From sequence record SRR2962707_1437: DNA of 54,294 nucleotides; one strand, 5' to 3'. Below, in pieces: positions 1 to 54,294 of this stretch (position 1 is the first letter of the stretch; every line of letters starts with the position of its first letter). The translations under genes and the position numbers were made by a program. The notes beneath the pieces are model-generated. The model had not been told where the DNA came from, searched no databases, and worked only from the letters and a program-made list of their open reading frames with translations.

Positions 1-7
1 AGCGAAC

Positions 8-149
8 GAAAAGGTCCGGTGGACCTTTTCGAGCATCGAACGCCCTGAGCCATGCGAAGGGCAGGAGCCGCTTGCTCGGCCTTAGCCATCTGGACCACCC
101 TCCCCTTGAGGGAGGGTCAAAATTTGCACCGCAAATTTTGGGGAGGGGT
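8..149. repeat. Cluster of REP/RIME-like palindromic intergenic elements
   Basis: Hairpins GAAAAGGTCC-ggt-GGACCTTTTC (8-30), ACCCTCCC-cttga-GGGAGGGT-like (98-118) and AAAATTTGC-acc-GCAAATTTT (119-140); style typical of alphaproteobacterial intergenic repeats; copy number cannot be seen here. Confidence 0.55.
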
Positions 150-180
150 AGGAATTCGGATTCGCTTCGGCTTATTCAGT

Positions 181-211
181 ATGTCACGCGCATGTCGCAA
201 AACCCCGTCAT
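181..211 (+). promoter_or_regulatory. Probable Pho box upstream of pstS-like gene
   Basis: ATGTCAC-gcgc-ATGTCGC half-sites at 11-bp spacing plus CCGTCAT at 205. Confidence 0.55.
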
Positions 212-244
212 GCCTTGAAGGCTTGTGTCTATGTCGGGAACTCC

Positions 245-1039
245 ATGAAACGCCACCTTCTTCTCGCCACCCTTCTTTCCTTTTCGGCCCTCACGCCCGC
301 CCATGCGGTCGACGAGCGCTACCCGGACTATGAACCGCGTCCCGGCCTCGCGGGCGAGGCGTCGGTTGCCGGGGCGCCGGCGCCGGCGAGCCTCCTGCTG
401 CTCTGGCCGGAGAGCTTCCGCATGGCGCAGCCGGAAACCGTGCTGCATCCCGGCGGCGCGGAGGGAGGTGTCAGGATCAGGGCGGCGGTCGAGGCGATTG
501 CCGTTCTCGTCAACGCGGAGAACCCGCTCGCCTGCATCCCGCTCGACGCGCTGCACACTCTCTACACGGACGAAAATCCGTCGTGGAGCATGGCGGGCGG
601 ACCGTCCACGCCGGTCCTTGCGATGGCGCGCGAGACGGAGCCGGGCGAGAGCGACTTCTTCGCCGAAGCCGCGCTCACGGGTGCGCCCTTCGCCCCCGGC
701 GTCGTGCGCGTCGCGCGCTATTCGGATCTGCTCGACAGGCTCGCCGAAACGCCGGGCGGCATCGGCTACGCGCCTGCCGGCTACCGGGGCGACGGCGTCA
801 AGGCGCTGCAAGTGTCGGATGGCGGCGGCTGCGCCGCTCCCAGTGCATCGAGCGCCTACCGTGCCGACTATCCGCTCGCCCGCTTCGTCCATCTCGAAGG
901 CATGAAGAACGAAGTGAGTCTTGCCTTCTTCGACTACGTCCTCTCGCAGGACGGTCAGCGTGACGGTGTCATCGCGGGCTTTTATTCCCTCCCCTGGGTG
1001 TTCGCGGAGGAAGAGCGGGAGAAGCTTCGTCTCGATTGA
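245..1039 (+). CDS. PstS-family periplasmic substrate-binding protein (divergent)
   Basis: Signal peptide MKRHLLLA..AHA; EAIAVLVNAENP, GGIGY and YPLARF..F..YVLS.DGQ..V...GFYSLP segments of the PstS/PBP2 family; start moved to ATG at 245. Confidence 0.75.
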   Translation: MKRHLLLATLLSFSALTPAHAVDERYPDYEPRPGLAGEASVAGAPAPASLLLLWPESFRMAQPETVLHPGGAEGGVRIRAAVEAIAVLVNAENPLACIPLDALHTLYTDENPSWSMAGGPSTPVLAMARETEPGESDFFAEAALTGAPFAPGVVRVARYSDLLDRLAETPGGIGYAPAGYRGDGVKALQVSDGGGCAAPSASSAYRADYPLARFVHLEGMKNEVSLAFFDYVLSQDGQRDGVIAGFYSLPWVFAEEEREKLRLD

Positions 1040-1154
1040 CGTTCCGCGGCTTTATCCCCGCTGTGACTTTTGCCGTTCCGGCTGTGACCTTTCTGTCGTT
1101 GCCGTTCTGCATCGGCGATGCCGTGCCGCCACAGCGGGGACAAGAGGCGCGTTC

Positions 1155-1183
1155 TTGACGGTTCGGTGACAGTTCGATGACGG
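1155..1183 (-). promoter_or_regulatory. Three-half-site Pho box with no downstream ORF
   Basis: Minus strand CCGTCAT-cgaa-CTGTCAC-cgaa-CCGTCAA, exact 11-bp period. Confidence 0.65.
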
Positions 1184-1223
1184 TCGCCCCGATTTGTCCC
1201 CGCTTGCCGGGTTATCCCCATGG

Positions 1224-1256
1224 CAAAACCCCCGGTGGATTTCTCCACCGGGGGTC
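1224..1256 (-). terminator. Intrinsic terminator of porin gene
   Basis: 12-bp stem ACCCCCGGTGGA/TCCACCGGGGGT followed by T-run on minus strand. Confidence 0.75.
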
Positions 1257-1296
1257 TGCCGTCTGACGATCTGCGAGGATCGGACTGGACGTAGGC

Positions 1297-2685
1297 TCAG
1301 AAGGCGAACTGCGTGCGCAGCGCAACCGCATCGTGGCCGAAGTTCGAGTTGGTGACGCCGCCCCGGTCTTCTACATCCACGTTCAGGTAGTTGAGCATGA
1401 AACGGAGGTTGTTGTTGACGTACCAGTTGAGGCCCACCGTGATGATGTCCTGCTCGCCGCCCGCGATGCCCGCGCTGGCGTCGTTGAGATCGGCCTGGCT
1501 GTAGCGCGCCGCGATTTCCCAGGCACCCGAGCCCTTGTTGCCGAAGCCGAAGGGATTGGCAGGCTTCACACCCTTGAAGGCAGCCTTCTTGATGTCATAG
1601 TTGTAGGATTCGCCCGTCAGAATCCACGAGGCCTGCAGGTACCAGGCGTCAAGATCGGCGTCGGGGTTTGCGTTGAGGCCGCTGACGTCGAAACGGTAGT
1701 ATTCGCCCTGAGCGCGGAACGGGCCGTAGTTGAACGCGAGTTCCGGACCATAGACCGAGACCGTATCGACCGTGGCGCCGAAATTCGCGTCGATCAGGCG
1801 CGTCGGGTCAATACGGAGTTCCGGCCGGTCGCGGAGGCGAAGCGCGTCGCCCGGCAGATTGAAGGAGTGCGAAGCCGAAACGCCAAAGTGAAAGTTCGCA
1901 CCTTCTTTCGGTGAGGTTGCGTAGGCCAGACGACCAACGGCGTTCGACGTATCGAAGTCCGTGTTGCCCGCCGAAGTGTTGTTGCCGACGGTGCCCATGG
2001 AATAGAAGGCGCTGCTGTAGAAATTGCTGGTGTTGTAGATACCGCCGAGCAGCATGCGCCCTTCGCCCGCCGCCGGGCTGATGGCGAGATTTGCTGCCGT
2101 GGCGCGTTCGATGAAGGTAATGTCGTTCGAAGACGTCGAGTCGTCGAGCGTCATCCGCGGCTTCGTCGCACCGGTGAGGATCTGCAGGCCGTCGATGCCT
2201 TTGTAGGCCAACACCGCTTCGTAGATGCGGGCGTTCGATTCCGTGCCACTGTCGCCGAAGTTGAATTCGATATTGTATCCGAAATCCTTGGCGAGCGTGC
2301 CGTTGAGACCGACACGGAGGCGCCGGAAGTTGGCGTTGCCGCGCAAGCCGCCGAAGTTGGCCTTGCTGGCGTCGTCCTGGTCGTAGCCGCCGACGTCGAG
2401 ATGGGCGCGACCGGTGATGCCGAAAGTGAAGTTGCCGTCGGCCGACTTGAAGACCGGACGGCCGTTCTTCAGCGAGACCTCGACGTCGCTCTTGCGTTCC
2501 TCGAGGCTCTTGATCGCGTTGCCGTGCTGGATCTGCACGTCGTCGACCTTCCGCTGCAGCGCTTCGATCTGCGCTTTCAGGGCGTCGAGTTCCGCCTGGG
2601 TGTTGCTGGCGGCGAAGGCGGGTACCGCGAGAAAGGCGGCTGCGCCCAGTGCGGTACCGGCCAGCAGAATGTTTCGCAACGTCAT
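1297..2685 (-). CDS. oprP: Phosphate-selective porin OprO/OprP family
   Basis: Signal peptide, N-terminal coiled coil, FRRLRVG, TSSNDITFIER, RLRDRPE, GAWEIAARYS, GLNWY motifs, C-terminal F. Confidence 0.9.
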   Translation of the reverse strand: MTLRNILLAGTALGAAAFLAVPAFAASNTQAELDALKAQIEALQRKVDDVQIQHGNAIKSLEERKSDVEVSLKNGRPVFKSADGNFTFGITGRAHLDVGGYDQDDASKANFGGLRGNANFRRLRVGLNGTLAKDFGYNIEFNFGDSGTESNARIYEAVLAYKGIDGLQILTGATKPRMTLDDSTSSNDITFIERATAANLAISPAAGEGRMLLGGIYNTSNFYSSAFYSMGTVGNNTSAGNTDFDTSNAVGRLAYATSPKEGANFHFGVSASHSFNLPGDALRLRDRPELRIDPTRLIDANFGATVDTVSVYGPELAFNYGPFRAQGEYYRFDVSGLNANPDADLDAWYLQASWILTGESYNYDIKKAAFKGVKPANPFGFGNKGSGAWEIAARYSQADLNDASAGIAGGEQDIITVGLNWYVNNNLRFMLNYLNVDVEDRGGVTNSNFGHDAVALRTQFAF

Positions 2686-2785
2686 TTGACGTCTCCGTGT
2701 TCTGTGGATGAGCTTCTGTTGCAGGATTGGCAGCCGCGACGAACGCCGCGAACACCCCCCATGCCGTCGCTCGTAACAGAGCTAT

Positions 2786-2825
2786 GTGACGGTTCGTTTC
2801 AACTTTTATGACAGCGCGATGACGG
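2786..2825 (-). promoter_or_regulatory. Pho box array upstream of porin
   Basis: Minus strand CCGTCAT-cgcg-CTGTCAT-aaaa-GTTGAAA-cgaa-CCGTCAC, 11-bp period, upstream of a canonical PhoB target. Confidence 0.8.
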
Positions 2826-2990
2826 TCCCCCGCCGTGGCGCGAATACGCCTGTGGGGGCATCGGAGAGACCCACATGAAGCGAAGAAAAAGACATGAAAT
2901 CAAAGGGATAGATTCTCGCAGGCAGGCTGCGTCTTTCCGGCAACGCAGCCTGAAAAAGCCGCCGTCGAAGCGGCTGCGCGGCGCTCGCGG

Positions 2991-4217
2991 TCAGGTCCCG
3001 GCGAGTTTTGTGACGACGGCGGAACTCTTCTCAAGGGTCCGGTGAACGGGGCATTTCCCTGCAATCTCGACAATCTTGGCTTCAAGTTCCGGGGCGATCC
3101 CGCCCTCGATATGGATGGTTCTCTCGAAGCGGTCGATGTAGCCCTCGCGGCCTTCCGCGCATTCCGCGCAGTCCTTCGCGTGAACCTTGGCGTGGGCGAC
3201 CTCAACGGAAACGCGGCCGAGATCGATCCCCTTCTTGTCGGCATACATCCGCAAGGTCATGGAGGTGCAGGCGCCCAACGCGATCGACAGAAAGTCATAG
3301 GGATTGGGGCCGGAGCCGAGACCACCATAACTTTCCGGTTCGTCCGCGATCAGCCGGTGCGGCCCGCGCGCGACGCGCTGCTGGAACTTGCCCGCGCCCG
3401 TCTCGGTCACGGTCACGTTTTCGGGATCGCCTCCAGCATCGTCCGCGACTTCGGAGCCGATATAGCGCGAGGCCCATGCGGCGAGCACGTCGGCCACATA
3501 GAGTGCGTCGCTCCGCCGTGCGAGCAGGTGGCTCGCATCGTCGAGTGAGATGAAACTTTTCGGATGCTTCGCCGCGTCGAAAATCTTTGCGGCGTTCTCG
3601 ATGCCGACGGTCTGGTCGAGCGGGGCATGGAAAACGAGAAGGGCCTTGCGGAGGGACGATATTCTTGTTGCGAGGTTTTGCTCCCGCACGTCGTCGAGAA
3701 ACTGCTTTCGGATCGAAAACTTTCGTCCGGCAAGCGTCACCTCGGCTTCGCCCGTTTCCTCGATCCGCGACAGGTCGGCCTTGAAGTTGTGGATCACATG
3801 GTCGGCATCCGCCGGAGCGGCAATGGTTGCGACCGCCTTCGCCTCCGGCACATCGCCCGCCGCCGCGAGCACCGCCGCGCCGCCGAGGCTATGACCGATC
3901 AGGATGGCGGGTGCCTGATGCTCGCGGCGCAGGAAGTCGACGGCACACAGAAGGTCTTCGACATTGGAAGAGAAGTTCGTATTGGCAAACTCCCCTCCGC
4001 TCATGCCGAGCCCCGTGAAATCGAAGCGAAGCACGCCGATGCCGCGCGCCGCCAGCGCGCCCGCGATGCGCGCGGCGGCGAAGATGTCCTTCGAGCAAGT
4101 GAAGCAATGAGCGAAGACCGCATAGGCCTCCGCCGGTCCGGCAGGAAGATCGAGCAGCGCGGAAAGGGGCTCTCCCTGCGAGCCCGTGAACGTCACCTTC
4201 ATCGAACGGCCTGCCAT
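2991..4217 (-). CDS. Bifunctional alpha/beta hydrolase-OsmC family protein
   Basis: FAHCFTCSKD, GHSLGG nucleophile elbow, C-terminal OsmC motifs LGACTSMT and KCPVHRTL; start ATG 4217 with GGAG RBS. Confidence 0.9.
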   Translation of the reverse strand: MAGRSMKVTFTGSQGEPLSALLDLPAGPAEAYAVFAHCFTCSKDIFAAARIAGALAARGIGVLRFDFTGLGMSGGEFANTNFSSNVEDLLCAVDFLRREHQAPAILIGHSLGGAAVLAAAGDVPEAKAVATIAAPADADHVIHNFKADLSRIEETGEAEVTLAGRKFSIRKQFLDDVREQNLATRISSLRKALLVFHAPLDQTVGIENAAKIFDAAKHPKSFISLDDASHLLARRSDALYVADVLAAWASRYIGSEVADDAGGDPENVTVTETGAGKFQQRVARGPHRLIADEPESYGGLGSGPNPYDFLSIALGACTSMTLRMYADKKGIDLGRVSVEVAHAKVHAKDCAECAEGREGYIDRFERTIHIEGGIAPELEAKIVEIAGKCPVHRTLEKSSAVVTKLAGT

Positions 4218-4361
4218 TGTTCCATTCTCCTGTTTGTCCGCCCCGAATGTGAGTGAGCTTACCGCAAACAACAGAAACCGGCGCGCCTCGCGGTGATTGA
4301 GGGAACCTGGATGGAACCCGATCTGGGTAAATCCGGCGGCAATGCAGCAGCAATAAGATTC

Positions 4362-4386
4362 GGAACGGTGCCTTGGCCGGACCGTT
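4362..4386 (+). promoter_or_regulatory. EcfG (sigmaT)-type promoter
   Basis: GGAAC-N16-CGTT upstream of the PRC-barrel gene. Confidence 0.75.
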
Positions 4387-4443
4387 AGTACGGCAAGGGC
4401 CGCGCGGACAGTGCGGCCGGATCGCAGATAAAGGAGAAACATC

Positions 4444-5250
4444 ATGAAGCGGCTTTTCACGACGACCGCGCTGGTTGCCTCGATGGCTTTTGCGTCGGCG
4501 GCCTATGCGGCATCGAATGACGCGAAGAACGCGCCGATGGAAGTGACCCCGGCAGAGCAGCAGGACACGCAGGCTGCGACCGAAACGCCGGATGAATTGC
4601 TGACCGGTTCCCTCAAGGAAAGCGCAGACGTGCTGACCATGAACGGCGATGCAGCGGTGATGTCCGAAACCGCGATCTCCGCGCGCGACGTGATCGGCGC
4701 GAGTGTCGTCGGCCCGGACGGCGAGGAAGTCGGCGCGGTCGATGATCTGGTCCTCGCGGAGGATCGTTCCATCGAACAGATCATCGTCGCCGATGGCGCG
4801 GTGCTCGGCTTTGGCGGAAAGAATGTCGCCATCGACTTCCAGGGCGCTTCGATCACGCGCGACGAAAGCGACGATCGCACGGTACGCATCGGCATGACCG
4901 GTGAGGCTCTTGAGAGCGCCGCCGAGTTCGACAAGGCGCCGCTCGAAGAATCCGGCACCCGCCTTGCCAGTGCCTGGATCGACCGTGAAGTGACGCTGGC
5001 GACGGCCGATGACGGTTCCGGCACGGTGACCGACCTGATCATGGACGAGAACGGCACCGCCAAGTATGCGGTGGTGGAGTTCGGCGGTCTTCTGGAAATG
5101 GGCGACACGCAGGTCGCCATCGAAGTGGCCGACCTTGGCGTGGCCCCCGCGGAAGAACCCTTCAATCTCTCCATGTCGCAGGACGAGCTTCGCAGCGCCT
5201 CGAAGTTCCACTACGAGGCCGAAGAGGTTCCGCAGCAGACCGACATGTAA
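4444..5250 (+). CDS. Periplasmic PRC-barrel domain protein (two barrels)
   Basis: Signal peptide; VIGASVVGPDGEEVGAVDDL..GAVLGFGGKNVAI and second V.DLIMD..G....AVVEFGGLL repeat. Confidence 0.8.
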   Translation: MKRLFTTTALVASMAFASAAYAASNDAKNAPMEVTPAEQQDTQAATETPDELLTGSLKESADVLTMNGDAAVMSETAISARDVIGASVVGPDGEEVGAVDDLVLAEDRSIEQIIVADGAVLGFGGKNVAIDFQGASITRDESDDRTVRIGMTGEALESAAEFDKAPLEESGTRLASAWIDREVTLATADDGSGTVTDLIMDENGTAKYAVVEFGGLLEMGDTQVAIEVADLGVAPAEEPFNLSMSQDELRSASKFHYEAEEVPQQTDM

Positions 5251-5274
5251 TTCCGTCTGCAGCAAACGAAACAG

Positions 5275-5306
5275 GCCCGGCCGGTGCAAACCGGCCGGGC
5301 TTTTTC
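5275..5306 (+). terminator. Intrinsic terminator
   Basis: GCCCGGCCGGT-gcaa-ACCGGCCGGGC-TTTTT. Confidence 0.8.
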
Positions 5307-5377
5307 TTGAGTGAAGAAGGCAAGCACAGAAAAGGCGCCGCCTGAGACAGGGGGCGCCGCTTGATAGAGTTCTCTTG

Positions 5378-5486
5378 GGAAAGAAGTAGCCCCCGGTCCA
5401 GTGGGGCTTGGGGGGCGGGGATAAAACTGGACCGGGGGCTTGCAAAGGTTGCTGGCTCCGGGGAGACGCCACCATCGCAATTGCAT
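5378..5486 (-). ncRNA. Candidate EcfG-dependent sRNA (GsrN-like) with C-rich loops
   Basis: GGAAC-N17-CGTT promoter at 5518-5493, no credible ORF, 15-bp stem 5388-5402/5426-5440 with C-rich loop then U-rich tail; boundaries approximate. Confidence 0.6.
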
Positions 5487-5492
5487 ACAGAT

Positions 5493-5518
5493 AACGCGGG
5501 CCTGAAAGGATTGGTTCC
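5493..5518 (-). promoter_or_regulatory. EcfG-type promoter
   Basis: Minus strand GGAAC-caatcctttcaggcccg-CGTT. Confidence 0.7.
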
Positions 5519-5550
5519 GCAACCGGCGAAAAAATTTTCGGGGGGTGCCG

Positions 5551-7308
5551 TTAAATAAGAACCGGGAGCGCAACGGTCACCACACAGCCCTTTTCATCCA
5601 CATCCATATGGGCCCGCAATTGGCGCACGAGACCCCTGAACAGGTTGATATGGCCTTCGTCCGGGCGGTTCTCCAACAGCTCGCCCAGCACAGGTTCGTC
5701 GACCTTCATGGTGAGAATGGAACCGCCGCGCGGCTGCTCGGTCAGATCAAAATCGAGTTGGGTTGCCGGGTGCCCTTCCGGAGAAAGCCGCGTGGTGGCG
5801 TCCGCGATCAGCTCGGTGACGAGAAAGGCGAGGGTGAGCGCGGCGTCCGGCCGGGCGAAAACGGGGGACGGGCAGTGCATGCTGAGGACAGGGCGGCCCC
5901 ATTCGCTCGAGAGGTGCCGTTCCGTCGACTGGCATAGGTCTTTCAGGAGAACGCTAAGGTCGACCGAGCGGAAGTCGTCTCCCTGGTAGAAGGCCGCATG
6001 AACGATCCCGAGCGCGTTGAGCCGGCGCTGGACGTCGAGGAAGATCGCCGCCTGCTCCGGCGTTTTTGCGCGGCGGCTCTGCAGGCTCAGCAGGCTGTTC
6101 ATCACCTGAAGGTTGTTCCGCACACGGTGATTGATCTCGCGCACGAGAGCCTTCTGGTGGTCGAGCGCGGCACGTAGAGCTTCGTCGCGCGCCTGGATCG
6201 TATCCGCCATGGTGTTGAACTTGGTCGCCACGGCCTGAACTTCTTCGGGCGCATTCTTGTCCTGCTCGACCCGCGCGGTATCGTCGCCTGCGATGTAGCG
6301 GCGGATCGTCTGTCGGACATTGTTCAGCGGCTCGATCACGATGCGATCCGTCGCTCGTCCGGCGGTGATGCTTGCTGCGATCCAGATGAGAAGCGGAAAC
6401 GCGATAATGAAATAAAGGAGCGCGCGGGCGGCGGCCGAAAGCTCTTCAAGGTCTTGCGCATAGATGCCGAAGATATTGCCCGGAAGCGCCACCACGACAT
6501 AGGTGCGCTTGATGGAATCGACTCCGGTCTGCACAAACGTACCTGACATGAGGTCGGCGCCGGCGTCGGCGGTCCGTGGTGCCGGCAGCCATGTTTCGAT
6601 AGGGGTACCCTTGGTACGCTGTGCCAATATCGTTCCCTTCGAGTCGAGAAGGGCGATAGCGGAAGCATCGGGCAAGTCCGTCTCCTGCATCGGCAATGTG
6701 AGCGTGCGGGAAAGGACTTTGGCAGCGAGGATACCGATGGCGCGCCTGTCCGCGTCGTAGATCGGCAGCGTCGCAATCAACTCATGGCTTTGATCTCCCT
6801 CGTCCCCCGGCTCGCGCGCGACCTTCGGCGCCCATATCGAGAACTGCTGAGTCTCAATGGCTCTCCCGAACCAGTTAGGCTGGTTGCCTTCTTTGGCTTC
6901 CGGCCGGAGTTCCGGCGTGCGGCAGACCGTCTTGCCATCAAGCGCGATCAGATGCAGCGACGATATTTTGCGATTCTGCAGAACGATCCGCCGGAAGGTC
7001 TCTTCGCATACATTCCCATTTGCCGGGTTACCCAGGGGGAGCGCGGAAATCGTTTCCAGGAGGATGCTCAGTTCCTCAAGCGCGTTGCTCTGACGGGCGA
7101 GAATGGCCTCGCCGCGCGAAACGAGCGCGCTTTCCCGAAGCGAACGGTTGTGGAGGGCACTGCTGTATTGAGCGATTTCCGCAGCGAGACACAGCGGAAG
7201 AAGCGCGATCGCGAGATGGATGGCAATGCGCGTTTGTAGCGTCAGCCGCCCGCCGGGTGAGCGGCCGAAGCGTCTTAACCATCTTCTGGGTACAGACTCT
7301 GCGACCAA
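5551..7308 (-). CDS. GSR-associated HisKA_2 sensor kinase, PhyK-like (TM-Cache-TM-HAMP)
   Basis: EINHRVRNNLQ H-box, two TM helices, HAMP; adjacent to nepR/phyR. Confidence 0.85.
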   Translation of the reverse strand: MVAESVPRRWLRRFGRSPGGRLTLQTRIAIHLAIALLPLCLAAEIAQYSSALHNRSLRESALVSRGEAILARQSNALEELSILLETISALPLGNPANGNVCEETFRRIVLQNRKISSLHLIALDGKTVCRTPELRPEAKEGNQPNWFGRAIETQQFSIWAPKVAREPGDEGDQSHELIATLPIYDADRRAIGILAAKVLSRTLTLPMQETDLPDASAIALLDSKGTILAQRTKGTPIETWLPAPRTADAGADLMSGTFVQTGVDSIKRTYVVVALPGNIFGIYAQDLEELSAAARALLYFIIAFPLLIWIAASITAGRATDRIVIEPLNNVRQTIRRYIAGDDTARVEQDKNAPEEVQAVATKFNTMADTIQARDEALRAALDHQKALVREINHRVRNNLQVMNSLLSLQSRRAKTPEQAAIFLDVQRRLNALGIVHAAFYQGDDFRSVDLSVLLKDLCQSTERHLSSEWGRPVLSMHCPSPVFARPDAALTLAFLVTELIADATTRLSPEGHPATQLDFDLTEQPRGGSILTMKVDEPVLGELLENRPDEGHINLFRGLVRQLRAHMDVDEKGCVVTVALPVLI

Positions 7309-7375
7309 ACGTCAGCCCCTGTTTTGGCGTAAAGCGAGTCCGGTTTCTCGGTCCTCGGAGGAACGAAGCGGTCGC

Positions 7376-7585
7376 CTAGTCCTTTTCCCGCTCTTCTGAA
7401 TCGGACAATTTGTCCAGTAGAGCCGAGAATTCATCGGGAATAGGCTCATTGAGAACCTTCTGATAGGCACGCCTCAAACCCGTACCGAGCGCCTCCCGGC
7501 GGGCACCCTGTTCGACTTTATCTCGTGCATTCGCAGAATTGCCGTCGGATTTCGAGGCTACCCGCTTTTCGGTCTCGTCCGCCAC
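7376..7585 (-). CDS. nepR: NepR-family anti-sigma factor (copy divergent from phyR)
   Basis: LGTGLRRAYQKVLNEPIPDEFSALLDKL core. Confidence 0.85.
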   Translation of the reverse strand: MADETEKRVASKSDGNSANARDKVEQGARREALGTGLRRAYQKVLNEPIPDEFSALLDKLSDSEEREKD

Positions 7586-7672
7586 CTTGTCACCGCACTT
7601 TTGGCGTCGACTCCTGCCTATTCACAACCCGGCGAACGCAGAAGACGGTAAAAAATTTTCTACTGGGGATGA

Positions 7673-7769
7673 AACTCTTTTTGTTTCTGAGGGTTCCCTA
7701 AAACAGCAACTTTTTTGCGAATTTAATTCGCAGACATCAGGGCCGCAACCCGGTTATTCTTCCTACGTC
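7673..7769. promoter_or_regulatory. Divergent EcfG-type promoters for nepR and phyR
   Basis: Minus GGAAC-N16-AGTT (7697-7673); plus GCAAC-N16-CGTC (7745-7769). Confidence 0.55.
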
Positions 7770-7789
7770 AGCTACGGAGTCTGAAACGT

Positions 7790-8584
7790 ATGTCGCTCGC
7801 AGACCAAATCGCCCCTCTCTTGCCGCACCTGCGCCGCTATGCCCGTGCACTTACCGGGAATCAGAAACGCGGGGACGCCTATGTCCGTTCCCTGCTCGAG
7901 GCGATCATTGCAGATGATAGCATTCTGGATCGCAAGCTTGAGCCGCGGGTGGGACTTTACCACGCTTTCCACGCAATCTGGTCAACGGCCGACGTGGACG
8001 CAGCCCAGCCGGAGGAGATTGGCGACATCGAGAAGGTCGTTTCCCGGCGACTTTCACAAATGACTCCCATAAACCGCCAGGCGCTCCTGCTGACGGCCAT
8101 GGAAGGCTTCAGCAACCAGGAAACGGCCTGGGTTCTGCAGGTCGAGGCGTCAGAAGTGGCCGTCCTGATCGACGCGGCGCTCAAGGAAATCGACGGCCAG
8201 ATCGCCACGGATGTGCTGATTATCGAGGATGAACCGATCATTTCGATGGATCTCGAGCAGATCGTGCGTGATTTGGGCCATGAGGTGATGGCGACGGTTG
8301 TGACCCGGGACGAGGCAATCAACGCCATCGGCACCAAGAGGCCGGGTCTGGTGCTTGCCGATATTCAGCTCGCTGACGGAAGCTCGGGTATCGATGCCGT
8401 AAAGGACATTTTTTCCCGCTTCTCGGTTCCCGTGATTTTCATCACCGCCTATCCGGAACGTCTGCTGACCGGCGAGCGTCCGGAGCCGACGTTCCTGATC
8501 ACCAAACCTTTCCTGCAGAGCACAGTGAAGGCCGCGATCGGTCAGGCGCTCTTCTTCAACGCCGAGGAAAGTGCCGCCGCCTGA
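7790..8584 (+). CDS. phyR: Anti-anti-sigma response regulator PhyR
   Basis: Sigma-like N-terminus LPHLRRYARALTG, receiver with LADIQLADGSSG and FITAYPERLLTGERPEP. Confidence 0.97.
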   Translation: MSLADQIAPLLPHLRRYARALTGNQKRGDAYVRSLLEAIIADDSILDRKLEPRVGLYHAFHAIWSTADVDAAQPEEIGDIEKVVSRRLSQMTPINRQALLLTAMEGFSNQETAWVLQVEASEVAVLIDAALKEIDGQIATDVLIIEDEPIISMDLEQIVRDLGHEVMATVVTRDEAINAIGTKRPGLVLADIQLADGSSGIDAVKDIFSRFSVPVIFITAYPERLLTGERPEPTFLITKPFLQSTVKAAIGQALFFNAEESAAA

Positions 8585-8606
8585 CCAACGGACAGTCTCC
8601 GGAAAC

Positions 8607-8638
8607 AAAAAAGGCGCCGTTGATAACGGCGCCTTTTT
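8607..8638. terminator. Bidirectional terminator between phyR and ecfG
   Basis: AAAAAAGGCGCCGTT-gat-AACGGCGCCTTTTT. Confidence 0.85.
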
Positions 8639-8663
8639 CTTGCGTGCTATTTCCCGTCACGTG

Positions 8664-9269
8664 CTAGCGGGTGATCTTGTCCATCTCGTTCATGATCGCG
8701 TCGGTCGTATCGCCAACCGCAAGCGCACTGTCTCCGCGGGAGGGAAGAAAGCCATTGTCGATCATCTCGTCAAGGGCGGCGCGGGCTCTCGCGACGCGGC
8801 TCTTCACAGTGCCGATGGCACAGTCGCAAATGTCTGCGGCTTCCTCGTAAGAAAAACCACCAGCTCCCACAAGAATGAGCGCTTCACGCTGCGCTTCCGG
8901 CAGTCGCATCAGCGCTCGCTGCAGATCGGAGAGCTGCATCTGGTGATCCTGATGCGCGGGCGTCGAAAGCATCCGCTCCGCCACCGCATCGTCCCAGTCG
9001 CCCTTGAAGCGCGAGCGTCGCATCTGCGAAAGGAATTGATTGCGCAGGATAACGAATACCCAGGCCCGCATATTCGTGCCGGCCTTGTAGCGCTTCCGCG
9101 CCGCCCACGCTTTCAACAGAGCGTCCTGAGCGAGATCGTCGGCCATGTCGGGTTTGCCGCACAGGTTACGCGCAAACGCGCGAAGATGCGGAATGAGCGA
9201 TTCAAGTTCCTGCTTGAAATCGGAATCGCTCAACGGCGCCGCCGGCGGCAAGTCTGTTTTCTCCATCAT
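8664..9269 (-). CDS. ecfG: ECF15 sigma factor EcfG/SigT/RpoE2
   Basis: IPHLRAFARNLC, ADDLAQD, GTNMRAW, QREALILVGAGGFSYEEAA.IC.CAIGTVKSRVARAR; downstream of nepR; start reassigned. Confidence 0.93.
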   Translation of the reverse strand: MMEKTDLPPAAPLSDSDFKQELESLIPHLRAFARNLCGKPDMADDLAQDALLKAWAARKRYKAGTNMRAWVFVILRNQFLSQMRRSRFKGDWDDAVAERMLSTPAHQDHQMQLSDLQRALMRLPEAQREALILVGAGGFSYEEAADICDCAIGTVKSRVARARAALDEMIDNGFLPSRGDSALAVGDTTDAIMNEMDKITR

Positions 9270-9273
9270 GCCG

Positions 9274-9459
9274 TCAACTCTCATCGCTCTCATCGAGCTG
9301 TTGAAGCAGTTTCTTGAACTCCTGTGGAATGGGCTCCTGCGCGACCTCGCGGTACATGTTGCGAAGCCGCCGGCCGAGCACAGCACTCCGCGCAGTTGTT
9401 TCACGCCGCGTTTCGGCAGCGTCTCCGGGGTGCGTCCATCTTGTTCTGTGGTCAATCAT
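9274..9459 (-). CDS. nepR: NepR-family anti-sigma factor (upstream of ecfG)
   Basis: LGRRLRNMYREVAQEPIPQEFKKLLQQL core. Confidence 0.85.
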   Translation of the reverse strand: MIDHRTRWTHPGDAAETRRETTARSAVLGRRLRNMYREVAQEPIPQEFKKLLQQLDESDES

Positions 9460-9528
9460 AGCTCAAAGCCAACCAGATGTTTCGGCGCGAACATGCTCCA
9501 CGCGCCTGTGGGGTTCAGTTACATTAAA

Positions 9529-9553
9529 AACGCGCCTGATCCGGAAAAGTTCA
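9529..9553 (-). promoter_or_regulatory. EcfG-type promoter of nepR-ecfG
   Basis: TGAAC-N16-CGTT. Confidence 0.65.
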
Positions 9554-9785
9554 AAGAAACCCAACATAGTCAACGTCCTAAGCTGTAACCCTCTGTTAAT
9601 TTTTGTTGCCCTGCTGCCATTTCTTACACGCAGCGCCCTTTCTGGGCGGGGTTACCAGATCCGTCGGCAGTGCCCTGATCCGATTTAATTGACTGTACTC
9701 TCAGCAAGCAGCCATGCATTCGCAAATAAAAAGCCGCCCGGCCGTTCGGAGGAACGGCCGGGCGCGCATTCATTTCGTGAAGATA

Positions 9786-9983
9786 CTAGTGGCGGGAAAG
9801 AAAGTTATCGATTTCCTTCTCCGCGTCGTCCTTCTGCTTACCGTAACGCTCCTGAAGCGCACCCGCGAGACGATCCCGCTTGCCTTCGATCTTCGTCAGG
9901 TCGGAATCCGTGAGGTCGCCCCACGCTTCCTTGACCTTGCCCTTCATCTGCGTCCAGTTGCCTTCGACCTGGTCCCAATTCAT
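9786..9983 (-). CDS. csbD: CsbD family stress protein
   Basis: MNWDQVEGNWTQMKGKVKEAWGDLTD; promoter GGAAC-N16-TGTT at 10064-10040. Confidence 0.95.
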   Translation of the reverse strand: MNWDQVEGNWTQMKGKVKEAWGDLTDSDLTKIEGKRDRLAGALQERYGKQKDDAEKEIDNFLSRH

Positions 9984-10135
9984 TTGCCGCTCTCCTCTAA
10001 CAATTAGCTTTCCGGAATTTGCGTCCGGCTCGCCGATTCAACAGCGTGGCGCCCGCTTGGTTCCGGTGTTTGTTGCAATAAATGGTTACGAAAAAGGGCC
10101 CCCGCGGGAGCCCTTTGCCGTTCGCGCGCCGTCGC

Positions 10136-10312
10136 TCAGAGCGGCCGTCGGGGCCTTCGCGCGACACCGAAGATCAGGCTCACGATGAAGAGCACGAGGA
10201 AGACGAAGAAAAGAATCTTCGCGATCCCGGCCGAAGCTGCGGCGATTCCGCCGAAGCCCAGAACTGCCGCGACTACGGCGATGATGAAGAAAACTGCTGC
10301 CCAATAGAGCAT
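10136..10312 (-). CDS. DUF1328 (UPF0391) small membrane protein, missing from ORF track
   Basis: Manual translation [58 protein letters not shown] (58 aa). Confidence 0.9.
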
Positions 10313-10348
10313 TTCGGGTACCTCGAATTGTTGCGAAGCGCTGGCGGC

Positions 10349-10483
10349 TTACTTCGCGTCGTTAGCCGTATCCTGAACCGCCTCGCCCGTATTCTCGATG
10401 TCCTGCCCGGCACCTTCGACAGTGTTGCAGGCGGCAAGCCCGAGACCAAGGAAGAGGACAAAAGCGCTGAAAATTTTCGTCAT
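10349..10483 (-). CDS. Entericidin A/B family lipoprotein
   Basis: LAACNTVEGAGQDIENTGEAV; promoter GGAAC-N16-CGTT at 10559-10535. Confidence 0.9.
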   Translation of the reverse strand: MTKIFSAFVLFLGLGLAACNTVEGAGQDIENTGEAVQDTANDAK

Positions 10484-10572
10484 AGGTTTGACCCTCATGA
10501 AAGCGGAAAACCAAGCATTGTTTGTGCAAGTAAAAACGGAGCGGCGGCTGGAAAGTTCCATGACGGACGGTA

Positions 10573-11094
10573 TTACTCTTTATGCGTATCGTCGCCGGGC
10601 ACATCGGTGGTGTCGCCGCCGCCCGCTTCCGGAACATCGTTGAGCCTGTCCTCCAGCGGACGGATTGCCGCGAGGATGATGGTGGCGAGGACAAGGGCAA
10701 TCACGGCAAGCAGGTAGTTTTCCGTGCCGCACGCCACCCCGAGCGCACCGGCGAGCCACATTCCGGCGCCTGTCGTCAGCCCCTTAACCCGGCCGCGAGC
10801 CTGGATGATTGCACCGGCCGCCAGAAAAGCGACGCCGGCCGTCACCGCTTCGACGATACGAACGGGATCGGCGGTGCCGTGTGCGCCCTTCTCTATGAAG
10901 GTTTCGTGCAGCTCGAGCGTCAGCACGGTGAAGATGGCGGACGCCATTGCCGTCATCATGTGAGTGCGCAGTCCGGCCGGCCTGTCGTGTTTTTCGCGGT
11001 CGAAGCCGATCACGCCGCCCATCAGCGCCGCCGAGAGAAGGCGGAGCGTGTAGTCCGCTGCGTCGGATGAACTTATGAGCGACAGGATGTCCAT
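10573..11094 (-). CDS. MgtC/SapB family membrane protein
   Basis: IGFDRE...PAGLRTH, DPVRI...V..GV.FL.AG.I, GLTTGA.MW. Confidence 0.92.
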   Translation of the reverse strand: MDILSLISSSDAADYTLRLLSAALMGGVIGFDREKHDRPAGLRTHMMTAMASAIFTVLTLELHETFIEKGAHGTADPVRIVEAVTAGVAFLAAGAIIQARGRVKGLTTGAGMWLAGALGVACGTENYLLAVIALVLATIILAAIRPLEDRLNDVPEAGGGDTTDVPGDDTHKE

Positions 11095-11109
11095 GCAGCC
11101 GGGGGTCTT

Positions 11110-11688
11110 TCAGTCCACGCCGTCGTATTGCGTGGTGCCGGGAGCGGCGCGGGCCCATGCCTCGAGTTCGGTGAGGAAGGCCTCAACGAGCTTGGGCCAG
11201 GGACTGCCGTTCGGCAGGTTTCCTTCTGCGTCCATGGCGTTTTCGATGTCGGGAATGGAAAGGACGGATGGAATGGTGATCGATCCGAACGATGGCACGA
11301 GCACACGCATCTGCTCCGCAGCCCGCACGCCGCCGAAGCGGCTCACCGAGTAGGACACGATGCCGGACGGGCGGCCGCCGAACTCGTCCGTTCCGAAGTG
11401 ATCCATCAGGTTCTTTAGCGCGGGCGGAATGCAGTGGTTGTATTCCGCGGTCACGAACACGAACGTATTTGCGCGCTGGAAGACACTGGAAAGCCGTGAG
11501 AGAGCGGCGGGAACTTCGCCGTCTGGGAACTCGAATACCCGCTTGTCGAGCATGGGCAGATCGCATTTCGCCGGGTCGACGATCTGCGCTTCGTGGCTGC
11601 GGCCCTCGAGCGCCCGGGCGATCATCTTCGCCGCGCGCATCCCCACACGTTCGCTGCGAACGGACCCATAGATGACTGGTACGAACAT
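11110..11688 (-). CDS. NADPH-dependent FMN reductase
   Basis: GSVR, AEYNHCIPPALKNLMD, FGGVRA. Confidence 0.9.
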   Translation of the reverse strand: MFVPVIYGSVRSERVGMRAAKMIARALEGRSHEAQIVDPAKCDLPMLDKRVFEFPDGEVPAALSRLSSVFQRANTFVFVTAEYNHCIPPALKNLMDHFGTDEFGGRPSGIVSYSVSRFGGVRAAEQMRVLVPSFGSITIPSVLSIPDIENAMDAEGNLPNGSPWPKLVEAFLTELEAWARAAPGTTQYDGVD

Positions 11689-11694
11689 GACGTC

Positions 11695-11970
11695 CTAGCG
11701 GAAGTTCATAGGTCCTGCGCGCATGTGGATGTCGCGATCTCCGCGCTGCGCCAGTGCAAGCTGGAGCATGACCCAGATGACGCCGCTCAATGTGAGCGCG
11801 GAAAAGAGCGCGACGATCGCAAGCGGCACAAACCACCGCATCAGATCGAACGACTCCGTCAGAGGACGGGCGACAAGAATGCCCCCAATGAAAAGCGCAC
11901 CGCCTGCGATCCAGAAAGAACGGAGACGGCGCTCCCATTTGCGCTGCGTGATTTCCGAGATGACGTTCAT
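11695..11970 (-). CDS. Hypothetical two-TM membrane protein
   Basis: RBS GGAGA, two hydrophobic segments, first gene of the operon; GCAAC-N16-CGTT at 12038-12014. Confidence 0.6.
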   Translation of the reverse strand: MNVISEITQRKWERRLRSFWIAGGALFIGGILVARPLTESFDLMRWFVPLAIVALFSALTLSGVIWVMLQLALAQRGDRDIHMRAGPMNFR

Positions 11971-12214
11971 GCCAGGTCTCTCCTGCCGGGGCGTCTGAAG
12001 GACTTATGGCGACAACGTGCATCGCAGGATTCCGTTGCACGGTTTTGGAAAATAAGCGCACGGCGCAAGGGAGAAGTTCGGACGTGGAAATGTCCGGCAT
12101 TAATGCTCGGCATTTGTGTCTCGGAACATCAGGGCTGCAGAGGAAAAACCGGTGGCGGGAACTTGTGTCCCCGCCCGGCGTTATTGATAGATCACAGCTT
12201 CAGGAACCCGCGCA

Positions 12215-12367
12215 ATGAGCACCATTCTTCTGATTATTCTGGTTTTGCTGATTCTCGGTGCCGTTCCGGCATGGCCCCATAGTCGAAGCTGGGGCTATGC
12301 GCCGAGCGGGTTGCTCTCGGTGCTGCTCGTCGTGATGGTCGTCTTGCTGTTGACCGGCAGGGTCTAG
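12215..12367 (+). CDS. DUF3309 family small protein, missing from ORF track
   Basis: MSTILLIILVLLILGAVPAWPHSRSWGYAPSGLLSVLLVVMVVLLLTGRV; promoter GGAAC-N16-CGTT at 12158-12182. Confidence 0.9.
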   Translation: MSTILLIILVLLILGAVPAWPHSRSWGYAPSGLLSVLLVVMVVLLLTGRV

Positions 12368-12386
12368 GCCGAGCAAAAGCGCCGCT

Positions 12387-12929
12387 TCATACCACCGCAA
12401 GCGAGCGGTGCGGCCCGGCGGGCAGAATGGCGCGGACGACATCGCCCGGTACAACCATGCCGCCCGTGATGACGATGCTCATAATGCCAGCCGTGCGGAT
12501 CAGATCTCCGTCGGCATTTCGATCGAGCACTGCAGCCATGAGACCGGGCAAGAAATTGTCGAGTTGCCAGCAAGGATTGCGAAGGCCGGTAACTTCCACG
12601 ATGGCGTCACTGCCGATTTCAAGCCGGGTACCGGCGGGAAGCGACAGAAGATCGATGCCCAGCGTGGTGATATTTTCGCCCATGTCTCCCGGCTTCACAT
12701 CGAAGCCCCGTGACTTCAGGTCGGCATGGAGTTCAGCGTGGATGAGGTGCACCTGGCGAAGATTGGGTTGAGAGGGGTCGCGCGCGATGCGCGAGAGATG
12801 CTGCGCGGTTATGCCGTTATGCGCGTCTCCCTCCACGCCGAGACCGGCGACGAGACGTATCGAGGTGTCCGTCCGCTTGCTGAACGCATGGACATCGCTT
12901 CTCGCGACCGCTGCAACTTTCGCCGTCAT
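12387..12929 (-). CDS. MOSC domain protein
   Basis: GVEGDAH, NLRQVHLI, GENITT, GLRNPC. Confidence 0.9.
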   Translation of the reverse strand: MTAKVAAVARSDVHAFSKRTDTSIRLVAGLGVEGDAHNGITAQHLSRIARDPSQPNLRQVHLIHAELHADLKSRGFDVKPGDMGENITTLGIDLLSLPAGTRLEIGSDAIVEVTGLRNPCWQLDNFLPGLMAAVLDRNADGDLIRTAGIMSIVITGGMVVPGDVVRAILPAGPHRSLAVV

Positions 12930-13360
12930 CGTATCCCCCGAATGGCGCGCTTACAGGTAGCACATGGCGGGCCGGGCGGTAGCGGTAAGATGAAACCGCC
13001 ACTTCAGAAAAAAGCAGCCCGGGCGGTTACATAACTCGACCTAATTCCCAATGACTTGGAGTGAGTCATTGCGAAAATTAGTAACTGAGCTGAACGAAAG
13101 ACCATCGTGAATACGGTCTGGGGTGCCGGGATTTGTCCTGGCGGATATGGAGGCAAGAACAGGGCATCTGCAAATTCGGCGACCTCTCGAGCCCCCCAAC
13201 TCTGCACACAGGTCTATCCCGATTTGCCGCTCCCCTGCCTTCCTCGTTCCGCCATTCCGGCAGCCCTCCCCGAGGTCGACGATGCGGATATGCGAACCCC
13301 ACGCAGCGCGACCTCGGGGGCTTTCGTCTAGCTCCCCTGGAACGGCAAGCGAGTAAACGA

Positions 13361-13864
13361 ATGTCGCACGAGCCCCAATATGCCATGCACGCCTATCAGG
13401 CGCGTCAAAACGGATCGGAAACGCAAGTGAACCGTTCCCGTTCGATCATGGAATTGATCGACTCGGACGAATTCTGCCGCGAACTTCTGGAAAAGGCCCG
13501 ATGGCCGGGCGGCCCGGTATGCATGAGCTGCGGCGCGCATGGCGCGGCCAGCCGTCTGACGACGCGCCCGGGCCTCTGGACGTGCAAGGCCTGCCGCCGT
13601 TGTCAGTACAGCGTTACGTCGGGAACGCAGCTGCATCGCTCCCGGCTGCCGGTATCGGCTTGGGTGAAGCTGTTCTACGCGACGGAGATCAGAAACCAGA
13701 GCCTGACGGCGTCGCAGGTAAGCCGCCGCTTCAATGTCGCCTATCTGACAGCGAAGAGCATGCTGAAGCGGATCGAAGCGATGAAGCGCGAGATGCCGGA
13801 CATGGCAATGCGGCTCGAGCAGCAGTTGCGCGATCTCGCGAACAACGCCGCAGGACGCCGCTAG
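13361..13864 (+). CDS. IS1595-transposase-like Zn-ribbon/HTH protein lacking DDE domain
   Basis: RWPGGPVCMSCG...WTCKACR.QYSVTSGT.LH.SRLP...W, then ASQVSRRFNVAYLTA..ML; stop soon after; start uncertain (13361 or 13448). Confidence 0.75.
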   Translation: MSHEPQYAMHAYQARQNGSETQVNRSRSIMELIDSDEFCRELLEKARWPGGPVCMSCGAHGAASRLTTRPGLWTCKACRRCQYSVTSGTQLHRSRLPVSAWVKLFYATEIRNQSLTASQVSRRFNVAYLTAKSMLKRIEAMKREMPDMAMRLEQQLRDLANNAAGRR

Positions 13865-13917
13865 CGAAAACGCCGCCCGGCATTGTTCGTTATCTTCGGA
13901 ATTTCAGAGAGACGGCC

Positions 13918-14367
13918 TTAAAGGGCGTCGTTGCGCGCTGGCGGGGCGGCCGGCAGAAGCGGATAGCTGCCCTGGTAACCTTCCAGGGGACGATACTCCG
14001 TATCCGGAATTTCATTTGCCTCTTCATCCACCTTCTCGTCGTCGGCCCAGGTCGCAACGCCCGAGGCCATGTCGCGTATGCCGACGGCTACGCGCGCGAG
14101 CAGTTCGCGGCCCGATTGACAGGCCAGCGGTTCGCGCTCGCAAAAGCCCTGCGCATCCCGCGCGGTGTGCGAAACGACGATCTGTGCATTCGTGAAGGTG
14201 GAAAGCTCGCCCGCGACATCCGGCTCAGGAATGTTCGCTTCGCCTTCCGTGTAATTCGCGGGCATGAATCTCGGCTCCGCGGCCACCGGTTCGGCGGGTT
14301 CGACGAGCTTTATCGCATGGCCGACAAGGACCATGACCACCAGTGATTTTATCGCGAACTTGATCAT
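13918..14367 (-). CDS. DUF5330-like protein
   Basis: N-terminal hydrophobic anchor and DAQGFCEREPLAC motif. Confidence 0.6.
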   Translation of the reverse strand: MIKFAIKSLVVMVLVGHAIKLVEPAEPVAAEPRFMPANYTEGEANIPEPDVAGELSTFTNAQIVVSHTARDAQGFCEREPLACQSGRELLARVAVGIRDMASGVATWADDEKVDEEANEIPDTEYRPLEGYQGSYPLLPAAPPARNDAL

Positions 14368-14456
14368 TTCTGCCTAACCTCGTTTGGTGAGGTAGGCCAA
14401 ATGTACCACTTTTCAACAGGTTAAGAGCGTCGAGACTGGTGGAATGCTGTCTGGCC

Positions 14457-14831
14457 TCAGGCGGCGTCGGCCTGTCCCAAAGCGGAACGGAGGAAGTCCG
14501 TGATCTTGTCGATCTGCACGGGCTTGCGGAAAACGGCAACCGCGCCGCAATCGGCGAGGCTTGCATAATGGTAGGTTTCGCTTTCGGCCGTCATCAGCAT
14601 CACGATGACTTTGTGATTGAGGTTGCGCGCTGCTTCCGCCACGCGCACGCCGTCCCAACCCGGCATATTAACGTCGAGCATTAGAATGCGGGGACGCTGA
14701 CTGGCGATCAGTTCGATTGCCTCGTGGCCGTCCCGCGCTTCGATGACTTCGAGATTGTTCGCCCGAAGAAACTCCGCCATTTCCTGCAACTGGACCGGAT
14801 CGTCGTCGGCTACAAGAACACACGCACGCAT
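14457..14831 (-). CDS. Single-domain response regulator
   Basis: VLVADDD, LDVNMPGWDG, KP. Confidence 0.85.
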   Translation of the reverse strand: MRACVLVADDDPVQLQEMAEFLRANNLEVIEARDGHEAIELIASQRPRILMLDVNMPGWDGVRVAEAARNLNHKVIVMLMTAESETYHYASLADCGAVAVFRKPVQIDKITDFLRSALGQADAA

Positions 14832-14972
14832 TTGCCACTCCACACGAAAGAAAGGCGGCCCTGGCGCCGCCCGTGCCGCACTATCAAACGCCAACTGGCT
14901 TAACCGTCGGTAAATCGCGCGTTCTGCCGTGGGATTCGATCTGTCGACTTTTGTGAAGCGCCGAAACGCCGC

Positions 14973-15353
14973 TCAGCCCTGGGCCACAGGGGCAGAAAGC
15001 AGCGTGTCGACCTCTTTCAGCGTGAAGGGCTTGTTCAAGGTTCCAAGCAGCCGGATGTCATGTGCGCCACCCAGCGAAGCACCCGCCTCCAGCAGGTTGT
15101 CCCGCGCGCCCGACATCATGATGACGGAAATCTCTCCCTTGCGAGGCTCGTCGGCAAGCGCAAGCAAAGCCTCGAAACCGTTGAACTCGGGCATATGCAC
15201 ATCGAGCATGATGAGATCGGGCTTGAACTCCGCGACAAGGATCGCGAAGTCCGTCCGGCCGCCCCGCGTGCGGGTTTCGTAGCCGCGCCGCGTCAGCGCA
15301 TCGGCGCATTCTTGTGAAAGGTCATCATCGTCGTCGTAAATGAGCGCGCGCAT
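14973..15353 (-). CDS. Single-domain response regulator
   Basis: LIYDDD, LDVHMPEFNG, MSG, KPF; start reassigned to ATG 15353. Confidence 0.85.
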   Translation of the reverse strand: MRALIYDDDDDLSQECADALTRRGYETRTRGGRTDFAILVAEFKPDLIMLDVHMPEFNGFEALLALADEPRKGEISVIMMSGARDNLLEAGASLGGAHDIRLLGTLNKPFTLKEVDTLLSAPVAQG

Positions 15354-15444
15354 GCCGCTTTCCCTGCCGTCAATCTTCTCCGGTTCTAGACCAAGCAATC
15401 GTAATCGTGTGAGCCGATTTGAAGAGTTGCGTGCGCGCCTTCCA

Positions 15445-17097
15445 TCAACCCACCAGAACCGGCGCCCGGCATTTCGCGCCATGAACGATCATGTCCATCG
15501 CGCCGAGCTTTACGCCGAGTGTTGTGAGAAGGGAGTCCACGACCGCATCGAGCGGAACGAGCGCGGTGGAAATCGTTGCCACCAAGGTATTCACCAGACC
15601 GCTCAAACCGAAAATGGGTAGCCCGAGAACACTAAACCCTTCCAATTGAATGGCGCTGCCGAGGTCGGACATAAGAGTCACGTTTGAGGAAACGGTTTTG
15701 ACCATGCCGTCATCGATATCGGATCGGGAAAAATCAACTTCGGTAGGTCCGCTTGAAGCGGCTTGGGCGCTTCCGCTTATCCTCATCGAAGCAACAAGCA
15801 GGTTGATCGTTGCCCCGGAGCTATCGCTAGTCCCGATCCGCACGTTGACTGCGCCGGTGGTCGCGACGAGAGACGTCACTGTTCCTTCTGCAGCGCAGGG
15901 TATTTCAGATATTGTTGCCGTTCCCTCTGCGGCTGAGATGTAAGCCGGCACGCTTACGAGGCTACCGAACAGCGGAATTGTAAGCACGTCGGCACTCAAT
16001 TGAATGTCCACCTGCGATGTCTGCACGCTGTCGCCTACCTTGCCGACCGCCATGTGCGCCATCGGAGATCCGACGGTAATCGTGCCAGAAACGGAAGCGA
16101 GCGAGCCGAGATTGATATCCGTGTCAAATCCGACAACCTGCCCATCGCCCGCCGCCATCGCTGTTCCCGACAGGATATCGTAGACGTTGAACGGCAATTC
16201 GCTTCCCGCCGAGGATCCGATGGAACCGATGACACGGTTCGCGAAAGGCACCGCACCGATAATTTGGTCGAGCGGGACGGAAACATTGCCAACCGGCGCG
16301 AGCGCCGTCTGAAGCGCGAGCTTCGCGACAGATGGATCGCCCTCGAAATTTTCTCCGTTCAACACCTCGACCGCCGCCGCAACGATTTCGCCGATCGTCA
16401 CATCTGCACCGAGCAGGTCGCCATAAGTGTCCGATCCCGCGTAGAGCCCGGCTTCGACCGCGAGCGCATCGAGAAACTCGAGCGCGTCGATGTTTGCCGC
16501 CGCCAGCGCGTTGTAATCCACCAGCGACAGATTGATCGTCGTCCCGAGCAAGCCGCCGAGTATCTGATTGGCAAGACCCTCGTTAAGTTCCGCAAGCCGC
16601 GTTCCCGCCGAGAACGAAACGGTTTTCACATAGGCCGCCGTCGCCTCCGCTTCGATCTTGGTGAGGTTTCCGAAGCCGAAGAGACGCGCGAAGTAAGTCG
16701 GCGAGTCTGCGATCTTGCGCACCTTCACGGCATTGATGTCCGCTTCGTCGATACCCCCGCCCTCGGCGGTGAAGCGGTTGACGGCGAGTTTCGTCGGATC
16801 GGGCTCGTAGACGCCGCGCAAGGCTTCGATGCGGTCCGTTTGAAAGCCGTTCATGTCGAAGATTGCCTCGGCGGCGGCGCGCGTCTCTTCCTGCGCCTGC
16901 AGGTGCCGCACGGCGCCAAGCGCCGCCGCGTCGGTCGCAGCCTGCAGGTCGCGCCGCGCATAGAGCATCGCGCCCGTGTCGATCACGATCATCGCGACGG
17001 CAAGCGCAAGCAGAAGCGCGCCCACCGCCATGACGGATATGACGCCGCGCTCGTCTCTCGCAAATCGTCGCAAGAGCATTTCCAGCGATTGCGGCAT
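15445..17097 (-). CDS. tadG: TadG-family pilus assembly protein
   Basis: RFARDERG prepilin-like N-terminus, RDLQAATDAAALGA Tad domain, LGGLLG..INLSLVDYNAL segment. Confidence 0.85.
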   Translation of the reverse strand: MPQSLEMLLRRFARDERGVISVMAVGALLLALAVAMIVIDTGAMLYARRDLQAATDAAALGAVRHLQAQEETRAAAEAIFDMNGFQTDRIEALRGVYEPDPTKLAVNRFTAEGGGIDEADINAVKVRKIADSPTYFARLFGFGNLTKIEAEATAAYVKTVSFSAGTRLAELNEGLANQILGGLLGTTINLSLVDYNALAAANIDALEFLDALAVEAGLYAGSDTYGDLLGADVTIGEIVAAAVEVLNGENFEGDPSVAKLALQTALAPVGNVSVPLDQIIGAVPFANRVIGSIGSSAGSELPFNVYDILSGTAMAAGDGQVVGFDTDINLGSLASVSGTITVGSPMAHMAVGKVGDSVQTSQVDIQLSADVLTIPLFGSLVSVPAYISAAEGTATISEIPCAAEGTVTSLVATTGAVNVRIGTSDSSGATINLLVASMRISGSAQAASSGPTEVDFSRSDIDDGMVKTVSSNVTLMSDLGSAIQLEGFSVLGLPIFGLSGLVNTLVATISTALVPLDAVVDSLLTTLGVKLGAMDMIVHGAKCRAPVLVG

Positions 17098-17381
17098 TCT
17101 TTTTCCTCCGATGTTCCCGCCCCTGCCGGAAACATTGCCTCACGAAAGATCGTCACTCTAGGCTCTAACTAGAGTTCCGAGAGGTTAGCGAAGATTTAAG
17201 CGGAAATCTTCCGCATGCGCACCATGAGCACAAGGAACCACGCTTCTTAAGCTCCAGCACACAAATAGACATAACGGCACACCTCCTCATACGGCGCTGT
17301 TCTAGAAAAGGAGCAGGGAAAAGGGCAGTGGCTGGCCTCCACGTATCGGTGGGCCGCGCCGCTGGAAAAATGGAGGAACGT

Positions 17382-18458
17382 GTGTCGGGAAAAGCTCTGG
17401 TCACTTCCGTCGTATGTCTGGGTCTCGCAGGTTGTGTGACCGACAAGATTTCCATGTCGTCGGAAGTAGGTGGCGCCGGCAATAGTAGCATCGTATCCGC
17501 CCGGGCGAACAATTCCGGCGGCAGCGGGTTCGGTGGTGAGGAAGGCAGTTCCGGCCTTGGCGTCACGGGCAGCGGCGGTGTTCTGGACAATGTTGTAGGT
17601 ACTGACTCGATCGGCGGCTTCGTCGAAGAGGCGCTCGGTGCGGGAAATCCGGTCAGCGCCATTCTGGGGGCCGGGTCGGGCGGCTTGCTCCCGTCTGCGG
17701 CGGCTGCGCTTGCAGGCGACCCGAACGCGGAAGTCACCGGCCTAGGTATTCTCGGAAGCGGCGGCCTCGTTGCCGACCTCGCGGGCACCGATCTTGTTGG
17801 CGGCTCTTTCGACACAAGCAGCGTTCTCGGCGCGAGCATTGCCGGCGGCAATGACGGGCTTCTCGGCTCGCTCCTGAACGGCCAGCTCTCGAACCCCCCG
17901 CTTGCTCCCGTCGCCGGTCCGGTCGCCACGGCGCTTCCATCTGGCGTCCTTGGCGATGCGCTGTCGCAGGTGCCCGCCCTCGGCGTTACCGGCGAAGGCG
18001 GCCTCGTCGCCGACCTGATCGGTGTGGATCTCATCGGCAACCTGGCCGGTCAGAACACGCCGCTTGGCGGTGGCAATTCCGGCCAGCTCGGCGCGCTCGT
18101 GCCGACAGATGAGGCGCCGCTCGGTTATGCCGGTGAAACCTCGACCGGCCTCCTCAACATTGTATCGGGATCGCAAGCTGCGCCCGTCGGCGGCGCGAGC
18201 CTGCTGGCTCCGGCCGTCCCCGTGCTCGAAAATATTCTCGGCAGCGGCGCAAGCGTCATCGGCGGTGTCGCGGGGCCCGTCACAGGCGCCCTCGGCTCCG
18301 CGCCGGTGATCGGTGGCGTCGTCGGAGGCTCTTCCGCAACGCCCGCCGCCTCATCCGGCGGAAGCGCTCCGGCGGCGCCTGCCGGCGGTGTGCTTGCACC
18401 CGTCACCGGAACGCTCGGCAATGTACCGATTGTCGGAGGGCTCCTCGGCGGACGCTGA
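17382..18458 (+). CDS. Gly/Leu-rich repeat lipoprotein (paralog 1)
   Basis: GTG start after GGAGGA, lipobox LAG-C, three LGxxGxGG(V/L)xxx(L/V)xGxD repeats. Confidence 0.75.
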   Translation: MSGKALVTSVVCLGLAGCVTDKISMSSEVGGAGNSSIVSARANNSGGSGFGGEEGSSGLGVTGSGGVLDNVVGTDSIGGFVEEALGAGNPVSAILGAGSGGLLPSAAAALAGDPNAEVTGLGILGSGGLVADLAGTDLVGGSFDTSSVLGASIAGGNDGLLGSLLNGQLSNPPLAPVAGPVATALPSGVLGDALSQVPALGVTGEGGLVADLIGVDLIGNLAGQNTPLGGGNSGQLGALVPTDEAPLGYAGETSTGLLNIVSGSQAAPVGGASLLAPAVPVLENILGSGASVIGGVAGPVTGALGSAPVIGGVVGGSSATPAASSGGSAPAAPAGGVLAPVTGTLGNVPIVGGLLGGR

Positions 18459-18513
18459 GTTCCGCACTGCACCAACCCCCCGGGGGCTACTATCTTGGTG
18501 GCGCCTCAAGCGG

Positions 18514-18545
18514 AAAGGCCCGGCAGGTTTGCCGGGCCTTTCTTG
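18514..18545. terminator. Bidirectional terminator
   Basis: AAAGGCCCGGCA-ggtt-TGCCGGGCCTTT between convergent genes. Confidence 0.8.
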
Positions 18546-18580
18546 CGTTTGCCGTGCGGTTGAAAGGGCGGATGCTCGCC

Positions 18581-20257
18581 TCAGAACCGGACCTCGAACG
18601 AAAGGAACAGACGCGGGTCCTTGTCGCCCTGCGAGATCGGTACGCGGTTGATGGGCTTGTCGATTTCGATGCCGACGGAGAGCCAGCGCCTGTTGGAGAG
18701 CGTTACGCCGATACCCGTCGAGAACAGCCGCGCATCGCCCTGCCGGTCGACATCCGTGTTCCAGGCATAAGAGTGATCGAGGAAGGTGTAGGGCGTGATC
18801 GACCAGCCGCCCAGCATTTCCACATCGAACCGGTAGCTTGCCTGGACCGATGCGCCGAGGCCGCTGTCGCCGCTGATTTCCGAGTTGTTGTAGCCGCGGG
18901 CAAAGCGCGCGCCGCCGAACGAAATTTCCTCCGAGCTGTAAAGCGAATCCGGGCTGTACTGGCCTTCCACGCGAAGCCCGAGCAGTAACCGTTCGGTTGC
19001 TGCGTAGTTCAGCGTGGCCCCGCTTTGCACCTTGAAGAAGTTTGGCGTTGCGCCGAGGCGGGAATGTAGCGTGTTGTCGGGTCCGCCATTCCAGATCGAG
19101 AAGCCTTGCGTCACGCGCAGATGCGAGCCGAGCGACGTGCGCTGGCCGATCTGCGTTGCGTAGGTAGCGCCGAAATGCGCGGCCCGGATGGCGTCCTTGC
19201 TGAAGGTGATGCCGTTCAGCTCGTTTTCCGCATCCGTAAAATAAACGCCCGCAAAAGTGGTAAGCGTTTCCTTCGTCGCGCGAATGACGGGATAGCTGAG
19301 CAGAAAGTCCACCTGCGTGCTGGTGCTGACGAGTTCGATCCCCGGCGGCAGGTCCGGCTGTTCCGAGCTCGCATAGGCCACGCCGCCCGATGCGCGCAAA
19401 CCGTCGGTGCCGATAAAGGTCGAGTAGGCGCCGCGGAAATATTGCTGCGTGTCGATCTCCGGCGTTGCCAGCGCGGTGACCGAGAACTGATCGCCATAGC
19501 CGAAGATGTTGTTGATGTAGCCCGTGAGATAGGCCTGAAACGGCGAGTCGTCGAGATTGGCGCGGTTGTCGACGGCCGTCGACGCCGTGAACTTGTCGCT
19601 CTCGACGGTGAGCGCGAGCGTCGCCGCGCCCGAATAGACATCCATCGATTGCAACTGGCCGCCAAGCGTCACGCCCGGAATATCGCTGATGAGAAGCAGG
19701 TAGCGCTCCAGCGTTTCCTTGCGGAGCGGCATTTCGGCGACGATGCGCCGGCTGAAACCTTCGACCATGCGGCGCACCGCCGGATCGGCGGCCGTAATCT
19801 GAATTTCGCCGACATAGCCTTCCACGACGCGGATGATCAGCGTGCCACCCTGGATGACCTGGACCGGGATATAGGCACGGCCAAGCGCGTAGCCCGCGTC
19901 TTCGTAGAGCTTGTTCGCCCGGTCGAGCGCCGCGCGAAGTTCTCCGGCCGTGATCTGCCGGTTCAGGAGCCCCTCGAACTGCGCCGCAAGTTGCGCCTCG
20001 TCGATGACGGTCGCGCCGACGACCCGCACTTGGGAAACCTTGAAATTCAGCACCTTCTCCGACCCGTCGGGCAGGCCGAGATCTTCCTTCAGTTCCGGCG
20101 TTTCGCGTCTTTCGAGGTCGGGGGCGGGCGGCGGCGGCGACAGCACCGTGCCCGGCGCCGGGGCGTTGAGCGGGCTCGCGCTCTGGGCAAGGGCAGGATG
20201 ACTGATCAGCGCCAGAGCGGACGCCGCCAGAAGAAGTTTGCTTGTATACCGGAACAT
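18581..20257 (-). CDS. ShlB/FhaC/HecB (TpsB, Omp85 family) transporter
   Basis: Signal peptide, POTRA (Y.DAGY...AYIP.Q.I..G.L.IRVVEG), LERYLLLISDIPG, GGARFARGY loop-6 motif, C-terminal F. Confidence 0.92.
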   Translation of the reverse strand: MFRYTSKLLLAASALALISHPALAQSASPLNAPAPGTVLSPPPPAPDLERRETPELKEDLGLPDGSEKVLNFKVSQVRVVGATVIDEAQLAAQFEGLLNRQITAGELRAALDRANKLYEDAGYALGRAYIPVQVIQGGTLIIRVVEGYVGEIQITAADPAVRRMVEGFSRRIVAEMPLRKETLERYLLLISDIPGVTLGGQLQSMDVYSGAATLALTVESDKFTASTAVDNRANLDDSPFQAYLTGYINNIFGYGDQFSVTALATPEIDTQQYFRGAYSTFIGTDGLRASGGVAYASSEQPDLPPGIELVSTSTQVDFLLSYPVIRATKETLTTFAGVYFTDAENELNGITFSKDAIRAAHFGATYATQIGQRTSLGSHLRVTQGFSIWNGGPDNTLHSRLGATPNFFKVQSGATLNYAATERLLLGLRVEGQYSPDSLYSSEEISFGGARFARGYNNSEISGDSGLGASVQASYRFDVEMLGGWSITPYTFLDHSYAWNTDVDRQGDARLFSTGIGVTLSNRRWLSVGIEIDKPINRVPISQGDKDPRLFLSFEVRF

Positions 20258-20917
20258 ATTCTCTCCCTCACTCCAGAATTCCCTGAAGCCGATGGTACAA
20301 AGCGGGGAGGATCAATAAAGAAGAGTACTGTATTTAATTTGAGTAACACGGAACTCTCCGTAACCTCTTGTCGATCTGTGTAATGCTGTTTCGACTTGCG
20401 TTTGATTCAGCCCACGACATTTTAGTTCGTTATCTCGCACACACGACGGCCCTTATTCCCTAGGTTTCTCCTCCGGGATTGGGAAAATATTTGCCTCGAT
20501 GGAACCGAATCCCGTGTGAGTCTGTTTAAGGACTTGCGGAGTAACGGGTGGAGTAGAGCAGGTTGCGTGGAATGGATGGGCAAATGCGCCAAAGTGCCCT
20601 CGTCATTGGGGCATTGGTCGCAAATGCTGAAAAACCATCCATCTTCGTTCGGAATACGTCAGCCCTTCTGAAATATTCGACTTGTAAATGAGGAGTGTGG
20701 AGTGGAGCTTCGTACAATCAAGGGGGAGTTTTCGAAATAAAATATGTATTTTCATCGATAACTTCAAATCCAGTGGGCAATGTTAGTGCTTTATTGACCG
20801 AAATGATTCGTAAATTGGATGCACGGGCGACGGGAGGATTTGAGGGTGATTCTTGAATAGTCGCGGGACACGAGGGCGGAAGGGCCCGGCATTGCGCCCG
20901 GGGGGAGGGAGATAAGG

Positions 20918-21814
20918 ATGAGCTTCGCGCAACAGATCCAGCGCAACCCGATATTGCTGCTTGGCATAGGAATCGTTCTGATCGTTGCCGCTGTCGCGTT
21001 GATATGGCTCAACCTCTCTGCGCGCGACGCCGCCCCGGTTCAGACCGCGGAGCCTCGCAGCAGCAACGGGCTGAACGAGGAAACGGCCGTCGGCGTCCTC
21101 GTTGCCGCCCGGAATATTCAGCGCGGTCAGGCCCTTTCATCGGCGGACATTGTGCATCGCCGGATGGCTGGCCCCGCGCCCGCCGGCAGCTTCTCCGAGA
21201 CCGCCCCCGTGATCGGTCGCGTCGCGACCGTCGATATCCGTGCATCCCAGATCGTTTTCCAGGACAGCTTGAGCGCTGATCCGGCGGCCGCAGGTATTGC
21301 CGCGCTCGTTCCCGATGGACAGCGCGCTTTCGCCATCCGCGTTGCCGAGGAAGATATTGTCGGCGGCTTCCTTCAGGCCGGGGACCGTGTGGATGTCTTT
21401 GTGACATTGCCGGGTTCGGTTTACGTGCAGCAGGGCGGCATCGGCCAGCGGCAAGGCGATCTGAGCAAGAGCACGCTTCTCCTGCAGGACATGCAGGTGC
21501 TGGCGGTGGGGCCCGAGCTCTCTTCGGCAGGCACGGAAGTTCAAAGCGGTGCGCGCACCGTTTCCGTCGCAGCGCCGCCGGAGGCGCTGGCGCGGCTCGC
21601 GCTCGCCGGACGTCTCGGCCACATCACCCTCGCCATCCGAAACCCGTCCGACAGGAAAACATCGCAGCCTGAAGTCGTGGCGCTGGAGGATCTCCGGCCC
21701 GACACGTCTTCGGTTGCTGCCTCGGAGGAAAAGAAGGTCGAGACCGCTCCTCAGGGGCATCGCATAACGGTTTATTCGGGCGCCAGCCAGACCACTGTAA
21801 CGGCGCCGCGCTGA
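20918..21814 (+). CDS. cpaB: Flp pilus assembly protein CpaB/RcpC
   Basis: SAF domain VLVAARNI.RG, G.RAFAIRV...VGGFLQAGDRVDV. Confidence 0.92.
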   Translation: MSFAQQIQRNPILLLGIGIVLIVAAVALIWLNLSARDAAPVQTAEPRSSNGLNEETAVGVLVAARNIQRGQALSSADIVHRRMAGPAPAGSFSETAPVIGRVATVDIRASQIVFQDSLSADPAAAGIAALVPDGQRAFAIRVAEEDIVGGFLQAGDRVDVFVTLPGSVYVQQGGIGQRQGDLSKSTLLLQDMQVLAVGPELSSAGTEVQSGARTVSVAAPPEALARLALAGRLGHITLAIRNPSDRKTSQPEVVALEDLRPDTSSVAASEEKKVETAPQGHRITVYSGASQTTVTAPR

Positions 21815-21829
21815 GCGCATCGGGGGGGG

Positions 21830-23266
21830 GTGATGCACGAGCAGGTAAGACAAGCAACGTGGCGGAAACTGCGGAAGCGACGGCTGGCGGAAAGCGTGCC
21901 GGTCATTGCGCTGGTTCTCGCGTTTCTGGCCGCTTTCTTTTCGCTGGAAACCGGCGCGCTTGCGGCGAGCCGCAATCTCGACGTCCCCGTCGGCGGACAG
22001 CGCATCCTGAAGCTGGGCCAGACGATCGATCGCATCGCCATCGCGGACCCCTCCGTCATCGACGTGAAGGTCATCTCCTCCCGCGAACTGCGTATTCTCG
22101 GTCAGCGGGACGGCACGACCGATCTCACCATCTGGTTCACCGGTGATAGTTCGCTTTCCTATCATGTCGTTGTCGGCGCCGATCTGACCGGCTTGCGCGA
22201 CGAACTCGCGCGCGACCCCACGCTCTCGAATGTGAAGGCCGTCGAAACCGGCAGGGGCGTCGTGCTGAAGGGGCAGGTCTACAGCCTCGAAGATCGTCAG
22301 CGCGCAACGGAACTGGCCGGATCTTATCTTGGCGAGAACGTGAGCGACATGATGACCGTTGCCGATCGCCGCATGGTTGCCGTGGAGGTCCGCTTTGCAG
22401 CCGTCTCCACCAGCACGTTGAAGGCGCTCGGCCTGAACTTCCAGAGCCTCGACAACAACATCCAGATCGCGGCGATCGGTCCGAACGCCGGCACCGGCTT
22501 CGGTTACGACGCAGGCAACTTCGGGACGACAAATCCGGGCGGCGCCTATACCGGCCTCGAGCCCAACACGGACCTGCCGGTCGGACAGGCCTTCAATCTT
22601 CTCATGGCCTGGCCGGGCAGCAACATTCTCGGCGTGATCAGCGCCCTCAGCAACGCGAACCTCGCGCAGCTGCTCGCGGAGCCGACACTGCTTGTGAGAA
22701 GCGGCGAAGACGCGGAATTTCTGGCGGGTGGCGAAATTCCCGTGCCCGTTCCCCAATCGGGCGCCGGCAACGGCACGGTAACAATCGAATACAAGAAGTT
22801 CGGTGTGCAGCTCGCCGTAGCCGCGACCGTTCTCGACAACGACCGGATCGTTCTGAAGGTGAACCCGGAAGTCAGCGAGCTCGACTACGCCAATGCGCTG
22901 GTCGTGCAGGGCTTCCGCATACCCGCCCTGCGCACGCGCTCCACGCGCACGACCATCGAACTCGGCGACGGGCAGAGCTTCGTGCTTGCGGGGCTGATGT
23001 ACAGCTCCTCGGGCAACGTCGAGGATCGCGTGCCCGGCATCGGCGACCTGCCGGTCATCGGTTCGTTCTTCAAGCGCACCCAGAACGCGCGCGAGAGGCA
23101 GGAACTCATCATCGTGGCAACGCCGCGCCTCGTCTCGCCGATGGAAGCGGGTGACGTGCCCAAGCTGCCCGGCGAAGGGCAACTCTACGACCCGGACCTG
23201 GGTCAGGTGCTCCTCAATGCAGAAACGCTTGAGGACCATGTCGTCAAACACGGCTTGATGAGGTAA
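21830..23266 (+). CDS. cpaC: Tad secretin CpaC/RcpA
   Basis: IAIADP, LAEPTL...SGE.A.FLAGGEIPVP, T.IEL.DGQSF.LAGL, PG.GDLPVIG.FF. Confidence 0.95.
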   Translation: MMHEQVRQATWRKLRKRRLAESVPVIALVLAFLAAFFSLETGALAASRNLDVPVGGQRILKLGQTIDRIAIADPSVIDVKVISSRELRILGQRDGTTDLTIWFTGDSSLSYHVVVGADLTGLRDELARDPTLSNVKAVETGRGVVLKGQVYSLEDRQRATELAGSYLGENVSDMMTVADRRMVAVEVRFAAVSTSTLKALGLNFQSLDNNIQIAAIGPNAGTGFGYDAGNFGTTNPGGAYTGLEPNTDLPVGQAFNLLMAWPGSNILGVISALSNANLAQLLAEPTLLVRSGEDAEFLAGGEIPVPVPQSGAGNGTVTIEYKKFGVQLAVAATVLDNDRIVLKVNPEVSELDYANALVVQGFRIPALRTRSTRTTIELGDGQSFVLAGLMYSSSGNVEDRVPGIGDLPVIGSFFKRTQNARERQELIIVATPRLVSPMEAGDVPKLPGEGQLYDPDLGQVLLNAETLEDHVVKHGLMR

Positions 23267-23271
23267 GCGCG

Positions 23272-24468
23272 ATGCACCGTGTTCTCCTCATATCCGGCGA
23301 CAAGGACCTGATCGCTCATATCAAGCAATCGCTTGAGACAGTGGCGACGGTGATGTCCGTCGACCCTGCGGTCGACAACATGGTCGAGGTCGCGGAACAG
23401 TTCCAGCCGGGCGGCATTCTCGTCGACAGTGACGTTCGTCTCGGCGCACGAACGGCCTTCGAGCGGCTTTCTTCGATGCGCGAATGGTTCGCCGATCTGC
23501 CGATGATCGTGATCGGAAATGAAGCAGGCGCGCAACTCATCCTGACCGCGATGCGCGCGGGCGCGCAGGACTTCATCGACAGGGACGCTGCCGCAGACGA
23601 CATAAGGACAATCGTCTCGCGTCACCTCTCGGCCGAGCGCGCGCGTGCCGCCTCTTCCTCGCATCTCCTGACCGTGTTGAGCGTCGGTGCGGGAGAGGAG
23701 GATGGCGACTTTGCGCTCAATATGGCGGTCTCGATAGCATCCGCCCGGCCGCGCGACGGCGTGCTCTTCGTCGATCTTGGCCTGCCTGCAAGCAATACGT
23801 CGATTTCTCTCGGCCTCGACCTTGTCTTCCGCATCAAGGAAGCGGTGAAGGAAATGTCGCGGCTCGACAGGGCGCTTCTCGATTCCGCGCTCGCCCGTTG
23901 TCCGCGCTCCGGTCTCTACGTTCTGCCTCTCGCCTTGCATGGCGACACGGATACCTGGTCGGTGAATGTCCACGACCTCCGGGCGCTGCTCGAAATCTGC
24001 CAGTCGCTCTACGATGTCGTGATTGTTTCCTGCGGACCGTTCTCGCGTCAGGAAGAGCTTCTCAATCTGCCGTCCGACGGAGCCGTGTTTTTTCTTCCCT
24101 GCAACCAGCGCTTCACGTCGATCAAGGGCGCGGCTGAAATGATCCGCTTTGTGCGGCAGGTGCGCTCCAACAGGGAAGAGCCGGTCCTCGTCGTACACGA
24201 GTTTGCGCCCGGCATGGCACCAAGCGCGGCGGGCATCAGAAGCGCCGTTGGCGCTGTCCGCGCACTCGAACTTCCGGTACGCTGGCGCGAACTTGCCGAA
24301 AGCGTCAATCGTGGCGAGCCGCTCGCACTGGTCCCGTCCTCGCCTTACGCGCAACAGATGACGCGGCACCTGCAGGCCCTCAATCTTCTGCCCTACCGGG
24401 ATGAAGAGGAAGCCTCGGTCCAGCCCTTGAAGGTATGGGCGCGCAAATTTCTCGGGGTGCTGCCATGA
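23272..24468 (+). CDS. cpaE: CpaE/TadZ (receiver-like plus MinD-like)
   Basis: AMRAGAQDF, ALNMA, LFVDL, N.GEP; position between secretin and ATPase. Confidence 0.85.
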   Translation: MHRVLLISGDKDLIAHIKQSLETVATVMSVDPAVDNMVEVAEQFQPGGILVDSDVRLGARTAFERLSSMREWFADLPMIVIGNEAGAQLILTAMRAGAQDFIDRDAAADDIRTIVSRHLSAERARAASSSHLLTVLSVGAGEEDGDFALNMAVSIASARPRDGVLFVDLGLPASNTSISLGLDLVFRIKEAVKEMSRLDRALLDSALARCPRSGLYVLPLALHGDTDTWSVNVHDLRALLEICQSLYDVVIVSCGPFSRQEELLNLPSDGAVFFLPCNQRFTSIKGAAEMIRFVRQVRSNREEPVLVVHEFAPGMAPSAAGIRSAVGAVRALELPVRWRELAESVNRGEPLALVPSSPYAQQMTRHLQALNLLPYRDEEEASVQPLKVWARKFLGVLP

Positions 24469-25691
24469 AGTCCATGCAGCCCTACATGCTTGACGAGAAG
24501 GCGCCGGTTACGGACATCGGCGTGTCCGACAGCTATCAGGAAATCAAGTTTCGCGTTTTCGATCTGACGCTCGAATATCTCGATCAACAGGGCGTCGAAG
24601 GCGAAGCGATCCCCGTCGCCGCATTGCAGGATGAAATCGCAAGGGCGATAGCCGTCGTTCTGATGTCGCGCGGCATTGCACTCAACATGCGCGAGCGCGC
24701 GCAGTTGATCGAGGATGTGCAGAACGAGATTATCGGCTTCGGTCCGCTCGAGCCATTGCTCAGGGACCCCTCCGTCGATGACGTGATCGTCAACGGTCCC
24801 GCCAATATTTTCGTCGAACGGCACGGCGAACTGGAGCCGGTGCAGACGCGGTTCCGCGATGCGACTCATCTGATGAACATCATCCAGCGCATCGTCAGTC
24901 CGATCGGCCGCCGCGTCGACGAAGGCACGCCCTATGTCGATGGGCGGCTTCCCGACGGTTCCCGTGTCAACGTCATCATTCCGCCGGTGGCGCTCGACGG
25001 CCCCATTTTGTCGATCCGCAAGTTCAAGCACATTCCGCTGACGGGCGAAGACCTCGTGCGCAACGACACGATGACGCAGGAAGTGCTGAAATACATCTCG
25101 GGCGCCGTTCGCGGAAAACAGAACATTCTGATTTGCGGCGGCACCGGCTCGGGCAAGACCACGCTGCTGAATGTCTTGAGTTCCTACATCGGCGCGAAGG
25201 AACGGCTTGTTACGATCGAGGATGCCGCCGAACTGCAGCTCCAGCAATCTCACGTTGTCCGCCTCGAAACCCGGCCCGCCTCACCCGACGGCGCAACGGA
25301 CGTAACCGCGCGCGATCTCCTGCGAAACGCGCTGCGCATGCGTCCTGACAGGATCATCCTGGGCGAGGTGCGTTCCAGCGAAGCGATCGAGATGTTGCAG
25401 GCGATGGGCACGGGTCATGACGGCTCGATGGCGACGCTGCATGCGAATGCGCCGCGCGACGCGCTGGAGCGTCTTGAAATGCTGATTGGACTTCATGGCT
25501 TTTCAGCCGACCTTCAGGCCGTGCGCAGGTTCATCGCCGGCGCGGTGGATGTCGTCATCCACACGGCGCGCCAGTCGGACGGCAAACGAAAGATCGTTTC
25601 GGTTTGCGAAGTGGCGGGCATGGAAGGCCCGACCTATTCGTTGCGGGAAGTATTCTCCGGCGGCCAGTCGGAAAAGAAGCGTGTTGTATAG
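24465..25691 (+). CDS. cpaF: Tad ATPase CpaF/TadA
   Basis: [51 protein letters not shown]. Confidence 0.96.
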
Positions 25692-25706
25692 AGGCGGGAT
25701 GCCGCA

Positions 25707-26636
25707 ATGATGCAGGTGTTGATCGCAATTCTGGCTGTTCTGTGCCTGGCGGCGGGGGGCTATGCGCTTCTTCTGCTTGTGCGCCTGCGCCGTGATCGCG
25801 AAGTCGACGCGCGGCTCGACCGCCTGATCCTGCAGTCTCCGTCGGCAACCGAAACGGAAGCCGCGTTCAGCGCCTGGCCGGATTCGACGCGTCTTCTCCC
25901 GGTTTTCGCGCAGAACCGGCTCTATCAGGCAGGCATCGAAATCTCGGCCGACAGGCTGACGGCTCTTCTGATTCTCGGCCTCTGCTTCTGGATTGCCTTG
26001 TCGATCCTGTTCGGCTTTATCGGCGCGACGGTGGTTATGCTCAGCGTCGTCTTTGCCGTCGCCGCGGTCGTCGACTACCGGGCACGCAAGCGAATGAACG
26101 CGTTGTCCGATGCGATGCTCGGATATTTCGATCGCATACGTCAGCTCCTCGTCGTCGGCAACAGTCTGTCGGTTGCGCTCGCACGCGCAACGCAGTCCTC
26201 ACCGCCCATTGTCGCCGAGTTCTTTCAGCCAACCGTCCGCCGCATAGCGAACGGTGCGGGCGTTGCCGAAAGCGTCAATCAGCTTGCGAACGAACTCAAT
26301 CTTTACGAATTGCGCCTGTTCGGCTCTGCCATTGAGACAAACCTTCGCTTCGGCGGGTCGCTGACGGCAATCCTCTCAAGTCTGATTGAAAACATTCGCC
26401 GCCGTGCCGCCGTCATGCGCGAAGTGCGTGTCAGCACGTCCCAGATTCGCGCAAGCGCCTGGGTGCTGGGTATTCTGCCCATGTTCGTCGCCTCGGCGGT
26501 GATGGTGCAGAGCCCTGACTACATGCGCTGGTTCATTGACGAGCCGGTAGGACGGCAACTTCTGGTCTACTGCGCGATATCGCAGGTTCTTGGTGCCTTC
26601 ATGATGCGAAGCGTGGTGCGCACGGCGTCGTACTAG
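25707..26636 (+). CDS. tadB: TadB (T2SSF domain)
   Basis: TM pattern, GNSL..AL, FGGSL..IL; follows tadA. Confidence 0.88.
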   Translation: MMQVLIAILAVLCLAAGGYALLLLVRLRRDREVDARLDRLILQSPSATETEAAFSAWPDSTRLLPVFAQNRLYQAGIEISADRLTALLILGLCFWIALSILFGFIGATVVMLSVVFAVAAVVDYRARKRMNALSDAMLGYFDRIRQLLVVGNSLSVALARATQSSPPIVAEFFQPTVRRIANGAGVAESVNQLANELNLYELRLFGSAIETNLRFGGSLTAILSSLIENIRRRAAVMREVRVSTSQIRASAWVLGILPMFVASAVMVQSPDYMRWFIDEPVGRQLLVYCAISQVLGAFMMRSVVRTASY

Positions 26637-26659
26637 TGGTGAGTGGAGAAAACGCGAGC

Positions 26660-27604
26660 ATGCTCGACGGGTTGACATGGATGATAGCGGTGGCCGCGCT
26701 TGCGGCCGGCAGCGCTGTGTTCGTCTCGTCCTTCTCGCTCATTGCGAGACGGCATGAGATGACTGTGCGTCTGTCGCAATTGTTCACGCCCGAGCGCGAG
26801 CCGGGAACTCTTGCTGCAATGATGCTTCGCTTCCTGGAGCAGGCGGGACGGCGCATCGAGGGAGCGAGGGTCAACAAGGAGTTGCGGGCGCTTGTTCTGC
26901 GGGCCGGCTTCTTTCAGGCATCGGCAATCTATGTTTTCGTTGCCTTGCGCTATCTCGTCGCGCTTGCCGTCGCCTTGCTCATTCTGATTTTCCGCTATGG
27001 CGCGGACGGAATCACGCCGGTCGATCTCTTCCTAGCTTTGTTCTTCGGCTACCTCTTCTACCGCTATGCGCTGATCGGGTTGAAGGTTTACGCGGACCGG
27101 CGCGCGAACATCATCCGCCGGGAGCTTCCTCCCGTTCTCGACATCATGCTGATGGCGCTCGATGCGGGCGTCAGCATCGACCAGTGCATGCGCTATGTCG
27201 CCTCCGTGGTGACGGGGACGGCGCGGGTAACGAGCGAGGTTCTTCGCCGCCACATCGCGGATATAGACGCTGGCATGCCCTACGACGCCGCGCTCGACCG
27301 TCTCGGCCAGCGCCTCGGGCTGGACGAAGGGCAAGACCTCGCGGCGACGATCAAGCAGGCGCTGTTCCAGGGTGGCGAACTCGGCACCACGCTGCGCCGC
27401 TTCTCCATGGACCTCACCGACAAGCGCCTCGCGCTTGCGCGCGAGCAAGTGGGACGCAAGGCGCCTCATCTCACCATGGTGATGATCATCTTCTTCATGC
27501 CCGTTCTTCTCATCATCCTTGCGGGGCCAGCCGTCGTGAACCTCAAGGGCGCTTTGAAAACAGCGGGGCAGGAACTGTCGGGCAAGGGGGACGTCGTCAA
27601 ATGA
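26660..27604 (+). CDS. tadC: TadC (T2SSF domain)
   Basis: LDIM....DAG.S.DQ, Q....GG.L...LR, FFMP.L.IIL.GP; start 26636 or 26660. Confidence 0.88.
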   Translation: MLDGLTWMIAVAALAAGSAVFVSSFSLIARRHEMTVRLSQLFTPEREPGTLAAMMLRFLEQAGRRIEGARVNKELRALVLRAGFFQASAIYVFVALRYLVALAVALLILIFRYGADGITPVDLFLALFFGYLFYRYALIGLKVYADRRANIIRRELPPVLDIMLMALDAGVSIDQCMRYVASVVTGTARVTSEVLRRHIADIDAGMPYDAALDRLGQRLGLDEGQDLAATIKQALFQGGELGTTLRRFSMDLTDKRLALAREQVGRKAPHLTMVMIIFFMPVLLIILAGPAVVNLKGALKTAGQELSGKGDVVK

Positions 27605-28317
27605 AACATGTCATCGTTGTTTCCCTGTGCCTTGCGATCGGCGGTTGTGCCGATTCCGGCTTTGACTTTGATCCCGTTTCCACAGTCATGCCGCGTGCGA
27701 ACGAAGTGAAATCGCTCGATGATGCATCGACCTCGCAACTCTATCTGAGCGTCGTGAACGGCCTCCTCGAACAAGGCCGCCACCGTGCCGCGCTCGCTTA
27801 TCTCGATCAATATGCGGTGCAGGAAAAGAAGACGCCTTACTTCATGGAGCTCTATGGCGAGGCGCTTCTTGGCACCGAACAGTATGACGAGGCGGCCAAA
27901 GCCTTTGCGGAACTCGAGAACACGGGGCTGGAGCCCGAAGGCTTCAGCGGCCTCGGTCGCGTGAGCGCGGCTAAAGGGGACTGGCCGGAAGCCGTCGTTC
28001 ATTTCAAGCAGGCTGTGGCGACGCGCCCCGCGAGTTCCGAATTTCTGAACAATCTTGGCTATGCGCAGCTCTGCGCTGGCGGAGGAGCGATAACGGATGC
28101 GGAGTTCAACCTGCGCCAGGCGCAGGAGCTTGATCCGGCGTCTGTTTCCATCCGCAACAACCTCGTGATCGCCCTGCTGCTCTCGGGAAAGGAGAACGAG
28201 GCGCGCCGCCTTCTCTCCGGCATTCCGACGGCGAGGGAGCGCGCCGAGGTGCAGAAGTTTGCCGCCGAGTGGATGAAGCAGAGGCCCGAGTCCGGCATCG
28301 CGAAGGAGGAGATGTAA
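27601..28317 (+). CDS. tadD: TadD-like TPR lipoprotein
   Basis: Lipobox IGG-C, TPRs (NNLGYA, A.ELDP....RNNL); overlaps tadC stop. Confidence 0.85.
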   Translation: MKHVIVVSLCLAIGGCADSGFDFDPVSTVMPRANEVKSLDDASTSQLYLSVVNGLLEQGRHRAALAYLDQYAVQEKKTPYFMELYGEALLGTEQYDEAAKAFAELENTGLEPEGFSGLGRVSAAKGDWPEAVVHFKQAVATRPASSEFLNNLGYAQLCAGGGAITDAEFNLRQAQELDPASVSIRNNLVIALLLSGKENEARRLLSGIPTARERAEVQKFAAEWMKQRPESGIAKEEM

Positions 28318-28565
28318 TGAAAAGCCATATCGCATTTGGGCGTTCGGGCGTGGTTCTGGCGGTTCTTCTCGCTGGCTTCGCCGGAGCATGCACCAAGCCG
28401 CATGACCCCGGCATCGAGTCGCGGGCGAAGCAGGTGCTCGACGCCCAGTACGCGGCGAAAGAGGAGCCGAAACCCATGCAGGCGTCGGAAGCGGACAGTA
28501 TCTATGAGAACTACCTCAACAATATAGGCGAACCGCTCGAGAGCGACGGAGTAACAGGCGAATAG
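28317..28565 (+). CDS. Small lipoprotein, DUF3613-like
   Basis: TAATG coupling to tadD, lipobox AGA-C, PMQASEADSIYENYL motif. Confidence 0.65.
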   Translation: MKSHIAFGRSGVVLAVLLAGFAGACTKPHDPGIESRAKQVLDAQYAAKEEPKPMQASEADSIYENYLNNIGEPLESDGVTGE

Positions 28566-28809
28566 TATTCTTCAGACGGTCCGTGTGAGTTTTGTAAAAA
28601 AAACGTGGTTTCGACAATAGAGAGAGAAAGTAACCAGACTGAACATTATGAGTTTAATGTCCGTTAGGGCTTTGAGTTTAGTCTTTCTACTGAAAAAATT
28701 GCGTCGGGACGTCGCAATATGGTGAACTTGAGAAGTGTAGCAGAGTGAGATGTGGGGCTGGGGAGGCTCGATGTGTCAGCGCCGGCAACGGCTAAAGTTG
28801 GAGGGTTCG

Positions 28810-29037
28810 ATGTCTGGAACTGTGAAAAAGGCGTTCTTACGCCGGTTTGTGGAAGACGAGAGCGGTATCTCCGCTGTCGAATATGGATTGCTCGCTGCCG
28901 GCATCGCGGTTGGCCTGTGGGCGTTCATGGGTGACATCAGCACGTCGCTGGGCACGATCTTCGGCCAGGTCGATTCCGATCTGTCCGAGGCGGCTGCCGG
29001 TGCGGGCGGCGGTGGCGGCGGCGGTGGTGGCGGCTAA
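28810..29037 (+). CDS. flp: Flp type IVb pilin with poly-Gly tail
   Basis: F.EDESG/ISAVEYGLL Flp motif; ATG 28810 after GGAGG. Confidence 0.92.
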   Translation: MSGTVKKAFLRRFVEDESGISAVEYGLLAAGIAVGLWAFMGDISTSLGTIFGQVDSDLSEAAAGAGGGGGGGGGG

Positions 29038-29061
29038 GCCACCCAGTATCCCGGTGAATCC

Positions 29062-29550
29062 ATGATCGTGTGTTTGACCAAACAGCACCGTGCTTCGCGC
29101 GGCGTTCCCCCGGCAGGGGGAACGCCCGCGAGGCGTCGGTTTGCACGGGATGACCGTGGAACGGTGGCAATTGAGTTTGCCTTCGTGGCGGCGATCTTTC
29201 TCACCATTCTCTTCGGCATCATGTCCTACGGTTTCCAGTTCGCCACGCGCATTGCGCTGTCTTATGCCGTGACGGAAGGCGGGCGTGCGGCGGTTGCCGG
29301 TCTGGATGACGCCGAGCGGGAGGAGTATGCGACGGCCGCCATGGTTCGCGCGCTCGATGCATATTCGCCGCTGGTCGATCCGGCGCTGGCCCAGCTCACC
29401 TTCGCTCAAGGGGTGTCCTCTGCTGGCGATACGCTGGAAATCGGTATCGATTATTCCGATGCCCGTTTCTCCTTTCTGCCGTTCATTGCGGCCCCTGCGG
29501 AAACGATCCGTGTCGAGACGACCTTCGTCGTAGCCGATCCGTCCGGGTAG
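29062..29550 (+). CDS. tadE: TadE-like minor pilin
   Basis: DDRG/TVAIEFAFV, A..EGGRAA. Confidence 0.9.
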   Translation: MIVCLTKQHRASRGVPPAGGTPARRRFARDDRGTVAIEFAFVAAIFLTILFGIMSYGFQFATRIALSYAVTEGGRAAVAGLDDAEREEYATAAMVRALDAYSPLVDPALAQLTFAQGVSSAGDTLEIGIDYSDARFSFLPFIAAPAETIRVETTFVVADPSG

Positions 29551-29556
29551 GGCGAC

Positions 29557-31695
29557 ATGGCGATGCAAAGCAATCGCGAGCCCGATGGCTCCGGTGCCGG
29601 AGCCGCGGAGTTGCTTTCGTCATTTGCCGCGCATGCACTTTCGTTAGCTCTTGCCGAAACCGAGGAACAGGCGCATGCCGCGCTCGACGACGCCGCGCGC
29701 CGTCTTGCGGACATGGTGTCCGGCACGGTCGCGATATGCGAACTCGGCCTGTCGCCGAACGGACGTGTGCTCGTTATCTGGAAATCGGCAGCGGGCGATT
29801 TTCCGGTGGAGGAAGACAATGCCTTTGCCGATTGGTTCGCGCGCGCGTCTCGCGTCGGTGGCGAGCTCACAGGATCGAGCCGTGGAAAATGGCAGGGACT
29901 TCTCTCCGCCGATACGCTGGGCGCCCAGACGGGCATCCGCATCGCGGTTCTCCTGCAGCCCGGCACTGTAACATCCGAAACCGTTGCCCACGCTTATGGC
30001 ATAGCCGATGCCGCCGCCGCCGCGATGGTACGCATCCGCAAACAGAAAGCATCGAGCCTCGAACGCCGCCGCTTCGATGCGATATACGAGGCAACGAGAG
30101 CCTGGCTTGAGTTGGGCGCGGACATCGTCTGGGAAGCGACGGCCGAAGGCGTGCTTCGTTGCCGCCGGATCATGAACCGGCGTAGCGACGCGGGCCGCGC
30201 GCTTGACGGCATGGATATCAAATCATTGCGGATTGGCGAAGGTGACCGGAGCTTGTTCGACTATCTGGAACAGCAGGGCAGCGTGCGCCACATGCGGGCC
30301 TATCCGCCGGACGATGTCGCCAGGCAGTTGCCGGCCAGCGAAGCGATCTATGTTTCCGCCATGTTGCGAAAGTCCCCAACCGCGGACGAAGCACCTTACG
30401 TCGGCACATTCACCATGGCCGGCGAAGGCGGGTCTGCGCATCACGCGCGCGAAACGGCGGCGATGATGGTGCAGATGCGCGGCGCCCGATTGCGCGAAGA
30501 GCAGCGACGCCGCGAAGCGGAAGCCATGCTGCAGGGTCTGCGTCTGTTGCTGGGGCAGGATTCCTCGAGGGACAAGATGGCGAAGCTCGTCTCCCTCATT
30601 CTGGAATGCATCGGCGGCAGCGAAGCGCGTGTTGCGCAGCGCGGGCTCGACGGGAAGCCTCGCCTCATGGTGCCGGAACAGCGGGCGCTCGGTCCCGATG
30701 CCGACGCCGCGCTCGATCTCGTCGCCGGAAATGCACCGGGCGGTCTCGCAAGCATCTACGACACGAATGCGGATGAAGGGCGAAGCATAGCGCGCGCCTT
30801 CGGGCTCGACGGATGCCAGATCGCGATCCTGTCCTTGCCGCTGCGCGGGGATACCGCTTTTCTCATCTGCACCACGCGCAGGTCCGAAGGATTCGCCGCC
30901 GCCGATATCGACTTCGCCGACCGCTTCACCCTTCTGTTGCGCCAGGCACTTTTCCTCAGGGAAGAGCAGTCGCAGATCGCGCAGACGGCGAAGATGGCCG
31001 CGCTCGGGCAAATGTCCGCAAGCATCGCGCACGAGCTTCGTCAGCCTCTCAACACGATCTCGCTTGCCGTACAAAATCTCGAATACCTCCTCGAAGCACC
31101 GGAGGTCGACAGCGCGGCGGTTGCGGCAAAGATCGGCCGCGTGCTGGCGCAGGTCGAACGCGCCAGCGATGTGATCGATCGCATGCGCCGGTTCGGCCGG
31201 AAAAGCGTTGGCGAGCATGCCTCTCTTCCGCTTCGCGGCACCGTCGAGGGCGTCGAGGCCATCATGCATCACGTGCTGCTGCGCGCCGGTGTCCGCCTCG
31301 AAGTGGATATCCCGGCGGACGTCACGGCCTATGCCGACCAGCTCCAGCTCGAACAAGTCGTCAGCAACCTCATGCAGAACGCCGTCGACGCCATATCCGG
31401 CATCGGCACCAAAAGCGAACGCGGCGAGGGCTTGATCCGCATTCTCGCCGCGCCGTCGAAAGATGAGGAGGGGATGGTCGTGCTCCGCATAGAAGATAGC
31501 GGCCCGGGCTTCCGTCCGGAAATCCTTGACCGCGTGCTGGAGCCATTCTTCACGACCAAGTCGGCCGATCACGGCACCGGCCTCGGCCTCGCGATCTGCG
31601 ACACGATCATTCGCGAAAGCGGTGGCCGGCTGGAGTTGGGCAATCACGACGGCGGCGGCTATGTCGCCATCGTGCTGCCGCGTGAAGCCCTCTGA
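29557..31695 (+). CDS. Cytoplasmic sensor histidine kinase (PAS/GAF-like inputs)
   Basis: AHELRQPLN H-box, NL.QNA.DA, DSGPG, PFFTTK, GTGLGL; no obvious TM. Confidence 0.9.
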   Translation: MAMQSNREPDGSGAGAAELLSSFAAHALSLALAETEEQAHAALDDAARRLADMVSGTVAICELGLSPNGRVLVIWKSAAGDFPVEEDNAFADWFARASRVGGELTGSSRGKWQGLLSADTLGAQTGIRIAVLLQPGTVTSETVAHAYGIADAAAAAMVRIRKQKASSLERRRFDAIYEATRAWLELGADIVWEATAEGVLRCRRIMNRRSDAGRALDGMDIKSLRIGEGDRSLFDYLEQQGSVRHMRAYPPDDVARQLPASEAIYVSAMLRKSPTADEAPYVGTFTMAGEGGSAHHARETAAMMVQMRGARLREEQRRREAEAMLQGLRLLLGQDSSRDKMAKLVSLILECIGGSEARVAQRGLDGKPRLMVPEQRALGPDADAALDLVAGNAPGGLASIYDTNADEGRSIARAFGLDGCQIAILSLPLRGDTAFLICTTRRSEGFAAADIDFADRFTLLLRQALFLREEQSQIAQTAKMAALGQMSASIAHELRQPLNTISLAVQNLEYLLEAPEVDSAAVAAKIGRVLAQVERASDVIDRMRRFGRKSVGEHASLPLRGTVEGVEAIMHHVLLRAGVRLEVDIPADVTAYADQLQLEQVVSNLMQNAVDAISGIGTKSERGEGLIRILAAPSKDEEGMVVLRIEDSGPGFRPEILDRVLEPFFTTKSADHGTGLGLAICDTIIRESGGRLELGNHDGGGYVAIVLPREAL

Positions 31696-31701
31696 CCGTG
31701 T

Positions 31702-32478
31702 TCAGTCGCCGCTCGGAAACCCTGTGAACAGATAGCCCTTGCCGCGAATGGTCTTGATGACCATCGGGTGATCGGGATTGGGTTCGAGTTTCCGCCGAAG
31801 CTTCACCACGATGCTGTCGAGACTGCGGTCATAAGGCTGCCACTGCCGATTGAAGACGCGACGGCAGAGCTCCTCGCGGGTCTGCGGATCGCCTTCATGG
31901 GCGACAAGCTCGATGAGCAAGTCGCATTCGGCCGTCGTCAGCGGCACAAGCGCGCCGTCGGGTGTCGAAAGGCGCCGCCTGTGAGGATCGAACTTCCAGC
32001 GCGCGACGGCTTCGGCCTCTTCTTCCGCCGCGGAGTTGCCCCTGCGGCCGTTCGAACCGCCGGAACCGCCGCTGCGCCGCAAAAGTGCCCTGATGCGCGC
32101 AAGAAGCTCACGCAGATTGACCGGCTTCACCACGTAATCGTCGGCGCCAAGTTCAAGCCCGACGACTTTGTCGGTAGGCTCGCCTTGTCCCGTGACCATG
32201 ATGCAGGGCGTCGTGTGCGTTTGCCTGATCTCGCGCAAGACATCGAAGCCGTTGTCCGCGCCGAGCAACAGGTCGAGCACAATGAGGTCGAATTTGTTTT
32301 CGGAAAAAGTCCTCAACGCGGTCTCGGCGTCGCACGCTTCCATGACGGTCATGCCGTTCGCGCTCAGATAGGACTTCAGTTCCTCCCGGATTTCCGGATC
32401 GTCGTCCACAAGCAGCAACGAAGCGGCGTGTGTGCTGGATGCGTTAGCGGATCCATTGTGTTCCGCAGTGATCGCCAT
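31702..32478 (-). CDS. OmpR/PhoB-family response regulator
   Basis: LVDDD, LDL, GLELGADDYVVKP, winged helix DRSLD....KLRRKLE...IKTIRGKGY. Confidence 0.93.
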   Translation of the reverse strand: MAITAEHNGSANASSTHAASLLLVDDDPEIREELKSYLSANGMTVMEACDAETALRTFSENKFDLIVLDLLLGADNGFDVLREIRQTHTTPCIMVTGQGEPTDKVVGLELGADDYVVKPVNLRELLARIRALLRRSGGSGGSNGRRGNSAAEEEAEAVARWKFDPHRRRLSTPDGALVPLTTAECDLLIELVAHEGDPQTREELCRRVFNRQWQPYDRSLDSIVVKLRRKLEPNPDHPMVIKTIRGKGYLFTGFPSGD

Positions 32479-32850
32479 CGTTTCTCCCTCCCACCGGATC
32501 AAGCAATAACTCCGCCAAATTCAAGGTTAGAGCATCCTCACACTCAGTTCTTGAACAAGGCCAAGTTTAGACCCTTGGCGTTTAAGAATCCTATACCAAA
32601 ATCCGCCGCGCCCTCGCGCGGCGTAGACTGATTCGAATGCTCTTTTACTCTCATGATCAGTCACACAAATCCGCGCGATTTCTTTGAAATGCGTATCGTC
32701 GCTCCGGTTTTTATTCGGGTTTGCCGCCACGGCTCGCATTTCACCAATCCGTACAGTTTTCTACACCTTGCCGCCCGTTTTTCCCGGCAAGGTCGAGCAT
32801 GTGTTGTGTAAAGCAGCGGACTTGAGCAGCGTCATATTGAGGACCGGGCC

Positions 32851-33024
32851 ATGAATTACGAATGTGAACTTAAGGATAGCGGCCAGAACCCGATGGACGA
32901 CCGTACGACGGATCTGTCGGGGGCTGTCGAAAGTTTGAGCGACGACGAACTCAGGGATCTGCTGGTTGCGCTCCTCTCCGAGTGGCGCAAGCGCTGCGAT
33001 CTGAACGAGCCGCTTCGCAACTAG
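32851..33024 (+). CDS. Hypothetical 57-aa protein, missing from ORF track
   Basis: GAGGA RBS; MNYECELKDSGQNPMDDRTTDLSGAVESLSDDELRDLLVALLSEWRKRCDLNEPLRN. Confidence 0.5.
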   Translation: MNYECELKDSGQNPMDDRTTDLSGAVESLSDDELRDLLVALLSEWRKRCDLNEPLRN

Positions 33025-33049
33025 CTTGCTTCATTGATCGGGGCCGCGG

Positions 33050-33460
33050 CTATTCCGCGGACCCCGTGTCGCACGAGTATCCCCACGCCAGGCTCGTCGC
33101 CAGGTCGAGATTGGCGGGCAGGTCGCGGATCTGAGGACGCTTTTCCAGAAGAGCCAGGAAAAGCATGCGGACATTTTCCGCGCTCACGCCCTCTTCGGGC
33201 AGGCAGAAGTCGAGCTTGCTCATGTTACGGCGAGACACCGAGTAGTGCCCGAGAAATCCCTGAATATAAGCACCGCAGACACCGAGCCTCTGCCGTTCTT
33301 CGTCGGTAAGCGTTTTGGCGTCCTTGGGATTGCTGCACACCGCAGCGAGGTCGGCGCCGGTCTGCAGCGAATAGCTCGGCGCCGCGCTAGCCGGTGCAGC
33401 AACGGCGATTGCCGTCGCCAGTGCGCTCGCCGTGGCGATAAGCCGGATTGTCTTTCCCAT
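33050..33460 (-). CDS. Rap1a/Tai family periplasmic protein
   Basis: Signal peptide; TGADL...C, C.AYIQG, FCLP, L...P....PA......L...Y.C. Confidence 0.75.
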   Translation of the reverse strand: MGKTIRLIATASALATAIAVAAPASAAPSYSLQTGADLAAVCSNPKDAKTLTDEERQRLGVCGAYIQGFLGHYSVSRRNMSKLDFCLPEEGVSAENVRMLFLALLEKRPQIRDLPANLDLATSLAWGYSCDTGSAE

Positions 33461-33610
33461 CCTGGTTCTCCCGTCTTTGGCTGCGTCCTGGACGTTCGCG
33501 GCCGTTACCGTTTCGGGAAGAAATCTATCAAGCTGAGTCAAACAACTTGATTCGATGTTGTCGTGTTTTGTCGATGACTGTCATCGCCATCAGGCAGAAC
33601 GGATGGATCG

Positions 33611-35023
33611 TCAAAGGGTTCCCACCGCCGTTACCGTCGCTTCGAGAGGCACATTGGGGCGCAGCACGATGCGCGCCTGCGGCATCACCTTGCCTGCATT
33701 GACGACGTTGATATGTGCGCGCTGGGCGTAGGTGCCGAGGATCAGAACGGCTTCCAGTATTGCGAACCCCGCCCCGATGCAGATGCGCGGACCGCCGCCA
33801 AACGGCATGTAGACATGGCGCGGCCGCGCAGCCGCTTCTTCGCCGATGAAACGCATCGGATCGAAACAGTGGGGGTTGCGCCAGTGCCGCTTGTGACGGT
33901 GCAGAAGCCACGGTGAGATAAGAACCGCTTCGTCTTTCTGCACTATCAGGTCCGGCAGCAGCTCTGTCGTTTTGTCCGCCCGCCTCATGAGGTTGGCAAC
34001 GACGGGATAGAGCCTCAACGCTTCGTCGATCACCGCGCGGGTGAGAACGAGCGACGGAACGTCTTCGGCGGTCAGCGCCCGCCCGCCCGTCACCTGAAGC
34101 ACTTCCTCGCGAATGCGCTCCTGCCATTCGGGGTGAAGCGTCAGCAAATACCAGACCCACGTCATCGTCGTCGCAGTCGTCTCGTGACCGGCCAGCAGGA
34201 AGGTCGCCACTTCGTCGCGTATCTGGTCGATCGTCATGTCGTGCCCGCCCTCGCTTCGGGACGCGGCCATCAGACGATGGAGAAGGGTCGTGTCGGCATC
34301 TTCCGCTTTTGCTTCCTCGATGATCTTGCGGGCGAAGTTGTCGAGCTGGCGCCGCCCGGGATTGACGATCGCTTCGATGAAGCGGTCGCGCAAGCTGCCC
34401 GGAAGGAACGCCGATGCCAGAAACATCGCCGGAAACTTGTTGAGTGTTTCCGTCACCGTGTCTGAAATGCTCTCGACACTGTCGTCGAGATCGGCGCTGA
34501 GCACGGCCTCGCCGATAATCTCGAGCGTGAGCTTCGTCATCTCTTGGTCGATCCGGTAGATGCCTTGGTGCCGGAGAGCGCGCTGTGCGGAGCGTTCGGC
34601 GGCACGAACGAAGAGCGGCGCGAAATCCTTGATGCTCGAATGCTGGAAGACCGGTGCGGCGAGCTTCCTGTTTCGCCGCCACTCCGCACCTGAAGCCGTC
34701 AGAAGTCCGTTACCCAGCAACGGTTTCAAGATCGCAAGCTGATTATCTTCCTTCGGGAAATGCTCCGCTTCCGTCACCAGAACGCGGCGGATCGCTTCCG
34801 GCTCGTTAATCAGCACGCCTCGCCCGGATTGCGAGAGCCCGACGCGGAAATTGCAGTAGCGCACCTTGTACCAATAGTCCGGGTACAATGCGATGAGGTT
34901 GGCGAGTAGGTGCGGCTTGATAAGCGCCGTCGTAATGCCGGGTGCTTCCTTCGGAGGGACAGGCCGCGCAGGCAGGACATTGTTCGCATCGTCCTCGAAT
35001 GTCGTTTCCGCAACCGCTGCCAT
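33611..35023 (-). CDS. Cytochrome P450
   Basis: AGHETT, EALRLYP, FDP.RF, FGGGPRICIG heme motif. Confidence 0.96.
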   Translation of the reverse strand: MAAVAETTFEDDANNVLPARPVPPKEAPGITTALIKPHLLANLIALYPDYWYKVRYCNFRVGLSQSGRGVLINEPEAIRRVLVTEAEHFPKEDNQLAILKPLLGNGLLTASGAEWRRNRKLAAPVFQHSSIKDFAPLFVRAAERSAQRALRHQGIYRIDQEMTKLTLEIIGEAVLSADLDDSVESISDTVTETLNKFPAMFLASAFLPGSLRDRFIEAIVNPGRRQLDNFARKIIEEAKAEDADTTLLHRLMAASRSEGGHDMTIDQIRDEVATFLLAGHETTATTMTWVWYLLTLHPEWQERIREEVLQVTGGRALTAEDVPSLVLTRAVIDEALRLYPVVANLMRRADKTTELLPDLIVQKDEAVLISPWLLHRHKRHWRNPHCFDPMRFIGEEAAARPRHVYMPFGGGPRICIGAGFAILEAVLILGTYAQRAHINVVNAGKVMPQARIVLRPNVPLEATVTAVGTL

Positions 35024-35049
35024 TTGCCGTTCCTCCTTTGATGCGAGCG

Positions 35050-35898
35050 TCAGATCGGTTTCACTTCCGCACCGCCGAACTCGCTCATCACCGACGACAC
35101 GAGTTCACAATTATCGTGATCCCAGGGATGAAAATCCTTCTTGTAGAAGTCGAGATAGGGACGCATTAGTCCGCGCAGCGCGCCCTTCTCGCCGAAGAGA
35201 AACTTGAAGCCGCCGCGCCAGAGTTCGAAGCGCGAGCCTTCGTAGTCGCGCAGCAGCAAACGCATGTTGCGGATCACATGCTGCGTGAACTCGAACGTGA
35301 CGAGCACCATGGAAAGGCGGCGGCGCCATGTCTTGCCGCCCACGGCGACAAAGACGTCGAACGCGACGGCCTTGTGTTCGGTTTCTTCCAGCGCATGCCA
35401 GCGCCAGAGCGCCGCCATCTCGGGATGAGCACCCTCAAGCCCTTGCGGGTTGCGGAAGGTCGCGTCGGCGAGAATGGCGGTTAGATGTTCGAAGGCGACC
35501 GTTCCGCTCAACTGCTGCTTCGGCGTGAGCCACTTGCGCGCCATCTTCTGCCGGAAGTTGACCGCCCGTTCCATTTTCTCGAGCGATACGCCGCGCGCCG
35601 TGCACAGCGCCTCGTTGTAGCGCTGGTGTTCGCGCCGGTGCACCGCTTCCTGCGCCATGAAGCCGCGCACGCGCCGCTCCAGCTCCGGGTCGTCGAACTT
35701 TCCGCGAAACGCTTTCACGCTGTCGATGAAGAATTGCTCTCCAAGCGGAAACAGGATCGACATGGCGTCGAAGAACGCGGTCTTGAAGGCATCGCCCCCA
35801 TGCCAGTTCGTCGCCAGCGTCTCGTCGATGTTGAACTGACGGTTCCGCGGCACAATTTCGACATTTTGCGGCGTGCGGGAAAGGCTTTGGCTGTGCAT
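35050..35898 (-). CDS. Predicted metal-dependent hydrolase (ferritin-like)
   Basis: FPLGEQFFIDSV, QEAVHRREH, EHLTA, WHALEETEHKAVAFD. Confidence 0.9.
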   Translation of the reverse strand: MHSQSLSRTPQNVEIVPRNRQFNIDETLATNWHGGDAFKTAFFDAMSILFPLGEQFFIDSVKAFRGKFDDPELERRVRGFMAQEAVHRREHQRYNEALCTARGVSLEKMERAVNFRQKMARKWLTPKQQLSGTVAFEHLTAILADATFRNPQGLEGAHPEMAALWRWHALEETEHKAVAFDVFVAVGGKTWRRRLSMVLVTFEFTQHVIRNMRLLLRDYEGSRFELWRGGFKFLFGEKGALRGLMRPYLDFYKKDFHPWDHDNCELVSSVMSEFGGAEVKPI

Positions 35899-36016
35899 CT
35901 TGGCCTCCTTGGTTCGGCTTGGCGCTCGTCGGCGCCTTCTGAGTGCCTACATAAGCATTTGACGCCGGGGCAGGAGGTCATCTCCGGCCAAGCTGGGGGT
36001 CATAAACGGACACGCG

Positions 36017-37024
36017 ATGCGCATTGAACCGGGTTATGTTGAAATCGTCGCCGCTGTGCTGAAGGAATCGGGGCAGGACGCGGAGAATTTTCCGCTGCCG
36101 CGAACCGGTCCCGTGTCCGAAGACGAATTTCGCGGGATGTCCGAGAACCTCGTGCGCCTCACCGGCGATCCTGCAATCGCCTTGCGGCTCGGCGCAAATA
36201 TGCATCTCGGCACGCATGGTCTTCTCGGTCACGCCATTCTGAGCAGCCGCAGCCTGCGTCAGGCCGCCGGTCTCATGATCCAGTACAGCCCCCTTCAGGG
36301 CGCGCAGGGTCATATCCAGCTTGCCTTCACCAGCGATCACGCTGTTCTCACCTTCGAGCCGCCGTTTGAAGTCGGCGGAGCACCGCATTTCCTTGTCGAG
36401 CTGTTCTTCGCAAGCGTTCTCGCCGCACTTCGCCAGCTCATTGGTCCGTTGCCGGATGAATGCCGCCTTGAGCTGGCTTACGCGCCCGTCATGCCCGATG
36501 AGGTCTATCGCCGCCATCTCGGCGTGAACGTGTCGTTCGGCCACGAGGTCAACCGCTTCGTCGGCCCGAACGATCGTATAGATCAGCCGCTTTCGGCAGC
36601 GGGCATCCCCGTCGCCGAAATGTATCGCAGGCAATGCGAGAAGTTGTTGCGCGACATGGATGCGGCCGACGGCGTAGCGGGCGAAGTCCGGCGCATGGTG
36701 CTCGGCGCACGCGGAAAGTTCCCCGGTATCGAAGAGGCTGCCCGGCGGTTGAACGTCAGCGAACGTACGTTGCGTCGGCGTCTGTCGGATGAGGGCGTTT
36801 CGTATCGGGGTATTGTCGACGACGTGCGCAGCTATCTCGCGCGTGAATATCTGCGTGAAACACCGCTTTGCGTTGCCGATGTTGCGTCGTTGCTCGGCTT
36901 CGACGATGTCGCAAACTTCCGCCGTGCCTTCAGAAAATGGAATGGTTGTGCGCCGCAGTATTTTCGTGCGCGCGTCGCGAGCCAAAATGGCACGGGCACT
37001 CCGTCGACTGACCAAGTCGAATGA
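36017..37024 (+). CDS. AraC family transcriptional regulator
   Basis: HGLLG.A N-domain, SERTLRRRL..EG, LLGF.D..NF.RAFRKW.G..P. Confidence 0.93.
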   Translation: MRIEPGYVEIVAAVLKESGQDAENFPLPRTGPVSEDEFRGMSENLVRLTGDPAIALRLGANMHLGTHGLLGHAILSSRSLRQAAGLMIQYSPLQGAQGHIQLAFTSDHAVLTFEPPFEVGGAPHFLVELFFASVLAALRQLIGPLPDECRLELAYAPVMPDEVYRRHLGVNVSFGHEVNRFVGPNDRIDQPLSAAGIPVAEMYRRQCEKLLRDMDAADGVAGEVRRMVLGARGKFPGIEEAARRLNVSERTLRRRLSDEGVSYRGIVDDVRSYLAREYLRETPLCVADVASLLGFDDVANFRRAFRKWNGCAPQYFRARVASQNGTGTPSTDQVE

Positions 37025-37127
37025 GGTGAACAAACGCACACGCAATCGCACATGCTTCCACACCATAAAACGCTCGTGTGACTTAGGCTCCCTGGCAGTT
37101 CAACGATGCGAGGGAAGGATAAGGCTG

Positions 37128-37973
37128 ATGTCCATGAATGTAACCAAGACGGCACTGGCGATGGGAGCAATGCTTCTCGCCACTGCGTGCGGTTCCAGCG
37201 ATTCTACATTTGGCGGTGGTAGCGGCGGCGGAGGTGGCGGCGGTGCGCCGGCTTCGGTCACGGCTCTCGGCGCGACCGGCGAAGGCGGTGTAACCGATAC
37301 GCTCGGGCTCTCCGCTCTCACCGACCCGCTTCTCGGCACCGAAGGCGTGCTCGGCGGCGGCGACGAAGGCTTGATCGGCGGTCAGATACCCGACGAACTG
37401 GCAGACGGCGTCGCGCCTGTGGCAGACGGCCTTGCGCCGGTTGTGACGGCTTTTGACAATGTGCCGCTCGGCATGGTCACGGATCAGGTTCCCTCGCTTG
37501 GCGTTTCTGGCGAAGGCGGCCTCGGCGAGGATCTTCTGGGTCAGGATCTGACCGGCATGCTGCTCGGCGAAACCGGTACCGTTCCGGGAATTCTCGCGGG
37601 TGGCAATGACGGCCCGCTCGGCAGCGCCATCCCCGAAGGCGCGATTCCCGGTCTGCCCGGCGGCGATGGTGGCGACCCGCTCGCGCCGTTGACGGATCTC
37701 GTTGCCGGTCTCACTGGTGGCGAACTGCCCGGTCTTCCCGGCGGTGACGGCGGCGATCCGCTCGCCCCGGTCACGGACCTGGTCGGCGGCCTCGCGGGCG
37801 GTGAGTTGCCGGGCCTCCCGGGTGGCGATGGCGGTGATCTGCTTGCCCCCGTCACGGACCTCGTCGGCGGTCTCGCCGGTGGTGGTGGCGGTGCTGACCC
37901 GCTCGCTCCGGTTACCGATCTCGTCGGCGGCCTTGCAGGTGGCGGACTTCCTGCCCTTCCCGGCACCGAATAA
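37128..37973 (+). CDS. Gly/Leu-rich repeat lipoprotein (paralog 2)
   Basis: Lipobox ATA-C, poly-Gly linker, two LGxxGEGG repeats, C-terminal tandem repeats; start reassigned. Confidence 0.8.
   Translation: MSMNVTKTALAMGAMLLATACGSSDSTFGGGSGGGGGGGAPASVTALGATGEGGVTDTLGLSALTDPLLGTEGVLGGGDEGLIGGQIPDELADGVAPVADGLAPVVTAFDNVPLGMVTDQVPSLGVSGEGGLGEDLLGQDLTGMLLGETGTVPGILAGGNDGPLGSAIPEGAIPGLPGGDGGDPLAPLTDLVAGLTGGELPGLPGGDGGDPLAPVTDLVGGLAGGELPGLPGGDGGDLLAPVTDLVGGLAGGGGGADPLAPVTDLVGGLAGGGLPALPGTE
37650..37952 (+). repeat. Intragenic 81-bp (27-aa) tandem repeat, about 3.7 copies
   Basis: Units start at 37650, 37731, 37812 (GLPGGDGGDPLAPVTDLVGGLAGGELP consensus), then a partial copy. Confidence 0.9.
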
Positions 37974-37997
37974 CGGTCCTGCGGCCGCGTAAACTCA

Positions 37998-38028
37998 AGG
38001 AGGCGGAACTTTGGTTCCGCCTCTTTTG
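37998..38028. terminator. Intrinsic terminator
   Basis: AGGAGGCGGAAC-tttg-GTTCCGCCTCTTTT. Confidence 0.75.
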
Positions 38029-38043
38029 CATTTCAACGGGCAG

Positions 38044-38796
38044 TCACCGGCCGGTTGCGGCCTGTTGTCCGTTGGCCAGAAAATGGCCGAGCCAGGCCTC
38101 CGGGCCGCCGGAGAGGCAGTCTTCAGGACAGTTTTCCGCGCTCTCGTCTCGCGCGATCCTCCATGCCTCATTGTTCCGCTTCAGCGAAATCGTCCGTGCA
38201 GGCTGCGCCTGCGCATCGCGCCAGACGGCGTGCAGTTCGCTGCCGCCATCCATCTGGATTTCCCAGGGAATGCTCGTGTCGAAGCGGAGCGACGGATCCT
38301 TGATCATGCGAAGATGAGCGTGGTCCGTCAGCGCATCCAGCATCGGCGGAACGAGATCGAGATGCATGAGATAGGCGCGGTCGCCGCGCAGATGCGCGCG
38401 CCACGAAGGAATGCGTCTGGGAAAAACAAGCGGCACCGGGGCGTCGTCCGGATCGGTGCGGCAGCTCGCGATCCGTTGCGCCACGCGCATGGCCGGGGTC
38501 TTGCTCAGAACGAAGACCCATTGCCTGTACCGGTTATCGGCCGCCATGGCGGTCGAAGGGATATTGGACTGCAGGAATTTCATGAGATCGCCGGAGCCGC
38601 TGAACAGCGCAGTGGCGATAAGCGACATGGAACCGGTCAGGACGATGGTGTCGTCCCTGATGTCGCTGAGGGAGGCTGAGGCAAGCGGCTTTTTTGTCAA
38701 TGTTCCTGTCCGGGTTCTGCGGTTGCGTTGGCCCGCGCTGCCTCGATTTTTCGTTTCGGCGCCGGATACGATGGTTGTCGTTTCCTCTGCCGGCAA
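38044..38796 (-). CDS. Hypothetical protein
   Basis: Longest ORF filling the gap between paralogs 2 and 3; start uncertain; no family recognised. Confidence 0.45.
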   Translation of the reverse strand: MPAEETTTIVSGAETKNRGSAGQRNRRTRTGTLTKKPLASASLSDIRDDTIVLTGSMSLIATALFSGSGDLMKFLQSNIPSTAMAADNRYRQWVFVLSKTPAMRVAQRIASCRTDPDDAPVPLVFPRRIPSWRAHLRGDRAYLMHLDLVPPMLDALTDHAHLRMIKDPSLRFDTSIPWEIQMDGGSELHAVWRDAQAQPARTISLKRNNEAWRIARDESAENCPEDCLSGGPEAWLGHFLANGQQAATGR

Positions 38797-39196
38797 AAAT
38801 GTGGCGCCCGCGTCCTTGCGGACAGCGGGCGCCGTCTTCCGTTGCGAGGCCGGAGCTTTCGGCGGTTTCCCCGGGGTGAGGGATGCTGCATCGGGATCGA
38901 GGAGAATCGTTACGATCGAAATGACAGCTGGGGAGACGGCTTGAGCGGCCTACCACGCAGCAGAAGTTCTGTTCTGGGATCGTTGCAACGGCACGGCCCG
39001 CGAGTCCATCGGAATTACAAAGAATTACACTCACACAATTGCGCTTGAGAGCTTGCGCCTTCCTGTCTTCCGTTCCTCGGATATTCGTACACGGATAAAA
39101 CCGCGCACCACGCCGAGCCCGAACATATCGCCACATTTCTCTACACCGTCTCTCCTTGGGAATTTGCTACGCAAGTTCACACGGGAGGAAGACATC

Positions 39197-40069
39197 ATGC
39201 GCTCATCACTGATTGCTCTTGTTGCGTCCGGCCTGTTGTCGGGCTGCATAACGTCGGGCGGAGACGGCGAGCCGTCCGCCATTCGATCAGGTTCCGTTTC
39301 AAGCACTTCGGCGATAGCCAGCACGCCGCTGGGCGTTGGCGGCGAAGGAGGCGTTTCCGAGGAACTTCTCGGTACCGACCTGCTGACGCCGCTGATCGGC
39401 GGCGGCGGCCTTGTCGGCGCCACATTGGGCGGCGGCGGTGACGGCCTGCTCGCAGGTGATCTGCCTGCGGAGAGCCCGATTCCCGCCGGCGCCGGGGCGC
39501 CTCTCACAAGTGCACTGGACCAGGTGGGCGCGCAGGCCCCCTCGCTCGGCGTATCGGGTAACGGCGGGCTCGGCGAAGACCTTTTCGGCCACGACATTGC
39601 CGGTCTTCTCGTCGGCACGGACGGTGGCCTGGTTCCCGTCCTTCTGTCGGGGGGCAACGAAGCGCAGCTCGGCAGTATTGTGCCGGAGGGTTCCGCGCCC
39701 CTGACGCCCGTCGGCGATGTCGTCGCCGGCGCTATCGACGGCGCACAGGCCAACTCCTCGGATGGAAACCTGAACGCGCTGGCGCCTGTGGTCAGCCCGA
39801 TCATTCTCAGCGCACTTGGCGCTGGCGGCGAAGGCGAGGGCCCGATCCCCGGTGTTGCGCTTCCCTCGCTTCCGATCGAACAGCTTGGCCCGGTCGTCGT
39901 GCCGGCCGCTAACGCGGCGACGCAGATACTGGCGACACCGCTGCTGCCGAACGGAACGACGGCAGCCGACATCGCACTCCCGGTCGTTCTGGGAGCTGCC
40001 GCAGGTGTTGCCGACGCCACACTGCCGCTCGAAACGGTCAACGACACCATCATCACAATATTGCCGTAG
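39197..40069 (+). CDS. Gly/Leu-rich repeat lipoprotein (paralog 3)
   Basis: GGAGG RBS, lipobox LSG-C, two LGVxGxGG repeats. Confidence 0.8.
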   Translation: MRSSLIALVASGLLSGCITSGGDGEPSAIRSGSVSSTSAIASTPLGVGGEGGVSEELLGTDLLTPLIGGGGLVGATLGGGGDGLLAGDLPAESPIPAGAGAPLTSALDQVGAQAPSLGVSGNGGLGEDLFGHDIAGLLVGTDGGLVPVLLSGGNEAQLGSIVPEGSAPLTPVGDVVAGAIDGAQANSSDGNLNALAPVVSPIILSALGAGGEGEGPIPGVALPSLPIEQLGPVVVPAANAATQILATPLLPNGTTAADIALPVVLGAAAGVADATLPLETVNDTIITILP

Positions 40070-40118
40070 AGGCTCGCGCGGGGGCGCCGATTCAGCGAGT
40101 TGAGGGAGGAATAAGAGA

Positions 40119-42113
40119 ATGAAATTTCAGGTTTTGCGTTCGATTGTTGCGCTAGTGGGGATGCTCGCCTTTCCCGCGGGGGTGCAGGCCGCCCAGATCA
40201 AGTTGGGCGACGTCGACATCGCCATCAGCACGACTGTTTCGGCCGGCGCGAGCATGCGCGTGTCGGAACAGAGCTGCGAATACATCTCCGTCTTCAACGG
40301 CGGTTGTCTCGCACCGGGCGGCACGGACTATGACGTCAATTCCGACGACGGAAATGTCAACGTCGAACGTGGCGACTTCATTTCGACGCCCGTAAAAATC
40401 ATTTCCGAAGCCGATATGAAGTGGGACAGGTTCGGTTTCTTCGTCCGCGCCAAGGCTTTCTACGACTACATCGGTAATGAGGAGCTCGGTAATGGCGGCG
40501 GCAAGTACGGTCCCGTGCTGGCCGGCGGGTCGCAGCGCCGTCCTCTCGAAGACGAATTCCGCGGCGACGATGCCCGCAACCTGCAGGGCCGCTCATTCGA
40601 TCTGCTTGACGCTTTTGCCTATGGCAACTTCCTCGTCGCCGATATGCCCACGACAGTGCGTATCGGCCGTCAGGCGGTCAACTGGGGTGAAAGCCTCTTC
40701 ATCCCCGGCGGCGTTTCGGCCTATCTGCCGCTCGACGTGTCGGCCCTTGTGCGGCCTGGCGTTGAGTTGAAGGAAATTTTCCTGCCGCAGAATTCGATCT
40801 TCGCGAGCGTCGGTCTGCCCGCGAACCTGACCTTCGAAGCGCAGTATGTTTTCCAGTGGGAAGAATCGGTTCTTCCCGCTTGCGGCAGCTTCTTCTCGCC
40901 GAGTGACGCGGCGGCGGCTGGCTGCCGCTACGCCCTCAGTGGCGGTGAAGTCTACAATCTCGGTGGCGGGCTGAGTTACACGCCGACAGCCTTCATCCCG
41001 CGCGGTCCCGACGAGAGGGCCGACGATCAGGGGCAGTTCGGTCTGGCGCTTCGTTACTATGCCGATTGGCTCAACAAGGGCACGGAACTCTCCGCCTATT
41101 TTGTCAACTTTCACTCGAAACTGCCTTTCGGCACTTTCACGGCGTCGACGCCGACGCTGACGACGGCCGCCTTGCAGGCATTCTGCAATCCTGCCGTGCC
41201 GGGCGCATTGTCGAGCCCAAGCTGTACCTCCGCAACGCCGCTAAACGACGACGCTGGGCGTCCTGTTTCGTTCGGCCAGGGAATTTTCGCGGAAGCGGCT
41301 GGCGACAACAAAAATCTGATCGTTCAGTATCCTGAAGACATCGAAATGTTCGGGACGAGCTTCAACACAACGATCCCGATCATCGGCGATGCGACCGCAT
41401 TGTCCGGCGAACTTGCCTACTATCCGGACATGCCCTTTCAGCTCGACACCAGCGAGATTCTCGGCGCGGATATCGAGAACTTCGGCTACACGCCGGGCCC
41501 GGGCGAACCCGACTACTATGAGGGTCCGGCAGTCGCACCCGGCTCGGTCATTCCCGGTTATCGGAGGACGAAGGCCTTGCACGGCCAGATCTACACGCTG
41601 AGCACACTCACGCCGTCCGATCCGATCGTGAATTTCCTCGACGGCAACCTGCTCATTCTGGTCGCCAATGTCGGCTTCCAGTACTTGCCGGATGCAAGCG
41701 GCAACCGCTACGCCATTCCGCGCTCCAGCGAAACGCACGATAATCCTGGCACCGCTGCGACGTTGGGCGACAACTGCATTCGTCTCGGCACCTGCTCCAT
41801 CGACCCGGTCTATGCCTCGACATTCTCCTGGGGATATCGCTTGCTGGCCCAGATGGAATACAACAACGCCTTCGGCACGCCCTACACACTGAGCCCGCAG
41901 ATCATCTGGAGCCACGATGTCAGCGGCTATTCGGCGGGACCCATCGGTCCGGGCTTCGTCGAAGGCAAGAAGGCGGTGACGCTCGGCGTAACGGCGAGCT
42001 ATCTCGACCAGTACCGCCTGACGGTCGACTACACCAACAACTTCGGCGCGAAATACCGCAACGGTTCCTACGACAAGGATTTCGTCAGCATGACCGCGTC
42101 ATACACGTTCTAG
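40119..42113 (+). CDS. DUF1302 family outer-membrane protein
   Basis: T.SAGASMR, NSDDGN.N, LLDAF.YG, R.GRQ.VNWGESLF, PG.ELKE...P, DKDFVS.TASYTF. Confidence 0.88.
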   Translation: MKFQVLRSIVALVGMLAFPAGVQAAQIKLGDVDIAISTTVSAGASMRVSEQSCEYISVFNGGCLAPGGTDYDVNSDDGNVNVERGDFISTPVKIISEADMKWDRFGFFVRAKAFYDYIGNEELGNGGGKYGPVLAGGSQRRPLEDEFRGDDARNLQGRSFDLLDAFAYGNFLVADMPTTVRIGRQAVNWGESLFIPGGVSAYLPLDVSALVRPGVELKEIFLPQNSIFASVGLPANLTFEAQYVFQWEESVLPACGSFFSPSDAAAAGCRYALSGGEVYNLGGGLSYTPTAFIPRGPDERADDQGQFGLALRYYADWLNKGTELSAYFVNFHSKLPFGTFTASTPTLTTAALQAFCNPAVPGALSSPSCTSATPLNDDAGRPVSFGQGIFAEAAGDNKNLIVQYPEDIEMFGTSFNTTIPIIGDATALSGELAYYPDMPFQLDTSEILGADIENFGYTPGPGEPDYYEGPAVAPGSVIPGYRRTKALHGQIYTLSTLTPSDPIVNFLDGNLLILVANVGFQYLPDASGNRYAIPRSSETHDNPGTAATLGDNCIRLGTCSIDPVYASTFSWGYRLLAQMEYNNAFGTPYTLSPQIIWSHDVSGYSAGPIGPGFVEGKKAVTLGVTASYLDQYRLTVDYTNNFGAKYRNGSYDKDFVSMTASYTF

Positions 42114-42210
42114 GAGAGAGGCCACTCTCTGACTTGAGGCCAACAGCCTGGCCTCGCGTCGCGGCCCGTTCCCGGGAAACTGGGGGCGGGTCGTCGGCGT
42201 TTTGGGAGGG

Positions 42211-42861
42211 TTAGTTTTGCGCTGGCTGAAGATAGCCGCGTGTCAGAACTTCGAGTACGACGTCGGCATAGCGCCGTTGCAGCCTTTCGTCGATCTCCTC
42301 CACGCCGTGCACGAATTTCAGGACCGAGCGGTTGGCGAAGATCTGCTCGCAGGCGCCGAGCGCCGCCATATAGAAGAGGTCGGGATCAATCGGCCGGATG
42401 CTTCCATCCTCAATCCCGGCTTCCATCAGGTCTTTCGCCACACGGGCCAGCGGCTCGGCAAAGAATTGCGTGATCTCGCGCGCATGTTCCTCGGAACTGT
42501 CGCGCATCAGCGCCGCTAGCAGCCGGTAGAGATAGGGGTAGCGGAAAAAAGTACGGATGACGCCCGCGAGATGCCGCCTCAGCTTTTCGGCCGGGCTGAT
42601 ATTGAGCGACAGCAGCCGGTCGAGTTCGCCGAGCGCCGTCACGGCGTCTCGCTTGGCGAGCGCCAGCAGCAGCCCGTCCTTGCCGCCGAAATAATAGCTG
42701 ACCAGCGCAACATTCACTTCCGCCCGGGCGGCAATGTCGGTGAGCGGCACGTCGATCGACTGCCGCTCGCTCATTACGGCGCTTGCAGCGTCGAGCAGCA
42801 GCTCCCGCGCGGCGGGCCGGGCCGGGGCGGCCCTCGCTTTGCCCCTCTCTTGCGCCTCCAT
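42211..42861 (-). CDS. TetR family transcriptional regulator
   Basis: DIAARAEVNVALVSYYFGGKDGL HTH. Confidence 0.93.
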   Translation of the reverse strand: MEAQERGKARAAPARPAARELLLDAASAVMSERQSIDVPLTDIAARAEVNVALVSYYFGGKDGLLLALAKRDAVTALGELDRLLSLNISPAEKLRRHLAGVIRTFFRYPYLYRLLAALMRDSSEEHAREITQFFAEPLARVAKDLMEAGIEDGSIRPIDPDLFYMAALGACEQIFANRSVLKFVHGVEEIDERLQRRYADVVLEVLTRGYLQPAQN

Positions 42862-42892
42862 AAAAGGCCTCCTTGCTTCCGTGCCTTTTTCG

Positions 42893-42912
42893 ATTTAAAT
42901 GTAGATTTAAAT
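42893..42912. promoter_or_regulatory. Candidate TetR operator
   Basis: Palindrome ATTTAAAT-gtag-ATTTAAAT between divergent tetR and ADH. Confidence 0.55.
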
Positions 42913-42969
42913 TTTTAAATACGCCATTAAAAACAGCCCGCTCGAAGACGGGATCTAGAGAGGCGGACG

Positions 42970-43668
42970 ATGAAGGTAACGGCTGCGGTCGCGCGTGCGC
43001 CCGAGGCTGATTTCAGCATCGAGGAACTGGAGATCGACGAGCCGCGCGAGGACGAGATTCTCGTGCGCGTGGTAGGCGTCGGCCTTCGCCACACCGATCT
43101 TGTCTTCAAGGCGAGTCAGACCATCGCTCCGCCCGCCGTCGTCGGCCGTGAAAGCTCCGGCATCGTCGAGCGTGTCGGGAGCGCCGTAAAAAAGGTCGCG
43201 CCGGGCGGACCGCGTCTCCATCACCTTCCGCTCCTGCGGGGCCTGCCCGCGCTGCCTGAAGGGCGACCCCGCCGAAGCGAAGGACCTCGCCGCCGCCGCG
43301 CGCGCAATCCAGCCCCTCGGCGTCGATTATGCTTTCGACACGACCGGCATCCCGATCTGCTGCAGGCGGCGATGCAAATGCCTCGGGCCCCATGGCACCT
43401 TCGGTATTGTCGGCATCGCACCGCCCGGAACGCCGATGCGGGGCGACCTTATGTCGGCCGTCACATTTGGGCATACGGTCAAGGGCATCATCGAGGCGAC
43501 AGTAACCCCGATACCTTTATTCCGGAGATGATCGAGCTTCACCGTCAGGGCAAACTTCCTTTCGACAGGCTCATCAAGACCTATCCGCTGAGCGAGATAA
43601 ACCGCGTCTTTGCCGATCAACATGCAGGCAAGTGCGTGAAAGTCGTTCTCCTCACGGGCCAGAACTGA
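42970..43668 (+). pseudogene. Zn-dependent (aryl-)alcohol dehydrogenase pseudogene
   Basis: GLRHTD and GRESSG replace CHTD and GHEG; SCGACPRC and GVDYAFDTTG lie in shifted frames; the central region is missing. Confidence 0.85.
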
Positions 43669-43704
43669 AACCGCAATCAAGACACGGGAAACCAGGAGAA
43701 AAAA

Positions 43705-44946
43705 ATGAGTGACGCATACATCATCGACGCGGTTCGCACGCCGCGCGGCATCGGCAAGGTCGGCAAGGGCTCGCTTGCCCATCTGCATCCCCAGCATCTC
43801 GCCCGCACGGTGCTCGCCGCGCTCGCGAAGCGCAACGATCTCAACACCGCCGAAGTCGACGACATCATCTGGGGCACCTCTTCCCAGCGTGGCGCGCAGG
43901 GCGGCGACATGGGCCGCATGGCCGCGCTCGACGCGGGCTTCGACGTCAAGGCATCCGGCGTCACGCTCGACCGCTTCTGCGGTTCGGGCATCACCACGGT
44001 CAACCTCGCCGCGGCGCAGATCATGTCCGGCATGGAAGACCTCGTCATCGCCGGCGGCACCGAGATGATGAGCTACACGTCGGCCACCGCCGATCCGAAG
44101 ACGCCGCCGATGATGGACGCGGGCAACCTCCATCTTCGCAAGCAGCATCCGCAGTCCCAGCAGGGCGTCTGCGCCGATGCGATCGCAACGCTTGAAGGCA
44201 TCGACCGCAAGGCGGTGGACGAACTCGCGCTCATGTCGCAGCAGCGCGCCGCGAAAGCCATCGAGGAAGGCCGTTTCGACAAGTCCCTCGTCACCGTCTA
44301 CAACGATGACGGCTCGGTCGCGCTCGACCGCGAGGAGTTTCCGCGTCCGCAGACGACGCTGGAAGGGCTGAACGGCCTCAAGGCTTCTTTTGAAGTCTGG
44401 GCCGGTATCTCGGTCGACGAGGCGGGCACCACCTATGGCGATCTCATTCGCCAGAAATACCCGCAGCTCGAGAAGTTCAACCACATCCACCACGCCGGCA
44501 ACTCGTCGGGTGTCGTGGACGGCGCAGCGGCGCTCCTGCTCGCGTCGAAGGACTATGCGGACAAGCACGGCCTGAAGCCCCGCGCCCGTATCGTCGCGAC
44601 CGCCAACATGGGCGACTGTCCGACGCTGATGCTCAACGCGCCGGTGCCCGCCGCGAAGAAGGTGCTCGAAAAGGCGGGTCTCACCGTCGACGACATCGAC
44701 CTCTTCGAAATCAACGAAGCCTTCGCCGTCGTCGCCGAAAAGTTCATCCGCGATCTGAAGCTCGACCGCGACAAGGTGAACGTGAATGGCGGCGCCTGTG
44801 CGCTCGGCCATCCGATCGGCGCCACCGGCTCGATCCTCATCGGCACGGTGCTCGACGAGCTCGAGCGCCGCGACCTGAAGCGCGGTCTCGTGACCATGTG
44901 CGCCGCCGGCGGCATGGCGCCTGCCGTCATCATCGAACGTATCTAG
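43705..44946 (+). CDS. Acetyl-CoA C-acetyltransferase (thiolase)
   Basis: RFCGSG, NEAFA, GHPIGATG, CAAGG. Confidence 0.96.
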   Translation: MSDAYIIDAVRTPRGIGKVGKGSLAHLHPQHLARTVLAALAKRNDLNTAEVDDIIWGTSSQRGAQGGDMGRMAALDAGFDVKASGVTLDRFCGSGITTVNLAAAQIMSGMEDLVIAGGTEMMSYTSATADPKTPPMMDAGNLHLRKQHPQSQQGVCADAIATLEGIDRKAVDELALMSQQRAAKAIEEGRFDKSLVTVYNDDGSVALDREEFPRPQTTLEGLNGLKASFEVWAGISVDEAGTTYGDLIRQKYPQLEKFNHIHHAGNSSGVVDGAAALLLASKDYADKHGLKPRARIVATANMGDCPTLMLNAPVPAAKKVLEKAGLTVDDIDLFEINEAFAVVAEKFIRDLKLDRDKVNVNGGACALGHPIGATGSILIGTVLDELERRDLKRGLVTMCAAGGMAPAVIIERI

Positions 44947-45015
44947 CAGTCAGGGGCTTGCCGGACGGAAGCGGCCTCGCGCCCTTCCGTCCTGTCCCCC
45001 CGGGAGGTTCATCAC

Positions 45016-45438
45016 ATGACCTACACGATCACAGACCTGGCCAACGAATTCGGCATCACGCATCGCGCGCTCCGCTTCTATGAAGAAAAGGGTCTGATCG
45101 AGCCTGAGCGAAAAGGACAGACGCGCATCTACTCGAACCGCGACCGGGCGCGCCTGCGCCTCATCGTCAATGGCCGCGATATCGGGCTCACGCTTTACGA
45201 AATCCGCCAGATCCTCGACTCCTACCGCAAGGACGACGTGGCCGAGCAGAACCGCATCGCGGTCGCCTTCTTCCGCAAGCGTCTTGCCGTCGTCAAGGAA
45301 CAGCGTGCGCGCGTCGACGACCAGATCGACCGTCTCGAGGAAGCCTGCGAGCGTTTCTCCAGCGAGGATGTCGAGGCGTCCGCGCCGAGAAACACGCGCC
45401 GCGCCGGGCAAGCGGAACTGCGCACCGGAACGCATTGA
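45016..45438 (+). CDS. MerR family regulator (LiuR-like)
   Basis: YTITDLANEFGIT.RALRFYEEKGL..P.R.G..RIY. Confidence 0.9.
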   Translation: MTYTITDLANEFGITHRALRFYEEKGLIEPERKGQTRIYSNRDRARLRLIVNGRDIGLTLYEIRQILDSYRKDDVAEQNRIAVAFFRKRLAVVKEQRARVDDQIDRLEEACERFSSEDVEASAPRNTRRAGQAELRTGTH

Positions 45439-45544
45439 TCTCCGCCTTTTTGCGAATCGCCATGGGGGCCGGAGGAAGCTAGACTTCGTCCGGCCTCAAT
45501 CATAAGAGCCTCCGGCAAACGGAGTTCACAGGGAGAACGAAGGC

Positions 45545-46948
45545 ATGAGCGACTACAAGCTTCTCATCAACGGCAAGCTCGTCGACGGCGCGAAGACGTC
45601 GAACGTCGTCAATCCGGCGACTGAAGAACCCGTTGCCGCCTGTCCGCGCGCGTCTGAAGCGCAGTTGAACGAAGCCGTCGCGGCGGCCAAGGCTGCGTTC
45701 CCCGCCTGGAGCGCGACCTCGATCGACGAGCGCAAGAAAGTGCTGAACGCCATCGCCGATGCGATCGAGGCGAACGCTACCGACCTCGCGCGCCTTCTCA
45801 CGCAGGAACAGGGCAAGCCCCTCGGCGACGCGACCGGCGAAGTTTACGGCACCGCCGCCTTCTTCCGTTACTTCACCATGCTCGACCTGCCGGTGAAGAT
45901 CATCGAGGACAGCGAAGGCAAGAAGGTCGAGGCGCATCGCCGCCCCCTCGGCGTCATCGGCGCGATCGTGCCGTGGAATTTCCCGATGATCCTGATGGCG
46001 TTCAAGCTGCCGCCGGCGCTCCTCGCGGGCAACACGGTGGTGCTGAAGCCCGCGCCGACAACGCCGCTCACCTCGCTGAAGCTCGGCGAACTCATCAAGG
46101 ACATCGTGCCGGCCGGCGTCGTCAACATCGTCGCCGATGAAAACGATCTCGGCGCCGCGCTCACCGCGCATCCCGACGTCCGCAAGATTTCCTTCACCGG
46201 CTCGACCGCGACCGGCCAGAAGGTCATGGCGGGTGCTGCCGGGCTCCTCAAGCGCATCACGCTCGAACTCGGCGGCAACGACGCCGGCATCGTGCTCGGC
46301 GACGTCGACCCGAAGGAAGCCGCGCCCAGGCTCTTCCAGAGCGCCTTCCAGAATTCCGGCCAGGTCTGCATCGCCATGAAGCGGCTCTATGTGCATGAGT
46401 CGATCTATGACGAGATGTGCAACGAGCTCGCCGAACTCGCGAACAACGCGGTGATCGGCGACGGCCTCAAGCAGGGCACGCAGCTTGGGCCGCTCCAGAA
46501 CAAGATGCAGTTCGACAAGGTGAAGGAACTGATCGAGGACGCGAGGAAGACCGGCAAGATCATCGCCGGCGGCGACGCGCCCGAAGAGAAGGGCTACTTC
46601 ATCCGCCCGACCATCGTTCGCGACATCACCGACGGCTCGCGCCTCGTCGATGAAGAGCAGTTCGGCCCCGTGCTCCCCGTCATCAAATATTCCGACGCGG
46701 ACGATGCCGTCGCCCGCGCCAATGCCTCGCCCTACGGTCTTGGCGGCTCCATCTGGTCGAACGACGCGGACAGGGCCTACGAGCTTGCAACGAAAATGGA
46801 ATCCGGCAGCGTCTGGATCAACAAGCACGCCGACCTCGCGCCGAATATTCCCTTCGGCGGCGCGCGCTTTTCGGGCCTCGGCACGGAACTCGGCGAAGAA
46901 GGCCTCGCCGAGTTCACGCAGCTCAAGATCATCAACATGGCGAAGTGA
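45545..46948 (+). CDS. NAD-dependent aldehyde dehydrogenase
   Basis: PWNFP, FTGSTATG, LELGGND, GQVC, EEQFGP. Confidence 0.96.
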   Translation: MSDYKLLINGKLVDGAKTSNVVNPATEEPVAACPRASEAQLNEAVAAAKAAFPAWSATSIDERKKVLNAIADAIEANATDLARLLTQEQGKPLGDATGEVYGTAAFFRYFTMLDLPVKIIEDSEGKKVEAHRRPLGVIGAIVPWNFPMILMAFKLPPALLAGNTVVLKPAPTTPLTSLKLGELIKDIVPAGVVNIVADENDLGAALTAHPDVRKISFTGSTATGQKVMAGAAGLLKRITLELGGNDAGIVLGDVDPKEAAPRLFQSAFQNSGQVCIAMKRLYVHESIYDEMCNELAELANNAVIGDGLKQGTQLGPLQNKMQFDKVKELIEDARKTGKIIAGGDAPEEKGYFIRPTIVRDITDGSRLVDEEQFGPVLPVIKYSDADDAVARANASPYGLGGSIWSNDADRAYELATKMESGSVWINKHADLAPNIPFGGARFSGLGTELGEEGLAEFTQLKIINMAK

Positions 46949-46977
46949 CCGGATAAGGCGCGAACGCGCCTTGTCCG

Positions 46978-47009
46978 GTCATCCCCGGGCTCTTGACCCG
47001 GGGATCCAG
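46978..47009. repeat. REP-like hairpin
   Basis: GTC-ATCCCCGGG-ctcttga-CCCGGGGAT-CCAG, a common alphaproteobacterial repeat style. Confidence 0.5.
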
Positions 47010-47112
47010 AAGGCGCACTACGCGCCGTCCCTCTTCGCAAGAATCTTCTACGCCGCTTCTCCGTTTCCGGGGAGGCGGCTTTTTTATGCGCGTCGCGAAA
47101 GGCGGCGCGCCG

Positions 47113-48216
47113 TCAGCGGCTCTTGTCTTCAATCGGAATGACGAATCTGCAGACAAGGCCTTCGCTCTGCCAGTCGAAATCGACAGTGCCTTCGCCGAAC
47201 AGGTTCTGCGCGCATTTCATGACGATGCCCGTGCCGAGCCCCCGGCGCACCGGCGCCGACATCACAGGCGGGCCGCCGCGCTCGGTCCAGCACAAATGAA
47301 ATTGCCCTGCGGCCGGCCGCTGCCACTCGATGGTCACGCGCCCTTCCGGTGCCGACAGCGCGCCGTATTTCGTGGCGTTGGTCGCAAGCTCATGCACGGC
47401 CATGACCACCGATTGCGCGATGCCGGGTTCAAGCCGCACGCCGGGCCCGGTCCAGATAATCCGTCCTTCGCCTTCCGCCTGATGCACGCTCATCTCGTCG
47501 GCGAACAGCCGGGCGAGGTCGACGCGCTCTTCGCCGTCTTCCAGCAGCAGGCGCTGCGAATGGGCGAGCGCGTTGATGCGCCCGAGAAGCGCCGCCTTGT
47601 ATTCCTCGACCGTCGCCGCCTTCGTCATCTGCACCATGCCGGCGGCGACCGCGAGCATGTTCTTCGCGCGGTGTCCCATGTCCTGCGCATAGAGCGAGAG
47701 CTTCTCCTCGTTTCTCTTCCGCTCCGCAATGTCGTTGAAAACGATGGCGACGCGGCGCTGCTCCGGCAGGCCCACGCGGAAGGCATGAACCTCGTACCAG
47801 CGGCCAAGCGTCGCCGCGGGATTGTCGAACCGCGCGGGCTCGCCCGTCAGCGCGATGCGGCCGTAAATCTCGAACCAGTGCTGCTCGTGATCGGGGCGGA
47901 ACCAGCGCATCGTCCGCCCTTCGGCATCCTGCAAGCCCGTCTGCGCCACAAAGGCCGGGTTCACCCGGAGGAACATGTAGTCGTTCGGCTGCCCCGCCGC
48001 GTCGAACAGAACCTCGATGATGCACACGCCTTGGTCGACCCGGTCCAGCAGGGTGCGGTACGTCGTCTCGATGTCGTCGGAAGGAAACTCGGTCAGGCCG
48101 TTGCGATCTGTGTTGAGAGCGCCGTTGCCGGCGGCTGCGATATCCCGCCGGGCGGAGAGATCGGATGGAGGGGACACTTCGGTCCCCGGACAACGAGTGT
48201 GGTGTACACGCGCCAT
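47113..48216 (-). CDS. PAS-domain HWE histidine kinase
   Basis: HRAKN, HELATNATKYGALS, WTERGGP; N-terminal PAS; start uncertain. Confidence 0.9.
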   Translation of the reverse strand: MARVHHTRCPGTEVSPPSDLSARRDIAAAGNGALNTDRNGLTEFPSDDIETTYRTLLDRVDQGVCIIEVLFDAAGQPNDYMFLRVNPAFVAQTGLQDAEGRTMRWFRPDHEQHWFEIYGRIALTGEPARFDNPAATLGRWYEVHAFRVGLPEQRRVAIVFNDIAERKRNEEKLSLYAQDMGHRAKNMLAVAAGMVQMTKAATVEEYKAALLGRINALAHSQRLLLEDGEERVDLARLFADEMSVHQAEGEGRIIWTGPGVRLEPGIAQSVVMAVHELATNATKYGALSAPEGRVTIEWQRPAAGQFHLCWTERGGPPVMSAPVRRGLGTGIVMKCAQNLFGEGTVDFDWQSEGLVCRFVIPIEDKSR

Positions 48217-48391
48217 TGCGGCGAATCCTCGGGCGCTCTCGCGCTGCGGTCCGGCACCGCACCACGCTCTCTCACAGGAAAGCGTGAGTTCAGCTTAATG
48301 CCAACCCCCCGTCCCGCAAGGAGAATCCGGAACGGCGTGTGAGTGAACTTGTATTTAATGGGGGGCGTGAAAGGGGCCCGGAACCCGCCAA

Positions 48392-50989
48392 CTATGCTGC
48401 TGCCCTGGAGTTTGCCTTGGCGTCGCCCCAGACGCGCGCGATGCATGCCTCGATCTTCTTCTCGAACCGCGCAACTAGGTCACGGTTGCCATCGACAATG
48501 GCTTGCTCGGCTTCGACTTCTGCAACAAGTGTCTGCTGAGCACCCACAGGCGGTAGCGGTATGCGAAGCTTGAGAAATTGAGATTTGGCTATGTTCTTCA
48601 TGCTTCCGCTGGTGCCGCCGGAGATCGCACTGATTTTTGATCTGTATTCCTTGGAAGAAATGATCAGATGAACGAATCTCGGGACGACGTCGGTTCGAGT
48701 TATGCGGGTTTGCCAAAGGCGGTCCGGAAGGTAGAGTTTGTTGTAATTGCGATCGACGAAGGCACTGGCTCCAACCAGCGCCTCCGTATTCATTCGGCTG
48801 ATAATGACGGAATTTTTTCGGGGGTTACAGCGTGCGCGGGAAAGTTCGTCAGGCAGTATTGCTTTGTGCTGAGAAGGATCGAACGCACCTGAGGTGACTG
48901 CGCTGGTTTTTAGTACCCCAGCTTCCCCATCGCGCGCCGTACGGTTTTCGGAATTGACGCTTACGCCCGTTTCCAAATCATCGATGATGTCGCCCAGTTC
49001 GATCATCGGCCAGTCCGGGTCGACGTGAATGTGGGGGCGATAGTCGTCGATGACCGCGCGGGCGCCATCGACGACTTTCTGATAACCCTCGATCTCCGTC
49101 ACGATCTCTCGTTGCACTTCCAACGGCGGAAGGGGGATTTCGATCTTCTCAAGATTTCCCTTGGTTATATGGACTAGGCCCACTCCTCCATGAAGGTTGT
49201 CCTCGACCTGGTCAACGACGGCATTCAGAATGTGAAGCAAGTACATTTTGTCAGCGCGAGTTTCATCGAACTTCACATTGAAAATGTGCTGGTTAAGAAT
49301 CGCGCGAGGTCCTTCCCACAAGTGCGCCCCAAAGGATGTTCCGCGCGATCCAGACCATGAAAAAAGTAGATCGCCATTTTCGATGATGAACCGCTCCCGA
49401 ACCTCCCCAGAGTAATAATTTAGTGTTGCACCGCGATTGTTTAAATTCTGTATACGAACAATTGGAAGTCCGCCCCCGTCTTTGGTTTCCCAATCATCGG
49501 GTTTGAAGGCACGCCCATTAATCAGTTCGCAAAGCTCGCCAATCGGGACCAACGGCCAGTGGGAAGTCCTTACAGCTGCTACTTTGTAGCGTTCGCCACT
49601 AAAATTGTAGCCCGCACTTTCGGCCAGCTTCACCCGCTCGACTGCGTTTCCAAGGCTGCTTTCCAAAATCGCGCGACTGCCCGCCCGCGCCGCCTCCAGC
49701 CAAGCCTGCAACTCGGCTTTCACTTGCGACAGTTGCGACCCTTTTACCGCCTTGCGTTGTGCGCCGAGGCTGAAGCCGTCATTCTCGATCTTGAAGAAGG
49801 CGACATGATCGCTCGCCTTCGCGACCGCCCGGTCGAGAATGAGTATCGAGGTCTTGACGCCCGAATAGGGATTGAACACGCCCGCAGGCAGCGAGATGAC
49901 GGCGGCGAGGAAGTTCTCGACCAGCATCTTACGCAACGCGACATAGGCGCTCTGGTTCTGGAAGATGATACCTTCCGGCACGACGATGGCCGCGCGCCCC
50001 TTCGGCGTCAGGTGCTCTGCCATATAGTCGACGAACAGCACCTCGCTGCGCTTCGACTGCACCTGAAACCGTGTATGCGGTTTGATGCCGCCCTTCGGCG
50101 ACATGAAAGGCGGGTTGGCGAGAATGACATCCGCCGTCTCGGTCCATTTCTCCTCGCTGGTCAGCGTGTCGTATTCCTCGACCTTCGGATCGGCGAACCC
50201 GTGCAGATAGAGGTTGACGAGGCTGAGCCGCACCATGTCCGGCGAAATGTCGTAGCCCCCGATGTTCCGCGCCAGCCGCTCGCGATCTTCCGGCGTCAGC
50301 AGGTCGCCCGGAAAGCGCATCGGGCTTTCAAGCGCGAGCTCCGTCGCGTCCGTCTCCCCGCCGTTTTCGTTCGCCGTTTCCACATGCGTGGAGTTTGCCT
50401 TCAGGATGTGCTTGTAGGCGGAGATGAGAAACCCCGCCGTGCCGCAGGCGGGATCGAGGATCGTCTCGTTCTTCTTCGGGTTGATGATCTCGACCATGAA
50501 GTCGATGATGTGGCGCGGCGTCCGGAACTGGCCTGCGTCGCCCTGGCTGCCGAGCACGGAAAGGAGATACTCGAACGCATCGCCCAGCTTCTCGCTATGG
50601 TCGTAGGTGAAGTTGTCGATCTCGCGCAGAAAACTCCGCAGCGTCTCCGGGTCGCGATAGGGCAGATAGGCATTGCGGAAGATCGAGCGGAACAGTGCCG
50701 GGAGGCGCTCGTTCTCCACCATCTTCGTAAGAGCCTCGGAATAGGTGTTGAGCATGTCCTGCCCGGACACGCCGGGCGCGACGAGGTTCGCCCAGCGATA
50801 GCGCTCATACTCGGCCGTAAAGAATTTCCGCTCGCCGCCCAGTTCCTCGGCTTCGAGGTCCATGTCGTCCATGAACTTGTAGATCAGCGCCACCGTGATC
50901 TGCTCGACCTGGCTCTTCGGGTCGGGAACCTTGCCGACCAGAATGTCGCGGCAGGTGTCGATGCGGCGTTTGGTAGTGGAATCGAGCAT
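48392..50989 (-). CDS. hsdM: Type I R-M N6-adenine methyltransferase fused to specificity subunit (two TRDs)
   Basis: GQFRTPRH, DPACGTAGFL, NPPF; C-terminal WP...GE/D and IPLPP...Q repeats of HsdS. Confidence 0.92.
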   Translation of the reverse strand: MLDSTTKRRIDTCRDILVGKVPDPKSQVEQITVALIYKFMDDMDLEAEELGGERKFFTAEYERYRWANLVAPGVSGQDMLNTYSEALTKMVENERLPALFRSIFRNAYLPYRDPETLRSFLREIDNFTYDHSEKLGDAFEYLLSVLGSQGDAGQFRTPRHIIDFMVEIINPKKNETILDPACGTAGFLISAYKHILKANSTHVETANENGGETDATELALESPMRFPGDLLTPEDRERLARNIGGYDISPDMVRLSLVNLYLHGFADPKVEEYDTLTSEEKWTETADVILANPPFMSPKGGIKPHTRFQVQSKRSEVLFVDYMAEHLTPKGRAAIVVPEGIIFQNQSAYVALRKMLVENFLAAVISLPAGVFNPYSGVKTSILILDRAVAKASDHVAFFKIENDGFSLGAQRKAVKGSQLSQVKAELQAWLEAARAGSRAILESSLGNAVERVKLAESAGYNFSGERYKVAAVRTSHWPLVPIGELCELINGRAFKPDDWETKDGGGLPIVRIQNLNNRGATLNYYSGEVRERFIIENGDLLFSWSGSRGTSFGAHLWEGPRAILNQHIFNVKFDETRADKMYLLHILNAVVDQVEDNLHGGVGLVHITKGNLEKIEIPLPPLEVQREIVTEIEGYQKVVDGARAVIDDYRPHIHVDPDWPMIELGDIIDDLETGVSVNSENRTARDGEAGVLKTSAVTSGAFDPSQHKAILPDELSRARCNPRKNSVIISRMNTEALVGASAFVDRNYNKLYLPDRLWQTRITRTDVVPRFVHLIISSKEYRSKISAISGGTSGSMKNIAKSQFLKLRIPLPPVGAQQTLVAEVEAEQAIVDGNRDLVARFEKKIEACIARVWGDAKANSRAAA

Positions 50990-51001
50990 GGCAGTCTTTC
51001 G

Positions 51002-53536
51002 TCAGAGAAACGGGTTCAGGGACACATAGTCCTTGATATATTCGGGAATGCGCTTGCGCCACTTCTCCGGCACCGCGCGCAGGTCACGTGTGGTGAAGGT
51101 CGGATTGACGTTGAGGTCGGCTAAATGCCCCGCGTCGATCAGCGCGCGAACCTTGGCATCCTTGATATAGGCTTCGAAGAAATAGCGTATCTGGGCGATG
51201 CGGTCAGCCTCTTCGGGTTTCTGGTCGAGCAGGAACTTCTGGAACTCGTCCTCGATGAGGTCCGCCTTGCTCTTGAAGGCCGGAATGAAACCGAAAGCTT
51301 TTTCGATCAGTTCCCTTATGCTGACCCGCCGGTCCACACCCGCCGCCCGGCGCAGGCGTTCGAGGTTGAAATATTCGTCGGGCTTGTCGAAAAGCTCCTC
51401 GATGACGTGCCGCGTTGCGGCTTCCCAGTTCTGCTGCTCGACAAGCTCCGAAAGCCTTTCGTCCGACCGCGCCATGTCCTCGAATTTCCGGAACAGCTCG
51501 CGGTCCACCCGCATGCCTTCCGGGCCGATCTGTTGCTGCGCGAGGTAGACTACATTGTCGGGCTCGAAGAACTCATAGCCCGCTATCCCTCCGGGCGGGC
51601 CATCGCCGCCGCCGGTGGAGAGAGCTGCCGCCGCCTGCTTCGGCAGCGTCAGTTCCTCGTCGTATTGGAATTTTTCTTCGAAGAATTCGCAATTGGCGAA
51701 GAAGTCGAACAGCCGGAACGCTGTTTTCCGGACGTCGCCGATTTCGGCCTTCTTCGCGGGGTCGAACATTTCCGTGGCGAAGTTGTGCCTACGGGTGCCG
51801 CGCCCCTTCATCTGTACGAAATCGGACGGCGAAAAGATCGGGCGCATCATCGCGAGATTGAGAATGTCGGGGCAATCGTAACCTGTCGTCATCATGCCCA
51901 CCGTGACGCAGACCCTTGCCTTGCTCGTGCGGTAGTCCGGCAGGAGGCGGCTATGCCCGCCGAGATTGTTGTTCGCGAAATTGAGCGTCATCTTCTGCGC
52001 GCCCGTGACATGGCTCGTCACCTGCATCGCGAAGTCCGACTGGTAGACGCCGGGCCAGAGCTCTTCGGCCATGATGTTGAGCATCTGCGTGATCTTCGCC
52101 GCATGGTTCTGGCTGACGGCGAAGGCGATGGTCTTGCCGAACTCACCGGTGATCGGGTCGCGAAGTCCGTGCTCCAGCAGGGCCTTGCAGAAAGCCTTGT
52201 TGGTTGCCTCGGCGAAGAAACGTTTCTCGAAGTCCCGACCTGCGAAGACCTCTTCGACCTCGTTTCCATCCGCATCGACCGAGTCCACAACGAAGCCTTC
52301 GTCCGAAAGAAGCTGCGTCGTAACGCCGGTCCGGGCATCGACCACGTAGGGGTTGATCAGGTAGCCGTCCCTCACGCCGTCGATCAGCGAATAGCGGAAG
52401 GTGGGCTCGCCCGACTCGCAGCCGAAAGTGCGATAGGTGTCGAGCATCATGCGGCGCTCCGCCTCGCGCGGGTCGCGCTCCTTCCGTCGCTTTGCGGGCT
52501 GCTTCAGATAATCCCGCGGCGTTGCGGTGAGGCCGAGCTTGTAGCCGATGAAATACTCAAAAACCGCCCGTGCATTGCCCCCGATCGAACGATGCGCTTC
52601 GTCCGAAATGACAAGGTCGAAATCGGTCGGCGAGAAGAGCCGCCGGTATTTGTCGTTGAAGAGAAGAGACTGAACCGTCGTCACCACGATGTCGGCCTTG
52701 CGCCAGTCGTCGCGTTGCGCCTTGTAGATGACGGAGGTGAAATCGTTCTTGAGCAGGTCCGTGAAGGCCTTCTGCGCCTGATCTTCGAGTTCCAGCCGGT
52801 CGACGAGGAACAGCACCCGTTTGGCATTGCGCGTCTTCAGGAAGAGTTTGACAACGGCCGCTGCCGTCAGTGTCTTGCCCGTGCCGGTCGCCATTTCGAA
52901 CAGGAAGCGCGTCGCCCCTTTCTTCACGTCCTCCTGAATCCGCTCGATGGCGCGCTGCTGATACTTTCGGAGAAAACGGAGTTTGACCGTCTCGATGAAG
53001 GCAGGACGTTCTGCCTCGTTCTTCCAGGCGGCCTCGTTCGCATAGTCCGGCATCTGCGTAAGCGCGATGAAGTCGTCCCCAACGGGTTCGCTGGCAAGAC
53101 GGTTCGCGTCCGGCTCGAACGCATAGTGGTTCCTGATTGCGTCCGGTCCGGGAAACTTCGAGATGACGGAGGGGTTTCCCTGCTGAAGGTCCCAGAGATA
53201 ATGGATATTGCCGTTGCTCAGGATCACGAAGCGCGCATTGTACGAGCGCGCGTAGCGCCTGGCCTGCTCCTTGGCCGATAGCGGGTTCTTCCCTTCGGAT
53301 TTCGCTTCGAGCACGATCAGGGGCTTCCCGTCGCGATCCAGCATGAGAAAATCGACAAAGCCGTTCTTCGACTTTTCGAAGTCGTCGCCCAGCGCCTCGA
53401 TTTCGGACGGGGTGATCTTGGCATTCGCCTCAAGAACCACGTTCGCGGGTCCGTTGGCGTCGTCAAAGAAGCGCCAGCCGGCTTCTTCCAGAAGCCGGTT
53501 GATCTTGATCCGCGCTGTCGCTTCCTTGCTCGCCAA
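51002..53536 (-). CDS. hsdR: Type I restriction endonuclease subunit R
   Basis: D...LEAK nuclease, MATGTGKT, DEAHR, GLTATP, QMKGRGTR. Confidence 0.92.
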   Translation of the reverse strand: MASKEATARIKINRLLEEAGWRFFDDANGPANVVLEANAKITPSEIEALGDDFEKSKNGFVDFLMLDRDGKPLIVLEAKSEGKNPLSAKEQARRYARSYNARFVILSNGNIHYLWDLQQGNPSVISKFPGPDAIRNHYAFEPDANRLASEPVGDDFIALTQMPDYANEAAWKNEAERPAFIETVKLRFLRKYQQRAIERIQEDVKKGATRFLFEMATGTGKTLTAAAVVKLFLKTRNAKRVLFLVDRLELEDQAQKAFTDLLKNDFTSVIYKAQRDDWRKADIVVTTVQSLLFNDKYRRLFSPTDFDLVISDEAHRSIGGNARAVFEYFIGYKLGLTATPRDYLKQPAKRRKERDPREAERRMMLDTYRTFGCESGEPTFRYSLIDGVRDGYLINPYVVDARTGVTTQLLSDEGFVVDSVDADGNEVEEVFAGRDFEKRFFAEATNKAFCKALLEHGLRDPITGEFGKTIAFAVSQNHAAKITQMLNIMAEELWPGVYQSDFAMQVTSHVTGAQKMTLNFANNNLGGHSRLLPDYRTSKARVCVTVGMMTTGYDCPDILNLAMMRPIFSPSDFVQMKGRGTRRHNFATEMFDPAKKAEIGDVRKTAFRLFDFFANCEFFEEKFQYDEELTLPKQAAAALSTGGGDGPPGGIAGYEFFEPDNVVYLAQQQIGPEGMRVDRELFRKFEDMARSDERLSELVEQQNWEAATRHVIEELFDKPDEYFNLERLRRAAGVDRRVSIRELIEKAFGFIPAFKSKADLIEDEFQKFLLDQKPEEADRIAQIRYFFEAYIKDAKVRALIDAGHLADLNVNPTFTTRDLRAVPEKWRKRIPEYIKDYVSLNPFL

Positions 53537-53646
53537 GGCCCCCCCCTCGCGCTCAGGCGTCCATGCATCCGGTCAAAGCCGGATACCGGAAAAGCGAGCG
53601 CTCAAGTTTTTGTAGCATGAGGGACTCCGGGCTTCGACACATAGTC

Positions 53647-54000
53647 TCACCCCTCCGGACGTGTCCAGATCCAGCTCCCGCCGATCAGCGCCGCCGCCAG
53701 CGGCGCCAGCGACCAGGGCAGCGGCGCGAACACGAGCGCGGCGGCGATGCTCACCGCGAAGGCGGCGAGCGCCGCCTGTTTGCCCTTCCGCGAAATCGCG
53801 CCCCGCTCCCGCCACAGCCGGATGTGAGGGCCGAAGCGCGGATGGTCGAGAAGCCGCCGCTCCAGCGCCTCGTTGCTGCGCGCGAAACAGAAGGCCGCAA
53901 GAATGAGAAACGGCACCGTCGGCAGGAGCGGCAGCGCCACGCCGATCCCGCCAAGCGCGAGCGCCACGAAACCGGCAATCAGATAGAAGAATTTCGGCAC
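53647..54000 (-). CDS. ybaN: YbaN/DUF454 membrane protein
   Basis: LG.IG..LPLLPTVPFLILAAFCFARS, L.HP.FG..I..W; GTG start after GGAG. Confidence 0.88.
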   Translation of the reverse strand: MPKFFYLIAGFVALALGGIGVALPLLPTVPFLILAAFCFARSNEALERRLLDHPRFGPHIRLWRERGAISRKGKQAALAAFAVSIAAALVFAPLPWSLAPLAAALIGGSWIWTRPEG

Positions 54001-54152
54001 TCGGGGCTCCGGGAAGGGTCGTGCTGCGGTGCACCTATAAAGCCTGGACGATGGCCGTCGCGCAATCCACCCCGGCCTCGCCCCCGGCGCGCGCGCCGCC
54101 CCCGGGGATAAGTCCCGGATCATCCGTACACGGAGCGGTTTGAAAGAGGTTT

Positions 54153-54181
54153 ATGACGTTTTTGTGACAGTACGATGACAG
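54153..54181 (-). promoter_or_regulatory. Pho box upstream of ybaN
   Basis: CTGTCAT-cgta-CTGTCAC-aaaa-ACGTCAT, 11-bp period. Confidence 0.7.
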
Positions 54182-54238
54182 TCGGCACTATTATGGAGAA
54201 GAAAGCCGGGGATATCCGGGGATGCCATTCCGGAGGAA

Positions 54239-54294
54239 TGGTGCACCCGGCACGATTCGAACGTGCGACCTCTGCCTTCGGAGGGCAGCGCTCT
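54239..54294 (-). tRNA. tRNA-Arg(CCG), 5' part beyond window end
   Basis: Reverse complement shows anticodon arm CTGCC-CTCCGAA-GGCAG, T-loop GTTCGAAT and 3' GGGTGCACCA. Confidence 0.93.

Follow-up and report, generated by a model that had tools for sequence, protein, structure and literature searches.

Only for a few systems is it known how lipoproteins pass the outer membrane. TpsB transporters are described as exporters whose cargo is a large beta-helical TPS protein. Curli (CsgA/CsgG) and Fap (FapC/FapF) are built from non-lipidated subunits with N/Q-rich, Pro-poor, beta-forming repeats. In the Burkholderia cepacia complex, the locus of the collagen-like lipoproteins (Collagen_mid, PF15984), bcal1520-1524, adjoins the flp operon (PMC10224339, PMC10303873). 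According to the latter source, BCAL1524 was found in outer-membrane vesicles and promotes autoaggregation, in which the mutant is defective; another paper describes induction of BCAL1523/1524 together with flp genes (PMC7970998). Presence in vesicles does not prove exposure on the outer face. From its size, its location and the homologous loci, we infer that BCAL1522 is probably a TpsB.

The locus described here lies in a window of 54,294 nucleotides, the whole stretch of DNA that was analysed, which is Parvibaculum-like. Pfam scans of 57 window ORFs and inspection of the translations recovered every gene named in an earlier note on this DNA. That note had proposed a candidate undescribed surface system in which repeat lipoproteins form a coat or fibre, with Fap and curli as its models, exported through TpsB and/or a DUF1302 barrel. 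The linkage of lipoproteins, TpsB and Tad, the missing TPS cargo in relatives and a shared box were supported; the Fap- or curli-like fibre, the DUF1302 exporter and the full novelty were not, the last because published work on B. cenocepacia (PMC10224339) already places collagen-like lipoproteins beside the flp operon and a gene for an outer-membrane protein. The features are as follows:

15445..17097, minus strand: TadG-like pseudopilin with Tad and Tad_C domains (Pfam), kept beside LPA in relatives
17258..17282, plus strand: phased triple-repeat box upstream of LPA
17370..18458, plus strand: LPA, predicted lipoprotein with lipobox Cys22, three Gly/Leu repeats and a C-terminal LAPVT-type segment
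18581..20257, minus strand: TpsB/Omp85 transporter with POTRA_2 and ShlB, last residue of the barrel Phe, convergent with LPA
20918..28317, plus strand: cpaB, secretin, cpaE, tadA, tadB, tadC and tadD, the Tad assembly genes (Pfam)
28317..28565, plus strand: small predicted lipoprotein after tadD, a position taken by DUF3613 in the Ralstonia locus
28810..29037, plus strand: Flp pilin with a poly-Gly tail
29062..29550, plus strand: TadE-like pseudopilin (Pfam)
29557..31695, plus strand: histidine kinase, kept in all 6 orthologous regions that reach that far
31702..32478, minus strand: response regulator of the OmpR family, which may bind the phased box
33050..33460, minus strand: Rap1a-like small exported protein
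33611..37024: catabolic genes P450 (minus strand), metal-dependent hydrolase (minus strand) and AraC (plus strand)
37039..37063, plus strand: phased triple-repeat box upstream of LPB
37128..37973, plus strand: LPB, predicted lipoprotein with Cys21, two Gly/Leu repeats and four C-terminal LAPVT-type repeats
39122..39146, plus strand: phased triple-repeat box upstream of LPC
39197..40069, plus strand: LPC, predicted lipoprotein with Cys17 and two Gly/Leu repeats; DUF1302 starts 49 bp on
40119..42113, plus strand: outer-membrane barrel DUF1302, an accessory that stems from a cassette of AraC, DUF1302 and hydrolase

The Tad/Flp parts in the window comprise flp, cpaB, a secretin, cpaE, tadA, tadB, tadC, tadD and pseudopilins, and the Tad gene order matches that of Burkholderiales loci L025-L027. 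A scan of the window ORFs found no prepilin peptidase; each of 5 relatives (5 of 5) has one A24 peptidase only, some 5 kb away from another tadA that differs from the one here. The TadG-like and Rap1a-like genes are kept in the locus across relatives. The Burkholderia Collagen_mid system likewise has Gly-rich lipoproteins encoded beside a gene for an outer-membrane protein and a Tad locus whose genes follow this order, a TpsB of the sister clade, and C-terminal LAPVT-type repeats. The locus described here differs in its middle domain, a Gly/Leu repeat of about 75 aa instead of Collagen_mid, in the convergent arrangement of LPA and tpsB, in having a two-component system and a phased box, and in lacking a prepilin peptidase gene.

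The TpsB shares POTRA domains and an Omp85 barrel with type Vb two-partner secretion (FhaC/FHA, CdiB/CdiA, ShlB/ShlA; PMC5422565), and its profile matches include CdiB (E 6e-42) and FhaC (E 2e-31). In contrast to type Vb, the beta-helical TPS-domain TpsA is absent nearby, with none among the 57 scanned window ORFs, and the candidate cargo consists of lipoproteins of 280-360 aa. The search for TPS cargo covered five relatives. In two of them, G025 and G039, this is the only TpsB and no TPS domain occurs anywhere in the genome; the TPS proteins of the other three (G001, G002 and G028) lie within 9 kb of another TpsB. The earlier description of this TpsB as partnerless thus holds in the relatives. 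Absence of the plug helix was considered as a unique mark of lipoprotein-linked TpsBs and rejected because equally short N-termini occur in TpsA-linked relatives.

The proposed co-occurrence of repeat and TpsB was examined across genomes. Both the repeat family and the TpsB orthologue were present in the same 24 of 73 Parvibaculales genomes, which look like one clade, so that the co-occurrence amounts to about one event, and in 23 of the 24 a lipoprotein gene lies within 600 bp of the orthologue. This comparison supports the linkage of the lipoproteins with TpsB and Tad. LPA and tpsB are convergent and do not form one operon.

In a 43-row TpsB tree, whose rows were chosen by likeness to the query and include long branches, the Parvibaculum clade was sister to TpsBs flanking Collagen_mid lipoproteins (97/97), and the two together were separate from 16 TpsA-linked and 8 FecR-linked rows. 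The grouping had an SH-aLRT of 97 under a mixture model. Among 401 sampled Pseudomonadota, a Collagen_mid copy lay within 450 bp of a TpsB in 10 of 10 Collagen_mid-bearing genomes, six of which also had Tad beside the pair. The pair persists with no Tad gene in the 20 kb examined in the other 4 of the 10 and in the environmental Parvibaculales genomes G072 and G073, so that what stays beside this TpsB throughout is the lipoprotein gene and not Tad. Since the sister TpsB clade flanks Collagen_mid lipoproteins, often with Tad, the core of the locus is an alphaproteobacterial variant, with a different middle domain, of the Burkholderia-type cassette of Tad, TpsB and Gly-rich lipoprotein; in Parvibaculum it corresponds to the Burkholderiales cassette of Tad, TpsB and Collagen_mid. 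In a neighbouring clade of TpsBs without TpsA, the partners are FecR/CHASE2 signalling genes and not cargo, so TpsA-less TpsBs need not be exporters.

LPA, LPB and LPC, predicted to be lipoproteins from the lipobox motif and conserved Cys, are true paralogues, as had been claimed: their pairwise local scores were 284-318 against shuffled means of 106-135 (z 10.5-13.4; 0 of 500 shuffles exceeded 195). The middle of each is the Gly/Leu repeat of about 75 residues, which matched no Pfam or NCBIfam family. Collagen_mid itself gave no Pfam match to the window lipoproteins at E<=1 and none in five relatives, and when Gly/Leu-repeat proteins were aligned with Collagen_mid proteins by hhalign, the lipobox alone aligned. 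No homology could be detected between the middle domain of one passenger class and that of the other. Both classes nevertheless have a lipobox, a Gly-rich linker and C-terminal LAPVT-type repeats, although these tail repeats are clear in LPB (four), single in LPA and absent in LPC, and are of low complexity. An HMM of Collagen_mid proteins matched the tail of LPB, at least six GXY triplets follow the lipobox in 13 of 79 repeat-family rows, and P0101 scored above the Pfam Collagen cut-off. The atlas feature scores of 0.87-0.88 that link the lipoproteins to Collagen_mid clusters serve as no more than a lead. When metagenomes were scanned with P0107, the homologue from Rhizomicrobium, five loci came back, and all of them resemble P0107 in its collagen-like part alone. 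Of 401 Alphaproteobacteria sampled, 1 had the repeat family, and that was the centre genome itself. Collagen_mid is spread through many Pseudomonadota and the Gly/Leu repeat occurs in Parvibaculum.

Several repeat proteins with an outer-membrane channel nearby recall curli and Fap. However, the three proteins are N/Q-poor (N+Q 2-6%) and Pro-rich (6-10%) and carry a predicted lipid anchor. Two AlphaFold models of LPA, made with 31 and 67 sequences, were of low confidence (pLDDT 55.4, pTM 0.23 and 0.19) and had short helices and no strands. These features speak against a Fap- or curli-like fibre.

A 25-nt phased box, with ACA every 10 bp, occurs in three copies in the window, 51-88 bp upstream of each of LPA, LPB and LPC, and had no match in 358,218 bp of G002 sequence used as a control. 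The three lipoprotein genes therefore do share a promoter box, which may be the intergenic motif of the earlier note, whose sequence that note did not state. Neither tpsB nor cpaB of the window has a copy of the box upstream that could be found, which leaves the suggested co-regulation with the pilus weak. Two other motifs were rejected as the shared element. A CtrA-like box, scanned with the general consensus, had 7 window matches against 2.35 expected, but only 2 in the locus region and no intergenic enrichment (p 0.22); a GC-rich 12-mer, present in 7 of 15 intergenic regions against 6 in the best of 15 shuffles, was partly in hairpins and not conserved. Two lone receiver proteins are also encoded at the locus, besides the kinase and the OmpR regulator.

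Membership of Marinobacter AupA in the DUF1302 family was not relied on, because the text of the AupA paper (PMC5989066) mentions neither DUF nor Pfam. The window resembles the described DUF1302/DUF1329 pair (PMC13499233; bioRxiv 10.1101/2020.07.04.188060; bioRxiv 10.1101/072470) in having a DUF1302 barrel, an AraC regulator and lipid-type enzymes nearby, but DUF1329 is not adjacent, and in one sub-clade the LPC gene lies directly upstream. The DUF1302 had been called solo. That is correct only locally: the scanned window ORFs include no DUF1329 partner, but all of the 5 relatives searched have a DUF1329 gene at another place in the genome. DUF1302 was present in 73 of 73 genomes of the order and touches a lipoprotein gene, LPC, in only 14 of 24. 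This adjacency was carried along in a duplication, and a second adjacency involves a distant DUF1302. The hydrolase and AraC of the window travel with DUF1302, and the clade sister to this DUF1302 is found in AraC-DUF1302-hydrolase cassettes that have no lipoproteins (those of G042, G043 and G053 among them), also in lipoprotein-free genomes, contrary to the exporter role once assigned to it. DUF1302 appears to be a fused-in uptake barrel, not an exporter.

The best explanation, to which we give about an even chance, is that TpsB surfaces lipid-anchored LPA, LPB and LPC, which would be adhesins acting alongside the Tad pilus. It is preferred because of the shared genomes, the adjacency, the missing TPS cargo in relatives, the position in the tree and the common box of the lipoprotein genes. 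The proteins would be exported by Sec and lipidated at the lipobox Cys; Asp is absent at +2, and by the +2 Asp rule for lipoprotein sorting in E. coli, Lol would deliver them to the outer membrane. The POTRA domains of TpsB may then capture the unfolded Gly-rich chain, which would thread the barrel while the lipid anchor is retained. The short amphipathic repeats may mediate self- or surface-adhesion, and the OmpR-type regulator of the locus may activate the lipoprotein genes. A broader proposal, held somewhat more tentatively, is that this TpsB branch left two-partner secretion and became a dedicated surface-lipoprotein translocon, with two passenger families (Collagen_mid and Gly/Leu repeat) whose middle domains are unrelated. 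Both would have a lipid anchor at the N-terminus and, at the C-terminus, the LAPVT-type repeat, which may be the signal for export, and the system would build an adhesive layer together with Tad pili. The job would be Slam-like but done by an Omp85 barrel. Slam (type XI; DUF560; PMC9090332, PMC8406197) is similar in this proposed job and in that the barrel is encoded near its surface lipoproteins; the barrel of the present locus is instead Omp85/TpsB (ShlB/POTRA_2), DUF560 was not matched in the Pfam scan, and the cargo has low-complexity Gly/Leu repeats. Within the open-access literature, judged mostly from search listings, no paper was found that proposes TpsB export of such lipoproteins.

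In one alternative, the lipoproteins would remain on the inner, periplasmic side of the outer membrane and there partner or plug TpsB, which would then be a sensor or a pilus-accessory pore rather than an exporter. The FecR-domain and CHASE2 partners of the related TpsA-less clade, together with the kinase, OmpR regulator and lone receivers, fit such a role. However, the collagen-like stalks of homologues and the autoaggregation defect of the BCAL1524 mutant (PMC10303873) suit the outer face, and several paralogues per TpsB, some of them distant, suit cargo better than a fixed subunit; we consider this reading rather unlikely. Alternatively, the lipoproteins may be surface adhesins that leave through the Tad secretin, Bam or vesicles, with TpsB exporting some other cargo that has escaped recognition, for instance the TadG-like protein or the Rap1a-like one. 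This is distinctly unlikely: tpsB is convergent with LPA and without the lipoprotein box, and both candidate cargo genes are conserved, but the Collagen_mid-TpsB pairs that have no Tad gene in the 20 kb examined stand against it.

It is quite improbable that the block is simply gene order inherited in one genus, with TpsB and the lipoproteins functionally unconnected. The 24 genomes are not independent and the single occurrence of the repeat family among the sampled Alphaproteobacteria is the centre genome, yet the sister TpsB clade is likewise paired with a different lipoprotein family across distant taxa. Polymerisation into an amyloid-like fibre or coat through TpsB and/or DUF1302, attaching to oil, as the earlier note had it, is very improbable. 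Three repeat paralogues with a common promoter box, and the gene adjacencies of LPC and DUF1302, would agree with it; the composition, predicted anchor and weak strandless models would not, nor would the presence of DUF1302 throughout the order and in lipoprotein-free cassettes.

If TpsB does carry LPA, LPB and LPC to the surface, this would be a route for building bacterial adhesive surfaces, and it would explain how the Burkholderia collagen-like lipoproteins, already tied to autoaggregation, arrive there. TpsB and LPA form a directly testable two-gene system, and the locus also supplies a defined promoter box together with a nearby gene that may encode its regulator. With the second passenger family, that of Parvibaculum, a harmless organism, nature has provided a passenger swap from which the export signal could be located.

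The earlier note had joined a Tad pilus, a partnerless TpsB, three repeat lipoproteins and a DUF1302 barrel into one candidate surface/adhesion system. The observation is confirmed, since the ORF listing and the Pfam and NCBIfam scans showed every gene class that it named for 15445-42113; its interpretation stands in part. The genes considered here are:

17370-18458, Gly-rich ORF, predicted lipoprotein LPA
18581-20257 (-), TpsB, Omp85 outer-membrane transporter
37128-37973, Gly-rich ORF, predicted lipoprotein LPB
39197-40069, Gly-rich ORF, predicted lipoprotein LPC
40119-42113 (+), DUF1302 outer-membrane barrel

The three lipoproteins are paralogous as proposed, with local alignment scores of 284-318 against shuffled means of 106-135 (the 500 shuffles never exceeded 195). 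All three carry a lipobox-like Cys, which at least 90% of 31 aligned rows retain. Their repeat of about 75 residues, which starts LG[VAI]xGxGG, occurs two or three times per protein. None matched a Pfam family at E<=1, and the sole NCBIfam match was a weak signal-peptide one in LPC. Those homologues of LPA and LPC that carry a name belong to Parvibaculum.

A profile built from 31 repeat-family rows (A1) was used to search 1.84 billion representatives and recovered 38 proteins, a few of which are low-complexity look-alikes. It matched in 24 of 73 Parvibaculales genomes and, of 401 Alphaproteobacteria sampled, in one, which was the centre genome; one divergent member carries the name Rhizomicrobium. 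The window TpsB has matches in 49 of the 73 genomes, as an orthologue of 57-90% identity in 24, every other match being at no more than 33%, and the genomes with the orthologue are the identical 24 that carry the repeat family. In 23 of them a lipoprotein gene and tpsB are no more than 600 bp apart, the exception being G069, where the two are on separate contigs. Tad genes were present in all nine loci fetched, from nine of the 24 genomes, so the co-occurrence of the repeat with TpsB and Tad that had been put forward for checking was borne out. The 24 genomes look like one clade, and the co-occurrence is therefore near a single evolutionary event. The divergent lipoproteins P0083, P0100 and P0097 suggest a weak extension: the lengths of their longest contigs agree with those of three divergent TpsBs (46-51% identity), which they may therefore adjoin.

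Genome-wide statements were drawn from relatives, among them G001 and G002, whose TpsBs are 90% identical to that of the window. The window TpsB combines POTRA domains with a barrel, ends in Phe and matches CdiB and FhaC by profile. TPS is described as a TpsA-TpsB pair (PMC5422565). When a TPS domain was sought in five relatives, it was absent from G025 and G039, in which the only ShlB-family gene is the TpsB of this locus; the absence is less sure in G039 because the assembly is in several contigs. Four TPS proteins were found in G001, G002 and G028, all of them no more than 9 kb from a TpsB other than this one. In the relatives, therefore, this TpsB is partnerless, as claimed.

An Atlas feature comparison, taken as a lead only, placed LPA nearest to clusters of Collagen_mid (0.87-0.88), the middle domain (PF15984) of Burkholderia-type Gly-rich lipoproteins. 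The Collagen_mid form of the cassette is already published as a gene neighbourhood: the B. cenocepacia lipoproteins bcal1523/1524 adjoin bcal1522 and the flp operon, and bcal1522 is entered there as a 'heme utilization-related' outer-membrane protein, in a text that does not mention ShlB (PMC10224339). BCAL1524 was found in outer-membrane vesicles, its mutant has a modest autoaggregation defect (residual OD 17.7% vs 11.9%; PMC10303873), and it is induced jointly with flp genes (PMC7970998). Among seven plasmid regions examined around the best TpsB matches, the combination of Tad, Collagen_mid and TpsB occurs in three (Caballeronia, Cupriavidus and Ralstonia), with the same Tad gene order as in the window, and is absent from the remaining four. 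Collagen_mid is present in 10 of 401 sampled Pseudomonadota genomes. In the 16 regions fetched, which take in all 21 matches, the gene lies within 450 bp of a TpsB in ten, one per each of the ten genomes; six of these also have Tad genes, and the other six regions hold lone paralogues. In G072 and G073, Parvibaculales without the repeat family, two Collagen_mid genes adjoin a TpsB, and Tad genes are missing from the surroundings.

When A1 was compared profile to profile with nine Collagen_mid proteins, only the lipobox aligned, and an A1 search found none of the nine. The whole-protein Collagen_mid HMM left LPA and LPC unmatched and matched LPB chiefly in C-terminal LAPVT-type repeats, a low-complexity match. 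At least six GXY triplets follow the lipobox in 13 of 79 family rows, and the homologue P0101 is above the Pfam Collagen cut-off. The two passenger classes therefore have a common layout and a different middle.

A TpsB tree (LG+G4) was calculated from 43 rows, the first 45 minus 12 near-duplicates plus 10 plasmid rows; the rows were picked by similarity to the query, and several are long. The Parvibaculum TpsBs (6 rows) and the Collagen_mid-linked TpsBs (11 rows) each form one clade (100/100), and jointly they form another (97/97). The joint lipoprotein-linked clade is separate from 8 FecR-linked and 16 TpsA-linked rows, part of the TpsA labels being based on a large adjoining ORF or record annotation with no TPS match. 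A quick mixture-model tree of 45 rows gave the same split (97).

The FecR/CHASE2-linked clade (96/87) is a second case of TpsB use without a TpsA. Its TpsBs adjoin a FecR-domain protein with a Gly/Ala-rich tail and usually also a CHASE2 kinase (loci L003-L007, L009, L010, L013-L015 and L029; genomes G013, G071, G017, G012, G015, G007, G073, G072, G068 and G044, and a Bosea plasmid); Pfam confirmed FecR on three proteins and CHASE2 on one, the others being assigned by similar sequence starts. The three components possibly form a trans-envelope signalling unit. This clade is the main support for the alternative that the lipoproteins are periplasmic partners of a TpsB acting as a sensor or pilus-accessory pore, which we consider unlikely. 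The reading preferred here is TpsB-mediated display of the lipoproteins; no paper proposing it was found in the open-access literature searched.

A shared intergenic motif, possibly the one reported earlier, is a phased box that precedes all three lipoprotein genes. CACAC occurs at 5.3 per kb in intergenic DNA of the locus, at 0.65 in the remainder of the window and at 1.05 in control intergenic DNA of G002 (43 kb), and orthologous upstream regions carry ACA three times at 10-bp spacing. A pattern written from these regions after inspection has three window matches, one before each lipoprotein gene, and none in a 358 kb control. Across five relatives, 13 of 27 genome-wide matches precede lipoprotein genes; the reversed pattern gave 25. 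The total thus does not exceed background, and it is the position of the matches that speaks for the box. In G054, which was not used in writing the pattern, two of three matches are at lipoprotein genes. With a matrix trained on seven LPA sites, the LPC site came second among window sites at 18.7 bits, above the best control at 16.8, and the LPB site fell outside the top ten. Matrix sites that precede the receiver genes and the Rap1a-like gene, as well as the pilin gene in four relatives, were mostly within the control range, and none was seen before tpsB or cpaB. Because tandem 10-bp repeats are compatible with OmpR-family binding, the sequence points to the OmpR-type regulator at 31702-32478 as a candidate binder.

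No prepilin peptidase was found among the scanned ORFs of the Tad locus. All five relatives have a single A24 peptidase, beside a second tadA (48% identity), and pilin processing would therefore be in trans. The Flp pilin (28810-29037) ends in AAAGAG and a glycine run, an unusual ending among Flp pilins. Beside tadG stand an IS1595-like zinc-ribbon ORF as well as two lone receiver-domain genes (13133-13864, 14457-15350), and they are kept there in the orthologous loci fetched; this conservation suggests that the IS1595-like ORF is not a mobile element but a domesticated regulator. CtrA-like sites with one mismatch, upstream of a receiver gene (14900-14914) and between tadG and LPA (17185-17199), were insignificant against shuffles. 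The ORF of 57 aa that separates the Rap1a-like gene from the response regulator (32851-33024, +) has no family match, codon-like conservation in relatives and a weak phased box upstream. Between LPB and LPC, an ORF of no known family (38044-38796, -) is a recent insertion, present in two of eight related regions tested (G001 and G002, 85% identity). Elsewhere in the window are a general stress response cluster of PhyR, an ECF sigma factor and an HWE/HisKA_2 kinase (7790-9455); an alcohol dehydrogenase ORF apparently broken by a frameshift or deletion, with a normal N-terminus and then an out-of-frame Arg/Pro-rich middle (42970-43668); and a Type I-like restriction-modification pair of a fused methylase-specificity gene (865 aa) and a helicase/nuclease (844 aa) (48392-53536).

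The proposed amyloid-type fibre was not supported. The mature lipoproteins contain 2-6% N+Q, 6-10% Pro and 19-30% Gly, with 22-34 acidic vs 0-3 basic residues (LPA composition being counted from Cys16, six residues early), and two weak AlphaFold models (pLDDT 55) have short helices and no strands. Curli and Fap subunits contrast with them in these features.

The link of the repeat to DUF1302 held in part: the distance from DUF1302 to a lipoprotein gene is at most 600 bp in 14 of the 24 genomes and 5-10 kb in six, and in four the two are on different contigs, but DUF1302 matches occur in 73 of 73 Parvibaculales genomes, including those without the repeat family. A 17-row tree groups the LPC-linked copies into a single clade, to which a duplicate that was copied together with an LPC-like gene also belongs (G024, G028). 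The sister clade lies in AraC-DUF1302(-hydrolase) cassettes, including those of G042 and G043, which are without the repeat family; a cassette of the same make-up occurs in G053 on another branch. In G028, a repeat lipoprotein lies downstream of a distant DUF1302; at locus L035 (G028:C1:1062000-1081900), AraC, DUF1329, AraC, DUF1302 and a lipoprotein of the repeat family make up a single cassette, apart from Tad. DUF1329 is encoded elsewhere in all five relatives. DUF1302 has been tied to DUF1329 and AraC/LuxR regulators, and to fatty-ester growth or envelope export, its function being unsettled (PMC13499233, 10.1101/2020.07.04.188060, 10.1101/072470). We read DUF1302 as a fused-in cassette; a specific partnership with LPC may exist.

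The core of the locus is TpsB, the Gly-rich lipoproteins and Tad. New findings are that a further passenger family goes with a sister TpsB clade, that a promoter box is present and that DUF1302 stands apart. With moderate confidence, we propose that TpsB would bring the putative surface lipoproteins across the outer membrane, where they would act beside the Tad pilus.
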